A DNA stretch of 55,132 nt from a virus (Duplodnaviria > Caudoviricetes): positions 1 through 55,132 of the IMG/VR virus record IMGVR_UViG_3300025971_000014; one strand, 5' to 3'. Below are positions 1 to 55,132 of this stretch, piece after piece. The translations under genes were made by a program, and so were the position numbers. The notes under the pieces are model-generated. The model was not told the origin of the DNA. It saw only the letters and a program-made list of their open reading frames with translations, and made no database searches. The stretch's first letter is position 1; each line of letters begins with the position of its first letter.

Positions 1-20
1 GTTTACAAGCGTCGCGCGAA

Positions 21-518
21 TCAAACCGAACCACCCCCCGGCGGGTGTGCTCCCGGTTCGGGTGATGTGTCGTCCGACCCACGACGATTCGTGAGGACGG
101 CCGAGGCCGCGTAGCTTTCGCTGGAACGTAGGCTCGTACCGACCGGCCAGCCGTCGACGCCCGTGGCTGGGCGTGGCGTGGACTTGGCGTTGCCGAAGCC
201 TCCGTCCTGGTGCGCGGTCTTCCTGCTGTGGCATGGCGTGCACAGCGCCCTGAGGTTCGAGGCGTCGTCGTTATTCGGGTCGCCGTCGCGATGATCGACG
301 CAGCTGGAGGGGACGACCTGGCCCATGGCCATGTGGTCCTCGCACAGGGGATGCTCCCTCAGGTGCGCTGCCCGGAGCTCACGCCAAGCGATTCTTCCAT
401 ACTTGGGGTTGTGGGTAGAGCGGTCGGGATAGGGGTGTTTGGCGCAGCGACCTCGAACGACCAAGGTATTACAACCTGGATGCGTACAGATCCGAGCGGC
501 TAGGGCAGGCAAAACCAC
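21..518 (-). CDS. HNH endonuclease, packaging-associated (HK97 gp74-like)
   Basis: CTHPGC..RCAKH N-terminus, HPLCEDH..VDH.DGD..N..NLRALCTPCHSRKT core, GVDGWP tail; precedes TerS on the circular map. Confidence 0.88.
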   Translation of the reverse strand: MVLPALAARICTHPGCNTLVVRGRCAKHPYPDRSTHNPKYGRIAWRELRAAHLREHPLCEDHMAMGQVVPSSCVDHRDGDPNNDDASNLRALCTPCHSRKTAHQDGGFGNAKSTPRPATGVDGWPVGTSLRSSESYAASAVLTNRRGSDDTSPEPGAHPPGGGSV

Positions 519-540
519 CTCATCGTATTGATCCTCAAAG

Positions 541-566
541 AAAAAAGGCCCGCGCTGAGGCGGGCC
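541..566 (-). terminator. Intrinsic terminator downstream of the putative late promoter (tR'-like)
   Basis: Minus strand GGCCCGC-ctcagc-GCGGGCC followed by TTTTTT. Confidence 0.75.
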
Positions 567-616
567 AAACAGGGAGAGTTAGGGAATTTCAGGGACAATA
601 GTCCCTCGGGGGGAAA

Positions 617-645
617 ATTATAGGGCATTTTTCGCCAAGTGAAAA
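617..645 (-). promoter_or_regulatory. Putative sigma70 late promoter (pR'-like)
   Basis: Minus strand TTTTCA-N17-TATAAT pointing to HNH/TerS, about 50 nt before the terminator and downstream of a Q-like gene. Confidence 0.6.
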
Positions 646-660
646 GCCCCTCGCAATGTC

Positions 661-876
661 CTACATATCGGGGGCGTGCGGGGATAACACTGCCAACACA
701 AATACTGGAACATAGACAATAGCTACAAAGATTGCCCACCAATCATGCCCGTAATGGTTAAGAAAGACAACGGAGGTGAAAACGACTGGAAGCAAGACAT
801 AGGCAGTGAGTTGTGCTGCAAAGTGATGTACCTCGCAGGGACCCGTCCTCCATTTGCTGAACAATCGAATAATCAC
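661..876 (-). CDS. Small membrane protein, two predicted TM helices
   Basis: Two hydrophobic stretches; start overlaps the upstream stop. Confidence 0.55.
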   Translation of the reverse strand: MIIRLFSKWRTGPCEVHHFAAQLTAYVLLPVVFTSVVFLNHYGHDWWAIFVAIVYVPVFVLAVLSPHAPDM

Positions 877-1199
877 AGGATGCCCCTTTTCCTCAACCCG
901 TCAGCCACATGCAGGATGCCGACCTCGACTAAGGGCTGCAGTGCCACAGTGTAGAACCAACGCTCGCGCAGATACTCGGTCTTGATCGCAGCCTTTGGCA
1001 TGGGTGGAAGGTCTAGAATCACGGCGTTGGTGGCCTGTGCATCGATGGCGTCTCTCTCTTCGCATAGGCCCTCGAAGTCCTGGCCGTGGGAGTAGCCAGC
1101 CTCAAGTGACATCGCCCTAACGCAGAGCTCGGCGTATTGGCCGGAGCGCATATGCCGGGCCCAGTTGCGCAGATGCCAGTCGGCGCGGTCAGGGGTCAT
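873..1199 (-). CDS. Putative late-gene antiterminator/activator (Q-like position)
   Basis: LRNWAR..DAVILDLP-type sequence at the end of the nin-like region, just before promoter plus terminator; ATG at 1199 overlaps the upstream stop. Confidence 0.5.
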   Translation of the reverse strand: MTPDRADWHLRNWARHMRSGQYAELCVRAMSLEAGYSHGQDFEGLCEERDAIDAQATNAVILDLPPMPKAAIKTEYLRERWFYTVALQPLVEVGILHVADGLRKRGIL

Positions 1200-1399
1200 G
1201 ATATTTTCGTAGTTACGTAAGCGCCCGCTTCCGGAAGTTGAGGCAGCAAGACTTGTTCCCAATCATTGAATCGTGGAGCCAAGATTCCTGTGTCCGTGAT
1301 TCGCCACACAGTACCGTCGTCCGCAACTGCGATATATTCTTTGACCGTTGCTTCGTTATCACGTTTGCTGATGGAAATAATCTTACGCGCCCAATTCAT
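1196..1399 (-). CDS. Hypothetical protein
   Basis: Translationally coupled (ATGA) on both sides. Confidence 0.6.
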   Translation of the reverse strand: MNWARKIISISKRDNEATVKEYIAVADDGTVWRITDTGILAPRFNDWEQVLLPQLPEAGAYVTTKIS

Positions 1400-1662
1400 G
1401 CTAGAAACCTCCTCTTCGCATCTATAACATCATCCACAGATCGGATCGTCCATGCCTTAAGGCCGGCCTGGCGGAGTTTGCATTGAGCGGGCGTCAGTTT
1501 GCCATGCGTCTCGGGGTTTTTTATCTCCCAGATTTCCGTCACTTTTCCCCATTGTGCAATCACGTCACCTACTTCATTTATCTGGAATACCTTGAAACCA
1601 ATCTGCCGCGCCGCGTCGAGCAGTTGCGATTCATTATTATCCCTGCGCCGAGCGTATCGCAT
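1396..1662 (-). CDS. VRR-NUC/PD-(D/E)xK-like nuclease (Holliday junction resolvase-like)
   Basis: RRDNNE..I/L..GDVI..WEIKN..LTPAQ..IRSVDD motif order. Confidence 0.65.
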   Translation of the reverse strand: MRYARRRDNNESQLLDAARQIGFKVFQINEVGDVIAQWGKVTEIWEIKNPETHGKLTPAQCKLRQAGLKAWTIRSVDDVIDAKRRFLA

Positions 1663-2446
1663 TGTATCCCCACGTTGGCGTTCTAAGATGGCAGGCACGA
1701 CATAGTGTTCGCCCATTTGAAACATCAAGACGCAATTCTGGGTGAGTCGAGAACGGTTTTACATGATCTGCATCTAGTTTGCCTCCGCGTCTCCCGCAAT
1801 CAAGACACGTATAATCATCTCTGGAAAATACAGCTTTGCGCCACGCTGCATATTCTTTTGAATTACGAAATAGAATATTAGGCGCAGTAATTCCGCCGCG
1901 CCAGCGATGCGATTTAGCCCCAGATTGTCTGATGCTCCTAAAGTGACCCCTACAATCTTCAGAGCAGGTCTGATGTTTTCCGACAAAGATCATCCCGCAG
2001 ACAACACATGCCTTTGCAGGATATGCGCGTTCACGCCGAGCGGCCTTCGAGCATTCTGTTGAACAATGTGCTCGCTTGCCTCGACGATAGAAACCTCGCC
2101 TGCAATAGACGCACACCCTCATTTGCAGCGACAGAATTTTAGCTATGCGCGTACCATCAGGTTGTCTTCTGACTCGTGGTGTTTTTCTGACTCCGCGTTT
2201 AATGAATCGGCGCGCAATCTTGATTGTCTCTTTGGGGAGCGGGGATGACGAAAAGCATTTGAAAGAACAAAACTTGCTCAGCGCATGTCGTGGCTTAAAC
2301 TCAACGCCACACGTCATGCATGGTTTGCGGAAATGCTTAAGTTTCACGCAAGTCTCCGTATCGTCGCCTCCAGCAGCCGCAATTCGATCACGGCCTCGGT
2401 ATCTCGCGTTGGGCCGGCTTGTCTTGGCCACCGGGTACGTCGGCAA
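1637..2446 (-). CDS. HNH endonuclease with repeated CxxC..CS..C zinc-finger units (true start probably internal)
   Basis: Three CxxC/CSxxC modules, then WRKAVFSRDDYTCLDCG..DADHVKPF..NGRTLCRACH; lower GC than flanks. Confidence 0.85.
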   Translation of the reverse strand: MPTYPVAKTSRPNARYRGRDRIAAAGGDDTETCVKLKHFRKPCMTCGVEFKPRHALSKFCSFKCFSSSPLPKETIKIARRFIKRGVRKTPRVRRQPDGTRIAKILSLQMRVCVYCRRGFYRRGKRAHCSTECSKAARRERAYPAKACVVCGMIFVGKHQTCSEDCRGHFRSIRQSGAKSHRWRGGITAPNILFRNSKEYAAWRKAVFSRDDYTCLDCGRRGGKLDADHVKPFSTHPELRLDVSNGRTLCRACHLRTPTWGYNAIRSAQG

Positions 2447-2663
2447 AATCCGGCCGCGGCATCACCGGATCAGCGTTCTCCACCGTGAGACGCTTCAAAT
2501 CAAACCAGTGCTGCTCCGCCGGCTTCCCATCCTTGTCGAGCCCGGGATGGACCAGCCCCTGAACGCAGCCGTAAAGATCGAAGCAAAGCGAAGTGACTAT
2601 GCCCGAAAGCCCTGTAACCTTTTCCTTCACGCGACAACCCAGATATTGCATTTCGTTTCTCAT
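2388..2663 (-). CDS. Hypothetical phage protein
   Basis: LG..VKEKVTG..G.VT..L.GC..V.P..WFD pattern; coupled start. Confidence 0.7.
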   Translation of the reverse strand: MRNEMQYLGCRVKEKVTGLSGIVTSLCFDLYGCVQGLVHPGLDKDGKPAEQHWFDLKRLTVENADPVMPRPDFADVPGGQDKPAQREIPRP

Positions 2664-2929
2664 GACAACCTCCGTATAGTTTCAGCAATCAAGTGCGTCT
2701 CGTCGGTTCGGTAGCGCCTCTGGAACTCCCTGGCGCCGAGGGTGTGGAAGCCGTTCGGCCCGTTGTGATGGTCGGTACAAAGAGGACATACGAGCGTGTC
2801 ACTTCTGTGAGCGTTATCAAAACAGTGATGCACATGCGTCCTCTCGGTTTGCTTCAAGCCCATCTGCTGGCAGATCAAGCAGGGGAGCTGGGCGACACGG
2901 ACCATCCAGCGTTTACCGGCGACGCTCAT
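2660..2929 (-). CDS. Ref/DUF968-like His-Cys nuclease
   Basis: VAQLPCLIC..HVHH..PLCTDHH..GFH. Confidence 0.7.
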   Translation of the reverse strand: MSVAGKRWMVRVAQLPCLICQQMGLKQTERTHVHHCFDNAHRSDTLVCPLCTDHHNGPNGFHTLGAREFQRRYRTDETHLIAETIRRLS

Positions 2930-3114
2930 CCTTAACTCTTTTCGTATTCGACGTTGATGCTACGCAAGATGTGCTTGCCACCTGCTGGGGTTGATAGATC
3001 AATCCAAGACGTGTGTACATGCATAATGCGACGTCCCCACTTGGATTCAATTTCCGCGAGCAAGTTAAATATCATTTGATCCACATCATCGGTATTCGGG
3101 TTCATCGATTTCTC

Positions 3115-3444
3115 CTAGACTAATCCAGCGCCCCATCTGCTTCCCCTTCCGTGGACGATGCGGCCGGCGACGCGGAAGTCTCCCGCAGGCGTCTCCCGTT
3201 TCACCACCTGGCGGGTGAGTCTCCAGATCATGACGTAGCCCGAACCCCATTTACGGTATTTCTTCCGGCGACCCAAGCCTTCGATCCTTCCCGCTACCCG
3301 AAGCGCGGTGAGGTTGTTGGAGATCGTTGAGTAGGGAAGCCTCAACTTCTCGATCAGCTCGTCGGTATCCAAGTCTCCATCAGCCAAAGCGGCGAGGATC
3401 TTCTGGTTCGTGGGATTGTGTGGGTCGTTGCTCATGGTCTGCAC
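3115..3444 (-). CDS. Winged helix-turn-helix DNA-binding protein
   Basis: ILAALADG..DELIEKL..STISNNLTALR..GRI. Confidence 0.65.
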   Translation of the reverse strand: MQTMSNDPHNPTNQKILAALADGDLDTDELIEKLRLPYSTISNNLTALRVAGRIEGLGRRKKYRKWGSGYVMIWRLTRQVVKRETPAGDFRVAGRIVHGRGSRWGAGLV

Positions 3445-4415
3445 TCCATGTAAGCCCTCACGAACTCCGCTGCGACTTGCGGGACGATCGCGTTGCCGTA
3501 GGCGCGCAGGCGTCCCACTCGGGCGGAAGCCCCATGAGCCAGCGGGAATGTGCCGGGTTCAACTGGCCGCGCTTTTCCGTCGATGCAGGGGAGCCAGTGG
3601 GCGTCGGACCAGAAGCCGTTGACAGCACTTGGCGCGGCAGCCCTTCGCCTCCAGCATGGCCCGGATACTCGCCCTTCCCGTCCCTGCTGCTCGGCGTCGC
3701 CCACGTCGCCAATAACACTTGGTTGCTCAAGTCGTGCGGAGAGTAGTGGTGATCGGCTTCCGTGTTGCCCCTCATCGTTACGTCGTGCGTCTGCGGGGTG
3801 ATCCACGGTGCCGCCAGCAGTGCCGCCGATTGTAGATCGCCCCCGCCGCTCTCCGTCCTGCCGAGTTCCTGCTTTCTCTCCGCGCTCTCCGGTGCGCCCG
3901 TAGGTGTTCTCGGCGTGGGCCACGAAGTAAATCCGGTTCCTGATGTGCGGCGCCCCGAAGCCCGCAGCGCAGGTATCGACCGCCCCGACGGCGTAACCCG
4001 CTGCTTCCAGGTCAGCGCAAACAAAGTCGAGCCAAGCAAGTCCGTCCGCGCTTGCAACCTGCTCGCCAAAGATAACGTCAGGTCCGCGCTCGTCAATGAG
4101 CCTTTCCCAGTGCGGCCAGAGATGGCGCTCATCACCGAATCCAGCCGCGCGCCCCGCGCTAGAGAAGGGCTGGCAGGGGCAGCTCCCGGTCCAGACTCTA
4201 CGGTCATCGGGCCATTTGGCGAGCCGCAAGGAGTAGGACCAGACTCCGATGCCGGCGAAGAAGTGGCATTGGTCGAATCCTCGGAGATCGTCTCCCCGAA
4301 CATCGACAATTGACCGCTCATCGACTTCTCCTGGAGCGATGTGTCCTGCGGCGATGAGGTTGCGGAGCCAGGCGGTGCAGTAGGGATCGATTTCATTGTA
4401 GTAGGCATGGCTCAC
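3432..4415 (-). CDS. DNA (cytosine-C5) methyltransferase, alpha polypeptide
   Basis: Motif I FFAGIG, motif [11 protein letters not shown], motif VI GEQV, motif VIII PHIRNR, motif [13 protein letters not shown]; no motif IX in this frame. Confidence 0.92.
3458..4321 (-). CDS. Overlapping-frame beta polypeptide of the C5 methyltransferase (motif IX plus WxTP repeats)
   Basis: Open frame on the same strand; AGGAG 6 nt before ATG at 4321; ends with [18 protein letters not shown]. Confidence 0.72.
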
Positions 4416-4587
4416 GGTCCCTCCGTCCTCGCCGGATGCGCCCTATCCCACGCCGCCTCGGCTGCCTTCGTGGCGAGCTCGGGCCATATCCGCCGGCGGC
4501 AAGCATCAACGACCTCGAAGGGGTCCTCGGCCTCCACGGAGAGGACGACGGTCTCGAGGCCGGAGCGGTAGGTGATGCGGACTTCGT

Positions 4588-5640
4588 TCATAGCATCAGC
4601 CCTTGTTGCGCGGTACGCCTATCTTGCAACTCGGCGTATTGGGGATTGAGTTCGCAACCGAGCCATCTGCGCCCCAAGTCCTGCGCTACCTGCCCCGTAG
4701 TACCGCTGCCCATGAAAGGATCGAGCACGATGTCGCCGGGTTTGGAGCTGGCGAGGATGCACGGCTCGATCAGCGCGGGCGGGAAGGTGGCGAAGTGGGC
4801 GTCGGCGTAAGGCTGAGTGGTGACGGTCCAGACGCTGCGCTTGTTGCGCTCTGACACTGGCAGACTGCAAGCCTCAGAAAATGACGCATTCTGTTTGCTG
4901 CCTATCGCGTTGAGAGCGGCTTTCGGATTAACGCCGGGAGCGCGTCCGACGGCTTTCATCTTTCCGTTCGTTTTACCGCCAGCATGTGCGCGTGCGCTCC
5001 CGACCTGCGCCGCGACATCTTGAGACAACCTCGCATGGGTATTGGCGCTGACCGGCTCGAGGATCGCGTCAGCGTCGTAGTAGTACCGTTCCCGCTTCGA
5101 GAGCAGGAACAGGTATTCGTGGCTCTTGGTGCAGCGGTCGCGCACCGATTCTGGCATCGGATTGGGCTTCGACCAGATGATGTCCTGACGCAGATACCAG
5201 CCGTCGGCCTGAAGGGCGAAGGCGACACGCCAAGGGATGCCTACGAGGTCTTTGGGTTTGAGGCCGGATTCAATGCGCCTACGTTCGCCGGTTTCGTTCG
5301 CTCGCCGACCCTTCGTGTCAGGAGATGTGAACCCGGCCAATGTGGATTTCTCCGAATAGCCACCATTGCCGCTGGTCGTGCTGGCATAACTATCCCCGAG
5401 ATTCAGCCACAGCGTCCCATCATCGGCCAGCAACTTGCGCACCAGCCGGAACACTCCGACGATGTTATCGACGTATTCCTGCGGGGTTTTCTCCAGCCCG
5501 AGCTGCCCGACCACACCGTAGTCGCGCAGGCCCCAGTACGGCGGGCTCGTCACGCACATCTGAACTTTCACACCTTCGTCGATCCAGCGGCGCATGATTT
5601 CGCGGCAGTCGCCGACCTCGCAATGGTTCGGCTCGTTCAT
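4588..5640 (-). CDS. DNA amino-methyltransferase, beta class (N4-C/N6-A)
   Basis: TSPPY catalytic motif at the N-terminus; HFATFP and LDPFMGSGTT SAM motif at the C-terminus. Confidence 0.93.
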   Translation of the reverse strand: MNEPNHCEVGDCREIMRRWIDEGVKVQMCVTSPPYWGLRDYGVVGQLGLEKTPQEYVDNIVGVFRLVRKLLADDGTLWLNLGDSYASTTSGNGGYSEKSTLAGFTSPDTKGRRANETGERRRIESGLKPKDLVGIPWRVAFALQADGWYLRQDIIWSKPNPMPESVRDRCTKSHEYLFLLSKRERYYYDADAILEPVSANTHARLSQDVAAQVGSARAHAGGKTNGKMKAVGRAPGVNPKAALNAIGSKQNASFSEACSLPVSERNKRSVWTVTTQPYADAHFATFPPALIEPCILASSKPGDIVLDPFMGSGTTGQVAQDLGRRWLGCELNPQYAELQDRRTAQQGLML

Positions 5641-5825
5641 CCCTCGCTCCCAGGTTCCCACGGCAAGTCATCTTCCATGTCGGCGAAGGCCGACGCGCCC
5701 ACTCTCCGCGCTACGGCTTCTTCCGGAGGCGCGATCTTGTCGTAGAGCCTAGTTGCGCGGGCTTTCTCCAAAGCTGGACCGCGGAGACCTTGAACCACGG
5801 CGATGACGGCGGAGCTGATCTTCAT
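5637..5825 (-). CDS. Hypothetical protein
   Basis: ATG at 5825 overlaps the upstream stop; ends with acidic EDDLPW. Confidence 0.55.
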   Translation of the reverse strand: MKISSAVIAVVQGLRGPALEKARATRLYDKIAPPEEAVARRVGASAFADMEDDLPWEPGSEG

Positions 5826-6247
5826 CGCACCCGCTCCGCGAAGGCGTGGAGATGAGCCTTGCAATACCGGAGCCCGTCGCGCTCCTCCACCGCCCCGGAC
5901 TCGCAACGAGGAGCGGCGCCGCGCGAGCCGTTCAGGTTCCACATGCACTGGCCGAGGACAGAGCTTTTCAAATTGGTGCCATGCTTCGCCTGTTCGGAGG
6001 AAAGCCAGTTCGAAATGAATGCACCCATACCACGTCGAGTCTTGCGCCGGTGAGCATTAAGCATGAGCCATGCACGCATCTCTCGCAACGTCTGTTGCAC
6101 GTTAACCGCCGGATACAGCGGATCGAGGTCATTCACCATTTTCTCACTCACCTCAAATTCTGAGCCGTTTCGCATTGGTAGCGTAATGAAGACTTCAGGC
6201 TTGGACATCTCACCTCCGAAGAGGTATCCAGTACCGTTGATCTTCAT
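5822..6247 (-). CDS. Small protein resembling the C-terminal domain of phage replication initiators
   Basis: LYPAVNVQQTLREMRAWL..N..RRKT..FISNWLS pattern; no N-terminal HTH or iteron region. Confidence 0.6.
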   Translation of the reverse strand: MKINGTGYLFGGEMSKPEVFITLPMRNGSEFEVSEKMVNDLDPLYPAVNVQQTLREMRAWLMLNAHRRKTRRGMGAFISNWLSSEQAKHGTNLKSSVLGQCMWNLNGSRGAAPRCESGAVEERDGLRYCKAHLHAFAERVR

Positions 6248-6273
6248 GGGTTGGTTCTCAAGTCTATGCCCTG

Positions 6274-6462
6274 TGGTGGGCGCACCTAGCCTTAGCCCGA
6301 GCTAACGGTGCGCCCTTCAGCCGTGCCCATAGTGGAGCCGCGGCACCCGCCAGCCTTTTCGGGGAGTGGCTGCTAGCTTCGCCGGCCACCTGTGCGGTGT
6401 TTCACCCCTGCCCACCAGTACCGCTACTTACCCGCGCACGCTGTCGTCAATCACCCGTGCGC
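6274..6462. other. Multi-hairpin structured non-coding element (ncRNA or origin candidate)
   Basis: Inverted repeats TGGTGGGC/GCCCACCA, GGGCGCACC/GGTGCGCCC, GTGGC/GCCAC, GGTG/CACC and GCGCACG/CGTGCGC in an ORF-free gap. Confidence 0.55.
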
Positions 6463-6476
6463 AGATATTCATTCGA

Positions 6477-6827
6477 TCAAGGCGGATACCACCAGAGCTT
6501 AACCAGCTCCTTGTATTCATCCTCTGAAATGATTTGAGCAATTCCATTCGCACCGCATTGTTGAAATTGAATCTTTCCGCTTTTCATGCGGCGCAAAATC
6601 CATACGGTGCAATTGCGTTTAGTCGCGATCCCGTGTAGTGCCTGCCATTGGGCGTCCTCCAGCTTCTCTTCTTCTTCCTTGAACTCTCTGATGAGAAAAC
6701 GGTTGCCGTTGCGATCATGGCTTACGCCATCAAAGTCGGTGAATGAACTGCCGCGCTTGCCGATTCCATCTTCCAACGTATCGAAATAATTGGAGATAGC
6801 ATCCTTGTGTTTTCGATATTGCGTCAC
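6477..6827 (-). CDS. Hypothetical protein, possible PD-(D/E)xK nuclease fold
   Basis: TDFDGV..IREFK..Q..AL; low GC. Confidence 0.55.
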   Translation of the reverse strand: MTQYRKHKDAISNYFDTLEDGIGKRGSSFTDFDGVSHDRNGNRFLIREFKEEEEKLEDAQWQALHGIATKRNCTVWILRRMKSGKIQFQQCGANGIAQIISEDEYKELVKLWWYPP

Positions 6828-7726
6828 CTGATGAACCCGAATCGTTTAAATACATCAGCAAAACGGTCGCCATTGTCGCCACAGTAGAAAAACGTCTGGC
6901 CTTGCGTCGGGGCACACGGATCGCCGTCCTCATCTACGAAGGCAATGCGGCCTTTCGTGAAGCAAAGCTGCGCTGCGATTTCTTCCAATCTGTGAAACCA
7001 GAGGGTATCCGTGGAATTGTGAGTGAGGACGATGGCCTCGGTGACGCGCCCGCTTGTTGCCTCTTCGATCAACTTCTCGATGAAGAGATAAATCAGCGGT
7101 TGCGCGTAAGGCGGATTCAACCAGACGCGGCCATGCCACATCTGCTTGAGTCCGTCCTGCTTGGCAGTGAAATAGGTCGTTGCCCCGACAAGTTTCTGTC
7201 CAGCCTCAGTGGACGCCGGATCTAAATCTATTCCACCCATGACCTCTACAGCAGCAGCGATATATGGTACTGGGGTATACCACTCATTAATTCCTGTACC
7301 CAATGCACCATGATTCGCTTCGGGTTCAAGGCCAGCACCTCGGAACGTTTTCACACCCAATCGCTGTCGATATTTCTTCTCGTCTCGGAGCCATTTGCGC
7401 CAACGAGATATCTGCTGTTTCGTTACCTTGAGTTTTGCTTCAGCATCAGATGAAAGCATTGTCCGCGTCCCTGGATAATGCTTTTTCGTCTGTCGATCAC
7501 CACCCGCGCGCTGAACATTCAAATCCCACCATGCGATGATTTGGTGTTCCCATTGGATAAGTTCTTCGACTGCATTCCAGAAGGATTCCCATTCTTTCAT
7601 GCGTCTTGCCGTTTGCATCGCGGCAGTTAATGCCCCAAGTCGCACACCGGCACCATCAGGCTTGAATTGTTGAAGCTCGCCGCGATTGCGGCGAAGGGCG
7701 GGAACTGCGGGTGTTTCTTCTTTCAA
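6824..7726 (-). CDS. Phage-type DNA N6-adenine methyltransferase (Dam-like) with N-terminal extension
   Basis: EWYTP, DLDPAS, DGLKQ.W..VWLNPPY, GRIAF motifs. Confidence 0.9.
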   Translation of the reverse strand: MKEETPAVPALRRNRGELQQFKPDGAGVRLGALTAAMQTARRMKEWESFWNAVEELIQWEHQIIAWWDLNVQRAGGDRQTKKHYPGTRTMLSSDAEAKLKVTKQQISRWRKWLRDEKKYRQRLGVKTFRGAGLEPEANHGALGTGINEWYTPVPYIAAAVEVMGGIDLDPASTEAGQKLVGATTYFTAKQDGLKQMWHGRVWLNPPYAQPLIYLFIEKLIEEATSGRVTEAIVLTHNSTDTLWFHRLEEIAAQLCFTKGRIAFVDEDGDPCAPTQGQTFFYCGDNGDRFADVFKRFGFIR

Positions 7727-7918
7727 TGCGACTCCCTAAAAAGAAAGCGTCCACCGCGCCTCGCCGCCGGGCAGGGAGGAACCCGGAGATCGGCTCGCTT
7801 GCGTCGGTAGCGAACCGAACGCAGCGGACAAGAGAATCATATTCTATTCGCCGCTGTTCAGCAAATCCAGATCAGCGGGGTTAACCGCTCGCCGCGACGC
7901 AGGGCTTCGAGGATGGCG

Positions 7919-8098
7919 TCACACTGGCTTGCCATTCTTACCCTTCTTGGGCTTGGTCATGGCCTTGTAGCGCGACCAGCGGGCGATTGCGGCTTCCCGG
8001 GCGATCTGACGCCGACGGAAGGGAGAGAGGGCCAAGGCGCGCGCCCTGCCGCCCTTACGCTGACTCTGGAGGCTGATTCTATAGGGGGGTTCGGGCAT
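7919..8098 (-). CDS. 59-aa basic protein with KGGxARAxxLSxxxRxxIARxAAxARW motif (below the ORF-track cutoff)
   Basis: Hand translation MPEPPYRISLQSQRKGGRARALALSPFRRRQIAREAAIARWSRYKAMTKPKKGKNGKPV; ATG at the predicted +1 of the leftward promoter. Confidence 0.75.
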   Translation of the reverse strand: MPEPPYRISLQSQRKGGRARALALSPFRRRQIAREAAIARWSRYKAMTKPKKGKNGKPV

Positions 8099-8105
8099 GT
8101 GGCGT

Positions 8106-8134
8106 AATATAAGGGATAATTCCGGCTATTGCAA
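8106..8134 (-). promoter_or_regulatory. Leftward early sigma70 promoter
   Basis: TTGCAA-N17-TATATT at the strand divergence point. Confidence 0.7.
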
Positions 8135-8141
8135 GTAGTGC

Positions 8142-8170
8142 TTGCTTTTATTGTAAGCATGGCGCATACT
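8142..8170 (+). promoter_or_regulatory. Rightward early sigma70 promoter
   Basis: TTGCTT-N17-CATACT, followed by GGAG and ATG at 8201. Confidence 0.7.
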
Positions 8171-8200
8171 TCCTCCCGTAGTCAACCACAGGAGAGCGAG

Positions 8201-8410
8201 ATGAAAGTCTTAACGGCCCCCGAACTTCTGGCCTTCCTTAAGGCCGAAGGCGGGAAACTGTTCGTTACCGAGTTCACCGAGGTCGCGGCAAAGGAACTTG
8301 CTGCCACTGGTGCCGTTGTCTTGGGGGAACACAGAACCAAACATGGCGGAAAAAAGAAAGGTGTTTTTTCGGGATTCGTTACCGTCAGGAAAACAGTCAC
8401 CTTGGCGTGA
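8201..8410 (+). CDS. Hypothetical protein, first rightward early gene
   Basis: AGGAG RBS; followed by hairpin GATGCCTCGC-TT-GCGGGGCATC. Confidence 0.7.
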   Translation: MKVLTAPELLAFLKAEGGKLFVTEFTEVAAKELAATGAVVLGEHRTKHGGKKKGVFSGFVTVRKTVTLA

Positions 8411-8469
8411 CCTCTTGATGCCTCGCTTGCGGGGCATCTGGAGACTCATTCAATCTCAATGGAGGGAAC

Positions 8470-8730
8470 ATGAAACCGACACCGAGAACGGATGCGGCAT
8501 TCCAGCGTGCTGATACTGGCTTGGGCTTGAACCAAACTGAGCGCAGAGTTATTAGTCTTGAACTGCTCGCCCGCACCCTTGAGCGCGAAAACGCGGAACT
8601 GCTCGCCGCCCTCCAAAATATGTTACCGATGTTTGATGCCGCTAGGGAACATTTCACAATGTTGGCATTTGAGAACGCCAGCAACAAGGCCCATGCCGCC
8701 ATCGCCAAGGCTACGAGAGAGCAATCATGA
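8470..8730 (+). CDS. Hypothetical phage protein
   Basis: GGAGG RBS; TPRTDA..ARTLERE and ELLAALQ..AAIAKAT segments typical of small phage early proteins. Confidence 0.75.
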   Translation: MKPTPRTDAAFQRADTGLGLNQTERRVISLELLARTLERENAELLAALQNMLPMFDAAREHFTMLAFENASNKAHAAIAKATREQS

Positions 8731-8978
8731 CGCAACGCTTGTGCAAGGACTGCCGTCACGCCATCAAGGACGACAAGCCGATCTGGTGGCAGTGCGCTTT
8801 GACTCGCCAGGTATCACCCGTAGACGGCACGGTATCGCACATGGTCTGTTCGGTGACGCGGGTGACGCCTTCGCAATGTGGGCCGGATGGTGTCTGGTTC
8901 TCGCCCCATCCCGACGCCGTAGATCAGGAGCCGCCCGATCAATACAACCGCCTGATCGACATGGAGGAGCAGCTGTGA
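8727..8978 (+). CDS. Cys-rich hypothetical protein
   Basis: CKDCRH..C..C..CGPDG; coupled start. Confidence 0.7.
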   Translation: MTQRLCKDCRHAIKDDKPIWWQCALTRQVSPVDGTVSHMVCSVTRVTPSQCGPDGVWFSPHPDAVDQEPPDQYNRLIDMEEQL

Positions 8979-9162
8979 CAACCGGCTACCGTCGCGCTCC
9001 CTGCGACTCGCTCGTGAAGCCCGAGGACTACCAGGCCCATCTCGACGACTGCCGCCTGTGCGCGGAGGGGCTGGAAGACACGAACGGGTGGCCGGATGAT
9101 TCGCGGCTCGATGAGCCTCGTAGGGGGCAGGCGACATCAATCAACCGAGAGAGGTATAAACC

Positions 9163-9906
9163 GTGAACACTCAACCGAAGCAGGAACTCGTATCCAAAGA
9201 CGCCCCGGAGCCGAAGGCGGCGCTCACCCCGATGGGCATGATCGCCCTCGCGGTCCAGCAGGGGGCGGACGTCGAGAGGCTCCAGAAGCTCCTCGAGCTC
9301 CAGGAGCGGTGGGAGGCGACCGAGGCGCGGAAGGCGTTCGTCGTCGCGCTGACCGCGTTTAAGGCCGCGCCGCCGACGGTCACGAAGAACCGGCACGTCG
9401 CCTTCGGGACGACGGCCTATGACCACGCCACGCTCGACCAGGTCTCGGCGGTGATCGGGAAGGCGCTCTCCGAGCACCACCTCTCCCACCGCTGGGAGGT
9501 CGAGCAGAAGCCGAACGAGATCACCGTGACCTGCGTCCTGACCCATGAGAAGGGGCACGCCGAGCGGGTCTCGCTCTCGGCGCCGGCGGATACCTCGGGG
9601 TCGAAGAACTCGATCCAGGCGATCGGTTCGACGGTCACTTATCTCCAGCGCTATTCGCTCCTCGCCGCCACCGGCCTGGCGACGAAGGGCCAGGACGACG
9701 ACGGGGTGGGGGGCGGTGGCGCGATGGCCGAGAGCCAGAGGCTCGACTTCGAGGCCGCGATCGACGCGCTCGCCGATACCGCGGGAGCGGAGGTGCTCTG
9801 GAAGAAGATCGCCGCGGCGTGCAAAGAATCCGGGGACCGCGAAGCTTACAACGCCCTCAAGGCGCGGATCGCCGCGAAGGGCAAAGCGCTGAAGGCGAAG
9901 AAATGA
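9163..9906 (+). CDS. erf: ERF-family single-strand annealing protein
   Basis: YDHATLD..H..GH..KNSIQAIGSTVTYLQRYSL..DDDG signature. Confidence 0.92.
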   Translation: MNTQPKQELVSKDAPEPKAALTPMGMIALAVQQGADVERLQKLLELQERWEATEARKAFVVALTAFKAAPPTVTKNRHVAFGTTAYDHATLDQVSAVIGKALSEHHLSHRWEVEQKPNEITVTCVLTHEKGHAERVSLSAPADTSGSKNSIQAIGSTVTYLQRYSLLAATGLATKGQDDDGVGGGGAMAESQRLDFEAAIDALADTAGAEVLWKKIAAACKESGDREAYNALKARIAAKGKALKAKK

Positions 9907-10517
9907 GCCTCCAACGCACCCCGGAGTGGCGCGCCGAGCGCGCGGGCTGCGCGACGGCCTCCGAGTTCTCGAACGTCCTCGCGAAGATCAAGAGCGGCGA
10001 GGCGGCGGTCCGGAGGAACTACCGGATGCAGCTCGTCACCGAGAGGCTTACGGGGAACCCAGTCGTCGGCTACGTCAACGCCGTGATGCTCCGAGGCATC
10101 GAGATGGAGCCCGAGGCGCGGATAGCATACGAAGCGGAGCGAGGCGCGATCGTCGAGGAGGTCGGCTTCGTTCGGCATCCTCGCATCGAGAACTGCGGGG
10201 CATCTCCGGATGGGTACGTGGGCGACGACGGTTTGGCCGAGTTCAAGTGTCCGGAGTCCACGACGCACCTTGCCTACCTCGAAGCCGCGCGCATTCCGCC
10301 GGAACACTTGCCTCAGCTCCAGGGCCAGCTCGCGGTCACCGGCCGGCGCTGGGTGGATTTCGTCTCTTACGACCCGCGCTTCCCGCCCGGGCTCCAGCTA
10401 TTCATCATCCGTGTGGAGCGCGACGAGGACTACATCAAGCTCCTCGAAGCCGAGGTCAAGACCTTCCTCGCCGAGGTCGACGCGATGGTCGAGCGGCTGA
10501 TGAAGAGGGCGGCGTGA
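9903..10517 (+). CDS. YqaJ/lambda-exonuclease family protein
   Basis: QRTPEW..RAG..TAS, GASPDG, EFKCP, QLQGQL, DFVSYDPR. Confidence 0.93.
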   Translation: MSLQRTPEWRAERAGCATASEFSNVLAKIKSGEAAVRRNYRMQLVTERLTGNPVVGYVNAVMLRGIEMEPEARIAYEAERGAIVEEVGFVRHPRIENCGASPDGYVGDDGLAEFKCPESTTHLAYLEAARIPPEHLPQLQGQLAVTGRRWVDFVSYDPRFPPGLQLFIIRVERDEDYIKLLEAEVKTFLAEVDAMVERLMKRAA

Positions 10518-10993
10518 CCACGATCTCGATCACCAAGGATGAGAAGGGGCACATCGTCGGCGTCGGCGAGAAGGGCAAGAAGGCGTACGCCGCGTTCAAG
10601 AAAAGAGTCGAGGGGCTCCAGCCTGGCGAGATCTATACGATCGAGGCGTGGTTCGACCGCAACCCGAAGCTCCACGGGCTGCACTTCATCCTGCTCGAGA
10701 CGGTATTCGACAACCAGGAGCAGTTCGCCGATCCGGAGCAGCTCCGGGCGTGGCTCCAGGTCGGGGCGGGACATTGCAAGTTCGTCCCCGGCCCTACGGG
10801 ACGGATGGTCGCGATCCCGGAGTCGATCGCGTGGCACCGCATGGATGACCAGGACTTCGCCGCGCACCATGAGAAGGTGAAGGACTTTCTCCGCACGGAG
10901 CACGCGAAGGCTTTCCTCTGGCCCCATCTCCCGGAGTCCGAACGTGACGCGATGATCGATACGATACTGAGCCAATTTGAAAAAGGAGAATGA
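10514..10993 (+). CDS. DUF1367/NinB-like recombination accessory protein
   Basis: RNPKLH..F..GAGH..P.SIAW..MD..F; GTG overlaps the exonuclease stop. Confidence 0.7.
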   Translation: MTTISITKDEKGHIVGVGEKGKKAYAAFKKRVEGLQPGEIYTIEAWFDRNPKLHGLHFILLETVFDNQEQFADPEQLRAWLQVGAGHCKFVPGPTGRMVAIPESIAWHRMDDQDFAAHHEKVKDFLRTEHAKAFLWPHLPESERDAMIDTILSQFEKGE

Positions 10994-11180
10994 CGTGACG
11001 ACGAGAATCTACCGCGTAGAAACGAACGTGACGCACGCCGAGATCCATTTGATCGAGGCGACGAGTCAGGCTGCAGCGTGGCGGGCGTTGGCAGAGCAAG
11101 CTGTCCAGGAGCCGACCATCGCCAGCGGGAAAGAGATCGCGACGCTCATGGCCCAGGGCGTCAAGGTCAAGACGGCGTAG
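10977..11180 (+). CDS. Hypothetical protein
   Basis: AGGAG RBS; compact ORF within the operon. Confidence 0.65.
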   Translation: MKKENDVTTRIYRVETNVTHAEIHLIEATSQAAAWRALAEQAVQEPTIASGKEIATLMAQGVKVKTA

Positions 11181-11376
11181 ATCAACGTGGCCGCCCGTCC
11201 GTCCTCTCCTTCCTTGGCTCTCCTGTCAGCGTCGCAGGGGGCGGGCGGCGCGGCCACACCTTAGTGGAGGAAGCGATGACTGAGGCACTCTTCGATTTCC
11301 TGTTCTGGTTCCTCCCGATGCTCTGGGGCCTGACAGGGCTTGCTATTCTCGCGGATTGGATTGAGGGCTGGCTGAA

Positions 11377-11571
11377 ATGAAACGATTATTCAAATTGCTA
11401 GAGTGGTGCGATTCTCTTTGGGAATGCGGAAGGCCGGGAGATGTTGGAACCGGGATGATCAAGATCTTAAAGGAGAAAATCCGTGAAGCGTATAAAGCGG
11501 GCCGTCAAGCAGCAGAACGAGAAGCAAGAATGCGATCACGCAGAAGCATTCAGCGTAAGCGTGTTTCATGA
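11377..11571 (+). CDS. Hypothetical protein
   Basis: Coupled start within the operon. Confidence 0.5.
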   Translation: MKRLFKLLEWCDSLWECGRPGDVGTGMIKILKEKIREAYKAGRQAAEREARMRSRRSIQRKRVS

Positions 11572-11676
11572 TTGCGCGACCAATACGGCGTATCTCATTC
11601 AAGATTGTCCCGACTGTGGGGCCGCAATCGAAATAGTCGGAACTTGCTTAAAGCATTTAGGCGAATGAGACGGCCC

Positions 11677-12195
11677 ATGAAACTTTGGCAACCACGCCAA
11701 CGAACCGAATGGACCTGGCGGCTGATCGTCCTGCCGCTCGTTGCTGGCGGCTTGGCGCTCCTCCTCTGGACGCGGTCAACGGAGTTATCATTCAATGTCG
11801 CAGCGCAGGACGGAACATTCTACAGCGGTCTAGACGCTGGTTCCCTGACGCATGTTGAGGCTGTGCAGACACGCTCAATATCAGAAAATCCTGCGTCTGC
11901 GGCACCCGAACAACAGAATACTCCCAGCGATGAGGCGGCAGTAGGCGCGTGGGCAAGTCCGCAGGACGCGAGGCGACATGGTGCCAAGCGGAGCGCGCCG
12001 AAGAGTGTTGAAGTGCCCGCCAGCGCGGAACGCCGCGCGTTGCAAACATCTGGAAGTCCAGGCGTGACAGGGCGGAGAGACGTCCATCTTTCTTCTACGC
12101 TACCCTCAATGATCGCCTTCCCCCACAAGACCTGCTGGATGGGCCTGGATGGGATGGAGGAATTCTGCTTCGAGCTGATGGAGGAAAGGCGATGA
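11677..12195 (+). CDS. Hypothetical protein with N-terminal TM helix
   Basis: Hydrophobic LIVLPLVAGGLALLLW; stop overlaps the next start. Confidence 0.5.
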   Translation: MKLWQPRQRTEWTWRLIVLPLVAGGLALLLWTRSTELSFNVAAQDGTFYSGLDAGSLTHVEAVQTRSISENPASAAPEQQNTPSDEAAVGAWASPQDARRHGAKRSAPKSVEVPASAERRALQTSGSPGVTGRRDVHLSSTLPSMIAFPHKTCWMGLDGMEEFCFELMEERR

Positions 12196-12857
12196 ACGAC
12201 GAGGGAATGAGGCTGCTAAGAGACGGAGTGCAGTTAATCCGGGAAGACCTTCACATGGGAAGTAGTGAGCGCACTTTAATGTGGATTCGGAGATGTGACG
12301 CTTTTTTTTCACGCCCCGAGCCTGCGCGTAGCGCACAGGAGGGGGAGACGCCGGAGACGGATGCAGTACTGATTAATGCCCCGGTATTTCAGGACAAGAA
12401 TCACGCCGATTGCTGGTCAATTGATAAGGATGATTGGGCACGGTTTGTTGATCATGCCCGCTCCCTCGAACGCCGACTGCTGGAGGCGGAGGCAAATCTG
12501 CAAATCGCAATCGCTCGAAATCAAGAGGAGATTGATGCCGACCGCGCAATGACGCGGGCACTAGCCTTGGGTGAAGCGCAGGAGGAAGTGAGGAAGCGGG
12601 CGATAGCATTGATATTGGAAGAATTAGAAAGTGCCACTCAGCTTTATCCGCGCTCTAATGCGTTTAAAAATGGGGAATACGATTCACGCTTTGGACAAGG
12701 TGCCGATGTGGTAGCTACATATAAAAACTATGAGGAGCGCGTCGAATATCTGCGCGGATATTCTCATGAAGGAAAGCGGGGATTCGCCATTGAACTGAAG
12801 CATAAACTCAACCGCTCCCTCGATCTCTCCAAGGTGGGCGGGGAGGAGGACAAATGA
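12192..12857 (+). CDS. Modular hypothetical protein (paralogue A)
   Basis: GAGG RBS; shares MNDEGMRLL, EPARSAQE.ETP and RRL.EAEA blocks with the next gene. Confidence 0.7.
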   Translation: MNDEGMRLLRDGVQLIREDLHMGSSERTLMWIRRCDAFFSRPEPARSAQEGETPETDAVLINAPVFQDKNHADCWSIDKDDWARFVDHARSLERRLLEAEANLQIAIARNQEEIDADRAMTRALALGEAQEEVRKRAIALILEELESATQLYPRSNAFKNGEYDSRFGQGADVVATYKNYEERVEYLRGYSHEGKRGFAIELKHKLNRSLDLSKVGGEEDK

Positions 12858-13348
12858 ACGACGAGGGAATGAGGCTGCTGCACAAGATCGAAGCGATGTT
12901 AGATCAGTTGATCGAACACGACGATCTGTCGGTGCGAGAGTGGTGCGCCGAATTGAGGCAAGTAGTTCAGCAATTGCATCGGCGCTCCTCCCACCGCGAG
13001 CCTGCGCGTAGCGCACAGGAGTGGGAGACGCCTATCGAAGACATTCCGTTTCTTCTCGAAAGTGAAGCAGATTTATGCGGTGAAGGCCACGAGCCTTTGT
13101 CCTATCTACTGAGACTGGCCGCGCGCCGACTGCGGGAGGCGGAGGCTGAATTGAAGGCATTTGACCCTGATCCAGTGGTGTGTGGTTGTCGTGAAGCGAT
13201 CTGTCCACATACACCGATAGCGAAACTCCCGAGGCAGGCGCTCGTGGATCACTACAAAAAGCTTTTGGCTCTGGAGAAGAAATCCACCGCTGATGCGGAA
13301 GCCGCCCTCCGCTCCTCGCGGGCGGGGGCACATGAGGAATCAAAATGA
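12854..13348 (+). CDS. Modular hypothetical protein (paralogue B)
   Basis: GGAGG RBS; same three blocks with unrelated sequence between them. Confidence 0.7.
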   Translation: MNDEGMRLLHKIEAMLDQLIEHDDLSVREWCAELRQVVQQLHRRSSHREPARSAQEWETPIEDIPFLLESEADLCGEGHEPLSYLLRLAARRLREAEAELKAFDPDPVVCGCREAICPHTPIAKLPRQALVDHYKKLLALEKKSTADAEAALRSSRAGAHEESK

Positions 13349-13518
13349 AACCATTGACTTGTCGAGAAGCGTTACAGCTACTTTTGGATCAAGTAGATTT
13401 CAGAAACGGTGCCTGTTCTCCAACAGAGATGGTAGGTGCCCTTATTCCAGAGGCCGTTTTTGAACGATGCGATGAAACCCTTACGGCCTCGCGGGCGGGG
13501 GAGGAGGGGAAATCGTGA
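13345..13518 (+). CDS. 57-aa hypothetical protein (below the ORF-track cutoff)
   Basis: GAGG RBS and ATGA coupling; ends SRAGEEGKS like its upstream neighbours. Confidence 0.6.
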   Translation: MKPLTCREALQLLLDQVDFRNGACSPTEMVGALIPEAVFERCDETLTASRAGEEGKS

Positions 13519-13593
13519 AGCCCGAGGGCGACGAAGGCGAAGACGCGCTGTGGTTGGGCGTTGCCTGCTTGGTGCTATGGGGCCTGCTCGCCT

Positions 13594-13848
13594 TTACCTG
13601 ACGCAAGCCTCAAGCAGCGCGTCGGCCTTCTCGATCCACGTCCGCTGGTTCAGCTGATCGAGCCGCAACGCAATCACGAAATCGAAGTCCGAAAGGCGGG
13701 CGAGGGCGCTGTCCTCGAGGAAGTCCTTCGGCGGCAGGTCTCCCCTCGAGATGCAGGGCACCGGGACGGGTATCCGGACCTCCTTCGGGGCGGGGGGCAG
13801 GGAGCCATTGCAGCCGGCAAGGAGCAGGAGGAGGGGGAGGTATCTCAT
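13594..13848 (-). CDS. o-spanin lipoprotein (Rz1-like)
   Basis: Lipobox LLLLAGC, Pro-rich body, ends LEACVR; follows the i-spanin. Confidence 0.85.
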   Translation of the reverse strand: MRYLPLLLLLAGCNGSLPPAPKEVRIPVPVPCISRGDLPPKDFLEDSALARLSDFDFVIALRLDQLNQRTWIEKADALLEACVR

Positions 13849-14213
13849 CGGATGCCCTCCCGGACCCTTTGGACGGCCTGCCCAGCTGGGCAAGGGGCTC
13901 CCACGGCTGGCTTGGCGGCCTTGAGGCGCGCCGCTTCGCTCCGGGCCTTAGCCTCCCCTTTCCGGGCAGCCTCCAACGCCTTGGCGGCCCGTTTCTGCCT
14001 ATCCTCAGCCGCCCTTTCGAGATCCTTCACGGCCTCATTCTGCCGGGCTATCTGCTCGTTCAGGACCGCATTTGCCCCCCGGCAAGCCTCGAACTCAGCC
14101 TTGACCGCCCGGAGCTTGTAGCCCTGGATGGTGAGGGCGACGGTCAGGGCGCCGACCACCGCGGCAGCGCCGATTGCCCCGTAGAGCGCGCCGCCGGCGA
14201 GGAAGCCCTTCAT
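13845..14213 (-). CDS. i-spanin (Rz-like)
   Basis: N-terminal TM helix, Ala-rich coiled coil and C-terminal Cys; follows the endolysin. Confidence 0.82.
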   Translation of the reverse strand: MKGFLAGGALYGAIGAAAVVGALTVALTIQGYKLRAVKAEFEACRGANAVLNEQIARQNEAVKDLERAAEDRQKRAAKALEAARKGEAKARSEAARLKAAKPAVGAPCPAGQAVQRVREGIR

Positions 14214-14704
14214 CCTAGACCCTGGCGCGTCCCGCCGCCGTCGATGGTGAGGACCTGCATCCGCATGATCGGGTTGAACGAGGTATGCGCCCATGAGCTG
14301 AACTCCAGTATGAGTTGATCGTATCGAATCTCCGAATCCCGGACCGCCCGCGCGCACTCCGCCGGCGGTCCAAACCCGGGGCAAACCCAGTCCGCGGCGT
14401 AGCCCTGCGGGTGATCCTTCGTCGCGAAGTACTCCGCCCACGCCGCTTCGTCGGGTGCCTTCCCGCGCGCCGCGGCCCAGGCGCGAAAGGACTTCTCGGT
14501 CAGTATGCGCTCGAGCGCCTCGCAGCGGTAGCCGGATTGGACGTGCATCGGCTGGCCGAGGATGCGGCGGACACCCTCGAGGCCGTAAGCAAGGGCTCGC
14601 AGGTGCTCTACGACCTCCGGCGGCGGGCTATTCTCGATCCCATTACGCAGTGCGAGCTCCGAGCGCGTGAGCTCCTCGAGCGAGAAGTGCGGGCTGAGCA
14701 TCAT
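14210..14704 (-). CDS. Endolysin, peptidase M15A-like
   Basis: LSPHFSLEELTRS, SGYRC, H..G.AAD, DQLILEF..WAH zinc-peptidase motifs. Confidence 0.88.
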   Translation of the reverse strand: MMLSPHFSLEELTRSELALRNGIENSPPPEVVEHLRALAYGLEGVRRILGQPMHVQSGYRCEALERILTEKSFRAWAAARGKAPDEAAWAEYFATKDHPQGYAADWVCPGFGPPAECARAVRDSEIRYDQLILEFSSWAHTSFNPIMRMQVLTIDGGGTRQGLG

Positions 14705-14889
14705 AACTTGCACCACGCCGCTATGCCCTGCGGCAGCCAGCCCGTCGTCATCTCGCGGTAGTTGGAGACCACGGCTACCGCGGCGCGCTCGCAACTCGCA
14801 AGGTCGGGGAATGGATACTCATGACGCTCCTTTCCGTATTCACCGCTTGGCGCGCTCCAGAACAGCACGACGATGAGCATGGCCTTCAT
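14701..14889 (-). CDS. Small secreted/membrane hypothetical protein
   Basis: Hydrophobic N-terminus, F..LASCERA..AWC; stop overlaps the endolysin start. Confidence 0.55.
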   Translation of the reverse strand: MKAMLIVVLFWSAPSGEYGKERHEYPFPDLASCERAAVAVVSNYREMTTGWLPQGIAAWCKL

Positions 14890-14909
14890 GGTTAGATTAT
14901 AATGTCATC

Positions 14910-15042
14910 GGTTGCTGCGGCGTGGAAGGCGACACGCGAGGTAACTGGCCGTGTATAGACCTTGGGTAAGCCCCCATTGCGGTTTCGACTGCGATGAAAC
15001 GGATACGGACCCGATGCCGGAGTAGCGCCCGGCCAGCAACCA
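14910..15042 (+). ncRNA. tRNA-like structured RNA with expanded central region
   Basis: GGTTGCTG/CAGCAACC 8-bp acceptor-like stem, GCGTG/CACGC D-like arm, GCCGG/CCGGC T-like arm, UUCG hairpin; TATAAT 6 nt upstream. Confidence 0.65.
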
Positions 15043-15070
15043 TCAATTCCATCAGAGGGGACTTATATAT

Positions 15071-15113
15071 TTCACTTCCCACGCCACTTAGACGTGGGAA
15101 GTGAATTCTTGTT
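15071..15113 (+). terminator. 13-bp perfect hairpin, likely terminator of the plus-strand RNA (possibly bidirectional)
   Basis: TTCACTTCCCACG-N9-CGTGGGAAGTGAA followed by TTCTTGTT. Confidence 0.6.
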
Positions 15114-15116
15114 ACG

Positions 15117-15254
15117 TTATCCATCCTTTTCTGTTTGCTTCAATACTTGCAACGCATGAGCCGCATTGAGCGCTGCTTGTGCGAAATGCATTGCATTGTG
15201 CGCCTCCCCTGCCTGCGCGGCCTTTTCCAGCAACTTTTTCACATTCTCGTCCAT
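15117..15254 (-). CDS. 45-aa helical protein (below the ORF-track cutoff)
   Basis: AGGAG RBS; MDENVKKLLEKAAQAGEAHNAMHFAQAALNAAHALQVLKQTEKDG. Confidence 0.65.
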   Translation of the reverse strand: MDENVKKLLEKAAQAGEAHNAMHFAQAALNAAHALQVLKQTEKDG

Positions 15255-15321
15255 AGGGTTTTAGCTCCTAATTGTTCCAGCGAATAGCCGCACGCTGGAT
15301 TCGCGGTAATAGTTTCCTCCA

Positions 15322-15744
15322 TCAGAACGGTATCGCGCAGCCGATGTAGCTCTTCGCCACCAGCAGCTTGCAGCTCCCGTAGGTGCCGAGCATCGCTCCC
15401 CCGACCCCGTACCAGATGTTGCTCATCTTCGGGTCGGAGTGCAGCGACTCGATCGCGACGACGCCGGCCACGGTAGCGCCGAAGCCCCAGAGGTAGCCGT
15501 ACTCCTGGTTCCGCAGGACGTTGGTAGCGATGCCCGAGGCGAGGAGACCTCCTACGAGGTTCTCCGTCTTGCGGTTTTCAGACGGTGACGACGCGGGTTG
15601 CGGAACGGTGACGACCGGCGGCTTGGGCTTCGGCTTGTAGTCATCGTCGTCATTCGCACGGGCAGCGAAGGGCATGATGCCCATTGCGAGCCAGACGAGA
15701 AAGACAACGGTGACGACTGCGATGCGGCAGGCGGATTCGATCAT
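15322..15744 (-). CDS. Exported/membrane hypothetical protein
   Basis: AGGAG RBS before ATG 15744; signal-like N-terminus, Pro-rich linker, hydrophobic C-terminal helices. Confidence 0.65.
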   Translation of the reverse strand: MIESACRIAVVTVVFLVWLAMGIMPFAARANDDDDYKPKPKPPVVTVPQPASSPSENRKTENLVGGLLASGIATNVLRNQEYGYLWGFGATVAGVVAIESLHSDPKMSNIWYGVGGAMLGTYGSCKLLVAKSYIGCAIPF

Positions 15745-16001
15745 GGCGTGGCTCCTGGTTGTGGTGTCGGATTGCGGGCTGAGTTGTAAAAGGCGATGCA
15801 GGCTCCCTGAAGAGCAGTGAGCGGCGCCCAAATCGCAGCAATGATTGCGGCTACGTCCACGCCCGTTCTGGGGCTGTTGGTGGCGAATTCGAACGTCCAG
15901 AAGAACGCCTGTGTCGTCATCCAGATCACCCACAGGAGCACAGCGCGGCGGATGACGACGCGGGTGTCGATGAAGTCCCAGAAGGCGGTCCAAGCGCTCA
16001 T
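15741..16001 (-). CDS. Putative holin, two TM helices
   Basis: 86 aa with two hydrophobic helices upstream of the endolysin. Confidence 0.6.
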   Translation of the reverse strand: MSAWTAFWDFIDTRVVIRRAVLLWVIWMTTQAFFWTFEFATNSPRTGVDVAAIIAAIWAPLTALQGACIAFYNSARNPTPQPGATP

Positions 16002-16372
16002 TTCCCGTCCCTCATCTTCTTGGCGATCTCGATCTGCTTCTCGATGTCCGCGAGGTCGCGCTTCTCCCGCTCGCTCAACTTGTTCTGGCGGATCAGCCGG
16101 TCGGGCTGGATGGTCAACTGCTCGATGCGTCCATCGTAGAGAGCCTTCACACGCACTTCGTTGCCAGCGATCTTCATCTCCTGTGCCTCGTGGAGCTTCA
16201 TAGCTTCAGGCTTGAGGATGATGAGGTCGCGCGCATTCAGAACGCCTTCTCCGAAATACCAGACGGCGGCCAGCGCCGCGATAGCCGTGGTGATCATCTT
16301 CCAATGTCCTATGATGAATTGAACGAGGGCGACGACACCCTCGGGGGCGTCGGGTTTGGGCTTGCGCTTCAT
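15998..16372 (-). CDS. Single-TM coiled-coil protein (lysis-region accessory)
   Basis: TM helix then charged helix; coupled start. Confidence 0.6.
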   Translation of the reverse strand: MKRKPKPDAPEGVVALVQFIIGHWKMITTAIAALAAVWYFGEGVLNARDLIILKPEAMKLHEAQEMKIAGNEVRVKALYDGRIEQLTIQPDRLIRQNKLSEREKRDLADIEKQIEIAKKMRDGK

Positions 16373-16776
16373 TTATGGTCGCTCCGGTAAACTACCTGCT
16401 CCAAAGCTCTCAACCGCTCGCGCACGTCGTTCTGAAGCTCCATTATTCGAGCAACCTGCGACTGGATACGCACACGCTCGTCGCTCATCGCGTTCATCTT
16501 GTCATTCACCAGCCACGAAATTAAGGCGAACGCCACCGACAGTGCAACGGCCCAGGTGACATAGAAGCGCCCGTTGCGCTTTTGGCTGAAGACGACCTTC
16601 TTGAGCGATTCCTCATCGATCTGCAATCGGTCGGCCAGATGCACCATAAAGGCGTCGACCTGCTTGCGGGCGAGCTCATCGTTGGATTCCTCGCTCACGA
16701 AAGCCTTCCCGCGATGTAGGCCGCCAGATGTGTGAGAAATAGGACCACCGCGACTATAACAGCCGTCCGCCTCCAA
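16369..16776 (-). CDS. Single-TM coiled-coil protein (start uncertain)
   Basis: Central TM FYVTWAVALSVAFALISWLV; C-terminal RLRALE coil. Confidence 0.55.
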   Translation of the reverse strand: MEADGCYSRGGPISHTSGGLHRGKAFVSEESNDELARKQVDAFMVHLADRLQIDEESLKKVVFSQKRNGRFYVTWAVALSVAFALISWLVNDKMNAMSDERVRIQSQVARIMELQNDVRERLRALEQVVYRSDHK

Positions 16777-16861
16777 GCGATGACCTTCTGGAGCAGATCA
16801 TCGGTGATGAGTTCTGCGCGTTCCTCAAACTTTCGAAGTTTCTCGCCCATGATCGAATTCC

Positions 16862-17476
16862 TCAGAAGTGGATGAGCGCCGCAACGCCGAAGACGTTTAT
16901 GTCGAAATCATCGACGTCATCATAGCGTTGCCATTGCGCGCGGACACTGAATGTCTTGATCACTTGGTAGCGAACGCCTAGCCCGTAAGTGAGGTTCGTT
17001 CCAGAGTCTTCGTAGGATGGACGACCATCCGGGATCGAGGTCTCATACTTGGATTTCCAGAAAAACGCTCCGGCCTTGGTGTAGATGTCTACATTCGCAC
17101 TCACTGGGAAAGCAATGCTGCCGGTCAATTCGAAGCCCATCGCCCGCCACGATGATGATGCGGGGAAAAGTCCTTGATCAGCCGAAGGCGGACCTGGAAG
17201 CGCTCGCTCGCCATTCACGATCTCGACTTGTCCGAGGGTTTCCGTCTTCCCGAGCCACGTATGCCCCAGTTCGATGCCAAATGTCCGGTTGAGCTGCCGC
17301 CCTACGAACAACCCATAGGTCGTATCGTGCTCGTCGCAACTGTAGTAGACGTTCGTCGTCGCGTCATCGCAGGACTTATTAGCCTTTCCATAGCCAAGGG
17401 CAGCGCCGGCATACCAATCCTCTGCCCATGCGTTCGAAAACAACAACGCCGATAGCAACACAAGCACCACTCTCAT
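16862..17476 (-). CDS. OmpA-like/Ail-Lom-type outer-membrane beta-barrel protein
   Basis: Signal peptide AWA|ED, WYAG..LG, alternating strands YGLGVRY..SVRAQWQRY, terminal Phe. Confidence 0.88.
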   Translation of the reverse strand: MRVVLVLLSALLFSNAWAEDWYAGAALGYGKANKSCDDATTNVYYSCDEHDTTYGLFVGRQLNRTFGIELGHTWLGKTETLGQVEIVNGERALPGPPSADQGLFPASSSWRAMGFELTGSIAFPVSANVDIYTKAGAFFWKSKYETSIPDGRPSYEDSGTNLTYGLGVRYQVIKTFSVRAQWQRYDDVDDFDINVFGVAALIHF

Positions 17477-20400
17477 GACACGCCTCCTCTCAAGTCGCCT
17501 TGCGGCGAACCCATGATCACATTCGCAATACCGTTGATGTATTTGCCCGCCGCGCCGCCCGTGCCGCTGCCGCTACCCGTTCCGCCCGCAAGCCCTGGAT
17601 TGCCACCGGCGCCCGACAATCCCACGCATACCGCGATGACTGCGCCTCCAGATTCTGTGGTGCCGTCGGCTGCCTCGGGCTGACTCGCCTCATTGGTGCC
17701 GGAGAGGCCTGGGTCGGTGCCCGCGGCACCACCGCCGCTGCAGACGACGAACTGATTGCCAGCGCCGCCCCCGCCTCCACCCCAAATCTCACCCGCAGCA
17801 TTTTCAAGTCTCAACAAACTTTCCACCAGTAAAGCGTCGCCACCCGCCCCGCCATCATCAGTAGTGAAAGGATAACCATCGCCGCCCTTCCCGCCCTTGC
17901 CTTGTATCCTCCCGCGGTTCTCAAGCGTGAGTAATACATTCGCCGGCCAGCTGCCCGTCCGCAATGCCGGAGAGGATGTGGAAGTAGAGCCCACCGTTAC
18001 GCCGGAGATGATGATAAAAGTTATTTGTTCGCTAGGCGAGCCCCCGAGCGGCGGAGCGTAGAGCGAGTCGTGGATCGTCCGGAGGTTCAGGTTGTAATCG
18101 TCGTTCTCGATATAGATGATCCGCTCGACGGATTCTTCGCCCTCCTGCACGGTAAAGTGGACCTCCTGCGCCTTCACCCGGATGTCATTTTCGCCGCGAG
18201 CGAGTTGCGTCACCGCCATCGGCGTCGGCTCTAGTTCCCCGATTTCGTCCTGAAGCTCTGCAACTTCGAGATAGAACTGCTGCGTGAGTTCGAGCGCCCC
18301 ATCGCGGTCGGCGTAGAGTCGGAACTCGGCCTCGATCGGCGGGTCACGGAACTGGGCGAGGATGCGATCGGCCGTGTCCTCTGCAAATGACCTCCCGAAC
18401 TGCGGTATCCAGCGCGAGAACACTTCGCGGATCGCCGGCACGCCGTACTGCGTAGAATCCTCTGCGTCGGTATCGACCACGACCAGGCGCGAGCGGAAGT
18501 TCCTGCGCTCTTCTAAGTCTTCCACCGGGCTCTTCTGGCCGTAGTAGACCCAGACCTCAGAAACACGTTTAGAGATCTGGAGCTTCGAGGAGAAGGAGTC
18601 CTCGAGGATCCAATCGTCGTCGTTGATCGTGGGCGTCGGTACCGCGGCGCGGAGGGCGCGAAACTGGATCATCTGGGTAACTGGGTCAGGCCAAACCGTG
18701 AAGCCGGCCTGCTCGGCAAGCTCACCAATCAGCTCATTAACCGGAGTTGGGTCGGCGATGCGCGCGGTATAGAGCTGCGTCAGTTGTTCCGCCTGGGTGT
18801 CCCAGTCCGCAGAATCTATGAGAGAAGCCGATATCTCCGAATAGTTGACCAGCAAGTCCTGAACGATGTCGTGGCATAGCTGGGAATCGTAGACCAGCAC
18901 CCACTGGACCAAGTCCTCCTGGTCGTGCGCTGCCGCTACGGTATCGAGTGCGCCCCGCGTCAAGAGATTGAGCGTATCGCCAGAGCGGCTGCACTTTATG
19001 ACCTCTTCTCCGATCGCGACGTAGAACTCCGACGGACTTCCGACTATCGCAGGATAGTCGAGATCGCCAATTCCCGTGGGGGAAAGCGTGGCGCTAGTCG
19101 CCACCGCGCTGATGTCCGCGAGCAACTCGCCCCTCGAAGCGGTAGGAGCAACGGCCTTTTTCGCCTCGATCTTCGAGAACAGGTCCTTCGCGGTGATCTT
19201 GACCCGGCCATTCACAGGCCCGTCGACGCGGTCAATAATATAGTTCCGCACTCGCATCTCATCTAATGTCTGGCCGATGTAACCCTCGCGCACACGGCAT
19301 GCGTAGTTCGAATGGTAGGGATTGCGCGCGAGCCACTTGCCCCAGAATGTTCCTGACTCATAGGGGTCGTAGCCATCACTCGCTAATTCCGCGAATGGAT
19401 TACCTGCTTGATTAATGGTCCATACGTCTCCAGTCGATGACGTAATGGTCGTATCCCCAAGTGCAGATAGAGACGGGTCAAAGTCGATAAGCAAGGTCCC
19501 ATCAATTCCACTATAGACATGAACGCTGTATATCTTTCCAGAGATTACATTGTTGCTTCCATCGAAATCCGGATTGATCCTCCACGGATCATCCCTAATT
19601 GCTATGGAAGTCGATCCCGCGGTCGTAACAGCGTCTCCGATTTGAGTCCAGTTTTCTCCGTCTTGTGATTTATAAAATGTAACGACGTAATTCGATGGAC
19701 TTTCTGAGGTCTCAAGATCAATGGTCGCCCGGATATGGATTGCTTCTCCATCAGTCGCATTGACGATTTGCGTAGAGTTAGCTATTTTTAACGTCCCGCC
19801 CGAATCCCACCAAAATAGTGTTAGTCTTCCACGTGGTGTATTGCTCCCACCTGTGACAGATAACATGAACTGACCGATCAATCCTCCGGTATCCCGCTTT
19901 GCAATTATATCGGTGCGAATTGGAGTCGGAGTCCAATCATCCAGAGCTATGTGAACGCGCACATCCAGATCATTAAAAGTGGTAGTAATGCCGCCCGGTG
20001 ATCCCGGATCAGGCGTGCTAACGAAATCGCCTACCATCCCCTTCATCAATAAATACTCAGCCGGACCTGCATCACCTGTTATTCGTTCCAAGCGATAGGG
20101 ATCAACGTGTAGATCGCTATGTTTGTGATCGAATAGATCAACAGTCACGACTTCGCGTTGCCCGAGCGCAGAAGCACTCCGATCCATGGCACCGAGGTTG
20201 ATTGCAGCCGGGTTGGTGCTGATCGAGATCAGCGAGGGGATAATATTAGATATGTCTTCGAGCGGGGAACCAATCTCGCCCACGCCGTATTCGAGTAGCC
20301 CGACTTGATCACGCGCGAATCGAAGCGTCAGAGATTCCGGATTGTAGTTCGTCGGATCTTGGCAAGTGACGCGCGTATTGAAACACTTTCTGTCACCGGT

Positions 20401-20520
20401 GACCCCGAGCTGTGCCTGGCATCCCCCCGTCGGGGATCCGAAGGCGTCTCCGTAGCGTCGCGAGCATATCGGTTGAATTACCTCAAAGAAGATGACCGAT
20501 TCCGATCCGTATTCGGCCAT
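17473..20520 (-). CDS. Large tail tip/hub-central fibre protein
   Basis: 1015 aa, two genes after the TMP; N-terminal Cys cluster (C..C..KCFNTRVTC), Gly-rich C-terminus; 6 GSP motifs. Confidence 0.82.
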   Translation of the reverse strand: MAEYGSESVIFFEVIQPICSRRYGDAFGSPTGGCQAQLGVTGDRKCFNTRVTCQDPTNYNPESLTLRFARDQVGLLEYGVGEIGSPLEDISNIIPSLISISTNPAAINLGAMDRSASALGQREVVTVDLFDHKHSDLHVDPYRLERITGDAGPAEYLLMKGMVGDFVSTPDPGSPGGITTTFNDLDVRVHIALDDWTPTPIRTDIIAKRDTGGLIGQFMLSVTGGSNTPRGRLTLFWWDSGGTLKIANSTQIVNATDGEAIHIRATIDLETSESPSNYVVTFYKSQDGENWTQIGDAVTTAGSTSIAIRDDPWRINPDFDGSNNVISGKIYSVHVYSGIDGTLLIDFDPSLSALGDTTITSSTGDVWTINQAGNPFAELASDGYDPYESGTFWGKWLARNPYHSNYACRVREGYIGQTLDEMRVRNYIIDRVDGPVNGRVKITAKDLFSKIEAKKAVAPTASRGELLADISAVATSATLSPTGIGDLDYPAIVGSPSEFYVAIGEEVIKCSRSGDTLNLLTRGALDTVAAAHDQEDLVQWVLVYDSQLCHDIVQDLLVNYSEISASLIDSADWDTQAEQLTQLYTARIADPTPVNELIGELAEQAGFTVWPDPVTQMIQFRALRAAVPTPTINDDDWILEDSFSSKLQISKRVSEVWVYYGQKSPVEDLEERRNFRSRLVVVDTDAEDSTQYGVPAIREVFSRWIPQFGRSFAEDTADRILAQFRDPPIEAEFRLYADRDGALELTQQFYLEVAELQDEIGELEPTPMAVTQLARGENDIRVKAQEVHFTVQEGEESVERIIYIENDDYNLNLRTIHDSLYAPPLGGSPSEQITFIIISGVTVGSTSTSSPALRTGSWPANVLLTLENRGRIQGKGGKGGDGYPFTTDDGGAGGDALLVESLLRLENAAGEIWGGGGGGAGNQFVVCSGGGAAGTDPGLSGTNEASQPEAADGTTESGGAVIAVCVGLSGAGGNPGLAGGTGSGSGTGGAAGKYINGIANVIMGSPQGDLRGGVS

Positions 20521-20523
20521 GTC

Positions 20524-20685
20524 TTATCGTCCCCGGCCTTGCCGAGAGCGCGCCTCCTCCGCGCGCCAGCGCCCAGCAGCAGCGTGCTCTGCAGCTTTCC
20601 GATTCTTCTTGAGGCGCGAATTAATGCGGGCATCGGCCGCCCGCTTCATGAGGGTGCGGACTTTGGGATTGAACTTGTTCCTCAC
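20524..20685 (-). CDS. 53-aa very basic peptide (below the ORF-track cutoff)
   Basis: GTG overlaps the upstream stop and the ORF fills the gap up to the tail-tip gene. Confidence 0.4.
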   Translation of the reverse strand: MRNKFNPKVRTLMKRAADARINSRLKKNRKAAEHAAAGRWRAEEARSRQGRGR

Positions 20686-21530
20686 TCATCCCCCACAGCT
20701 TGGAGGTTCCAGCTGACCGACATGTAGTCGAGGAATCCCATGTAGGCCGGGGCGATGTCCTCTCCCGTCCATGCGTAGGCGACCTCGTCCGTCCGTTCTC
20801 CCGGTCTCCACGCGAAGAAATATGGATAGCGTCTGGCGGCTTGGACGAACGGCTCGAAGTTCGTCCGATACCAGTCCGCGTCGAGTTGGTCGAACGACAC
20901 CGTCCCGGTGTAGCCGCGGCGGCGGATGTTCTGTCCCAAGAATTGGCCACCTCGGGAGAGCATCTGTTCCATCACCGTCTGGCGCGAAAGGACCAAAGGA
21001 GTGTGCGCACCGCGTATCGCCTCTGGCATCCAGAGCGAGAGCCCGACATAGATCACCGCGATCCTCGGGGGAAACGGCGTCGGGCTGCCCCCGAGCGTGA
21101 TCCTCATCCTTCTGGCATCCCTGATGGTGTCAAGAAAGATCAGAGGTTTATCGTCGGTCGGGATATAGGCCGAGGCGAGCGATTCCCAAAAGGTTTCGGG
21201 AGACCCCGCCCCGGCGTCAAGCGTTGTCTCCACGGTGACCGAGATGCCGCCCGTGGACCCGATGTTGTGCGCCGCGATCCCGACGTAGTCGATGTTCTGA
21301 GTCGTCGACCAGGCGAGCTCCCAAGTGGCCGGCATCTCGGAGGGCTCCCAGAATTCTGCGGTGTCGGGCCTCAAAGGTGAATCCGACGGGCCGGTCCCGG
21401 TCTCGCTCGAGGCCGTGACGTCTGCCGCCACCGCCTCTCGGGTGAGCGTATCCCACCCGATGCGAGCGTTCAGCATGGGCCTCTCGGCCGCTTCCTCTGC
21501 AGCCTCGTAGGCCGCGGTGAAGATGATCAT
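20682..21530 (-). CDS. Distal tail/minor tail protein
   Basis: Immediately after the TMP; 2 GSP motifs. Confidence 0.7.
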   Translation of the reverse strand: MIIFTAAYEAAEEAAERPMLNARIGWDTLTREAVAADVTASSETGTGPSDSPLRPDTAEFWEPSEMPATWELAWSTTQNIDYVGIAAHNIGSTGGISVTVETTLDAGAGSPETFWESLASAYIPTDDKPLIFLDTIRDARRMRITLGGSPTPFPPRIAVIYVGLSLWMPEAIRGAHTPLVLSRQTVMEQMLSRGGQFLGQNIRRRGYTGTVSFDQLDADWYRTNFEPFVQAARRYPYFFAWRPGERTDEVAYAWTGEDIAPAYMGFLDYMSVSWNLQAVGDE

Positions 21531-23689
21531 CAGACCACCACCAACCTTCCTCCATCGTCCGTATTTTCATTGAGTCGCTCAACAAGCTCGCGCAACTGTT
21601 GCCGCGAGAACACCTCGCCCTCCAATTTGATCACCGTCGTCTGGCCCGGCTGTCGTGCCGCCGGACCCGCGGTGCCCTCCGGCAACCCAGTGGCAGGGCT
21701 CGCCGGGAACACCCCGATCGCCCCGCCACCGCCGAACTGAGTATTGCGGATTGCCTGTATGTTGGCCCCCGTAGCAGCAGCCGCAATCGCTGCCATCGCG
21801 GCACCACCCGCAGGACCGCCCCAGGATGCACCCCAAGCGTAGGCGCTCTGGACGGCTTCTATGCCCTTGATGATGGCGTTGGCAAGGGAGGCGATCTTGT
21901 GGATCTCGAACCACTTCTTGCTCTGAGTAGCGGCCGTCGAAGTGAGCTGCATCATCATGCTCGCGCCTTCGGAGATGAGTTGACGGTTTGACATCTGCGC
22001 GAACTTCCTGCGCTTCAGCTCCGCCTCCGCCCAGATGTCGCCCATCCGCGCCTGGTGTTCAAGCTCCAACTGCTCCCGCAGGACGTTGTATTCCACCCCG
22101 ATGTCGATCTCCTGCTGCTCAGCAGCGCGGAGCCATTCCATCTTCGCTTCAAACTCGACCTGGAGTCTTTCGCGCTCGCTCATCGCTGCGGTAGCTATGC
22201 CTTGAGCTTCTGCTGCTATCGTGGCGACGTAGCGGTTGTTGATCGCCTCAAGCTCGTTCGCCAGACGCACCTCTTCGGTCTGGAGTCTCGCGCCCGTGCG
22301 CGTCTCGTTCGCCGCGCGGTCAGCTTCCGCCGCCTGGACCTTGATCGCTGCGACCCGCGCCTTCGCGATGTCGCCCTGCTTGCGGTATATCTCCTCCTCC
22401 TGCTGGAGACCTCTGATCAGGACTTGGAGCCTGGCATCCTCCGCAGCCGCAGTAGCAGCAATGACCTCCATCCGCCCGATCTGACCTTGGGCCTCGGCTT
22501 CCCTCACGAGGTCGAGCTGGAGCTTTATGGCGGATTCGTATTGGTCGACGAAACCACGGACCATCGCGATCTGTTCGTCATACTGCTGCTTGTTCGCGAT
22601 CTCTGGAGCCTTGACCTTGAACGCCGACCCGATCGTGGAGGCGTCGAAGTTATCGCGGAACTTCTGAACTACCGCTGTCCCGGAATTAACGCTGTCGATG
22701 AACGCGAGCGTCTCCTGTTTCGCGACTTTCACATCTTCCGCCCACTGCACCCATATCTCGCCGATGCCACGGAAGTTGCCCTCCGATAACGCACCGAGCG
22801 AAGCGCCGACTGCGGCGATTGTTTTTCCAAGACCCTGGAACGCGAACCACGCCGTGCTGGCGACCTTCAGGATGGCTTCCAAAACCATCTTCGCGCCGCG
22901 GCCCATCTCGTTGAAAGCCTCTCCGTCCTTCGCCGCCTGAATCATGCTGTCCGAAAGAGACTGGAGCAGCGGCAGAACCTGGACCATGATCGCATTGCCG
23001 AGTGCCCTTTGAGAATCGACCAGCCGCGTTAGGTTGTCGTTGAACGCCTCCGCCGCCTGCGCGGTCTCCGTGGAGATGAGATGCCCGAGCTGTTCGGCTT
23101 CCAGCCGCATCGCCTCCAGGCCCGCGGCGCCTTGATTCAACATCGGGATCATAGAGGCCCCGGCCCGCCCGAAGAGCATCACCGCCAGAGCAGACTTCCC
23201 GGCCCCATCCTCCATGCCCGAGAACTTGACCGCGACCTCGCGCAGGATCGTGTCCGCGTTCTTGAGTTCCCCATTCGAGTCCTTCAGGTTGATTCCAAGG
23301 GCCAAGAACGCTTCTCGCGCCTCGCCCGTCCCCGCCGCAGCGTCGCTGATATTCCGGTTCAACCGCGCCATCGAAGTACCCAGCGCTTCGGTCGATACAT
23401 CCGAGAGCCGTGCTGTGTAAGCCAGGGCGGATAGAGACTCCACGCTGACGCCAGCGCCCTGCGCCATCTTGTTCAGCTTGTCCGCAGCCTCAATGGCGCT
23501 CTTGGTCATAGCGGCAGCGGCGGCGGTGGCAAGGGCGAACGCCGTGCCGAGCACTTTCCCGGCTTGCTCCGCGTCGCGCTTTATCCGCTCCATCTGCTTG
23601 GCGGCGAGATGCGCGGCTTTCCCGAGATCCTTGGAGAACTCAGCGGTATTTGCCGCCAAACTCACCACCAAACTGCCCAGAGAAGCCAT
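21530..23689 (-). CDS. Tail tape measure protein
   Basis: MASLGSLVVSLAANTAEF start, Ala-rich helical, FGRAGASMIPMLNQG; follows the chaperones. Confidence 0.93.
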   Translation of the reverse strand: MASLGSLVVSLAANTAEFSKDLGKAAHLAAKQMERIKRDAEQAGKVLGTAFALATAAAAAMTKSAIEAADKLNKMAQGAGVSVESLSALAYTARLSDVSTEALGTSMARLNRNISDAAAGTGEAREAFLALGINLKDSNGELKNADTILREVAVKFSGMEDGAGKSALAVMLFGRAGASMIPMLNQGAAGLEAMRLEAEQLGHLISTETAQAAEAFNDNLTRLVDSQRALGNAIMVQVLPLLQSLSDSMIQAAKDGEAFNEMGRGAKMVLEAILKVASTAWFAFQGLGKTIAAVGASLGALSEGNFRGIGEIWVQWAEDVKVAKQETLAFIDSVNSGTAVVQKFRDNFDASTIGSAFKVKAPEIANKQQYDEQIAMVRGFVDQYESAIKLQLDLVREAEAQGQIGRMEVIAATAAAEDARLQVLIRGLQQEEEIYRKQGDIAKARVAAIKVQAAEADRAANETRTGARLQTEEVRLANELEAINNRYVATIAAEAQGIATAAMSERERLQVEFEAKMEWLRAAEQQEIDIGVEYNVLREQLELEHQARMGDIWAEAELKRRKFAQMSNRQLISEGASMMMQLTSTAATQSKKWFEIHKIASLANAIIKGIEAVQSAYAWGASWGGPAGGAAMAAIAAAATGANIQAIRNTQFGGGGAIGVFPASPATGLPEGTAGPAARQPGQTTVIKLEGEVFSRQQLRELVERLNENTDDGGRLVVV

Positions 23690-23937
23690 CAGCGTCTTCC
23701 TTTCGGTTTGCGGGTCATCGACCCGAGGACCATCTTCATCTCTTGCTTACCCTGCGGCGGAGGTTGCTTTGCCTTTTCCTGGACCTGCCGCATCTCCTCA
23801 TTCCTCAAAGAGAACTCCGCCATCCACTCCGTCACTTCGAGGGAATCCATCGACCGCAGCATCACGCCGACCGGCAGCCCGAGCTTCTCCGCGAGGAAGA
23901 AGTAGAACCGGCGCTGCGGCCGGCGCTTCAGTTTCCC
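23689..23937 (-). CDS. Tail assembly chaperone, -1 frameshift extension (gpGT-like)
   Basis: -1 frame GKLKRRPQRRFYFFLAEKLG..EWMAEF entered at GGGAAAC. Confidence 0.82.
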   Translation of the reverse strand, partial: GKLKRRPQRRFYFFLAEKLGLPVGVMLRSMDSLEVTEWMAEFSLRNEEMRQVQEKAKQPPPQGKQEMKMVLGSMTRKPKGRR

Positions 23938-24284
23938 TTGGCGTCCTCGAGGTCGGTGTCGGTGATGCCGTTCAACTTCTGGATCACCGTCACGCAGCGC
24001 TTCAAGGCTTTGGCCGATCTCTTTCCTAAAGCTTCCGCGTCCTTGTCGGTGAAGAGGCGATTCCCGCTGCCGTCCACCGCGCACAACGCCAAAAGACGTG
24101 CGGAAATGTTCGCCATGTCGAGCTTGCCCTTGCCGTCTCCGATCAACGACTGCTCCCAGGCATCGCGCGCCGCTCCGGTCATCGTGCCGACGATGACTTC
24201 TCCACCCCACTCCGGGACGCGCACGGTCTCCGTCTTGAGATCGCGCGCGCCCAGGATTGCTTCCCTGCCGAGTATCGCCATCAC
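23928..24284 (-). CDS. Tail assembly chaperone (gpG-like)
   Basis: VPEWGGEV..; ends AKGN; lies between tail tube and TMP; GGAGG RBS. Confidence 0.88.
   Translation of the reverse strand: MMAILGREAILGARDLKTETVRVPEWGGEVIVGTMTGAARDAWEQSLIGDGKGKLDMANISARLLALCAVDGSGNRLFTDKDAEALGKRSAKALKRCVTVIQKLNGITDTDLEDAKGN
23931..23937 (-). promoter_or_regulatory. Programmed -1 ribosomal frameshift site G GGA AAC
   Basis: In-frame X XXY YYZ heptamer just before the chaperone stop (AAG GGA AAC TGA). Confidence 0.85.
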
Positions 24285-24298
24285 ACCTCCATGTCAGT

Positions 24299-24727
24299 TT
24301 ACGGCGCTGTCGTCGATACCAGTCCCGTGATCTCCACCACGACCGCCGACTCGATGACGCCGTCAACCGCTGCGTTGATCGGGACCGAGAGCACGAAGCC
24401 GTCGAAGTAGTATACCGTTTGCGGCGAGTCGGTCATGATCACGCGGAAGTTCCGCGCCTCACGATCAGACTTCGCCGTGACCAGCGCGGCGTGCTGCGCG
24501 TTCGCTGGGATCAGGTTCAGGGTAAACGTGCATTGCCCCTCATCCTGCAGCCCCATGCGCTTCTGCTTCGCGGTCGAGGCGAGGTCGGTCACGTCGATGA
24601 CGGATGCCGAACCCGTCCGGAACGCGAGGTCCCGGAGCTCGGGAATCGTCGAGTAGCTGTACGGCGACCCGATGTCGGCGTTGATCTGGAGCAGTACTCC
24701 TTGACTCTCTAGTGCGTTTGAACTCAT
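24299..24727 (-). CDS. Tail tube (major tail) protein
   Basis: IDVTDL.S..K..GLQDEG..F.G.V motif; AGGAGG RBS; 1 GSP. Confidence 0.88.
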   Translation of the reverse strand: MSSNALESQGVLLQINADIGSPYSYSTIPELRDLAFRTGSASVIDVTDLASTAKQKRMGLQDEGQCTFTLNLIPANAQHAALVTAKSDREARNFRVIMTDSPQTVYYFDGFVLSVPINAAVDGVIESAVVVEITGLVSTTAP

Positions 24728-24768
24728 GGTTTGCTACCTCCTGAAAAGCCCGGCAAGGGCGGTGAAAA

Positions 24769-25134
24769 TCATTTCTCCCAACACAAGTAATCGGCGCTCA
24801 CGCGGTAGAGGCCGGTATCATCTTCGAAGTCGTCGCGGTCGGTCGCGAGTAGAGCCTTAAAACCAGCGGCGGTCATCGCAACCCGAACCTCAGCGGATAG
24901 AACCTTCGCGCCCCCATAGGTCGCGGCCCACGAATCGACCTGCATCCGGACGTGGTCGATCCCGCTGTGACCCGAAAGGCTCACGACCGGGACATTACTT
25001 ACCCGTTGGTAACTGACGGCTGGTAACTTCGGATTCGCGAGCGTCGGCAAAACCAACCCATAGACCCGATCCCCCGCTGAGGTCGGTGACGGAGATCCTG
25101 AGGTAAGCGCGGTCAGGATGTCTTGCTCTACCAC
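24769..25134 (-). CDS. Tail terminator (DUF3168-like)
   Basis: RVY..P..YQRVS..RMQVDSWA.TY; 1 GSP. Confidence 0.85.
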   Translation of the reverse strand: MVEQDILTALTSGSPSPTSAGDRVYGLVLPTLANPKLPAVSYQRVSNVPVVSLSGHSGIDHVRMQVDSWAATYGGAKVLSAEVRVAMTAAGFKALLATDRDDFEDDTGLYRVSADYLCWEK

Positions 25135-25559
25135 TTCAGCTTCTCCGCTGCTCGCTCAATCGCTTTTGCTAATCTAACCTTGATCGCCTCGATCTGCTGT
25201 TGAATCGTTGAATCGAAAGCAGGCCGCAGGAAAGGTTGTGCCTGCATCTTAGAAGTCCCGAATTCGAGGAAGCGCCAATACCAAGCATCAAGACCTCGTT
25301 TGCGAAAGCGCCTTCCATACCGGATTCCAACGATAGCCATCTCCTGAACCGCGCTGGAACCTTCCCTACTTCGGGTCCGATAGATCGCGCGCTTCAGCGT
25401 TCCAGTATCTTCCGGTGCTAGAGTCCTGGCTCGCTCTTGGACGACCTTCGCCCCCGCGGATACCGCAGAACGCAGCGGCCCCTTGTGGAGTTCCTTCGGC
25501 AGTTGGTCGAGAGCCTTCTTCAGCTCATCCAGACCCTCGATCTTTACTTGGATACTCAT
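25128..25559 (-). CDS. HK97 gp10-like tail completion protein
   Basis: IEGLDEL, APEDTGTL, YWRFLEFGTSKMQAQPFLRPA. Confidence 0.92.
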   Translation of the reverse strand: MSIQVKIEGLDELKKALDQLPKELHKGPLRSAVSAGAKVVQERARTLAPEDTGTLKRAIYRTRSREGSSAVQEMAIVGIRYGRRFRKRGLDAWYWRFLEFGTSKMQAQPFLRPAFDSTIQQQIEAIKVRLAKAIERAAEKLKW

Positions 25560-25873
25560 GGCAACTTCGCCCAGACGAAAAGACCTCGACGTCTTCCGAT
25601 CTCGTCGATCCTCAGCACCTGGTAGTCGCGACCATCGAAGGTGATCACCGCAGTCTTGTCGAAGTCATCCCGCCACCGCATCTGGAATCGAATCTGGGCA
25701 CCGTCGATGAATTGCGCCGCCTCGAATAACCGAGAACCGGCGACAGGGAGAACCCCGCCATCCACAGTCGCAAGAGTCGCTAACGTGTTGATCTGGCCTC
25801 CATAGGAATCCCGCGTTACCGTGGGGACCTTGATGATCAAGCGTCTATCAAGTTTGCCGGCTTGCATGTTCAA
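25556..25873 (-). CDS. Head closure/stopper protein (SPP1 gp16-like)
   Basis: MQAGKLDRR..RDSYGG..RWR..FDGRDY. Confidence 0.88.
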   Translation of the reverse strand: MNMQAGKLDRRLIIKVPTVTRDSYGGQINTLATLATVDGGVLPVAGSRLFEAAQFIDGAQIRFQMRWRDDFDKTAVITFDGRDYQVLRIDEIGRRRGLFVWAKLP

Positions 25874-26169
25874 AACGCCGAGGGCTCAACCATGAACTGT
25901 TCTTCATCCACGCCTTCCGGTCCTCCTGTTCCTTCCCACCTATATGTCCAGTCCCCTGGTTCATCCGCCGTGATGTCAGCGTAGTAGTTCCCGACTGCGC
26001 TCTTGAATATCACGTCCGGCGATCCACCATAGATATAGGTTTCCTCGTTCCCCGATGGGTCCTGGACCTTGAGAGTTACTGTCGTTGGATCAGCATCGAT
26101 GCCAACCGAATCCTCGAAGACTCCGGAGATTCGAACAATCTGCCCCAACTTGTGAAGGTTCACAGGCAT
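25870..26169 (-). CDS. Small beta-rich virion protein (fibre attachment candidate)
   Basis: DPTTVTL.V.DPSG..GNYYAD..GDWTYRWEGTG; 1 GSP. Confidence 0.7.
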   Translation of the reverse strand: MPVNLHKLGQIVRISGVFEDSVGIDADPTTVTLKVQDPSGNEETYIYGGSPDVIFKSAVGNYYADITADEPGDWTYRWEGTGGPEGVDEEQFMVEPSAF

Positions 26170-26171
26170 GT

Positions 26172-29100
26172 TTATATCCCGTCGCTCGAAGTAGTTGTGC
26201 CCTTGGCCGAGGTTGATCCCCGTGCCGTCCCTTTCCTCGCATCCGATCCGGCGTGCCCCCTTCTCGCGTCGGAGCCGATCACGTTCACCGGGAAGGAGTT
26301 GTTCACCAACGCCAGAATAGAATCATCATCCTCTCGAAGATCGGAATCCCCGAAGATGTCGGCCGTGACCGTCGAGGCCGAAACAGTATCCGCATCTTCA
26401 GTCTTCGCAAAACTCGCCGCAATGATCGCTGCGGCGTTGGAGACGACGATGTCTGCAGCCTCAAGGATCGCCGCCGAACCGACGATGGCGACCGCGACCG
26501 CAGAAGTGAGCTGATCGTCCTCCTCCTGAGGCAAGGCCGCGCCGCCGATGCTCGATACCGCTACCGAAGAGAGTTGGTCGTCGGCCTCTACCATCGCCGC
26601 GACAGCGATGAACGCGGTGGCCGCTGTTGCGTCTAGGCTATCGGCATCCTCGAAGAGCGCTGCGTCCGCGAACGACTCGTTCGTGATAACCAACCCGTCG
26701 GAGGCGAGCTGATCGGCGTCTTCGAACAAAGAGGCATCGGAGAAGATCGCCGCCCCTCCGGTCGAGGCGAGCGTGTCGGCATCTTCCGTAAGAGTGGCAG
26801 AGGCCGCTATCGCAACAGAGACCGCCGCGGTGAGCGTGTCTCCATCCTCGATCAGGGTGCCGGTGCCGACGATGGCAACCGCGACCGCCGAGGTCGTATA
26901 GTCCGCGTCTTCTAAGAGTGTTCCGGTGCCGGTGATCAGCACCGTCCCGGAGGAGGAAACTGAGTCCTCGGCCTCCCTCAGGTCTCCGGTAACGAATACC
27001 GCCGACCCGCCTTGGGAATCCAGCCGGTCGGATTCTTCCAGCAGAGCCGCAGATGCGATGACAGCGATAGCAACGGCTGAAGTCAGTGCGTCGGCGTCCT
27101 CGACCAGACTCACGGTCGCGCTTACGGAAACTGCGCCAGCCGAGGTGAGTTGATCCTCGTCCTCTGCCAGTGTCCCGGTCGCGGTGACGGTGACCGTAAC
27201 CGCAGAGCTCAGGGTGTCTTCGTCTTCCCTCAGGTCGGCGCTGGCGAAGGACGCCGTCCCACCCTCGGCCAGAAGGGTATCGGCATCTTCGATAAGCGCC
27301 GCATCGGCGATGATCGCAACCGCCACCGACGCCGCCAGCGAATCGTCGTCTTCCTGCAGTGCCGATGTTGCAGTGATCGCGACCGCAGTCGAGGCCGAAA
27401 GGGTATCTTCGTCCTCGAACAGCGCGGCATTTCCTGTCGCCGCCCCGGCTCCGGCCACCGTGCCCGAAGCGGAAAGGAAATCTTCATCCTCGAACAGCGC
27501 TGCGCTCGCTGTCAGTATCGCTGCCGAGATCGTTTCGTTGACGAATGGCCCGCCAGGGATGAAGGCTTGGCGTTCTAGTGTCTCGTTGAAATACTGCCAA
27601 CCGGGTATCTGACGTTCCGCACCGAGACCTATGAACGAGGAAAGTGTATCCCCGTCTTCAAACAGCGCAGCATCGCCGGTAACTGCACCCGCACTCGCGA
27701 CCGTCCCGCTTGCGGAGAGCGCGTCCGCATCCTCTAAGAGCGCGGCATCTCCGGTAACCGCTCCGGTGCCCGTGACGGTTCCATCGGACGCGAGAGTATC
27801 CTCGCCCTCGAAGAGTGCCGCCGTCGCGGTGAAGCCAGCCGAAATCGTCTCGTCTAGATATGGACCTCCAGGTATCTGGACTTGGAAGGTTCCGGTTTCG
27901 TTGACGCCTTGCCAACCCGGGATCTGAACGAAGGTGCGAGTTATTGCTGTCGCAACGGTGCCTGCAGCACTGAGCGCGTCCTCATCCTCGAACAACAAGG
28001 CGTCCCCGACGATTGTGCCGGCGGAAGTAACTGTCCCGTCTGAGGCGAGACTATCCTCGTCCTCGAACAGATTGGAAACTGCGTCAACCGCAACCGCGCC
28101 AAGAGAGACTAGACTGTCGTCATCCTCAAAGAGCGTCGTATCAGAAACGATCCCAGCGCCGGCCGATGCGGTAAGATTATCTTCATCTTCCTGCAGCGCA
28201 GAAGTTGCGGTGACGAGGACGGCGCTACTGCTCGATACCTGGTCATCGCCCTCAAGCAGCTCGGCGGTCGTGGTGATCTGAGCCGCGGCCGAAGCCGAAA
28301 GCGCGTCATCATCTTCAAACAATGCAGCATCGCCAGTGACTGCACCACCCGCCACCGTGCCATCTGCTGAAAGCGTATCTTCGTCTTCAAAGAGCGTTAC
28401 AGTAGCAGTGAAACCTGCAGAGATCGTCTCATCGAGATACGGTCCACCAGGTATCTGAACCTGGAACGACCCGGTTTCATTAATGCCCTGCCAGCCCGGA
28501 ATCTGGACGAAAGTCCGCGTAAGCTGATCGGCGACCGTCCCGATCCCAGAGAGAAGATCATCGTCCTCGAGAACCGCGGTCTCGGCAACGATTGATACTG
28601 AACCCGAGCCGTCTAGATAATCATCGCCCTCTTGGAGGCTGGCGTCGCCCGTAATCTCTCCGCCTGTCACCTCGCCCGAGGCGGCGAGCGAATCATCGCC
28701 TTCGAGGATCGCCGCATTTGCGGTGGGACCCTCGAATATCGGGCGTAGAACCAGCGTTTGCCAATTCCACGTATCCGGTCCGACCGCGGTCTGCTCCCAC
28801 GTCGGCATCGTGACCGAGCCAGCGGAGGCGACCAGTCGATACGCCATGCCGAGTGCGGCGTCGCTGCCAGACGTGGAGTCGTATCCGCTGCCGCTGATCG
28901 CGCTTAACGTGAAGCTCTGCTCCGACCCTGAAAGTAGGCCGAGCGCGTTATTGTCCGAAGAGGTGGCGAGCGAGACCACCATGCAGCCGTCGACTTCGGC
29001 GATGACGGTCTCGGGCGTAATCGTGCTCGCCGCGGACCCGGTGCCTTGTGAGACATCGGGAGAGTGCGCCCCCGCGAACGGGTTATCTGTGTCGACGCCG

Positions 29101-29441
29101 CGGAACGCCATCGCGGCGGCCCAGATACCGCCGCCGGTTCCTGTTTCGCACTCAAGCTGCAGCGTCACCGACGTCGGCGTCGGCGACCCTATGAACGACC
29201 AGTAGACCGCCTGGTAGGCCCCGGCAGGTCCGTAATCGATGAAAAGCTCTTCGCCCCTTCGCTCGAATCCCGCCGGTATCCCGCTCGGGCTGATTTGGTC
29301 CGTCGTCGCCGGGGTATCGCCACCCGCCGCGACCAGCAGGATGACTAGGTCTCCCGATTGCGTGTTGGTCGGGAGCGTGATCGCGACGGCGCTGGTTGTG
29401 ACCTCTGAGAACGGTCCTACGCCGACGAGGCTGATCGCCAT
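26172..29441 (-). CDS. Acidic repeat protein, putative fibre scaffold
   Basis: N-terminal globular domain, then about 32 repeats of 23-28 aa (L.EDxD.L.A.G.V) with three QIPGW..QIPGGP inserts. Confidence 0.8.
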   Translation of the reverse strand: MAISLVGVGPFSEVTTSAVAITLPTNTQSGDLVILLVAAGGDTPATTDQISPSGIPAGFERRGEELFIDYGPAGAYQAVYWSFIGSPTPTSVTLQLECETGTGGGIWAAAMAFRGVDTDNPFAGAHSPDVSQGTGSAASTITPETVIAEVDGCMVVSLATSSDNNALGLLSGSEQSFTLSAISGSGYDSTSGSDAALGMAYRLVASAGSVTMPTWEQTAVGPDTWNWQTLVLRPIFEGPTANAAILEGDDSLAASGEVTGGEITGDASLQEGDDYLDGSGSVSIVAETAVLEDDDLLSGIGTVADQLTRTFVQIPGWQGINETGSFQVQIPGGPYLDETISAGFTATVTLFEDEDTLSADGTVAGGAVTGDAALFEDDDALSASAAAQITTTAELLEGDDQVSSSSAVLVTATSALQEDEDNLTASAGAGIVSDTTLFEDDDSLVSLGAVAVDAVSNLFEDEDSLASDGTVTSAGTIVGDALLFEDEDALSAAGTVATAITRTFVQIPGWQGVNETGTFQVQIPGGPYLDETISAGFTATAALFEGEDTLASDGTVTGTGAVTGDAALLEDADALSASGTVASAGAVTGDAALFEDGDTLSSFIGLGAERQIPGWQYFNETLERQAFIPGGPFVNETISAAILTASAALFEDEDFLSASGTVAGAGAATGNAALFEDEDTLSASTAVAITATSALQEDDDSLAASVAVAIIADAALIEDADTLLAEGGTASFASADLREDEDTLSSAVTVTVTATGTLAEDEDQLTSAGAVSVSATVSLVEDADALTSAVAIAVIASAALLEESDRLDSQGGSAVFVTGDLREAEDSVSSSGTVLITGTGTLLEDADYTTSAVAVAIVGTGTLIEDGDTLTAAVSVAIAASATLTEDADTLASTGGAAIFSDASLFEDADQLASDGLVITNESFADAALFEDADSLDATAATAFIAVAAMVEADDQLSSVAVSSIGGAALPQEEDDQLTSAVAVAIVGSAAILEAADIVVSNAAAIIAASFAKTEDADTVSASTVTADIFGDSDLREDDDSILALVNNSFPVNVIGSDARRGHAGSDARKGTARGSTSAKGTTTSSDGI

Positions 29442-29466
29442 TTATTTAAAAGAACGCTGTTATATC

Positions 29467-30852
29467 TCAGCTCACCTGAAGCATCGGATCGACATAGACA
29501 GTATATGAAGCCTTCGTCATCTTCACGATGCCGTGGATATAGCCCTTCTCCTGGGGCGTGATCGTCACCGATAGCTTCTGAGTCACCGGGTTGGACATCC
29601 CGGTCGTCGTCCAGCTCGCGACAGATGAATCCTGATCCTTCGCTGCCGCGAGATAGTCGCTCTCGTTCGGCGAACCGGAACTTGCCGCATCGGTTGCGAA
29701 CACTCCGAGCGGATAACCTGCTGTACCTAGGTATTGCACTTCCAGCCAGATGTCGCGATCAGTCAGGTTAACGGATGGCGACCCACCCTGCGCACCGTCA
29801 TGGAGGATGTCTACAGCAACCGTGATGGGAGATCCAGTCACCTCGTTCCAGCGGACGATCTCTGCTGTATTCAGAGTCTGATGATTCCACTCTGGATTCG
29901 CATTCGACACCATTTTCCATGAGTATGCGGTCGTCCCGTTCGATGCGCCACCGTTGCGAACTTTCGTCACTTCGCTGGTAATCGCACCGAAGATAGTCTT
30001 GCGTTCATAACGGTAATTCGTGCTGGTCGAGTCGCTGTTGTGAAATTCAAAGATCGAGCCTGGTCCCGGCGTTCCAGCATTCACCGATCCAGTCCAAGAA
30101 GCCGGAAATTTGCAATTACGGAAATGCAAGAAATTACTACCATTACTGTTATTTACCAAATTCATGGTACTGGACATGCTAGACATGTCAAAACCCTCAG
30201 CAACGATGGTGGCGCTGTTTGACATATTCATGAGCAAACTGGGAGTTGTCCCAGACAATACGGAACCGCCGCTAATCTTGGCAGGGCTTTCTCCGATATT
30301 GAGTTTCTGTCCTGTATTAGAAAATTTGAAATGACAATGCTGACAAACAACTTCCCCAAATCCACCGGTTCCAGCGAGCGTTAGGACAGAACTACTGCTA
30401 GTATTGGCGAGGTAAAATGTGCAGACCTCATAAATCGTGCTGCCCTGACCATGTCCCAGCCTAATATCACTCGCTGAACTAGATCCAACGCCAGCCCGGA
30501 AAGTCATTCCATAGATATAAACAAAATCACTGCTACTCGTAATGAATATATCTGCCGTAGCCCCGGTGGTCTCAATCACTGCGGTGGTGGCTAATGTCGT
30601 TGGAGGTTCAGCCGAGCTATCAGCACAAATTATCCTGATCGGAGAAGTTGCGGTCCCCGGCCAATCCAAAACTAGATCAGCGGCAGTGGATTCTGCATGG
30701 GCGTGACTCACCCAAACTGTATCCCCAGCCTGAACTCCGATATTCGGAGAGCCTGCGGCTGAGGCTTCACTGAGCGTCCTATATGCTGTCGCCCATGTCA
30801 GGCCATCGGTTGGAGAACCAGTGGCATTGGAATCGACGTATCGGTTCGTCAT
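29467..30852 (-). CDS. Ser/Thr/Gly-rich virion protein, paralogue 3 (beta-helix-like)
   Basis: YVDSN..DGLTWATAY start, conserved C-terminus YVDP; 5 GSP. Confidence 0.75.
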   Translation of the reverse strand: MTNRYVDSNATGSPTDGLTWATAYRTLSEASAAGSPNIGVQAGDTVWVSHAHAESTAADLVLDWPGTATSPIRIICADSSAEPPTTLATTAVIETTGATADIFITSSSDFVYIYGMTFRAGVGSSSASDIRLGHGQGSTIYEVCTFYLANTSSSSVLTLAGTGGFGEVVCQHCHFKFSNTGQKLNIGESPAKISGGSVLSGTTPSLLMNMSNSATIVAEGFDMSSMSSTMNLVNNSNGSNFLHFRNCKFPASWTGSVNAGTPGPGSIFEFHNSDSTSTNYRYERKTIFGAITSEVTKVRNGGASNGTTAYSWKMVSNANPEWNHQTLNTAEIVRWNEVTGSPITVAVDILHDGAQGGSPSVNLTDRDIWLEVQYLGTAGYPLGVFATDAASSGSPNESDYLAAAKDQDSSVASWTTTGMSNPVTQKLSVTITPQEKGYIHGIVKMTKASYTVYVDPMLQVS

Positions 30853-32213
30853 CAGTTGATCGTGATTAGCGGATCAACATAGACCGTATAGGACGGCTTC
30901 GCAAGTTTCACGACGGCATGGATGTAACCCTTTACTTGGGCCGTAAAGCTCACGGATAACTTCTGTGTCACAGGATTCGACATTCCCGTAGTCGTCCAAG
31001 TTGCGCTTGAATTTTCTTGTTCCGTCTCAGTTCCAAGATAATTCACTTCAAGCGGAGAGCCTGAAGACGCCGCATCGCTTGCGAAGAGAGACAGTGGAAA
31101 TCCGCTCGTCCCGAGATATTGAACGTCGAGCCAGATCTCCTTGTTCGTCAATGATACTGAGGGTGAACCCCCCTGTGATCCATCGTGCAAGATCTCGACT
31201 GTTACCGTAATAACAGAACCAGTGATATCATTCCAGCGAGAGATCTCGCTGGTTTCTAAAACGCGGTGGCTCCATTGTGCATTTGTGTTCGATACCAACT
31301 TCCAGGACAAAGCCGTTGTTCTATCTGATGCACCACTAGTGCGTACTATTGTTCGTTCACTATCAATGATCCCAAATGTTGTTTTGCGTTGATAACGATA
31401 GTTAGTATCGGTTGAATCAGTATTATGAAGTTCGTAAATAGAGCCCGGACCAGGTGTGGAAGCATTTACAGATCCGCTCCACGAAGCAGGTAATTTACAA
31501 TTTCTAACCTGCAAATAACCAGAGACACCCGTGATTTGCGCTAAATTCATCGTCGATGCCATGTTAGACATATCAAAAGATTCAACGATAATTATGCCAG
31601 TTGATCCGGGACTAAATAAGACAGAGGGCGTTGTTCCTGCTAATACGGACCCACCACTGATCGTAGCGTAACTTTCAGTTATACTGATTCCCTGGCTTAT
31701 ATGTGAAAATTCAAAATGACAATTGCGACAAAGCGATTCACCAAATCCCCCAGTACTTGAGAGCTTAATTCCGGATGCGTTATTGGTGGTGGCAACATGA
31801 AACGTGCAGGCATCATAGATTATAATGCCATTAGCATTTTGCAATATAAGATCAGCGGACAGGGTACTTCCGGCACCGACCCGGATCGTTAGCCCATACA
31901 TATAAAAAGAATTGTCCGAGAATGATGCAGCGATTGTCATACCACCTGTGCTTTCAACAATTCCGGTCGTTGCAAGAGCAATAGGTGGTTCAGCTGAATC
32001 GTTGCCACAAAGTATTCTAATCGGAGATGTCGGGGTTCCAGCAACAGTCAAAATGAAACCACCGCCAGATTCTGCATGTGTATGACTCACCCAGATTGTG
32101 TCACCAGCAACTGCTACAGAAGCCGCTTCAGTGAGTTTGTTATAGGCTGTTGCCCAGGTTAAGCCATCTGGTGGACTGCTAGTCGCACTCGATTTGACAT
32201 ATATGTTTGCCAT
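30852..32213 (-). CDS. Ser/Thr/Gly-rich virion protein, paralogue 2
   Basis: Same architecture; 2 GSP. Confidence 0.75.
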   Translation of the reverse strand: MANIYVKSSATSSPPDGLTWATAYNKLTEAASVAVAGDTIWVSHTHAESGGGFILTVAGTPTSPIRILCGNDSAEPPIALATTGIVESTGGMTIAASFSDNSFYMYGLTIRVGAGSTLSADLILQNANGIIIYDACTFHVATTNNASGIKLSSTGGFGESLCRNCHFEFSHISQGISITESYATISGGSVLAGTTPSVLFSPGSTGIIIVESFDMSNMASTMNLAQITGVSGYLQVRNCKLPASWSGSVNASTPGPGSIYELHNTDSTDTNYRYQRKTTFGIIDSERTIVRTSGASDRTTALSWKLVSNTNAQWSHRVLETSEISRWNDITGSVITVTVEILHDGSQGGSPSVSLTNKEIWLDVQYLGTSGFPLSLFASDAASSGSPLEVNYLGTETEQENSSATWTTTGMSNPVTQKLSVSFTAQVKGYIHAVVKLAKPSYTVYVDPLITIN

Positions 32214-33577
32214 CAGCTCACTTGCAGCACAGGATCAACATAGCAGGTGTAACTGGCTTTAGCCATCTTCACCACGCCATGGATGAAGCCCTTCTCTCTA
32301 GGGGTGATCGTCACAGAGAGTTTCTGCGTGATCGGATTCGACATTCCCGTGGTCGTCCATATGGCAGATGAAGTCTCCTGATCCATCGCAGTAGCGAGAT
32401 AGTTGCTCTCATAAGGCGAGCCGGAAGAAGCCGCATCAGTGGCAAAGAGCGATAGTGGAAAGCCCGAAGTCCCGAGGTATTGCACCTCCAGCCAGATATC
32501 TCGATCTGTAAGAGGTACGGAGGGTGAACCGCCCTGTGCACCATCGTGGAGGAAGTCAACGGTTATTGTAATTGGTGAATCGATTGTCTCGTTCCAGCGG
32601 ACGATCTCGGACGAGTCTAATGTCAAATGATTCCATTCTGCATCGGCATTCGTCTCCATCCTCCAACTTAATGCTGTTGTTCCATCAGATGCGCCACCAT
32701 TCTTAACGACCGTAGTTTCACTCGTCAATGTACCGCACATATTTTGTCTTATGGATCGGTAGTTAGAATCTGTGGAATCTACGTTTTGTAATGTCCAATC
32801 CGCACCCGAACCTGGCACAGAAGCATTAAGGCTTCCAGTCCAAGAACTTGGGAGCTTGCAATTTCGTATCGCAATCTTAAGGTCGCTCAGAGTAGAATTC
32901 CCGATATTTACGCTAGATGATACATTTGTTAAATCGATACCTTCGATAAGGCACTCCGCAGCAGTCCCAATAGTTGCAAGTAATGTCGTGATTTCAGTGT
33001 CTGCCAAAATAACCCCACCTTTTATGGCACATTTGCTTTGAGCGTTGAATCCTTGGCCAGTGGAAGAAAATTGGAATTCGCAATTTCTCAATTCGCCGTA
33101 AGCACTAGCGTTACTGGTCGGAATAATTCTGTTGTTTGCGTTAGTGCTAACGAGATCGAGGATACAGGTATCTATTGTTACTTGTGATCCAGTAGTCACA
33201 GATGCAGTGATGCTCGCTCCGCTCGAACTAGATCCAGCACGCACAGTCAAACCATATATATATCCACTACCTGTATTCATCAAGGTAATGGGACCAACAC
33301 CGCTTGTAACTATACTAGCTCCCGTTGCTATCACTGTCGGTGGTTCACCACTATCGCTTCGCGCGCAGATAATTCGGGTTGGATCTGCAATGGTGCCCGC
33401 CCAACTCAGAGATAAAGTTCCAGCAGTCGTTTCTGAATGATTGTGCGCAACCCAGATCGTATCGCCTGCGACGTCGACCGCAGCCGCATCAACGAGCTTC
33501 TGGAATGCTGTGGTCCATGTCGTGCCATCATTCGGGCTACCAACTGCGTTGGAATCAACATAGATATTTGCCATCAT
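32213..33577 (-). CDS. Ser/Thr/Gly-rich virion protein, paralogue 1
   Basis: Same architecture; 3 GSP. Confidence 0.75.
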   Translation of the reverse strand: MMANIYVDSNAVGSPNDGTTWTTAFQKLVDAAAVDVAGDTIWVAHNHSETTAGTLSLSWAGTIADPTRIICARSDSGEPPTVIATGASIVTSGVGPITLMNTGSGYIYGLTVRAGSSSSGASITASVTTGSQVTIDTCILDLVSTNANNRIIPTSNASAYGELRNCEFQFSSTGQGFNAQSKCAIKGGVILADTEITTLLATIGTAAECLIEGIDLTNVSSSVNIGNSTLSDLKIAIRNCKLPSSWTGSLNASVPGSGADWTLQNVDSTDSNYRSIRQNMCGTLTSETTVVKNGGASDGTTALSWRMETNADAEWNHLTLDSSEIVRWNETIDSPITITVDFLHDGAQGGSPSVPLTDRDIWLEVQYLGTSGFPLSLFATDAASSGSPYESNYLATAMDQETSSAIWTTTGMSNPITQKLSVTITPREKGFIHGVVKMAKASYTCYVDPVLQVS

Positions 33578-33822
33578 TCACCCATCATGGTGTTACGGGC
33601 CATCGAATATCCTCACCCCGTAGCTCGAGGCCCGGTAACCGCCGACCAGTGCGATGATCGCGAGAGCCCGAGGGACCCCGTGATCCTCCATCCAGTCGGC
33701 GGTCGCCTCGACCCCGATGACGTAGCGCAACGCCCGCGCTCGCTCAAAGAGCACAGACCCATCCTTGACCGGCGACGCAGCTCTATGAGGATAGAGCCAC
33801 GCCGCGGAGAGGGGATGCACGA

Positions 33823-34239
33823 CTACGCGTTGTTCGCAGTGATCGTGAAGGTCGAGACCGTTACCGTCTGCCCACTCGACACAGAGGTATTGTCCAGCCC
33901 CATGTCCGGAGTCGGCGAGGAGCCCGTGGTGTCGATGTTCCCCTGGATCTGGCCGACGTCGGTCGGCGAGCCGTTGGTGATGCGGAAATAACCCGCGGTT
34001 CCAGTGCCGACGGCGGTGGCGCTCCAGGTCCCAGACTTGGCCTTTGTGCCTGAAGATGCGGCGGCCATCCAGTCCGAAGGCAGAGGGATCGCGACGAGCA
34101 GCGTCCCGGTCGGAGCCGCAGAAGGGCCGCCGGACGGAGCACCCCCGGTGTAGATCAATAGGCTCGGCGCGGTGCCGATGGAAGTCTCGATAGCGTCGAG
34201 ACGCGCGTTGTTTACGGTGGTCGTGTAACGGAGTGCCAT
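33823..34239 (-). CDS. Small beta-rich virion protein (fibre subunit candidate)
   Basis: AGGAG RBS; NARLDAI..IYTG..P..GTA.YFRI..QG..DNTS; 1 GSP plus GSSP. Confidence 0.75.
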   Translation of the reverse strand: MALRYTTTVNNARLDAIETSIGTAPSLLIYTGGAPSGGPSAAPTGTLLVAIPLPSDWMAAASSGTKAKSGTWSATAVGTGTAGYFRITNGSPTDVGQIQGNIDTTGSSPTPDMGLDNTSVSSGQTVTVSTFTITANNA

Positions 34240-34260
34240 GGTTAAGCTCCTTCAGGTTGG

Positions 34261-34860
34261 CTACGGGGTGAGGTAAAACTCGCGCTCGTGCCTGGCAGAG
34301 GCGCCGCACAAGCCGATCCATTCCGGACGGGCAGGGGTGAACTCGCCCGTCGCGTTGAAAAATTCACGGTGCATCACATACAAGACTGGCCGCGATCCGA
34401 AGACGGCGGCCAGCAATTCGGTCCTCGCCGACTCGGGCGAGTTTGGCTCCGACACGGTCCAGCCATCGAGCGTCCGGAACCAAGGCGCCAGATTCTTCGA
34501 GTGCTGTGGCCCTTGTCCCTTGCCCTTGCCCACGACCGCGATGACGACGAGCGGCAGGTTCATCTTCGTCCTCATCGGCCACACCGGGATGTGGTTCACC
34601 AACGGGTCCATCCCGACGGCGAGGAAGTCCATCCGCTCGTGAACGACAATCGGGCGGAAGCCCGCGAGAGAGAGTCCCATCGCCGAGGCGTTTAGAAGGT
34701 TCTCGCAGGTCGGCATCGTTATGACCTGCTGCGGATAACGGTCGGCCAGACCCTTAGTCATGCCGCCGAGGCCGTATTTCACTAGCTGCCCCAAAAGCAA
34801 AACGGAGGCGTCCTCCAGAGCCTCCGTCAGCGCAGCGTGAACCGATTCTAAGAAAGTCAT
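34261..34860 (-). CDS. ThDP-dependent enzyme, E1-beta/transketolase pyrimidine-binding subunit (short)
   Basis: LLGQ.V..TKGL..MPTCEN..GLSLAGFRP..DF..D.LVN..GPQHS; lacks the C-terminal domain. Confidence 0.85.
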   Translation of the reverse strand: MTFLESVHAALTEALEDASVLLLGQLVKYGLGGMTKGLADRYPQQVITMPTCENLLNASAMGLSLAGFRPIVVHERMDFLAVGMDPLVNHIPVWPMRTKMNLPLVVIAVVGKGKGQGPQHSKNLAPWFRTLDGWTVSEPNSPESARTELLAAVFGSRPVLYVMHREFFNATGEFTPARPEWIGLCGASARHEREFYLTP

Positions 34861-35546
34861 TTATCCTGAATGATCTCCATCGCAGATACGTGATTGCACT
34901 CGCGCTCGCAGAAGAACTCGACGAACGCCGGCAGCGCCTCGCGATCAGCGAGGCCATCCCATAGTCCATCAAGTCCTGTCAGCCATGGGATCCCAAAAGC
35001 TTCGACCCGATTCTTCAACGGCGTCGCCTGGCGCAGCCTGATCGGAGAGTGAACCGAAAGGCCGTTGTTTTCGCAGATGTAGATCACGGGCAGCTCATGG
35101 AGCGCTGAGAAGTTCAATGATTCCCAAGCAATTCCTTGTTCCATCGCAGCGTCCCCGATACAGCACGCGACGATGGCCGATGACTTCTTAAGCTTCAATC
35201 CCAGGGCTGTCCCCGTCGCGACGCCGATCAGTCCACCGACCACTGCAGTCGAATGGAAATTGATCGCAGGTTCGCAGAACGATTGACTTCCGGAGAAGCC
35301 GCCGTTTAGACCAGTCTGCCTACCCTCGATTTCGTGGAGCAGCCTGACCTCGCTGCCGCCCTTCGCCAAAAAATGGCCGTGCGAGCGATGAGTGGAGAAC
35401 AGGAAGTCCTCAGGCTTCAGGAAACGATGCAACGCATCCGGGACCTGCTCCTGCCCGAGGCACAGATGCACGGAGCAGTTGAACTCCGGCATCCGCTTCT
35501 GCAACATCAACTCGAACGCACGCAGGCGCTCAACAAACGAGCTCAC
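34857..35546 (-). CDS. ThDP-dependent enzyme, E1-alpha-like subunit
   Basis: HLCLGQE, STHRSHGH, GDAAMEQG..ENN ThDP motif. Confidence 0.9.
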   Translation of the reverse strand: MSSFVERLRAFELMLQKRMPEFNCSVHLCLGQEQVPDALHRFLKPEDFLFSTHRSHGHFLAKGGSEVRLLHEIEGRQTGLNGGFSGSQSFCEPAINFHSTAVVGGLIGVATGTALGLKLKKSSAIVACCIGDAAMEQGIAWESLNFSALHELPVIYICENNGLSVHSPIRLRQATPLKNRVEAFGIPWLTGLDGLWDGLADREALPAFVEFFCERECNHVSAMEIIQDK

Positions 35547-35812
35547 AGGATCGTCTTCTTGTATCCCATCGCCTTCAGCGCGCGCCAGCAAGCGCCATAG
35601 AGCAGGGAATAACCCTGCGAGACCCCATCCACGTAGATGTGGGCAAGCTCCGCCGTCTCATTGTCCCGGCGCCCGAGAATCGCCGCCCCGTGGACCCCGG
35701 TTTCATCCTGCACACCGATCGCGCAGATCGCCTCGACCGGGGCCTTGTAGTGTCTTTCATGGGAAGCCAGGAACGCCTCGGCCTCCTTCACCGAGAGCGG
35801 GACGGTCTCCAC
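35543..35812 (-). CDS. Short XF1762-like protein (possibly truncated)
   Basis: EAEAFLASHERH..IGV..GAAILGR..SLLYGACWRALKAMGY; family assigned from memory. Confidence 0.55.
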   Translation of the reverse strand: METVPLSVKEAEAFLASHERHYKAPVEAICAIGVQDETGVHGAAILGRRDNETAELAHIYVDGVSQGYSLLYGACWRALKAMGYKKTIL

Positions 35813-35813
35813 C

Positions 35814-36725
35814 TCAGGCCAGCCTCAGGCGGTGTGCCGGTTGCCGCGGCAGGACGTCCCTCCGCACCCACCCAACGACCTCCTCGATCCCGGCCTCCAA
35901 GCCCATGGTGTCCGACCACCCCAGCTCGGCCCGGACCTTCCCGTCGTCCAATTGATACGCGAGGTCCTTGCCAGGGCGCTCTGGTGCCGCTTCCGCCACT
36001 TGAGAGAAAGTCACGCCCGCCCGATCACAGACCATCGCCACTAGATCGCAAATGGCCGTCTGGCGGGGCGTCGCCAAGTGGTAGGTCTCCCCCGTCCGTC
36101 CGGCCTCCAGCACCCGCCGGTAGCCCGCCACGGCATCCCGGATGTGAATGAACGACCGGGTGGAGACCCCGCCCCCCTCTAGGGGCAGTTTCTCGCCCTT
36201 GAGGGCGCAGAGGGCGGTCTTAGGGATGATGCGGTAGAGCTGCTGCCCAGGCCCGTAGACGTTCACCGTTCTGGTGAAAACGACCGGGAAGCCCTTGATG
36301 CGGTGCATTACCGCGAGGTGCATATCTCCCGCCGCCCGGCTGACGGCATAGGGCGTCGAGGGGTTGAACCGCGCCCCCTCCTTCAGGAACGTGCCCGTCG
36401 TCCCGTAGACTTCCGGCGTCGAGACCTGGAGGAAACACGCGAGTCCGGAGTCAGCGAGCTCCTCGACCAGCCGGGAGAGGCCGACCACGTTCGTCTGGTA
36501 GTAATCGACCGCCCGGTCCCACGACTCCGCGACGATGTTCAATGCGATGAAGTTGGCGACGTAATGATACCCCGCCTTGACGTAGCGCTTCGCGGCCGCC
36601 GGCAACCAGAAGTTGATGTCGTGCTTCGGGCGGCTCAAATCTGCGATCTCGTCGCCCTTGGACAGGCAATGCTCGATGAACGCCCGGCCCGAAAAGGAAG
36701 AACCGCCCAACACCAAGACCTTCAC
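35814..36725 (-). CDS. NDP-sugar dehydratase/epimerase (dTDP-glucose 4,6-dehydratase-like SDR)
   Basis: GGSSFSG, STPEVYG, PSTPYAVSR, NVYGPGQ, RSFIH. Confidence 0.9.
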   Translation of the reverse strand: MKVLVLGGSSFSGRAFIEHCLSKGDEIADLSRPKHDINFWLPAAAKRYVKAGYHYVANFIALNIVAESWDRAVDYYQTNVVGLSRLVEELADSGLACFLQVSTPEVYGTTGTFLKEGARFNPSTPYAVSRAAGDMHLAVMHRIKGFPVVFTRTVNVYGPGQQLYRIIPKTALCALKGEKLPLEGGGVSTRSFIHIRDAVAGYRRVLEAGRTGETYHLATPRQTAICDLVAMVCDRAGVTFSQVAEAAPERPGKDLAYQLDDGKVRAELGWSDTMGLEAGIEEVVGWVRRDVLPRQPAHRLRLA

Positions 36726-37669
36726 GCAGCAAGCCCCTGCGAGCGCATCCAGGAGAGGTTCGTAGACATCTGTCCAGGCTGCGATTCGCCTTGCTGAAGC
36801 GCGCGGGCGATCTCCCGAATCGCATCGCGAACGCTGTGCTTCGGCTTGAAACCAGTAGCTAGAAGCCGCGAAGAATCCACGGCGTAGGACCGTTTATCCT
36901 TGACTTGCGTGATCTCGATCTCGGCTTCGACCTCCTCAGCTATCATTTCAGCCGTCGCCTGGGTCGATAAATTCTCGAAGCCCGCATTCCAGATGCCGGT
37001 CAATTCCGGGCGCTCTATGAGAAAACAGTAGAGCGCGCAAATGTCTTGAATGTGAGTATTCGGGCGCATCAAGTTCCCACCATGCTCTCCGCAATGCGCA
37101 GTGATTTTGCGTTTGGTCACAGCCTGCATCGTCAGCATGTTGACCATAACGTCATACCTCATGCGCGGCGATAACCCGCAAATCGTCGCAGGCCGCACGA
37201 TCTGAACTCCCATCCTCGGAGCGTAAGAGAGCAGGATGCGCTCGGCGCACATCTTAGTTTTGTTATAGTCACTCACTGGTGCCAGCGTGTCTTCCTCGGT
37301 CACTTCCTTGTCGCCCTTCAATCCATAGACCGAGGCGGAGGATGCGAAGATGAATTGTTTCACGCCCGCCCGCGCGGCGGCGTCCGCGAGCCGCATCGTG
37401 GCAAGAACGTTCACTTCCCAGGTCAACTTCGCATCCAACTCTCCGCACGGATCGTTCGCGATGCCCGCGAGGTGGATCACCGCGTCGAAGTGCTTGCACG
37501 ATACGCCCTCGCGGATGTCCCGGTTAACGATGAGCAGGTTCTCGTGGTCCTCGAGGTTCTTCCCGAACCAGAGAGCATCTACAACAACCACGACGTGCCC
37601 CGCCTTGAGAAGCTTCGGCACCAAGACGGAACCACAATAGCCTGCTCCGCCCGTCACCAACACATTCAT
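36722..37669 (-). CDS. NAD-dependent NDP-sugar epimerase/reductase (extended SDR)
   Basis: GGAGYCG, HLAG, SSASVYG, YNKTK. Confidence 0.92.
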   Translation of the reverse strand: MNVLVTGGAGYCGSVLVPKLLKAGHVVVVVDALWFGKNLEDHENLLIVNRDIREGVSCKHFDAVIHLAGIANDPCGELDAKLTWEVNVLATMRLADAAARAGVKQFIFASSASVYGLKGDKEVTEEDTLAPVSDYNKTKMCAERILLSYAPRMGVQIVRPATICGLSPRMRYDVMVNMLTMQAVTKRKITAHCGEHGGNLMRPNTHIQDICALYCFLIERPELTGIWNAGFENLSTQATAEMIAEEVEAEIEITQVKDKRSYAVDSSRLLATGFKPKHSVRDAIREIARALQQGESQPGQMSTNLSWMRSQGLAA

Positions 37670-38058
37670 CTTGAAAGCCTCCTCACCATTTCAGCGGTTC
37701 CGAATCTCTGTGACTTAGTAAATCTTATCTCGGCGCCAACCTCATTGCAGGCTTCGATCGTCTGCAGCGGAAGCCGCCCCTCCCAATCCCCGCCCTTCAC
37801 GAACACGTTAGGCTTCTGCTCCCGTATCGCTTCCCAAGCGTTGCGCGAAGGAACGACCAGGTCGACGCACCGCAAGGCCCGCAGCATCAACGCCCGCTCG
37901 GCCCATTTCAGATAGGGGCGCTTCGGACCCTTGTGAACGAACTCATCGAGCGTCAGAGACACGATCAGATGTGAGCCAAATTCGGCCGCCTCCTCGAGAT
38001 GCGTGACATGACCAGGGTGAAGCGGGTCGTAGCAACCATTGGCGAGGACGATCTTCAC
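37666..38058 (-). CDS. Sugar-phosphate nucleotidyltransferase (HldE/RfaE domain II or TagD-like)
   Basis: NGCYDPLHPGH (HxGH), KGPKRP..ER, VKGGDW. Confidence 0.88.
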   Translation of the reverse strand: MKIVLANGCYDPLHPGHVTHLEEAAEFGSHLIVSLTLDEFVHKGPKRPYLKWAERALMLRALRCVDLVVPSRNAWEAIREQKPNVFVKGGDWEGRLPLQTIEACNEVGAEIRFTKSQRFGTAEMVRRLSR

Positions 38059-38747
38059 CCCATCCCGATCATCGAGTGAAGGATTTGAAGATGCGAACAT
38101 TCCACGATCCCGTAGTCCGCCGCCGGAACGTAGAAGTTGACGTCCCCGAGCTGTCGCAACCGATTGTTCGGATTCATGCCGGTGAGCGTGATAATCATCG
38201 CACAGCCGATTTCCCGCGCCTTCTGCGCCGCGCCGACGATATTCAGCGATCGTCCAGAGGACGATATCACAACCACGCCATCGTGCTCCGTCGCTTGATA
38301 TTCAAGCTGCTTTTCAAACACCCTATCGAATCCGAAATCATTCCCGAAACACGTCAGCGTGGCAAGATCATTCAATGCCAATGATCTGATATTCCCGTTT
38401 TTGGTCCAATCGACTGCCATATGTGATGCTATAGCCGCCGACCCCCCGTTCCCGATGAAGAAAAGCCTCCCACCGTCATCGTGGATCGCCCGGAACCGTT
38501 TCACCGTTTCTCCGAGAATCTGTTCTATGGTCTCTTCGGCGATCTCAGGGTCGCGATAATTCACTTGCACGACCTTCAATCGATCCCGTATGTCGTCGAA
38601 GAAGCCCTCGAACGTCCGCGACCGATCTTCCAGCACCGAACCTTTCCCCTCGTAGTAATAGGGACCGAGGCGCAAGTTCCTGGGAGGCGGGTTCGTGGTC
38701 GATGGCTTGATCCATGCCATGTTCTTACGGCGTCGTCTCACGGCCAT
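38055..38747 (-). CDS. SIS-domain sugar-phosphate isomerase, GmhA-like
   Basis: GNGGSAAIASH, ND.GF..VF..Q, ISSSGRSLNI, YGIVE..H. Confidence 0.88.
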   Translation of the reverse strand: MAVRRRRKNMAWIKPSTTNPPPRNLRLGPYYYEGKGSVLEDRSRTFEGFFDDIRDRLKVVQVNYRDPEIAEETIEQILGETVKRFRAIHDDGGRLFFIGNGGSAAIASHMAVDWTKNGNIRSLALNDLATLTCFGNDFGFDRVFEKQLEYQATEHDGVVVISSSGRSLNIVGAAQKAREIGCAMIITLTGMNPNNRLRQLGDVNFYVPAADYGIVECSHLQILHSMIGMG

Positions 38748-39385
38748 GAAAGTATGAAGTCCCCGCCGATCTCCTGCCGCAACACCGCCCCGATACCGCG
38801 CAGCAGATCGACCGCGGGAGTCCCGGAGGTTCCGTAATTCGCGGCCATCTTGTGCTGCTTCTGCTCAACGATGACGCACGGGCGGCAGCGTTCAAGAGTC
38901 TCAAGTCCACCTCGCAGCACGGCTTGCTCACCGCCTTCGCAATCGATCTTGATGAAGTCTACGTTCTCCAAGCAGAAGGAATCGAGCGTCTTCATCGCGT
39001 ATCCGGTTCCGGGTATTGCATGGGTGTTCCCGCTATCTTCGGGTCGATAGTCCATCGCAGCGGTTCCTGCCTCCGCCCCGAGCACGACGGGATGAATGGC
39101 GAAATTGTTGCTCCACTTCAGGTTCTCCAGTGCGCAGGCGCTGAACTCTAACATCGGCTCGAAGCAGTAGACGAACTCGAACCATTTCACCATCCGCATC
39201 GTCCACAGCCCGACATGAGAGCCGACGTCGACGGCGTTGCGCCAATTCCTGATCCAGGGCAGGCAAGCGCGCCATTTCTTGAGCTGGTAGGTGCCTTTCC
39301 CATCGACGAGTTCACCGTTCTTGTCCATCCACTGTGGGAAGTGCTTCTCGCCGTCCGGGAGCCAGATGCCTTGATGTTCAAACAT
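38738..39385 (-). CDS. FkbM-family SAM methyltransferase
   Basis: VDVGSHVG, FEP, TLDS, DFIKIDCEGGE..VLRG. Confidence 0.9.
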   Translation of the reverse strand: MFEHQGIWLPDGEKHFPQWMDKNGELVDGKGTYQLKKWRACLPWIRNWRNAVDVGSHVGLWTMRMVKWFEFVYCFEPMLEFSACALENLKWSNNFAIHPVVLGAEAGTAAMDYRPEDSGNTHAIPGTGYAMKTLDSFCLENVDFIKIDCEGGEQAVLRGGLETLERCRPCVIVEQKQHKMAANYGTSGTPAVDLLRGIGAVLRQEIGGDFILSWP

Positions 39386-39580
39386 TACCAATCCCAGTCT
39401 CTGGGATGAACACCTTTTTGGATTAGCCAGAGAATTATCAGGCCATATAGCACTACGCACAGGAAAATGATCAAGCCGCTCACCACTTCACCTTCGGCGG
39501 CAGGTGCGCGTATTGCCGGTCAATCAACTCCTGGCGCTCGACTTGGCGCGGGATAACCTCGTGGGCGAAGGGCCAAGGCT

Positions 39581-40753
39581 TCACGCGGCGGCCTTTCGAT
39601 CCTTCGGCAGCATCGTGATGTCTCCTATCCCGCGCCACTCGTTCTCCAGCCCTTCCTTGCTCGGCTTTCCGAGTATTTTTGCGACGCACGCGAACGCCTC
39701 CGTTATGACCTGTTCAATCGTCGAGTACCGATACAAGCCCAAGCGCCCAATGGAATGGACGTTCGGTGGCAGCGATGCGAGGTAGCGCCCGACTACATCC
39801 ATGTTCGCCTTCGTCAAATATGGGTAGAGCTGGTTCGCCTTGCTCGGCTTCTCTAATACCAAGAGCGTCGACTCGCTCTCGTGATAGGTCAGCTTCTTGA
39901 ACTCGGTCACCCGCGTCCATTCATCGCGCGGCGATGCGTAGTGGCAGAACCGCACGTCGCCCGGGAACACCTGCTTGCACGGCAGGACGAGAAGATGAAA
40001 GTCGCGCCCGGAATAGGGAAGCGTTCCGGCTTCGCCCACGAATTCGTCAATTGGAATCGTGCTCACCACGACGTCTACTCCAACAAACTCAAGATCCGGC
40101 GTGGCCTGCGCTCGCTCATTGAGAATGACATCGACGCCCTCGAGCATCGCTCGGTGATAACCGTTGTAGCCATCCGGCGCGATCGGGAACCCGATGAAGC
40201 TTCCCTTGTAGGCCTCACGCGAGCCAGTCTCGATTGGACGGTCCTTCGCGCTCCACTTGAAGATGTCGAAGATGCGGTTGTCGTCGATCATCCACATCTT
40301 CTTCGAGTAGTGGTCAACGAACATGTCGTAGATCGTCGGACCGACTTTCTGCTTCCAGTATTCCTCGAAGTCGCCAGGCTCTTTCGAGTTGTCCCGCGCC
40401 GCTAACTCCGCCTTGATCCGCTCGGCTTGCGGGTAGTGCGGTATATCGAGCTCATGCGGCGGGTAGGTCCAGAATCGACGGTCCTCGTCAACCTGTTCAT
40501 GTGCCAGCGTCCGCAACTCGAACGGGAAGCGGCGGATCGGCGTCACCGCGTTTACCCAATCGAAGACCTTCTGCGAGTAGCCGTAGTAAACCTTCGGTCC
40601 TAGCTGGTAAGGATGCCCCGCGTGGAAGAACGTCCGCGTGCTGCCGCCGACCCACGGCTCCTTCTCGATCACCGTCACGTCCCACCCCTCGCGCTTGAGG
40701 AGGTGAGCGGCAGTGCAGCCCGCGATGCCGGCACCGAGGATCAGGGCTTTCAC
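39581..40753 (-). CDS. glf: NDP-sugar pyranose mutase (UDP-galactopyranose mutase family)
   Basis: GAGIAG FAD motif, Y.KKMW, TRVTEFK, YPY, GRLGLYRY. Confidence 0.85.
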   Translation of the reverse strand: MKALILGAGIAGCTAAHLLKREGWDVTVIEKEPWVGGSTRTFFHAGHPYQLGPKVYYGYSQKVFDWVNAVTPIRRFPFELRTLAHEQVDEDRRFWTYPPHELDIPHYPQAERIKAELAARDNSKEPGDFEEYWKQKVGPTIYDMFVDHYSKKMWMIDDNRIFDIFKWSAKDRPIETGSREAYKGSFIGFPIAPDGYNGYHRAMLEGVDVILNERAQATPDLEFVGVDVVVSTIPIDEFVGEAGTLPYSGRDFHLLVLPCKQVFPGDVRFCHYASPRDEWTRVTEFKKLTYHESESTLLVLEKPSKANQLYPYLTKANMDVVGRYLASLPPNVHSIGRLGLYRYSTIEQVITEAFACVAKILGKPSKEGLENEWRGIGDITMLPKDRKAAA

Positions 40754-40858
40754 AAAGGGGCGATCAGTATGATTACAATCTCAACTATGGTTGAGATAAT
40801 CATCATGATCCATAATCCGACCGTAAAATGAAGTTCTTTCATTGATGATTCGACGCCA

Positions 40859-41944
40859 TTAACGGTAACAACCTTTGCACACCTGCGGTATCGCCCCGTC
40901 GATGTGGGCCTGTCGGAACGCCTCGTATTCCGCACCTTTCCAGAGATCGCTGAAACCTTTGCCGCTCCCGCGTCCGATCTCGAACGCGTCGGGATTTGCG
41001 ATCATGCAGCAAGGCACCGTCCGCGAATCCGACGTCACCACTGCTCTTTCGAACGGCCACGGGCAGCGATGCTCCAGCGTGTCGGTGTCGAACTTCTCGT
41101 TCACCCGCCAGAACGATACGCGCACGTTCGCTCGCGCGCCCTGCTCGACGAGCTTCAGCAACTGCGCGTCGGATAATCGGTCGTCCACCGTCACGGTCTT
41201 GTTCCGCGCCTCCAGCTCCGGGTCGGCCCAGCCGTGGAGGTTGAGCGAAAAGACCAAGTGCTTGAACCCGAGGTCCTCGGCCAGCGCGACGTGCTCGTCC
41301 AGCCTGCGGTAATTCGTCTCCTGCACCAGCGTCCACATCTTCGTGCGCGTGAGGTTCCTAGAACGTAGGTGATCGTTCAGGAGCTTGCAGTTCTTCGTCA
41401 CCATCTCGAACACGCCGCCAACCCGAATATCCTCAAAGGTCTTCTTGTCCGCGCCGTCAATCGAGATGTCGATCTCGTTCACTCCGGAGTCCACGAGCTT
41501 GCGGTAGTTGTTCTTGACGTGGAGGAGCGATGCGTTCGTCGTCATTCTTACCCAGATTCGCTTCGAGCGGGCATACCGGATCATCTCGAAGTAATCGTCG
41601 CCTTGCATCAACGCCTCGCCGAGGCCGTTGAGCTTGATCTCCACTAGCCCGTATTGCTCGTCGATCAGCGCCTTGAACTCCGCGAGCGTCATGTCCCGGC
41701 CCCGCTTGCGGTGCGGCCACTTCGAGACGGCGCACATGGTGCAGGCGAAGTTGCAGCGCGACACGTTCTCGATGTCAAGCTTCACCGGGAGGTAATCCAC
41801 CTTCGCCGACCGCCTGGCCGAAGCTCGGTATCGGTCCCAATTCTCCCGCTTGCGCGCGTCCAGAGACAGGCAGGCCGCGCGCTCCCAATCATATTCCTCG
41901 ACGCCTGCCGAAGGCTCAGGCGTGGGGAGCGGGGTCGCGCTCAA
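40859..41944 (-). CDS. Radical SAM protein with SPASM/twitch domain
   Basis: CNFACTMC, GLGE, TTN, SIDG; CPWPF..PCC..CKGC. Confidence 0.92.
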   Translation of the reverse strand: MSATPLPTPEPSAGVEEYDWERAACLSLDARKRENWDRYRASARRSAKVDYLPVKLDIENVSRCNFACTMCAVSKWPHRKRGRDMTLAEFKALIDEQYGLVEIKLNGLGEALMQGDDYFEMIRYARSKRIWVRMTTNASLLHVKNNYRKLVDSGVNEIDISIDGADKKTFEDIRVGGVFEMVTKNCKLLNDHLRSRNLTRTKMWTLVQETNYRRLDEHVALAEDLGFKHLVFSLNLHGWADPELEARNKTVTVDDRLSDAQLLKLVEQGARANVRVSFWRVNEKFDTDTLEHRCPWPFERAVVTSDSRTVPCCMIANPDAFEIGRGSGKGFSDLWKGAEYEAFRQAHIDGAIPQVCKGCYR

Positions 41945-42674
41945 GGAATTTACCAGTTCGCCTCCAGTGGTAGAAATGATCCCTCAACGCCCGCGGCGTC
42001 GCCTCCTCCCATATCGCGCGCTGGTTCTCGAGCATCCACGGATATTGCTCGCCGTAGCCGATGCCGTCCGATTTGAGGCTTCCCGCCGCGTGATGGGTGT
42101 TGAACATCATGCACGGGTACTCGCTCATCGAGCAGAGGATGCCGGGGCCGTTCGAGACGAAGAAGTTCATCTCCGCACCGGCGTAGAGCGCCATGCGCTC
42201 GTGGAGGTGGATCGGCTCCACGTCGTAGTCCGGGATCACCCGCGCGCCGATTTCCCCCGCGAACGTCCGCCAAACCGCCTCGTCGGAGTCCCTCAGCGGC
42301 GAGCGCTGCGTCTTGCGCAGCGTCACGGTGTAACGCTCTTTCCCTGGAGGCAGCACGCTCCGAAACCTCTTGAAGCGCCGCCCGGATCTCCAGAAGTCTA
42401 CGAGCGGCTTCCCTCCGGGCGTAGCGATGTCGTGCGCGTTCGTCGGCGCATCGCCCGCATCGAACGTCTCATGCGGCAACCCAATCAGCGCCGGCATCGG
42501 CTCGCAGATCGAACGGAACCTACGCATCGAAATGTCGTGAGGCCATTTGTTACCGCGCATCCTCCGGATGTCGAACACGACGACCGTCGCTCCCGCCGCC
42601 TCGGCCTGTGCGATCCACTCGCACACGTTGAATGAAGTGAGATAACTGCCGAGGTCGTAGAGCGCGCGCATCAA
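41916..42674 (-). CDS. Putative glycosyltransferase-like protein (paralogue of 44009-44920)
   Basis: Shared A.YDL..SF, VT.R..P.R.SD..W, R.A.Y..A..N..SNG..LC, G..PW..Q motifs. Confidence 0.55.
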   Translation of the reverse strand: MMRALYDLGSYLTSFNVCEWIAQAEAAGATVVVFDIRRMRGNKWPHDISMRRFRSICEPMPALIGLPHETFDAGDAPTNAHDIATPGGKPLVDFWRSGRRFKRFRSVLPPGKERYTVTLRKTQRSPLRDSDEAVWRTFAGEIGARVIPDYDVEPIHLHERMALYAGAEMNFFVSNGPGILCSMSEYPCMMFNTHHAAGSLKSDGIGYGEQYPWMLENQRAIWEEATPRALRDHFYHWRRTGKFLERDPAPHA

Positions 42675-43282
42675 TCAACGGCCAGCGCAACCAAGTAATG
42701 CGTCATCGCGTCGAACCCCGTATGCAGCGTCTCATCGTTCATACCGAGCACGAATACGTGCTTCCAGAACTTCCCGAGCCGCTCGCGCAGCTGCGCCTTC
42801 GTCACGCAGTTAACGTGCCCCGCCTTGCTGATGTCGGAGGCGTATTGCTGGCTCTCCAGAGACGGGGTCCCGATCACCGCGACGTTGGAGCAAATCCTCA
42901 GGTGCCGCAGCAGGCGCTCCTCGTCGGCGATGTGCTCGAAAAAGTCGAGCGCATAGACCGCGTCGAACCCGTGGAGCGGCTTCGCCATGATGTCGTGCTC
43001 GATGAAGTCGATCGGCCAGTGCTCTGACATCAGCCGCTTCGCCTCGATGATCGACGCACGGTCGATGTCTATCCCAACCAACCTCTTGACGTGTTGCCGC
43101 ACGATGCGGGCGCCCATCCCGTCCGCGCAACCGACCTCGAGCACACGCTCGCGGCCTTCGAGTAGTTTAGCCACGACCTTGTAGCGAGCGAACTGAAAGA
43201 GAATGCGCTTGGGGTCGCGTTGCCACCCGAAATTTGTCATGCCACCGACCCTGTGACACTCTGCGTAGATGCTATCGACCAT
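42671..43282 (-). CDS. Class I SAM methyltransferase
   Basis: VLEVGCADG, GIDID, FDAV..LD..EHI. Confidence 0.9.
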   Translation of the reverse strand: MVDSIYAECHRVGGMTNFGWQRDPKRILFQFARYKVVAKLLEGRERVLEVGCADGMGARIVRQHVKRLVGIDIDRASIIEAKRLMSEHWPIDFIEHDIMAKPLHGFDAVYALDFFEHIADEERLLRHLRICSNVAVIGTPSLESQQYASDISKAGHVNCVTKAQLRERLGKFWKHVFVLGMNDETLHTGFDAMTHYLVALAVD

Positions 43283-44039
43283 CGAGTAATTTTAACGCTT
43301 TCTCGAACACGGCTTCAGGTTTTATCGCCGCCATCGCCGCCTCGCAATGCGAACACTTCACTCTCATGCCGCAGCCCAGATCATCGTCGACGAAGAAATC
43401 CGCCTGGCCATCATAACCGGTCACGCGCTGCGAGATGTATCCGCCACGAATCACCACTGCCGGCGTCCCGACCGCCGCGGCGATGTGGTGCAGCGCGCCC
43501 TCAGGAACTATCACCAACTTGGCATTGGCGATCACCGCCGCGGCCTGTCGGATGGAGGTCCGGATGTGATCAGTACCCACCAATTGCTGCGCAGTATCGA
43601 CACCGACCGTGGCGATCTTGACGCCTGCCGCGAGGAACATCTGCGCCAGGTCGTTCCAGCGCCGTCGCTCCCATTGCTTGTTGATGCTCGCGCCGCGCTT
43701 CAAATTAGGCTCGAGGATGACGTAACCCGCGTGCAACTTTCCGAACGCCTCCTCCCACGGCTGGAAATAGAGCTCCCCGACGGGCGGCCGATACGGCTTC
43801 CATTCCCATCGTTCAGCGGTCTTGCTCGCACAATACGGGCGCAGCCCGTGTTCGCGCGGGCACCATTCGTGAAGGTCACCCTGCTCGCTCGGAATCGCGA
43901 TGCGCGGATTGTTCGCCCAGGCGTCATACCATCGCGGGCCGCGTTCGTAGACGATCTTGACCTTGCGCGGGTCGGTGCGCTGCATCTCGCGCACCTGACC
44001 AGATACCATTAGTTCATCGCCCCAGCCGATGCGCGCCAC
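43272..44039 (-). CDS. GT9-like (heptosyltransferase-type) glycosyltransferase
   Basis: GWGDELM, NKQW..W, AAVIANA..EGALHHIAAAVGTPAVVI.GG, C-terminal C..C..C..M..I.PE.V. Confidence 0.85.
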   Translation of the reverse strand: MARIGWGDELMVSGQVREMQRTDPRKVKIVYERGPRWYDAWANNPRIAIPSEQGDLHEWCPREHGLRPYCASKTAERWEWKPYRPPVGELYFQPWEEAFGKLHAGYVILEPNLKRGASINKQWERRRWNDLAQMFLAAGVKIATVGVDTAQQLVGTDHIRTSIRQAAAVIANAKLVIVPEGALHHIAAAVGTPAVVIRGGYISQRVTGYDGQADFFVDDDLGCGMRVKCSHCEAAMAAIKPEAVFEKALKLLDGR

Positions 44040-44920
44040 TCCTCGAACTCGTTGATGATCTGCTCAGCGGTCGTTTCGCCGTAGACGATTTTCTGATCTG
44101 GCCGCGCCCAGGGCCAGGTATCGCCAAGCTTGAGTCCTTGCTTGACGAAGAGACCATCCCATTCCTCCGCAGGAACGCCGGCTCCGAACATCCGGTATGC
44201 CCTAGAGGAGAACCAACAGAGGGAGGCGGCGCCATTATTACTCTGGATGTTCAAAACGGCCTCTTGATAAGTCGCGCAGCGCAAATCGAGGTTGAGTTCT
44301 CCGTAGCCCCTGCCGTTCCTCAGCGCGGTCAGGGTGTCCTCAAGTTGGACCACGGCGTAGCCCTTCGAGACGATATGCTGCCGCGCGGCGCCCCATGCCT
44401 TCGGATCAGAATTTCTCTCAGGGAGATAGGTCCTGCGGTGCGTCATCGTCACCACAGGAAGTCCTGCCATCTGAGAGTTGAACCATTCCTGCACCGATCT
44501 TCTGGCGTGGAAGCTTGCATGAACGTGAGGAACTTGTTCCCCCGCTTTAGAAGCTGAGATCACGCCACCGATAAGATGTTGTCGGTTGCCTAGGCTCTGG
44601 GATTTCCAGTCCTCGGGCCAGTTCTTCCACGACTTCTCGGAAGCGAGTCGCTCGGCGTAGAGCATGTCCGGCAGCAGGCTCACCGTCGCGTCGAAAAGAT
44701 GTGCCGCCGGCAGAACGATGTTGTGCAATCGCCACCGCGCCTCATGCTCGTCGTATTGCGGCTTCTTCCGTGGCTCACCGACGATCGATACGTGCATGCG
44801 CGAGGCGTTAATCCTCCTCTGCGCCATTTTCGCCTTCGCCATGAAGACAACAGCATCGTAACTCACCGGACAGACCGAGAGATCGAGGAAGGCGTTCAGG
44901 GTGGTGATTTTCGCCTCCAA
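44009..44920 (-). CDS. Putative glycosyltransferase-like protein
   Basis: Paralogue of 41916-42674; RNSD and N..SNNG GT-B-like C-terminal lobe; start approximate. Confidence 0.55.
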   Translation of the reverse strand: MEAKITTLNAFLDLSVCPVSYDAVVFMAKAKMAQRRINASRMHVSIVGEPRKKPQYDEHEARWRLHNIVLPAAHLFDATVSLLPDMLYAERLASEKSWKNWPEDWKSQSLGNRQHLIGGVISASKAGEQVPHVHASFHARRSVQEWFNSQMAGLPVVTMTHRRTYLPERNSDPKAWGAARQHIVSKGYAVVQLEDTLTALRNGRGYGELNLDLRCATYQEAVLNIQSNNGAASLCWFSSRAYRMFGAGVPAEEWDGLFVKQGLKLGDTWPWARPDQKIVYGETTAEQIINEFEEWRASAGAMN

Positions 44921-45480
44921 TACTCCACCGCCTCGCCCCGCTGACCCTCTGCTTTTTTCTCGAATGCGAAGCCATGCTCTGCCATCACCGTTGGGACATG
45001 GCATTTTCGTCCGCTATGCTTCGCGGCGAACCAACCGTCCCAGTTCTTCGCTGGGGCGCGGAAACAGACGAGGTCCCGTGCCGAGCGGCAGGAGAACCGC
45101 ATCACTGTCCGTGGCTCCCGGACCTTATGAGCTATCCCGAGGCAGAGCACTATATCGAAAAGGTCCGGCGGCTCATGCGACGCAATCCAGTTATCCATGT
45201 GCGCGCACTCGAACCGCATCGGCGGCATCTGGTCCTTACATGCTTTCCTAGCGACCATGAGATGCGATTCCAGTAGCTCGATGCCAAGGACATCCACGGC
45301 ACCCGCGCGCGCGAACTCGCGACCTATGAGGCCCTCGGCGCATCCGAGGTCGATGATCGTCTTCCCCTTGCATTCCGCAACGGCCTGCTCCAATCCCGCC
45401 ATCTGCTCTTCAAGTGTGCGATCCGCGCGGTCCCTGATTCCGGGAACGGCGATCCAGCCCTTGTCGGCGTTAGCGACCAT
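44896..45480 (-). CDS. Class I SAM methyltransferase
   Basis: IIDLGCAEG, GIE, FDIVLCL..H. Confidence 0.88.
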   Translation of the reverse strand: MVANADKGWIAVPGIRDRADRTLEEQMAGLEQAVAECKGKTIIDLGCAEGLIGREFARAGAVDVLGIELLESHLMVARKACKDQMPPMRFECAHMDNWIASHEPPDLFDIVLCLGIAHKVREPRTVMRFSCRSARDLVCFRAPAKNWDGWFAAKHSGRKCHVPTVMAEHGFAFEKKAEGQRGEAVEYWRRKSPP

Positions 45481-46279
45481 AATGCCCGATACCCCGGAGT
45501 CGTTGTTCCTCGAAAGCACGCCAACAAGCGCCATCACGCATTTCAGAAACGCTCCACTGGTTCGCCGCGAGGAGTTCCATGAATAACTGCCGCGAATCCA
45601 TCGATGCGCTCGTATCGGGTGTTTCAATCATCGTCAGATCGCTCAAGCCGTACCACTGTGCGGCGCACCGATGAGTGCAGAACACCGGGATGCCAGCGAG
45701 CAACGCCTCTACCGCCGCACAGCTCATCGACGTCACGAGGGCGTGCGCCCCGACCAAATCCTTCTGCAAAGGGATCGTGCTCCCTTTTCTTCGAACCCTG
45801 ATCTCTCGATCAGTGAACTTGCGCAGAGCGGCCGCCGCATCGGCTTCCCAATCGCCCTCATACCCCGCGCATATCTTCGTGAATTCCGCAGACTGCGGGC
45901 ACACAAGCACGTGATCCCCGCCCTTCCGCCAGGGTTGGATTGTGAGGCCCAACGCCTTAAAGCGTTTCGGTCCCTCATCGTTCCACACCGCGTTCATCGC
46001 ATCGCATTGAAGTGCATTCCTCGTCACCCTGAAGTAGCGTTCGCGCGTCGAATCGAAATATCCATTATCGATGTAAAACCAACCCCTCTTTTCTGCCTTC
46101 GCCTGTTCCCAGAGCGCGAGCCAAGCCGGTCGAACTCCGTAAAATGCAGCGTCCCCATCAAGAAGGCGCGGCTCCGTCACGCTGGCAACCTTACCGCAGC
46201 AGCCCGCGGCGAAGGCGCGCATGATCTCAACCGACTTTTTCTTCGAGCCCAGTTCGTAGCAAGTTATGGAACGGCTCAC
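45470..46279 (-). CDS. Putative glycosyltransferase (capsule-synthesis KpsC/KpsS-like fold)
   Basis: YIDNGYF, HVLVCPQS, VTSMSCAAVEALLAGIPVF, QWS..E. Confidence 0.68.
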   Translation of the reverse strand: MSRSITCYELGSKKKSVEIMRAFAAGCCGKVASVTEPRLLDGDAAFYGVRPAWLALWEQAKAEKRGWFYIDNGYFDSTRERYFRVTRNALQCDAMNAVWNDEGPKRFKALGLTIQPWRKGGDHVLVCPQSAEFTKICAGYEGDWEADAAAALRKFTDREIRVRRKGSTIPLQKDLVGAHALVTSMSCAAVEALLAGIPVFCTHRCAAQWYGLSDLTMIETPDTSASMDSRQLFMELLAANQWSVSEMRDGACWRAFEEQRLRGIGHYGR

Positions 46280-47057
46280 CCGATTCGATCTCTCTCAGAC
46301 TCCATTGCGACCACGCCATCCGCTCGAATGCGGGCTCACGCTCCGGGTGAAGAGGTTTCTCGACGTACCCGGCTGATGCCGCTGATTTTAATATCCAAAA
46401 TGGGGCCATGCAAAAAACCGGGATGCCTTCGATCAGAGCATGAATCCCCGCACCAGAAGACCAGATAAAAACCACCCATGCGTTTTGAAGGTCGGCAGCG
46501 AGCGGACGTTTCGGTGCTGAGTTCCCAGGATGCCGCCTCACGACGACCGGGCGTGCCGTCAACTTCCTAATCTGGGCCGCCGCCGTATCGGCCCAGTCGA
46601 CAGGCATTATCTGTTCTCCAACACCAAAGGAACGATTCGGACAAACCAAAACGTGCTCGCCCGCCCGCCGCCAATCCTTTAATTTTACCCCAAGCGCGGC
46701 GAATCGTTCAGGCCCGCCGTTCGGCCATTGTCCTCTCCCGTTATTCCAGCCCCACGCAAGGGAGTAGTAATGCTCCGGCTTCGGGCCGCCGGGATGGACA
46801 TCGAACTTAGGAATCGTGCCGCCAACCCCGAGGTAGCCATTCTCCGCGACCAGGACTCGCCCGCCGCCACGTTCAAAGCGCGTCGCGACCTCGTGCTGAT
46901 ATCCGTATCTGTTCCACGTCAGTAGCAGATCGCCCGGAGCGCCGTGAGTCGGTGCGTCATGGATGACTTCGTATCCGACCGCTTTCAGTCCAGAAGCAAA
47001 AGCTTCACGCCGGTAGTGCGGCGCTTGTCTGATCAGAGAATATGCCCGCTTCCCCAT
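46227..47057 (-). CDS. Putative glycosyltransferase (KpsC/KpsS-like fold), paralogue
   Basis: AENGYL, HVLVCP, RRHPG, WSS.AGI.ALIEGIPVF, QWS..EI. Confidence 0.7.
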   Translation of the reverse strand: MGKRAYSLIRQAPHYRREAFASGLKAVGYEVIHDAPTHGAPGDLLLTWNRYGYQHEVATRFERGGGRVLVAENGYLGVGGTIPKFDVHPGGPKPEHYYSLAWGWNNGRGQWPNGGPERFAALGVKLKDWRRAGEHVLVCPNRSFGVGEQIMPVDWADTAAAQIRKLTARPVVVRRHPGNSAPKRPLAADLQNAWVVFIWSSGAGIHALIEGIPVFCMAPFWILKSAASAGYVEKPLHPEREPAFERMAWSQWSLREIESGEPFHNLLRTGLEEKVG

Positions 47058-47706
47058 TCAACGCCTCCGCGAGGCTCATCTTCTTGAACGCTTCTATCGC
47101 GCTGCCCGGCGAGCAGTTGATGATCTCGATCCCGAGCTTCTTCGCGCCCGACTCCGCGAAACTGTAGCGCGAGATGACGGCCTTGTAGGGCGGCTCGCTA
47201 CCGTCGGGATGGTTGCCGAACCAATGCTTTTGTTCTCCCGATCCGCGCTTGCAATCATACCCGAGGAGCAGGATGCGCTTCGCACCGGATAACACCACGA
47301 TATTCAACGTCTGGTAACCCGAATGAGATCCGGTGACGATCTTCGTAGGATCAGCACTCAGGCCGCAATTGTTGTCCCCAGGCCCCGCGTTCTTCAGGAC
47401 GTGAACTGCAGGATCTGAAATCGCGCTCACGTTCGAGGTAATGCTGCACTTCTGCCCCGCGAAGGCTTTGAACTCCGGCTTCTCGCAGTGCCATTTCCAC
47501 CATTTAGGATCGGCAAAATAGCAGAGGTCGGCCCACGGCGCCATCAAGTAGCAGTCATTCACTACCGCGACCTTGAAGCCAGCTGCCCTCACCGCCTCGC
47601 ATTGTTCCCTCGTAAGACTCGGCCCCGATGCGATGCAGACCGCAGTTTGGCCTTCCCACGCCCGCGTTACGCGCGAGATGCCATTCACCTTCTCCAGCAG
47701 CATCAC
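47005..47706 (-). CDS. DUF115/Maf-like or sialyltransferase-like glycosyltransferase
   Basis: CIASGPSL, VVND, D.KWW, SGYQ.L..GAKRILLLGYD, IINCSP.S. Confidence 0.7.
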   Translation of the reverse strand: MMLLEKVNGISRVTRAWEGQTAVCIASGPSLTREQCEAVRAAGFKVAVVNDCYLMAPWADLCYFADPKWWKWHCEKPEFKAFAGQKCSITSNVSAISDPAVHVLKNAGPGDNNCGLSADPTKIVTGSHSGYQTLNIVVLSGAKRILLLGYDCKRGSGEQKHWFGNHPDGSEPPYKAVISRYSFAESGAKKLGIEIINCSPGSAIEAFKKMSLAEALNGEAGIFSDQTSAALPA

Positions 47707-48302
47707 GCGAACTCGGTCTTCACCCTCAAATTATCAAGCAACCCCACCGCGAACTCGCGCGGGATCTCGGTCATGTTTGAGGGAATCAGAAGCTCGCGAT
47801 TTTCATACTTAGTCGAGACAACCGCCATGACGTATTCCCGGACCCGGATCGGCATGTTCTTCGGCGCGGCGTAACCAGCGGTGAAAGCAATTCTAACGGC
47901 GCCGACAACAGCTCTGGTCACCGGCCATGTCCCGTTGTAGAGCGGGGTCAATCTTCCGGGATACGACCCCGTGTCCACGAGGAAAGCATCCGGGCTCCCG
48001 CTCAAGACCTGATCAGTGCCGTCGTTGTCCGTGTAAGTGATTGAGTCCACTGTGATGAGTGGCGGATAGGGTATTTCTATCGGTTCATCGTCGGCGGGGA
48101 ACTCATCCATAACGAGTTGAAACGATCTCCGCGCGAAGCACCGCCCGGTGATATCCTCGGCTTTCTCGCGCGCCGATTTGATCAGTAGCAGGAGCATCGC
48201 GTCCTGAGTCGTGTCGTCGGAATCGACACGCGCCCAAAGACGGGCCTCGGCCAACGTCACAGGTTCAACCAACGGAGGCGCGAGTTCTAGGACGTATCTC
48301 AT
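47703..48302 (-). CDS. Head-tail adaptor (HK97 gp6/phiE125 gp8-like)
   Basis: EPVTLAEA..RVD..D..I.SARE.AE..TGR, AVRI.FTAGY, YENRE; 1 GSP. Confidence 0.9.
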   Translation of the reverse strand: MRYVLELAPPLVEPVTLAEARLWARVDSDDTTQDAMLLLLIKSAREKAEDITGRCFARRSFQLVMDEFPADDEPIEIPYPPLITVDSITYTDNDGTDQVLSGSPDAFLVDTGSYPGRLTPLYNGTWPVTRAVVGAVRIAFTAGYAAPKNMPIRVREYVMAVVSTKYENRELLIPSNMTEIPREFAVGLLDNLRVKTEFA

Positions 48303-49276
48303 TTGAGTTTCACGACACTCGCCGGCGCGTTGCTCGACTCAACCCGTGCAGACTTGCCGGGTTCACCGTGCTTCACAGCTAGGACCCAGTCAGGAGAACC
48401 GTGGCCCGGGGCCGCGTTGGTCTTGTCGGCGGCGCAATACCACTGCGAACCGTTCCAGGTGACTTGGTCGCCCTTGGTGTATTCGACATCGGACTTGTAG
48501 AGACCACGGTAGATGACCGACCGACCGATGCGGGTTGCTTTCCTCACCTTCCCGCTCGCCCAGATCGTCACCTTCTCGATACGTCTGCCGTCCTCAAGAT
48601 GCTCCTCGATCTCGTCCCAGACCCCGTCCATCGCACAAGCCCAACCGGCGGTAGCAAGAGTCGTCGGTCCCAACGTCTCCGGAAAAGGATCGGTCGCCCG
48701 AACAGCGCAGAACGTCCCGCCACGGAAGCAGGCCCAAGTCCCGCGCGGGTAACTCTTCCCGTGGTCTATCCCGTCGAGCGGCATGATCGCCAGGGCATCT
48801 CTCCCGGGTTCACCGTCCTTCCCGTCCCGACCATCTTTCGCGTCCCTTCCGTCTTTCCCGTCGCGGCCATCGGCGCCGTCTTTTCCATGCTCGCCTCGGT
48901 CTCCGGGTTTACCATCTTTCCCGTCGATCCCGTCCTTCCCATCCTTGCCGTTGATCCCGTCCTTGCCGGCTTCACCGGGATTGCCGTCCTTCCCATCCTT
49001 CGGGATCGGGATCGTAGAGACCGACCGCGCGATTTCGTTCTCGATCGCGGTCATCACGACCGTCATATCGGCGTCGCGTCCGTCTTTCCCTTCTGCTCCC
49101 GCCTTGCCTTGGATTCCTTCGGGGCCTGGATCGCCCTTCTCGCCCTTCGCGGGCGCGGGCAAGGCTTTGATCTGGGCTTCGAGTCCGGACACCCGCAGGG
49201 CGAGCGCGTCGAAGGCTTTCCGGACGTAGCCCTCGACAGACTTATAGAGCTCTTCTACTAGATTGGGTTGAGCCAT
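48299..49276 (-). CDS. Collagen-like (Gly-X-Y) virion protein with C-terminal CBM-like repeats
   Basis: Two Gly-X-Y runs (about 8 and 22 triplets, GKD/GRD rich), YTKGDQVTWNGSQW; 1 GSP. Confidence 0.85.
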   Translation of the reverse strand: MAQPNLVEELYKSVEGYVRKAFDALALRVSGLEAQIKALPAPAKGEKGDPGPEGIQGKAGAEGKDGRDADMTVVMTAIENEIARSVSTIPIPKDGKDGNPGEAGKDGINGKDGKDGIDGKDGKPGDRGEHGKDGADGRDGKDGRDAKDGRDGKDGEPGRDALAIMPLDGIDHGKSYPRGTWACFRGGTFCAVRATDPFPETLGPTTLATAGWACAMDGVWDEIEEHLEDGRRIEKVTIWASGKVRKATRIGRSVIYRGLYKSDVEYTKGDQVTWNGSQWYCAADKTNAAPGHGSPDWVLAVKHGEPGKSARVESSNAPASVVKLK

Positions 49277-50640
49277 GTCGGCCCCCGATTGAATTTAGCG
49301 ACCGCAGATTCAAGCGAGGCGGTCATCTCCGCGTCCTCATCTTCTTCGTTCGCGGGCGCGGAGGCTGGAGGCGGTGGAGCAACTTTAGATTCGTCAGGCA
49401 GCTTGCGATCAACGAATGCTGAAAGCGGATAATCTTGATGCTGTAAGAAAGGAGTTTCGCCGCCGTTTACGGGTCGCAGATTTTCATCTGCACGCGCTTC
49501 ATTGGGAGCCAGGAAACCTCCTCTGACACCGATTTGGTTTTTCTCAAAGCGTGTTTTAGGATCCATCCGCAGGAGCTCATCGACATCGATCCGGACGCGC
49601 ACATCGTTTCGGAGTGCAAGTCCCTCTTTCAGCAATTCTTCCATAGCCTCGATATATGGATGAAGAACCCTGTTGTAATATTCTTGATTCATCGCGGCGT
49701 CGATTTTGACGTCCTTCTGGGCGGCGATCTTATAGAGTGGCACTCCATAAGCTCTTGCAACATCCTCCACCGTCCAGCCGAGTTGTTCAATCAATTGCGC
49801 CTGATCTGCGGGCATGGTGAAGGGCTCGTACTTCAAACCACTACCCGTCACCAGGAGTTTCCCGATGTTCGCCCCCGCGAAGCCCTTATCAAACTGGTCC
49901 TTCATCCGCGCCATCGTCGCCTCATCGATCATCCCGGGCGCGGTCAGGTGTCCGGAAGGTCTGGACATGTTCTCGAAGAACTTGGAGGAGTTGGTCTGGA
50001 TGCGGCTGGCCTGGGTGGTTGACATCGCGGCTGCCCATAGGGGAGGAACCCCGATGAGAGGATGGAAGAAACATTTGCCTCGATCGTGAATGATCTCGGA
50101 AGCGGGAACGGAGACTTTGCCGGCAGGAACGCCGGCGAGCCAGTCCTCCTGAAGCTGGTAGAACACTTCCCCGTCGGGAGCGACGAGCGGGGTGACCCGC
50201 TGGGAGTCGATGACGTACATAGCCACCACGACACCGCGGTCATCCCTTTCTTTCAGGACGTAGGTATTTCCCCAGATGAGTTTGGCAAGAAGCCACTGCT
50301 CGACGAACTGCATCCGCGTCTGATAGCGGTTCGGCTTTCTCAAAACTGGGGAGAACGCGGGCGACTCGAATTCGCCCCAAATCCCGTTCCCTTGTCTTTG
50401 CTCGAGGAGCATCCCGAGCTTAGCGATGTCCCCAGAGATGAGGGAATTACAGGCATAGACCGCGGAGAACGAAAGCAGGTTCTGCGTGGAGTCGAGGACA
50501 AGATTGCGCTGCCACATCCCACCGAAGGCTTCGGTGATCCAGCCCCAACTGCTCGGAACGCGCAGCAGAGGGGTCATCGGCGTAACGAGGTTGGTATCTC
50601 CCTGCTTCGTGAACGGAATCCGGATACCGAAGAGCTTCAA
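49258..50640 (-). CDS. Portal protein, HK97 family
   Basis: SAVYAC..I..DIAKL, KPNRYQT, GNTY, EIIH, VARAYGVP, PNEAR..ENL.P..GG. Confidence 0.95.
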   Translation of the reverse strand: MKLFGIRIPFTKQGDTNLVTPMTPLLRVPSSWGWITEAFGGMWQRNLVLDSTQNLLSFSAVYACNSLISGDIAKLGMLLEQRQGNGIWGEFESPAFSPVLRKPNRYQTRMQFVEQWLLAKLIWGNTYVLKERDDRGVVVAMYVIDSQRVTPLVAPDGEVFYQLQEDWLAGVPAGKVSVPASEIIHDRGKCFFHPLIGVPPLWAAAMSTTQASRIQTNSSKFFENMSRPSGHLTAPGMIDEATMARMKDQFDKGFAGANIGKLLVTGSGLKYEPFTMPADQAQLIEQLGWTVEDVARAYGVPLYKIAAQKDVKIDAAMNQEYYNRVLHPYIEAMEELLKEGLALRNDVRVRIDVDELLRMDPKTRFEKNQIGVRGGFLAPNEARADENLRPVNGGETPFLQHQDYPLSAFVDRKLPDESKVAPPPPASAPANEEDEDAEMTASLESAVAKFNRGPTWLNPI

Positions 50641-50849
50641 TGCGCTGCCCTCGCGCGTCGGCGAGTCTTATTCTCTGCGGTCATCACCCGCGTCAAGTAG
50701 GACTGACCCCTATCGGAAGCCTCCGCGACGTGAGCGTGACCTATCGTCTTGAAGAGCTCGACGTGCTCCTCATCGGCATCGAACTCCTGCCCCACCTTGA
50801 GCGGGATGCCCCTGTATGTGAATCTGACGTCTGCCACCATCTTTCGCAT
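50637..50849 (-). CDS. Small post-capsid protein
   Basis: AGGAG RBS; F.Y.G..L..G.EF..Y.TR.M.A pattern. Confidence 0.75.
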   Translation of the reverse strand: MRKMVADVRFTYRGIPLKVGQEFDADEEHVELFKTIGHAHVAEASDRGQSYLTRVMTAENKTRRRARAAH

Positions 50850-50874
50850 CGCGTTCTCCTAGAAAGCGCGCTGG

Positions 50875-50905
50875 AAAAACGCCCGGCCCCGTGAGGGGCC
50901 GAGCG
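50875..50905 (-). terminator. Intrinsic terminator after the capsid gene
   Basis: CGCTCGGCCCC-TCAC-GGGGCCGGGCG-TTTTT. Confidence 0.8.
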
Positions 50906-50915
50906 CGTGAAGTTA

Positions 50916-53054
50916 CTACCCGGTGTAGGCCGCGGCCTGAATCCAGGCGCACGCCTGGGTGCGCGCCTTGGTCCAGTTGACGTAACGCACCGCCTTGATC
51001 GCGATGGATTCCGTCTGCCACATGGAGACCAGCGAGGCCCCGGTCGCCGTCGCCGTCGATTGGATCGTGCTGCCGGTAGCGTCCATCATCTCCAGGGAGA
51101 CCTGGTCGCTTGCCTCGACCGTCGCCGCACCGTCGTCCGCCAGCAACACCTCGCCCGGGAAGATCAGGACGATGATGTTAGCGTATTGCGGTGAACCCGC
51201 GATCGTGGCTTGGCTCGAGGTGATCACGGGAATCCCGAGGATGGAGCCTCCGGTCATCGTCAACCCCGGGAACTGCGGGTTGCCGAGCGAGGTGACCATC
51301 AACGAGAGGGCTTGGGCTGTGACCTCCGACATCACCAGCACCGCACCGGCCATCGAGAGATTCGCGGCCAAGGCGGTGGAGGTGAGCGACTTCCAGTCCG
51401 CGACGAACGTCGCGTAGGTAACCCCGGTCGGGGTGACTGGCGTGACCCCGTAGGTGAGGGAAGCGGGCTGGATGTTGGTCTGCCCGCCCTGGTTCGGATC
51501 GATCAGCGAGAGGTCCGCAACCGACGCGCACGCCTTCGCCAAATCGCCCCTGACCAGTGCTTCGGCGTTGGGACTCGAAACCCGCGCGAGCTCCTTGTCG
51601 ATCGCCGCGACTCCGGCGACCTTCGTGATGCCGAGCGTCGCGGTGCCCGTGGTGCCCTTGGACATCGGGATACCCTGGCCCTGGCCGACCCAGTAACCGG
51701 TGGTGCCGCCGGTCAAGCTTCCGACCCGAATGTTAAACGGGACTCGTCGCCAACCCGGGATCCTTCCGATAATGGTCATCGGTCGCAGGAAGTCGATGAA
51801 CTCCGAGGCGATGTCCTGGGCGTAGGCGAGTTGCGAGGCCCAACCCGAGGTCGTAGTATCCGCCGCGGCGATCTCGTTCGCCTTCAGCACGATCGCGACC
51901 TCCGGCGCGGTGTCCATCCACCGCGGGACGCTCCGGTAGTACTCCTCCGGCGTGTAGCCTTTCTTCTCCAGGTGAGCTCTGGCGACGCACATCGCCGCCC
52001 GCGCGAACCTGATCCCGGGTTCGAGCTTGGTAGTGACTCGCACCCCGGCCCCGAAAGGAACCCTGGCCTTTGAACCCGACTCCGCATCCATGCCGGCCTG
52101 CGGTTGGATCGGCTGCGCCTTCTCGATGTTCAACGCTTCCAGGTCGCGCATCCTCTTGAGCTGCGCGTCGATGGTCTCGACTTCGGCCTTCAGGCCGTCG
52201 AACTCTTTCTGCTGCTCCTCACCGAGCGACTCGCCCTTCGTAGTTGAGTCCTCCATGAGTTTGTTCATCGCGGAGACGTTCGCGGCCCGCTTGGCCTCGT
52301 ACGATGCGATATTTTCCTTGATGGTAGGCATTTGCTTGCTCCTCAGTTTCACGGTTGCGGCCGCAGCGCCGGCCTGTGGTCTCTCCAGCTTGACCGGGGC
52401 TGCCGTCTTCGCGCGTAGCGCCGCGCTCAGGCTCTCCCGGTCGATGCTCTTGATCGTGTTAATCGTTGCGTCCATGTTCGCCGGTATCGTCACGGCAGAA
52501 AGTTCAAACCATTCCCATGAGGTGAACCTCTGACCGCCCCACGGCTCCTTCGGGTTCAGAGGTTCCATCCCGTCCTTCGCAGGCATGAAGCCGATCGAAA
52601 GACCTCTGACGAGGCCGTGCTTCACAGATTGCCAGGCTTCATCGAGCCGGTCCTTTAATTTCCCTGCTTCGGAGATTTTCGCGAACCGGGCCTGAATCTG
52701 TATCCCGTCATTGGTGACCGAAGCTTTCACGACGTGGCCGATAGGCTCCGAAGAACGGTGCTGCCAAAGTAGGGGGAGGGGAAGCTTGAACTGCGCGCCC
52801 CGGGGTTCGACGATGTCCCCGACGCGGTCGGTCGTGGGAGTGGTCGCGATGCCCTCGATTAACCGCTGGTCCTCGTCCAAATTCTTGACGACGAACGCGG
52901 AGTAGGCGCGGCGCATCGACTTACTGGAATCCCACTGGGATTCGCACATCGCATTCCGTTGATCTGGATCGCTCACTTCTCCCGACATCTCGGAGTGACA
53001 CCTTGAGATGAAATCGTCGTGGCTCTCGCCGTCGTGCGGTTTGGGCATCGGCAT
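50916..53054 (-). CDS. Prohead protease-major capsid fusion (HK97 fold)
   Basis: LLWQH, GLSIGF, ELSAVTIPAN protease motifs, coiled-coil delta domain, WVGQG..P capsid motif; 1 GSP. Confidence 0.93.
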   Translation of the reverse strand: MPMPKPHDGESHDDFISRCHSEMSGEVSDPDQRNAMCESQWDSSKSMRRAYSAFVVKNLDEDQRLIEGIATTPTTDRVGDIVEPRGAQFKLPLPLLWQHRSSEPIGHVVKASVTNDGIQIQARFAKISEAGKLKDRLDEAWQSVKHGLVRGLSIGFMPAKDGMEPLNPKEPWGGQRFTSWEWFELSAVTIPANMDATINTIKSIDRESLSAALRAKTAAPVKLERPQAGAAAATVKLRSKQMPTIKENIASYEAKRAANVSAMNKLMEDSTTKGESLGEEQQKEFDGLKAEVETIDAQLKRMRDLEALNIEKAQPIQPQAGMDAESGSKARVPFGAGVRVTTKLEPGIRFARAAMCVARAHLEKKGYTPEEYYRSVPRWMDTAPEVAIVLKANEIAAADTTTSGWASQLAYAQDIASEFIDFLRPMTIIGRIPGWRRVPFNIRVGSLTGGTTGYWVGQGQGIPMSKGTTGTATLGITKVAGVAAIDKELARVSSPNAEALVRGDLAKACASVADLSLIDPNQGGQTNIQPASLTYGVTPVTPTGVTYATFVADWKSLTSTALAANLSMAGAVLVMSEVTAQALSLMVTSLGNPQFPGLTMTGGSILGIPVITSSQATIAGSPQYANIIVLIFPGEVLLADDGAATVEASDQVSLEMMDATGSTIQSTATATGASLVSMWQTESIAIKAVRYVNWTKARTQACAWIQAAAYTG

Positions 53055-53066
53055 ATTCGGTCTCCA

Positions 53067-54587
53067 TCAACCAAGCATCATGACTTGGAACTTCTGCTCC
53101 TCCGGCGTCGCCGGAATCACGCCCTCGGCCATAGCCAGGGCTACCATTCCATCAATTCGTCCTGTCGACCGCCCCTTGACGAACTTCCGGTTGCCCGCCG
53201 GGTCGGTCGTGATCGTCGCGTTCGAGGAGCACATCGTCAGGACGGGGTGGTTCCCGTGGCGGTATTTCTTCGCCAAGAGTTTTGACTCCATCGCCCTCAG
53301 AGCCGGGGACATCGAGATGAACCCTTGTCCAAACTCGACGAACTTCGCGAGTTCCGCCTCGGTGAATCCGACTTTCTCCAGCCAAGGCTTTAGAAAACGC
53401 ATGTTGTAGCGGTCGAAAGCAATTGCCTGAATCTCTGTTCCGAATTCATCGAACAAGCCTCGGAGATAATCCGCGATATGCTCGTATTCCACAGCCCTTC
53501 CCGGTGTCGTAGTGAGACTCCCTTGCTTCGCCCAAATGTCGTAAGGCACGCGATCCGCAAGAGACTTCACTTCCAGACCATCGCGGGGTAGCCAGAAGGT
53601 CGAATGAATATCGCCCGCCTCGCTCAAAAGCACCAGCGCGCAAAGATCCGATACGGAGGCGAGATCGAGCCCGCCGTAGATGCGCTGGCCCTTGAGCGGT
53701 TTTGGCTCCGCTCCGTTCTCAGCCCACACATCGCGCGAGATGAAAGGATTCACGATCTCGACGCGCTGATTGAGAATCAGATTCCGATATTCCGATTCGC
53801 CACTTGGCATTCTCCGGGCAGCATCAGCCTGGTCGCGCACTTCTTTTCTATTCATGAACGCATCAAAGTGCGGATTCGCCGCGCGGATCGTCGCGTCGTC
53901 GAAAGGATTCGCGTCCAAGGAAGCCGAATATAGTCGCACTTTGATGTTCTCTTTCTTGTTCTTCAGCGCATCGTCGATCAGAACTGAGAGCAGATCGCTA
54001 TCATTCGGCGCCTGGGTCGAAATGATGAGAGAAAGCGGCTCGTCTTCTGCCCCGGCGGCGGTTTCCAACGCACTGAAGAACGCGCTCCGTGGCCCGCGGA
54101 CCTGGCCCAATTCATCGTGGACGACGAATGCCGGCGAGAGTCCGAAAGCTGTCGAAGCCTCCGCCGAGAGCGCACGGTAGATTGTGCCGAGCTCCGGACA
54201 CAGGAGTTGTTTCGCTGTATCGCGAATCACGACATAGCGATTCAACTCCTCGGACAGGCGGATCATCCGCATCGCCTGGTCGAAGGTGATCGCAGCTTGG
54301 TCGCGGGATTGCGCACCGGAATAGAGTTGGGAATTACGCCGCGCCTCCGGTCCAACAAGGTGAAGCAGAAGAAGCATCGCGACGAAGCTCGTCTTGCCGT
54401 TCTTCCTCCCCATCGACAGGATGAACGTCCGCGTCGGGGAATCGTATATCTCTGCGATCCACTGCTTCTGGTGCTTGGTCAGTTTGATCGGTTTCCCGAC
54501 CAACTCAGCCTTGCCAGATGGCACGCGCAGATATTTCTCGATCCACGCGATGTTGCGCTGCGAACGGGACGGGGTCTTCTTCGCCAT
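53067..54587 (-). CDS. terL: Terminase large subunit (frame stays open upstream to GTG 54653)
   Basis: Walker A GRKNGKT, Walker B VVHDE, nuclease GGLDLAS and RIDG. Confidence 0.96.
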   Translation of the reverse strand: MAKKTPSRSQRNIAWIEKYLRVPSGKAELVGKPIKLTKHQKQWIAEIYDSPTRTFILSMGRKNGKTSFVAMLLLLHLVGPEARRNSQLYSGAQSRDQAAITFDQAMRMIRLSEELNRYVVIRDTAKQLLCPELGTIYRALSAEASTAFGLSPAFVVHDELGQVRGPRSAFFSALETAAGAEDEPLSLIISTQAPNDSDLLSVLIDDALKNKKENIKVRLYSASLDANPFDDATIRAANPHFDAFMNRKEVRDQADAARRMPSGESEYRNLILNQRVEIVNPFISRDVWAENGAEPKPLKGQRIYGGLDLASVSDLCALVLLSEAGDIHSTFWLPRDGLEVKSLADRVPYDIWAKQGSLTTTPGRAVEYEHIADYLRGLFDEFGTEIQAIAFDRYNMRFLKPWLEKVGFTEAELAKFVEFGQGFISMSPALRAMESKLLAKKYRHGNHPVLTMCSSNATITTDPAGNRKFVKGRSTGRIDGMVALAMAEGVIPATPEEQKFQVMMLG

Positions 54588-54657
54588 CACCAGACCCCCG
54601 AAACCAACCCCGACGGCGGCGAGAGCGCCGAGCAGGAAAGACCGCCTGCGCACACCC

Positions 54658-55065
54658 TCAGTCCCAGGGCTTTAGAACGCCACCCTGACCGCGGGACTTC
54701 TTCGCGTCGTAACGGGACGACTGAGACAACCTCATCTTCATCGCGAGGTCGGAAATCGCCCGGTTCTGGCGGTCCTGGAGCGAGAACAACCGGCTCCATT
54801 CGTTGTGGTTGAACTCCCCCTCCGCGCACTCCAGTTGATCGATCAGGGAGGCCACCTTCCGCGAGTTGACGATATGCCGACAGTAAGCCTCGAGCAGCGG
54901 CCAGGTCTCCCGCGGGAAGTGATCCGCCGGCATCGCCGAGACGATCTCCGCCCACTCATGAGCCGCATCCGGGCCCAGGTATTTGGGCGCTGGCGGACGC
55001 TGCAGCAGGGTGACCGGACGCAACGCTACGGCCGCCGCTGACACCCTTCCTCTTTGCCCTTCCAT
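54658..55065 (-). CDS. terS: Terminase small subunit (P27-like)
   Basis: P.AP..L..A..EW..IV, LEAYC, L...MRLS..SR; precedes TerL. Confidence 0.85.
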   Translation of the reverse strand: MEGQRGRVSAAAVALRPVTLLQRPPAPKYLGPDAAHEWAEIVSAMPADHFPRETWPLLEAYCRHIVNSRKVASLIDQLECAEGEFNHNEWSRLFSLQDRQNRAISDLAMKMRLSQSSRYDAKKSRGQGGVLKPWD

Positions 55066-55132
55066 ATCAGACCTTTAGCCTAGCCTCGCTTCGCTGCGGC
55101 GCGTCATAGGACGCCGATTAGCGTTGCTCGGC

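Follow-up and report, generated by a model that had tools for sequence, protein, structure and literature searches.

A Gly-Ser-Pro loop tag enriched on the outer virion proteins of an uncultured phage and its possible role as an acceptor site for phage-encoded O-glycosylation

The late proteins of this uncultured phage (an IMG/VR contig, 78% complete) carry a selected, order-specific loop tag, the tripeptide Gly-Ser-Pro (GSP), on the outer proteins of the virion. In the window, by which we mean the whole 55,132-nt stretch of DNA analyzed, GSP occurs 26 times in the late ORFs and is spread over 13 of 22 of them (7,928 aa under our own gene model). We tentatively suggest, at somewhat under an even chance, that GSP is an acceptor tag for O-glycosylation by the phage's own sugar cluster, which we consider the best reading of these data. 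The first-pass annotation had counted 26 GSP in 13 late proteins, and a recount with an independent gene model returned the same total and the same per-protein distribution; the four codon triplets that it had quoted, in the capsid, collagen-like, adaptor, and tube genes, all lie on the minus strand where it had placed them. The virion proteins concerned, together with two internal contrasts, are as follows.

50916-53054, minus strand: protease-scaffold-major capsid fusion, 712 aa (phrog_617 major head protein, 2.2e-123; phrog_80 protease, 2.7e-37); one GSP, at residue 620 (51189-51197), within the mature capsid part
49258-50640, minus strand: portal, 460 aa (phrog_2271, 1.6e-96); no GSP, internal contrast
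48299-49276, minus strand: collagen-like protein, 325 aa (Pfam Collagen, 8.8e-12); GSP at residue 293 (48392-48400)
47703-48302, minus strand: head-tail adaptor, 199 aa (phrog_442, 1.6e-23); GSP at residue 102 (47991-47999)
33823-34239, minus strand: Thr/Ser/Gly-rich protein, 138 aa, chosen over an overlapping ORF; no family match; GSP at residue 90 (33964-33972)
29467-33577, minus strand: three paralogues, 454, 453, and 461 aa; no PHROG or Pfam match; 3, 2, and 5 GSP
26172-29441, minus strand: 1,089-aa protein (only phrog_38872, unknown function, 7.4e-20); GSP at residue 85 (29181-29189)
25870-26169, minus strand: 99-aa protein (weak phrog_17896 match); GSP at residue 49 (26017-26025)
24769-25134, minus strand: tail terminator, 121 aa (phrog_347, 4.1e-10); GSP at residue 13 (25090-25098)
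24299-24727, minus strand: major tail (tube) protein, 142 aa (phrog_158, 5.2e-23); GSP at residue 20 (24662-24670)
21530-23689, minus strand: tape measure protein, 719 aa (phrog_9483, 1.1e-76); no GSP, internal contrast
20682-21530, minus strand: distal tail protein, 282 aa (phrog_11633, 1.2e-52); GSP at residues 109 and 148
17473-20520, minus strand: tail tip/fiber adhesin, 1,015 aa (phrog_11439, 1.1e-137); GSP at residues 28, 84, 173, 494, 827, and 1004

The 138-aa gene overlaps a longer ORF of 242 aa, the translation of which resembles Arg/His-rich out-of-frame sequence; with codon-position GC also weighed, we rejected the longer ORF and therefore accepted the 138-aa ORF as real. The three paralogues are 51 to 59% identical to one another, with two GSP sites common to all three and one common to two. 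The region encoding them has a GC content of 0.47 to 0.51, against 0.54 to 0.63 elsewhere (2-kb bins).

Exact per-protein composition predicts 2.51 GSP in the late ORFs, in line with the two to three estimated in the first-pass annotation, and the observed 26 exceed this expectation with a Poisson p of 5.5e-18. A conservative first-order dipeptide null, N(GS) × N(SP)/N(S) computed per protein, raises the expectation to 6.99, and the excess persists (p = 2.8e-8). GSP ranks first in enrichment among all tripeptides of the late ORFs, and those ranked after it (FED, LFE, and KDG) are confined to one to three repeat-bearing proteins. The enrichment is specific to the order of the residues, with the 26 GSP set against 2 GPS, 0 SGP, 2 SPG, 5 PGS, and 6 PSG, and 26 of the 50 SP dipeptides are preceded by G. 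The recurrence of near variants that had also been claimed did not hold up, as DSP (4 versus 1.70 expected), ESP (4 versus 1.51), and SSP (4 versus 2.45) are not significant, and GTP is not enriched either. The GSP serines are encoded by TCN in 22 cases and by AGY in 4, and this variety of codons indicates that the signal lies at the protein level. The enrichment thus survives composition, dipeptide, and permutation controls, and GSP has what is expected of a sequon, being a short, order-specific motif enriched beyond its composition and beyond its permutations.

Placement within the particle is also restricted. Virion proteins classed as exposed contain 25 GSP in 5,270 aa, with 12 of 14 proteins positive, and every one of the 25 GSP in a protein with an assigned class falls in this exposed class. 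Internal and nonvirion late proteins (terminases, the protease-scaffold part, portal, chaperone, and tape measure; 2,397 aa) contain none, and neither do the 18 enzymes of the sugar cluster (4,577 aa). The difference between the exposed set and the internal and cluster sets combined is significant (binomial p = 4e-7), as it is against the internal set alone (p = 0.002). The early region contains 3 GSP, exactly as reported before, where 2.03 are expected. In a structural model of the tail tip (pLDDT 88.2), five of the six GSP serines lie in coil, the exception being that of GSP1004, in a predicted strand.

We compared the eight tail-tip and distal-tail GSP with relatives whose loci we fetched (L024 and L035, 57 to 61% identical and covering six of the sites, G001, G002, P12026, and GJ44) and none of the sites recurs in them, although their identity reaches 61%. 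Short insertions account for four of the eight: those at tail-tip residues 28, 84, and 494 are in insertions of 6 to 12 residues that the relatives lack, and that at distal-tail residue 109 is in one of about 5 residues. The lineage specificity that the first-pass annotation had predicted is therefore seen among these relatives. Other sites vary in their retention. All 6 close relatives compared retain the capsid GSP, as does G006, and L009 has GPP there; GSP293 of the collagen-like protein is present in L004, L007, and L008 and absent in L009. The adaptor site is GSP in 4 of 12 aligned sequences, with EAG in both G001 and G002 and GKP in P12026, the terminator site is HAP in the G001 homologue, and in L108 the tube homologue, at 49% identity, carries the motif at residue 19. 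Relatives of the window phage come from Proteobacteria, as phages or as prophages.

The motif is also more widespread than the first-pass annotation knew, recurring across two virion protein families, in which sites shared by descent inflate the counts. The 119 tail-tip homologues drawn from the database contain 228 GSP against 46.0 expected, distributed across 65 alignment columns; every 1,000 residues hold 9.3 GSP where the columns are insertions and 0.68 in the core, and in the non-core columns GSP occurs 133 times and each permutation 3 to 19 times. Homologues of the distal tail protein (n = 119) contain 82 against 15.5 expected, and the column of the window's GSP109 (residue 110) is GSP in 55 of the 77 sequences that fill it, the window included. 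Portal homologues (n = 119) have 7 against 14.7 expected. The avoidance of internal and nonvirion proteins proposed earlier thus holds in the window, and at the family level the portal contrasts with the tail tip and distal tail. Across related tail modules as a whole, GSP runs mildly above composition, at 1.4 to 1.6 times the expected count.

About 13 kb inside the structural module, between the adaptor and tail genes and on the same strand (34261-47706), is occupied by a sugar cluster. The first-pass annotation had counted 16 ORFs here without GSP; the absence of GSP stands, and the count becomes 18, including the methyltransferase at 44896-45627.

47005-47706, minus strand: cluster gene, 233 aa, no GSP; weak Pfam MptE-like match (E 0.0084, below cut-off)
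46227-47057, minus strand: cluster gene of a phage-specific family, 276 aa, no GSP
45470-46279, minus strand: cluster gene, 269 aa, no GSP; weak match to DUF6716 "putative glycosyltransferase" (E 0.007, below cut-off)
44896-45627, minus strand: SAM-dependent methyltransferase ORF, up to 243 aa (Methyltransf_25, 1.6e-9); no GSP in frame
44009-45004, minus strand: cluster gene, 331 aa; no family match
43272-44039, minus strand: compact GT9-family (heptosyltransferase-like) glycosyltransferase, 255 aa (Pfam Glyco_transf_9, 7.9e-10)
42671-43282, minus strand: SAM-dependent methyltransferase, 203 aa (Methyltransf_23, 1.5e-11)
41916-42674, minus strand: cluster gene, 252 aa; no family match
40859-41944, minus strand: radical SAM enzyme with SPASM domain, 361 aa (Radical_SAM, 3.1e-17; SPASM, 1.1e-8)
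39581-40753, minus strand: UDP-galactopyranose mutase-like flavoenzyme, 390 aa (Pfam GLF, 2.7e-23; TIGR00031, 1e-23, below cut-off)
38738-39460, minus strand: FkbM-family methyltransferase, 240 aa (Methyltransf_21, 3.7e-13; TIGR01444, 5.6e-19, above cut-off)
38055-38747, minus strand: GmhA-like (sedoheptulose-7-phosphate isomerase) SIS protein, 230 aa (SIS_2, 2.8e-12; gmhA, its best NCBIfam model, 1.7e-22, below cut-off)
37666-38100, minus strand: RfaE domain II-like protein (heptose-1-phosphate adenylyltransferase), 144 aa (CTP_transf_like, 1.4e-15; rfaE_dom_II, 1.1e-26, below cut-off)
36722-37669 and 35814-36725, minus strand: two SDR sugar-nucleotide epimerases/dehydratases (Pfam Epimerase, 5.4e-37 and 2.3e-35)
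34857-35591 and 34261-34860, minus strand: thiamine-diphosphate enzyme halves, E1 alpha-like (E1_dh, 4.8e-27) and E1 beta-like (Transket_pyr, 9.9e-14)

The sugar-synthesis genes fall short of the curated NCBIfam cut-offs, among them the SDR pair, the nearest models of which are GalE, heptose epimerase, and dTDP-glucose 4,6-dehydratase. An ADP-heptose set is suggested by the GmhA-like and RfaE domain II-like proteins together with an SDR enzyme that scores 1.9e-23 on the heptose epimerase model, all below cut-off, and we found no kinase or phosphatase of this pathway in the cluster. The protein at 46227-47057 has no sequence match in Pfam, NCBIfam, or the PDB; its atlas neighbors are viral clusters, in which the sole named lead is Capsule_synth (17% of one cluster). 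The only lead for 44009-45004 is likewise from the atlas (Glyco_transf_9 in 30% of one viral cluster), and no relative was present in the viral contigs searched. Relatives of the 41916-42674 protein occur in L102 and L103, both without GSP enrichment. The gene at 47005-47706 belongs to a three-gene cassette that recurs in structural modules of relatives, with homologues in L003, L004, L008, G001, G002, G006, and others.

The GT9-like protein exceeds the PF01075 cut-off (38.9 bits versus 22) and matches the NCBIfam heptosyltransferase I and II models below their cut-offs. Its structural model (pLDDT 71, pTM 0.75) has low confidence at residues 1 to 64, leaving the N-terminal (acceptor) half poorly modeled. 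The best Foldseek hits were WaaF (1psw, 1.2e-8), a Veillonella GT9 enzyme (3tov), and WaaC (2h1h), pointing to a GT-B fold like that of WaaC/WaaF, though the TM-scores by query were 0.43 to 0.52 for this model. Three cysteines (C223, C229, and C232) are invariant in 7 homologues. A closer similarity to the TibC/AAH enzymes than to the lipopolysaccharide (LPS) heptosyltransferases was considered and rejected, TibC (4rb4) appearing at rank 9 (1.3e-6).

Across the contigs of 33 relatives, the median late-block GSP ratio was 2.1 in those with window-like GT-like genes (n = 11) versus 1.2 in those without (n = 22), a one-sided p of 0.043 that is confounded by relatedness, as contigs whose tail tips are more nearly identical to that of the window also have higher ratios (Spearman 0.44, p = 0.011). 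No individual enzyme tracks GSP across these contigs. The three-gene cassette is present in G001, G015, and G033 at GSP ratios of 1.2 to 1.4, and L137 and L138 have a GT9-like homologue and no GSP. G006 has the same layout as the window, with transferase genes inside the structural gene block in both; its cluster has genes like those at 47005, 46227, 43272, and 45470, and it contains 10 late GSP against 2.57 expected, with one in the portal and none in its 8 cluster ORFs. G009, 60% complete and without a window-like GT gene, has 8 GSP against 2.1, half of them (4/8) in a single fiber protein.

Some mycobacteriophages, such as Che8 and Corndog, O-glycosylate capsid and tail proteins with glycosyltransferases of their own. 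Virion glycosylation by phage-encoded glycosyltransferases has been described for actinobacteriophages (Freeman et al. 2023, Cell Host Microbe, as related in PMC12582341 and PMC13313380), and in these accounts, as here, phage glycosyltransferase and methyltransferase genes are taken to reflect sugar-coated capsid and tail proteins. Compared with the systems so related, the relatives of the window phage infect Proteobacteria, its cluster is far larger and looks heptose based, and the evidence takes the form of a tripeptide tag over 13 proteins. A literature search for a phage GSP sequon found no paper.

Protein glycosylation sequons include N-X-S/T in eukaryotic viruses and D-(S/T)-(A/I/L/V/M/T) in Bacteroidota, and both systems work in the endoplasmic reticulum or periplasm via oligosaccharyltransferases. 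Phage particles assemble in the cytoplasm, and, unlike in those systems, no membrane O-oligosaccharyltransferase family (PglL/PglO type; Pfam, NCBIfam) was found among the 18 cluster ORFs. The likeness lies in the use of a three-residue motif to mark acceptors and in surface proteins that gradually accumulate sites, of which the influenza virus and HIV glycan shields mentioned in PMC12014285 are examples. A cytoplasmic precedent for the proposed glycosylation of GSP is provided by serine O-heptosylation by TibC/AAH, WaaC-like GT-B enzymes that transfer heptose from ADP-heptose to many loop serines of folded proteins (PMC4358343). The window shares with this system a GT9-fold enzyme and heptose-pathway-like genes. 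The passages of that paper on TibC/AAH describe a four-cysteine iron finger, a dodecameric ring, a catalytic Asp, and sugar-binding residues and mention no GSP motif, and the window enzyme differs from TibC in its length (255 aa versus 374 to 384 residues in the listed chains), its reduced N-terminal half, and a model that matches WaaF and WaaC before TibC.

It is hardly credible that the GSP count is an artefact of composition, paralogy or shared descent, gene calling, or post hoc choice of the motif. The three paralogues do hold 10 of the 26 GSP (5 sites), inherited sites inflate the family counts, and in the Gly-rich C-terminal part of the tail tips GSP (47) is no commoner than SPG (41) or PGS (46). 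With the paralogues collapsed, the independent sites still number 21 where 2.13 are expected (p = 2e-14, or p = 1e-10 with the 1.6-fold family baseline applied), and the dipeptide null points the same way. Because GSP ranks top of all tripeptides, the penalty for post hoc choice cannot exceed a factor of 8,000; just three of the 13 GSP-bearing proteins are recognizably related to one another; and noncoding frames contain 10 to 21 GSP per frame over the entire window. A real contender, although one we regard as unlikely, is that GSP stays unmodified and is a favored loop element, such as a tight turn with a Ser-Pro bond, selected for folding, protease resistance, contact with the host surface, or an assembly factor (prolyl isomerase), with the cluster serving an unrelated role in altering host LPS or modifying DNA. 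The location of GSP in loops and insertions, the mild excess in related tail modules, inherited hot spots such as the distal-tail residue-110 column, and the failure of any single enzyme to co-occur with GSP are all consistent with this. A preference of this kind should also raise the permutations, which number 0 to 6 in the window and 3 to 19 in non-core columns of the tail tips, and near variants such as GTP, SSP, DSP, and ESP, which are not enriched. Nor would a folding motif be expected to shun the portal, the tape measure, the terminases, and 18 enzymes or to be supplied by dedicated insertions of 5 to 12 residues at many positions in unrelated folds.

Enrichment and placement support a sequon and are silent on its chemistry, and GSP could thus be the site of a different modification or of a different enzyme, a possibility that we consider distinctly unlikely. 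Candidates include the radical SAM/SPASM enzyme, methyltransferases acting on protein, a phospho-type Ser-Pro modification, and a host enzyme. In NCBIfam, the radical SAM/SPASM protein comes closest to maturases of proteins or cofactors, but every one of these matches is far below cut-off, and such enzymes act on sugars and cofactors too. Pfam and NCBIfam scans of the 18 cluster ORFs revealed neither a kinase nor any other enzyme that modifies proteins. A host enzyme would fit the weak tie between GSP and phage GT genes, the enrichment in G009 without such a gene, and the association of GSP richness with the tail-tip clade, and therefore perhaps with host range, but it would not account for the large sugar cluster that the phage richest in GSP carries among its structural genes, and early proteins are not depleted in GSP (3 versus 2.03). 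Against O-glycosylation by the cluster itself stand the weak co-occurrence, confounded by tail-tip relatedness, the absence of a single tracking enzyme, and the potential of the cluster to serve host LPS or DNA modification instead. Phage glycosyltransferases that hypermodify DNA, in a cytosine methyltransferase/5-methylpyrimidine dioxygenase pathway, are described in a preprint (bioRxiv 10.1101/2023.12.21.572611), and the phages treated there likewise encode their sugar-transfer genes. In contrast to these, the window cluster lies within the structural module, and DNA modification would not account for a motif in proteins.

The first-pass claim of an O-glycosylation sequon is thus borne out as far as a selected loop tag is concerned, through enrichment, placement, and an origin in lineage-specific insertions and substitutions, and none of the outcomes named there as refuting it was encountered; from this tag and its neighboring genes we infer the glycosylation step. 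We propose that selection may have put GSP, as a short recognition tag of fixed residue order, into loops of the outer particle proteins: the capsid shell, collagen-like fiber, adaptor, three paralogues, tail terminator, tube, distal tail, and tail tip. The cluster seems to produce an activated heptose, by way of its GmhA-like and RfaE-II-like genes, and other modified sugars through its Glf-like mutase, SDR enzymes, thiamine-diphosphate enzyme halves, four methyltransferases, and radical SAM enzyme. Late in infection, the GSP serine would be O-glycosylated in the cytoplasm by transferases of this 13-kb cluster, which carries a GT9-fold enzyme and several GT-like proteins of phage-specific families. 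GSP is most likely a point of sugar attachment repeatedly placed into the loops of outer proteins in the window phage and its relatives, the outcome of which would be a virion coated with glycans.

The late proteins of the window contain the tripeptide Gly-Ser-Pro (GSP) far more often than their composition predicts. Our own gene model gives 26 occurrences across 13 of 22 late ORFs (7,928 aa), reproducing the count of 26 in 13 proteins made in the first-pass annotation, and an exact expectation of 2.51 when residues are shuffled within each protein (p=5.5e-18), in line with its rough chance estimate of 2 to 3. The excess persists under a dipeptide-aware null (6.99 expected, p=2.8e-8), which is conservative in that its GS and SP counts already include the GSPs. 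GSP comes first when all tripeptides are ranked by enrichment, with runners-up confined to internal repeats of one to three proteins. The five other permutations of G, S and P occur 0 to 6 times each in the window late proteins, and Gly precedes 26 of the 50 Ser-Pro dipeptides. GTP is not enriched (2 versus 2.42 expected), and neither are SSP, DSP and ESP, so the earlier remark that these near variants also recur fails. The serine is encoded by 22 TCN and 4 AGY codons and the Gly and Pro codons vary as well, placing the signal at the protein level as first proposed; the four codon triplets quoted in that proposal were all found where it had placed them. No shared sequence context beyond the tripeptide was detected among the GSP sites. 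Three paralogues (51-59% identical) hold 10 of the 26 occurrences at five sites, and correcting for them leaves 21 independent sites versus 2.13 expected (p=2e-14). The early region contains 3 GSP, the number reported initially, versus 2.03 expected.

The window record (55,132 bases) has an estimated completeness of 78%, and a megablast search with two stretches of the window found no match among 50,697 phage records. Its late operon is of the siphovirus type, with minus-strand genes running from 55065 down to 17473 and their order established by PHROG matches.

Late operon of the window, in operon order
operon start, minus: small terminase, then large terminase (PHROG)
following, minus: protease-scaffold-capsid fusion, a single 712-aa ORF (PHROG)
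50637-50849, minus: 70-aa ORF between the capsid fusion and the portal
49258-50640 onward, minus: portal, then collagen-like protein (48299-49276), then head-tail adaptor (PHROG order)
47706-34261, minus: 13-kb sugar-metabolism block, after the adaptor
after the sugar block, minus: 138-aa protein, then three paralogues of ~455 aa
after the paralogues, minus: 1,089-aa protein, then 99-aa protein
following, minus: head closure, neck, tail terminator and tube (PHROG order)
after the tube, minus: chaperone, then tape measure
operon end, minus: distal tail protein (20682-21530), 53-aa ORF (20524-20685), 1,015-aa tail tip (17473-20520)

The tail module resembles those of marine gammaproteobacterial siphophages (23-39% identity), and the capsid resembles PAJU2- and Stx-phage-type capsids (~40% identity). 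Across 49258-54653 the order is terminase, capsid fusion, portal. The collagen-like protein that follows corresponds to the C-terminal part of some longer PHROG families annotated as "portal", so some phages have portal and collagen-like protein fused; the window's collagen-like protein also has a weak match to the carbohydrate-binding module CBM_5_12 (E 1.2e-4, below cut-off) at residues 260-287, immediately ahead of its GSP. An ORF at 23689-24366 follows the tube gene with a 68-base overlap and is without a PHROG match; by position it fits a tail assembly chaperone. GC content is 0.47-0.51 in 30000-34000, which holds two of the three paralogues, versus 0.54-0.63 in other 2-kb bins, and this drop, together with a third-position GC of 0.45 in 32213-33577, suggests that the low-GC paralogue genes were recently acquired from elsewhere.

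We sorted the late proteins by role before counting, leaving three ORFs out of the grouping: those of 70 and 53 aa and that of the 138-aa protein, where the 26th GSP lies. The 14 proteins expected at the particle exterior contain 25 GSP in 5,270 aa, with 12 of the 14 positive, and none occurs in the 2,397 aa of the terminases, the protease-scaffold part of the capsid fusion, the portal, the chaperone and the tape measure, in agreement with the absence first reported for portal, tape measure and terminases. The cluster ORFs likewise contain none in 4,577 aa, as had been claimed, except that they number 18 rather than 16; the methyltransferase ORF at 44896-45627, for example, has no GSP in its frame. 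With composition-based expectation as the exposure, the outside proteins differ from internal and cluster proteins combined (p=4e-7) and from internal proteins alone (p=0.002). In an AlphaFold model of the tail tip (97 sequences, pLDDT 88.2), five of the six GSP serines lie in coil and residue 1004 in a strand, a placement that is weak by itself, as 53% of the model is coil. The capsid site (GSP620) and the tube site (GSP20) align to solved structures (8gta, 2e-6, and 25vd, 0.036, respectively) too weakly to tell the inner face from the outer.

In the head module, all six close relatives that have a capsid gene (59-69% identical) retain the capsid GSP; the GSP of the collagen-like protein is kept in three of three, and that of the adaptor in the single alignable close relative, with differing flanking residues at these sites; L009, a relative at 41% identity, has GPP and GD- at head-module GSP sites. 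None of the window's eight tail-tip and distal-tail GSP was found in the relatives from fetched loci (L024, L035, G001, G002, P12026 and GJ44). L024 and L035 are the closest among them (57-61% identical); they span six of the eight sites and have GSP at none, and the other four (30-41%) likewise lack the motif there. Tail-tip GSP28, GSP84 and GSP494 and distal-tail GSP109 lie in insertions of 5-12 residues not present in these relatives, and tail-tip GSP173 lies within an inserted lectin-like domain where L035 has SAG. The remaining three are substitutions at variable spots. The lineage specificity predicted at the outset is borne out, with four of the eight tail sites in short insertions. Tail-tip residues ~150-380 (18400-20070) form an inserted beta-rich domain of ~230 residues; a similar domain in L035 (1666-2310, 31% identical) sits in the distal tail protein, and from this likeness the domain appears to have moved between neighboring tail genes.

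GSP is also enriched across the tail-tip and distal-tail families. The 119 tail-tip homologues (35-66% identical) contain 228 GSP versus 46.0 expected, with at least one in 86 of the 119 and a maximum of 8, and in an alignment of 120 sequences including the window the GSP serines occupy 65 different columns. At several insertion columns among them the majority of occupants carry GSP, for example at window GSP494 (20 of 24 occupants) and at another site without GSP in the window (11 of 14). GSP per 1,000 residues is 9.3 in columns less than 40% filled (14.9x regional composition), 20 in intermediate columns and 0.68 in core columns, and non-core columns of the 119 homologues contain 133 GSP versus 3-19 for its permutations. 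GSP is not special in the Gly-rich C-terminal part, where its count equals those of SPG and PGS (47, 41 and 46, respectively). The distal tail protein (119 homologues) has 82 GSP versus 15.5 expected, with 62 of 119 positive, mostly at one hot spot in the column of window residue 110 (55 of 77 occupants). The portal served as an internal contrast, with 7 GSP versus 14.7 expected in 119 homologues (50-70% identical). More distant tail modules from 78 metagenome loci show a mild excess (101 versus 62.4), and in the pooled tripeptide ranking of these loci, which conserved family motifs dominate, GSP is 121st (1.61x). Non-late ORFs on 33 relatives' contigs contain 66 GSP versus 56.5. The window (~8-10x) marks the upper end of a gradient in which GSP enrichment increases with relatedness.

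Single-protein scans returned nothing for the GT9-like protein, the 331-aa protein or the tail tip, the last in both viral and metagenome contigs; alignment-based scans were needed. A scan of genome contigs found six distant prophage loci at 36-50% identity (two are fragments of 50 residues) in Chlorobiaceae, Advenella, Castellaniella, Bordetella and two alphaproteobacterial MAGs; none of these is a close relative rich in GSP, and they point to no host with confidence. One relative, G001 (an IMG/VR record of 74,557 bases, loci L013-L016), contains 11 NGK in 10 ORFs versus 1.88 expected (p=4.8e-6, borderline after correction for 8,000 tripeptides); it has a three-gene cassette described below and no GSP enrichment.

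The sugar cluster genes were assigned with Pfam and NCBIfam, and because most NCBIfam matches fall below curated cut-offs the names denote likeness, not identity.

Assigned genes of the sugar cluster (34261-47706, minus)
cluster: GT9 transferase, above curated cut-off
cluster: three generic SAM methyltransferases and one FkbM-type methyltransferase
cluster: radical SAM/SPASM enzyme
cluster: UDP-galactopyranose-mutase-like protein
cluster: GmhA-like isomerase; RfaE-domain-II-like nucleotidyltransferase
cluster: two SDR epimerase/dehydratases
cluster: thiamine-diphosphate E1-like enzyme in two halves
35543-35812: XF1762-family protein, 89 aa (NCBIfam above cut-off, 6.9e-17; relative in locus L102)

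Five further ORFs have no firm family, and two of these fall in phage-specific families whose only leads, weak ones, point to glycosyltransferases. Searching the PDB with the sequences of four cluster proteins was uninformative. A model of the GT9-like protein (pLDDT 71) best matches WaaF, another GT9 enzyme and WaaC, with TibC at rank 9, which makes it a predicted GT9-fold enzyme with a reduced N-terminal half and only a candidate protein heptosyltransferase. Three genes that have no firm family (those at 47005, 46227 and 45470, spanning 45470-47706 in the window), often with an FkbM methyltransferase, recur as a cassette around the head-tail adaptor gene in many related siphophages (L003, L004, L008, L010-L012, L031, L043, L045 and L080; G001, G002, G006, G015, G024, G028 and G033), and this cassette is a conserved element of the structural module, as yet unexplained.

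For the 33 rebuilt contigs, we took same-strand ORFs around the tail tip as the late block and compared GSP ratios by the presence of homologues of six GT-like cluster genes. Contigs with any such gene (n=11) have a median ratio of 2.1 (pooled 52 versus 27.3) and those without (n=22) a median of 1.2 (pooled 62 versus 45.0; one-sided Mann-Whitney p=0.043). Descent confounds this association, since contigs whose tail tip is closer to the window's also tend to have higher ratios (rho 0.44, p=0.011). The cassette was rejected as a predictor of enrichment, with metagenome loci at 1.99 with and 1.60 without it and G001 and G002 carrying it without clear enrichment; among its carriers, G001, G015 and G033 have ratios of 1.2-1.4. 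Two loci with a GT9-like homologue (L137 and L138) have 0 GSP, and carriers of a homologue of the cluster gene at 41916 show no enrichment. The predicted co-occurrence of motif and cluster is weak across these contigs, and no single cluster gene tracks GSP. The best supporting case is G006 (87% complete), which has a window-like layout, four cluster homologues, 10 late GSP versus 2.57, none in cluster ORFs, and capsid and distal-tail sites in common with the window. The best contrary case is G009 (60% complete), with 8 GSP versus 2.1, four of them in one fiber protein, and no GT-like gene.

These data show that GSP is a strict, order-specific tripeptide gained repeatedly via dedicated short insertions spread over many positions of unrelated folds, and that late GSP are confined to proteins expected on the particle outside and absent from internal proteins and enzymes. 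Order specificity, repeated insertion and outer placement together form the pattern expected if an enzyme or binding partner recognizes the site during folding or once it is complete. The equal counts of GSP, SPG and PGS in the tail-tip C terminus are what an artefact of composition might look like; given the survival of the excess under both nulls, we regard an artefact as extremely improbable. An unmodified structural or binding element would accommodate the mild GSP excess of related tail modules and the distal-tail hot spot, and the pattern is hard to explain by loop propensity alone; we judge this explanation unlikely. A different modification, or one made by a host enzyme, would sit easily with G009 and with the lack of a tracking cluster gene, and we think it quite unlikely, considering that the most GSP-rich phage carries a 13-kb sugar cluster with a GT9-fold transferase within its structural operon. 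This arrangement makes O-glycosylation of the serine the most economical reading.

Under O-glycosylation the GSP serine would be modified by a cluster transferase, and we place the probability that the phage's own cluster does this, with the candidate enzyme among its genes, just short of even. A precedent is offered by TibC/AAH, in which, according to PMC4358343, WaaC-like enzymes O-heptosylate loop serines in the cytoplasm. More tentatively, an uncultured siphophage clade may use strict GSP as a cytoplasmic O-glycosylation sequon, building a glycan coat via short GSP-loop insertions in unrelated outer virion proteins; tags would then range from a few per genome to 26 in the window phage, which would also carry its own heptose-type sugar factory. 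GSP-loop insertion would be the phage counterpart of animal-virus glycan shields, which accumulate sequons. To our knowledge, sugar-coated phage particles have so far been found in a few actinobacteriophages. A literature search, whose coverage excluded most subscription journals and supplements, found no GSP sequon and no sequence rule for phage virion glycosylation. If GSP is a glycosylation tag, it joins known phage virion glycosylation and sequon-directed glycosylation. Recurrent gain of a tripeptide by insertion in loops of virion proteins appears undescribed.

Even without a sugar, an order-specific motif that was inserted time after time in outer-protein loops and is absent internally is unexplained and calls for a function. 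A three-residue tag on outer proteins would make the site question testable by one co-expression experiment and might provide a very short handle for cytoplasmic O-glycosylation in bacteria. If the reading is true, glycosylated phages would be readable from sequence alone and predictable from metagenomes, and the tag would bear on how phages hide from their surroundings or adhere to them, including host recognition, stability and immune recognition in therapy.
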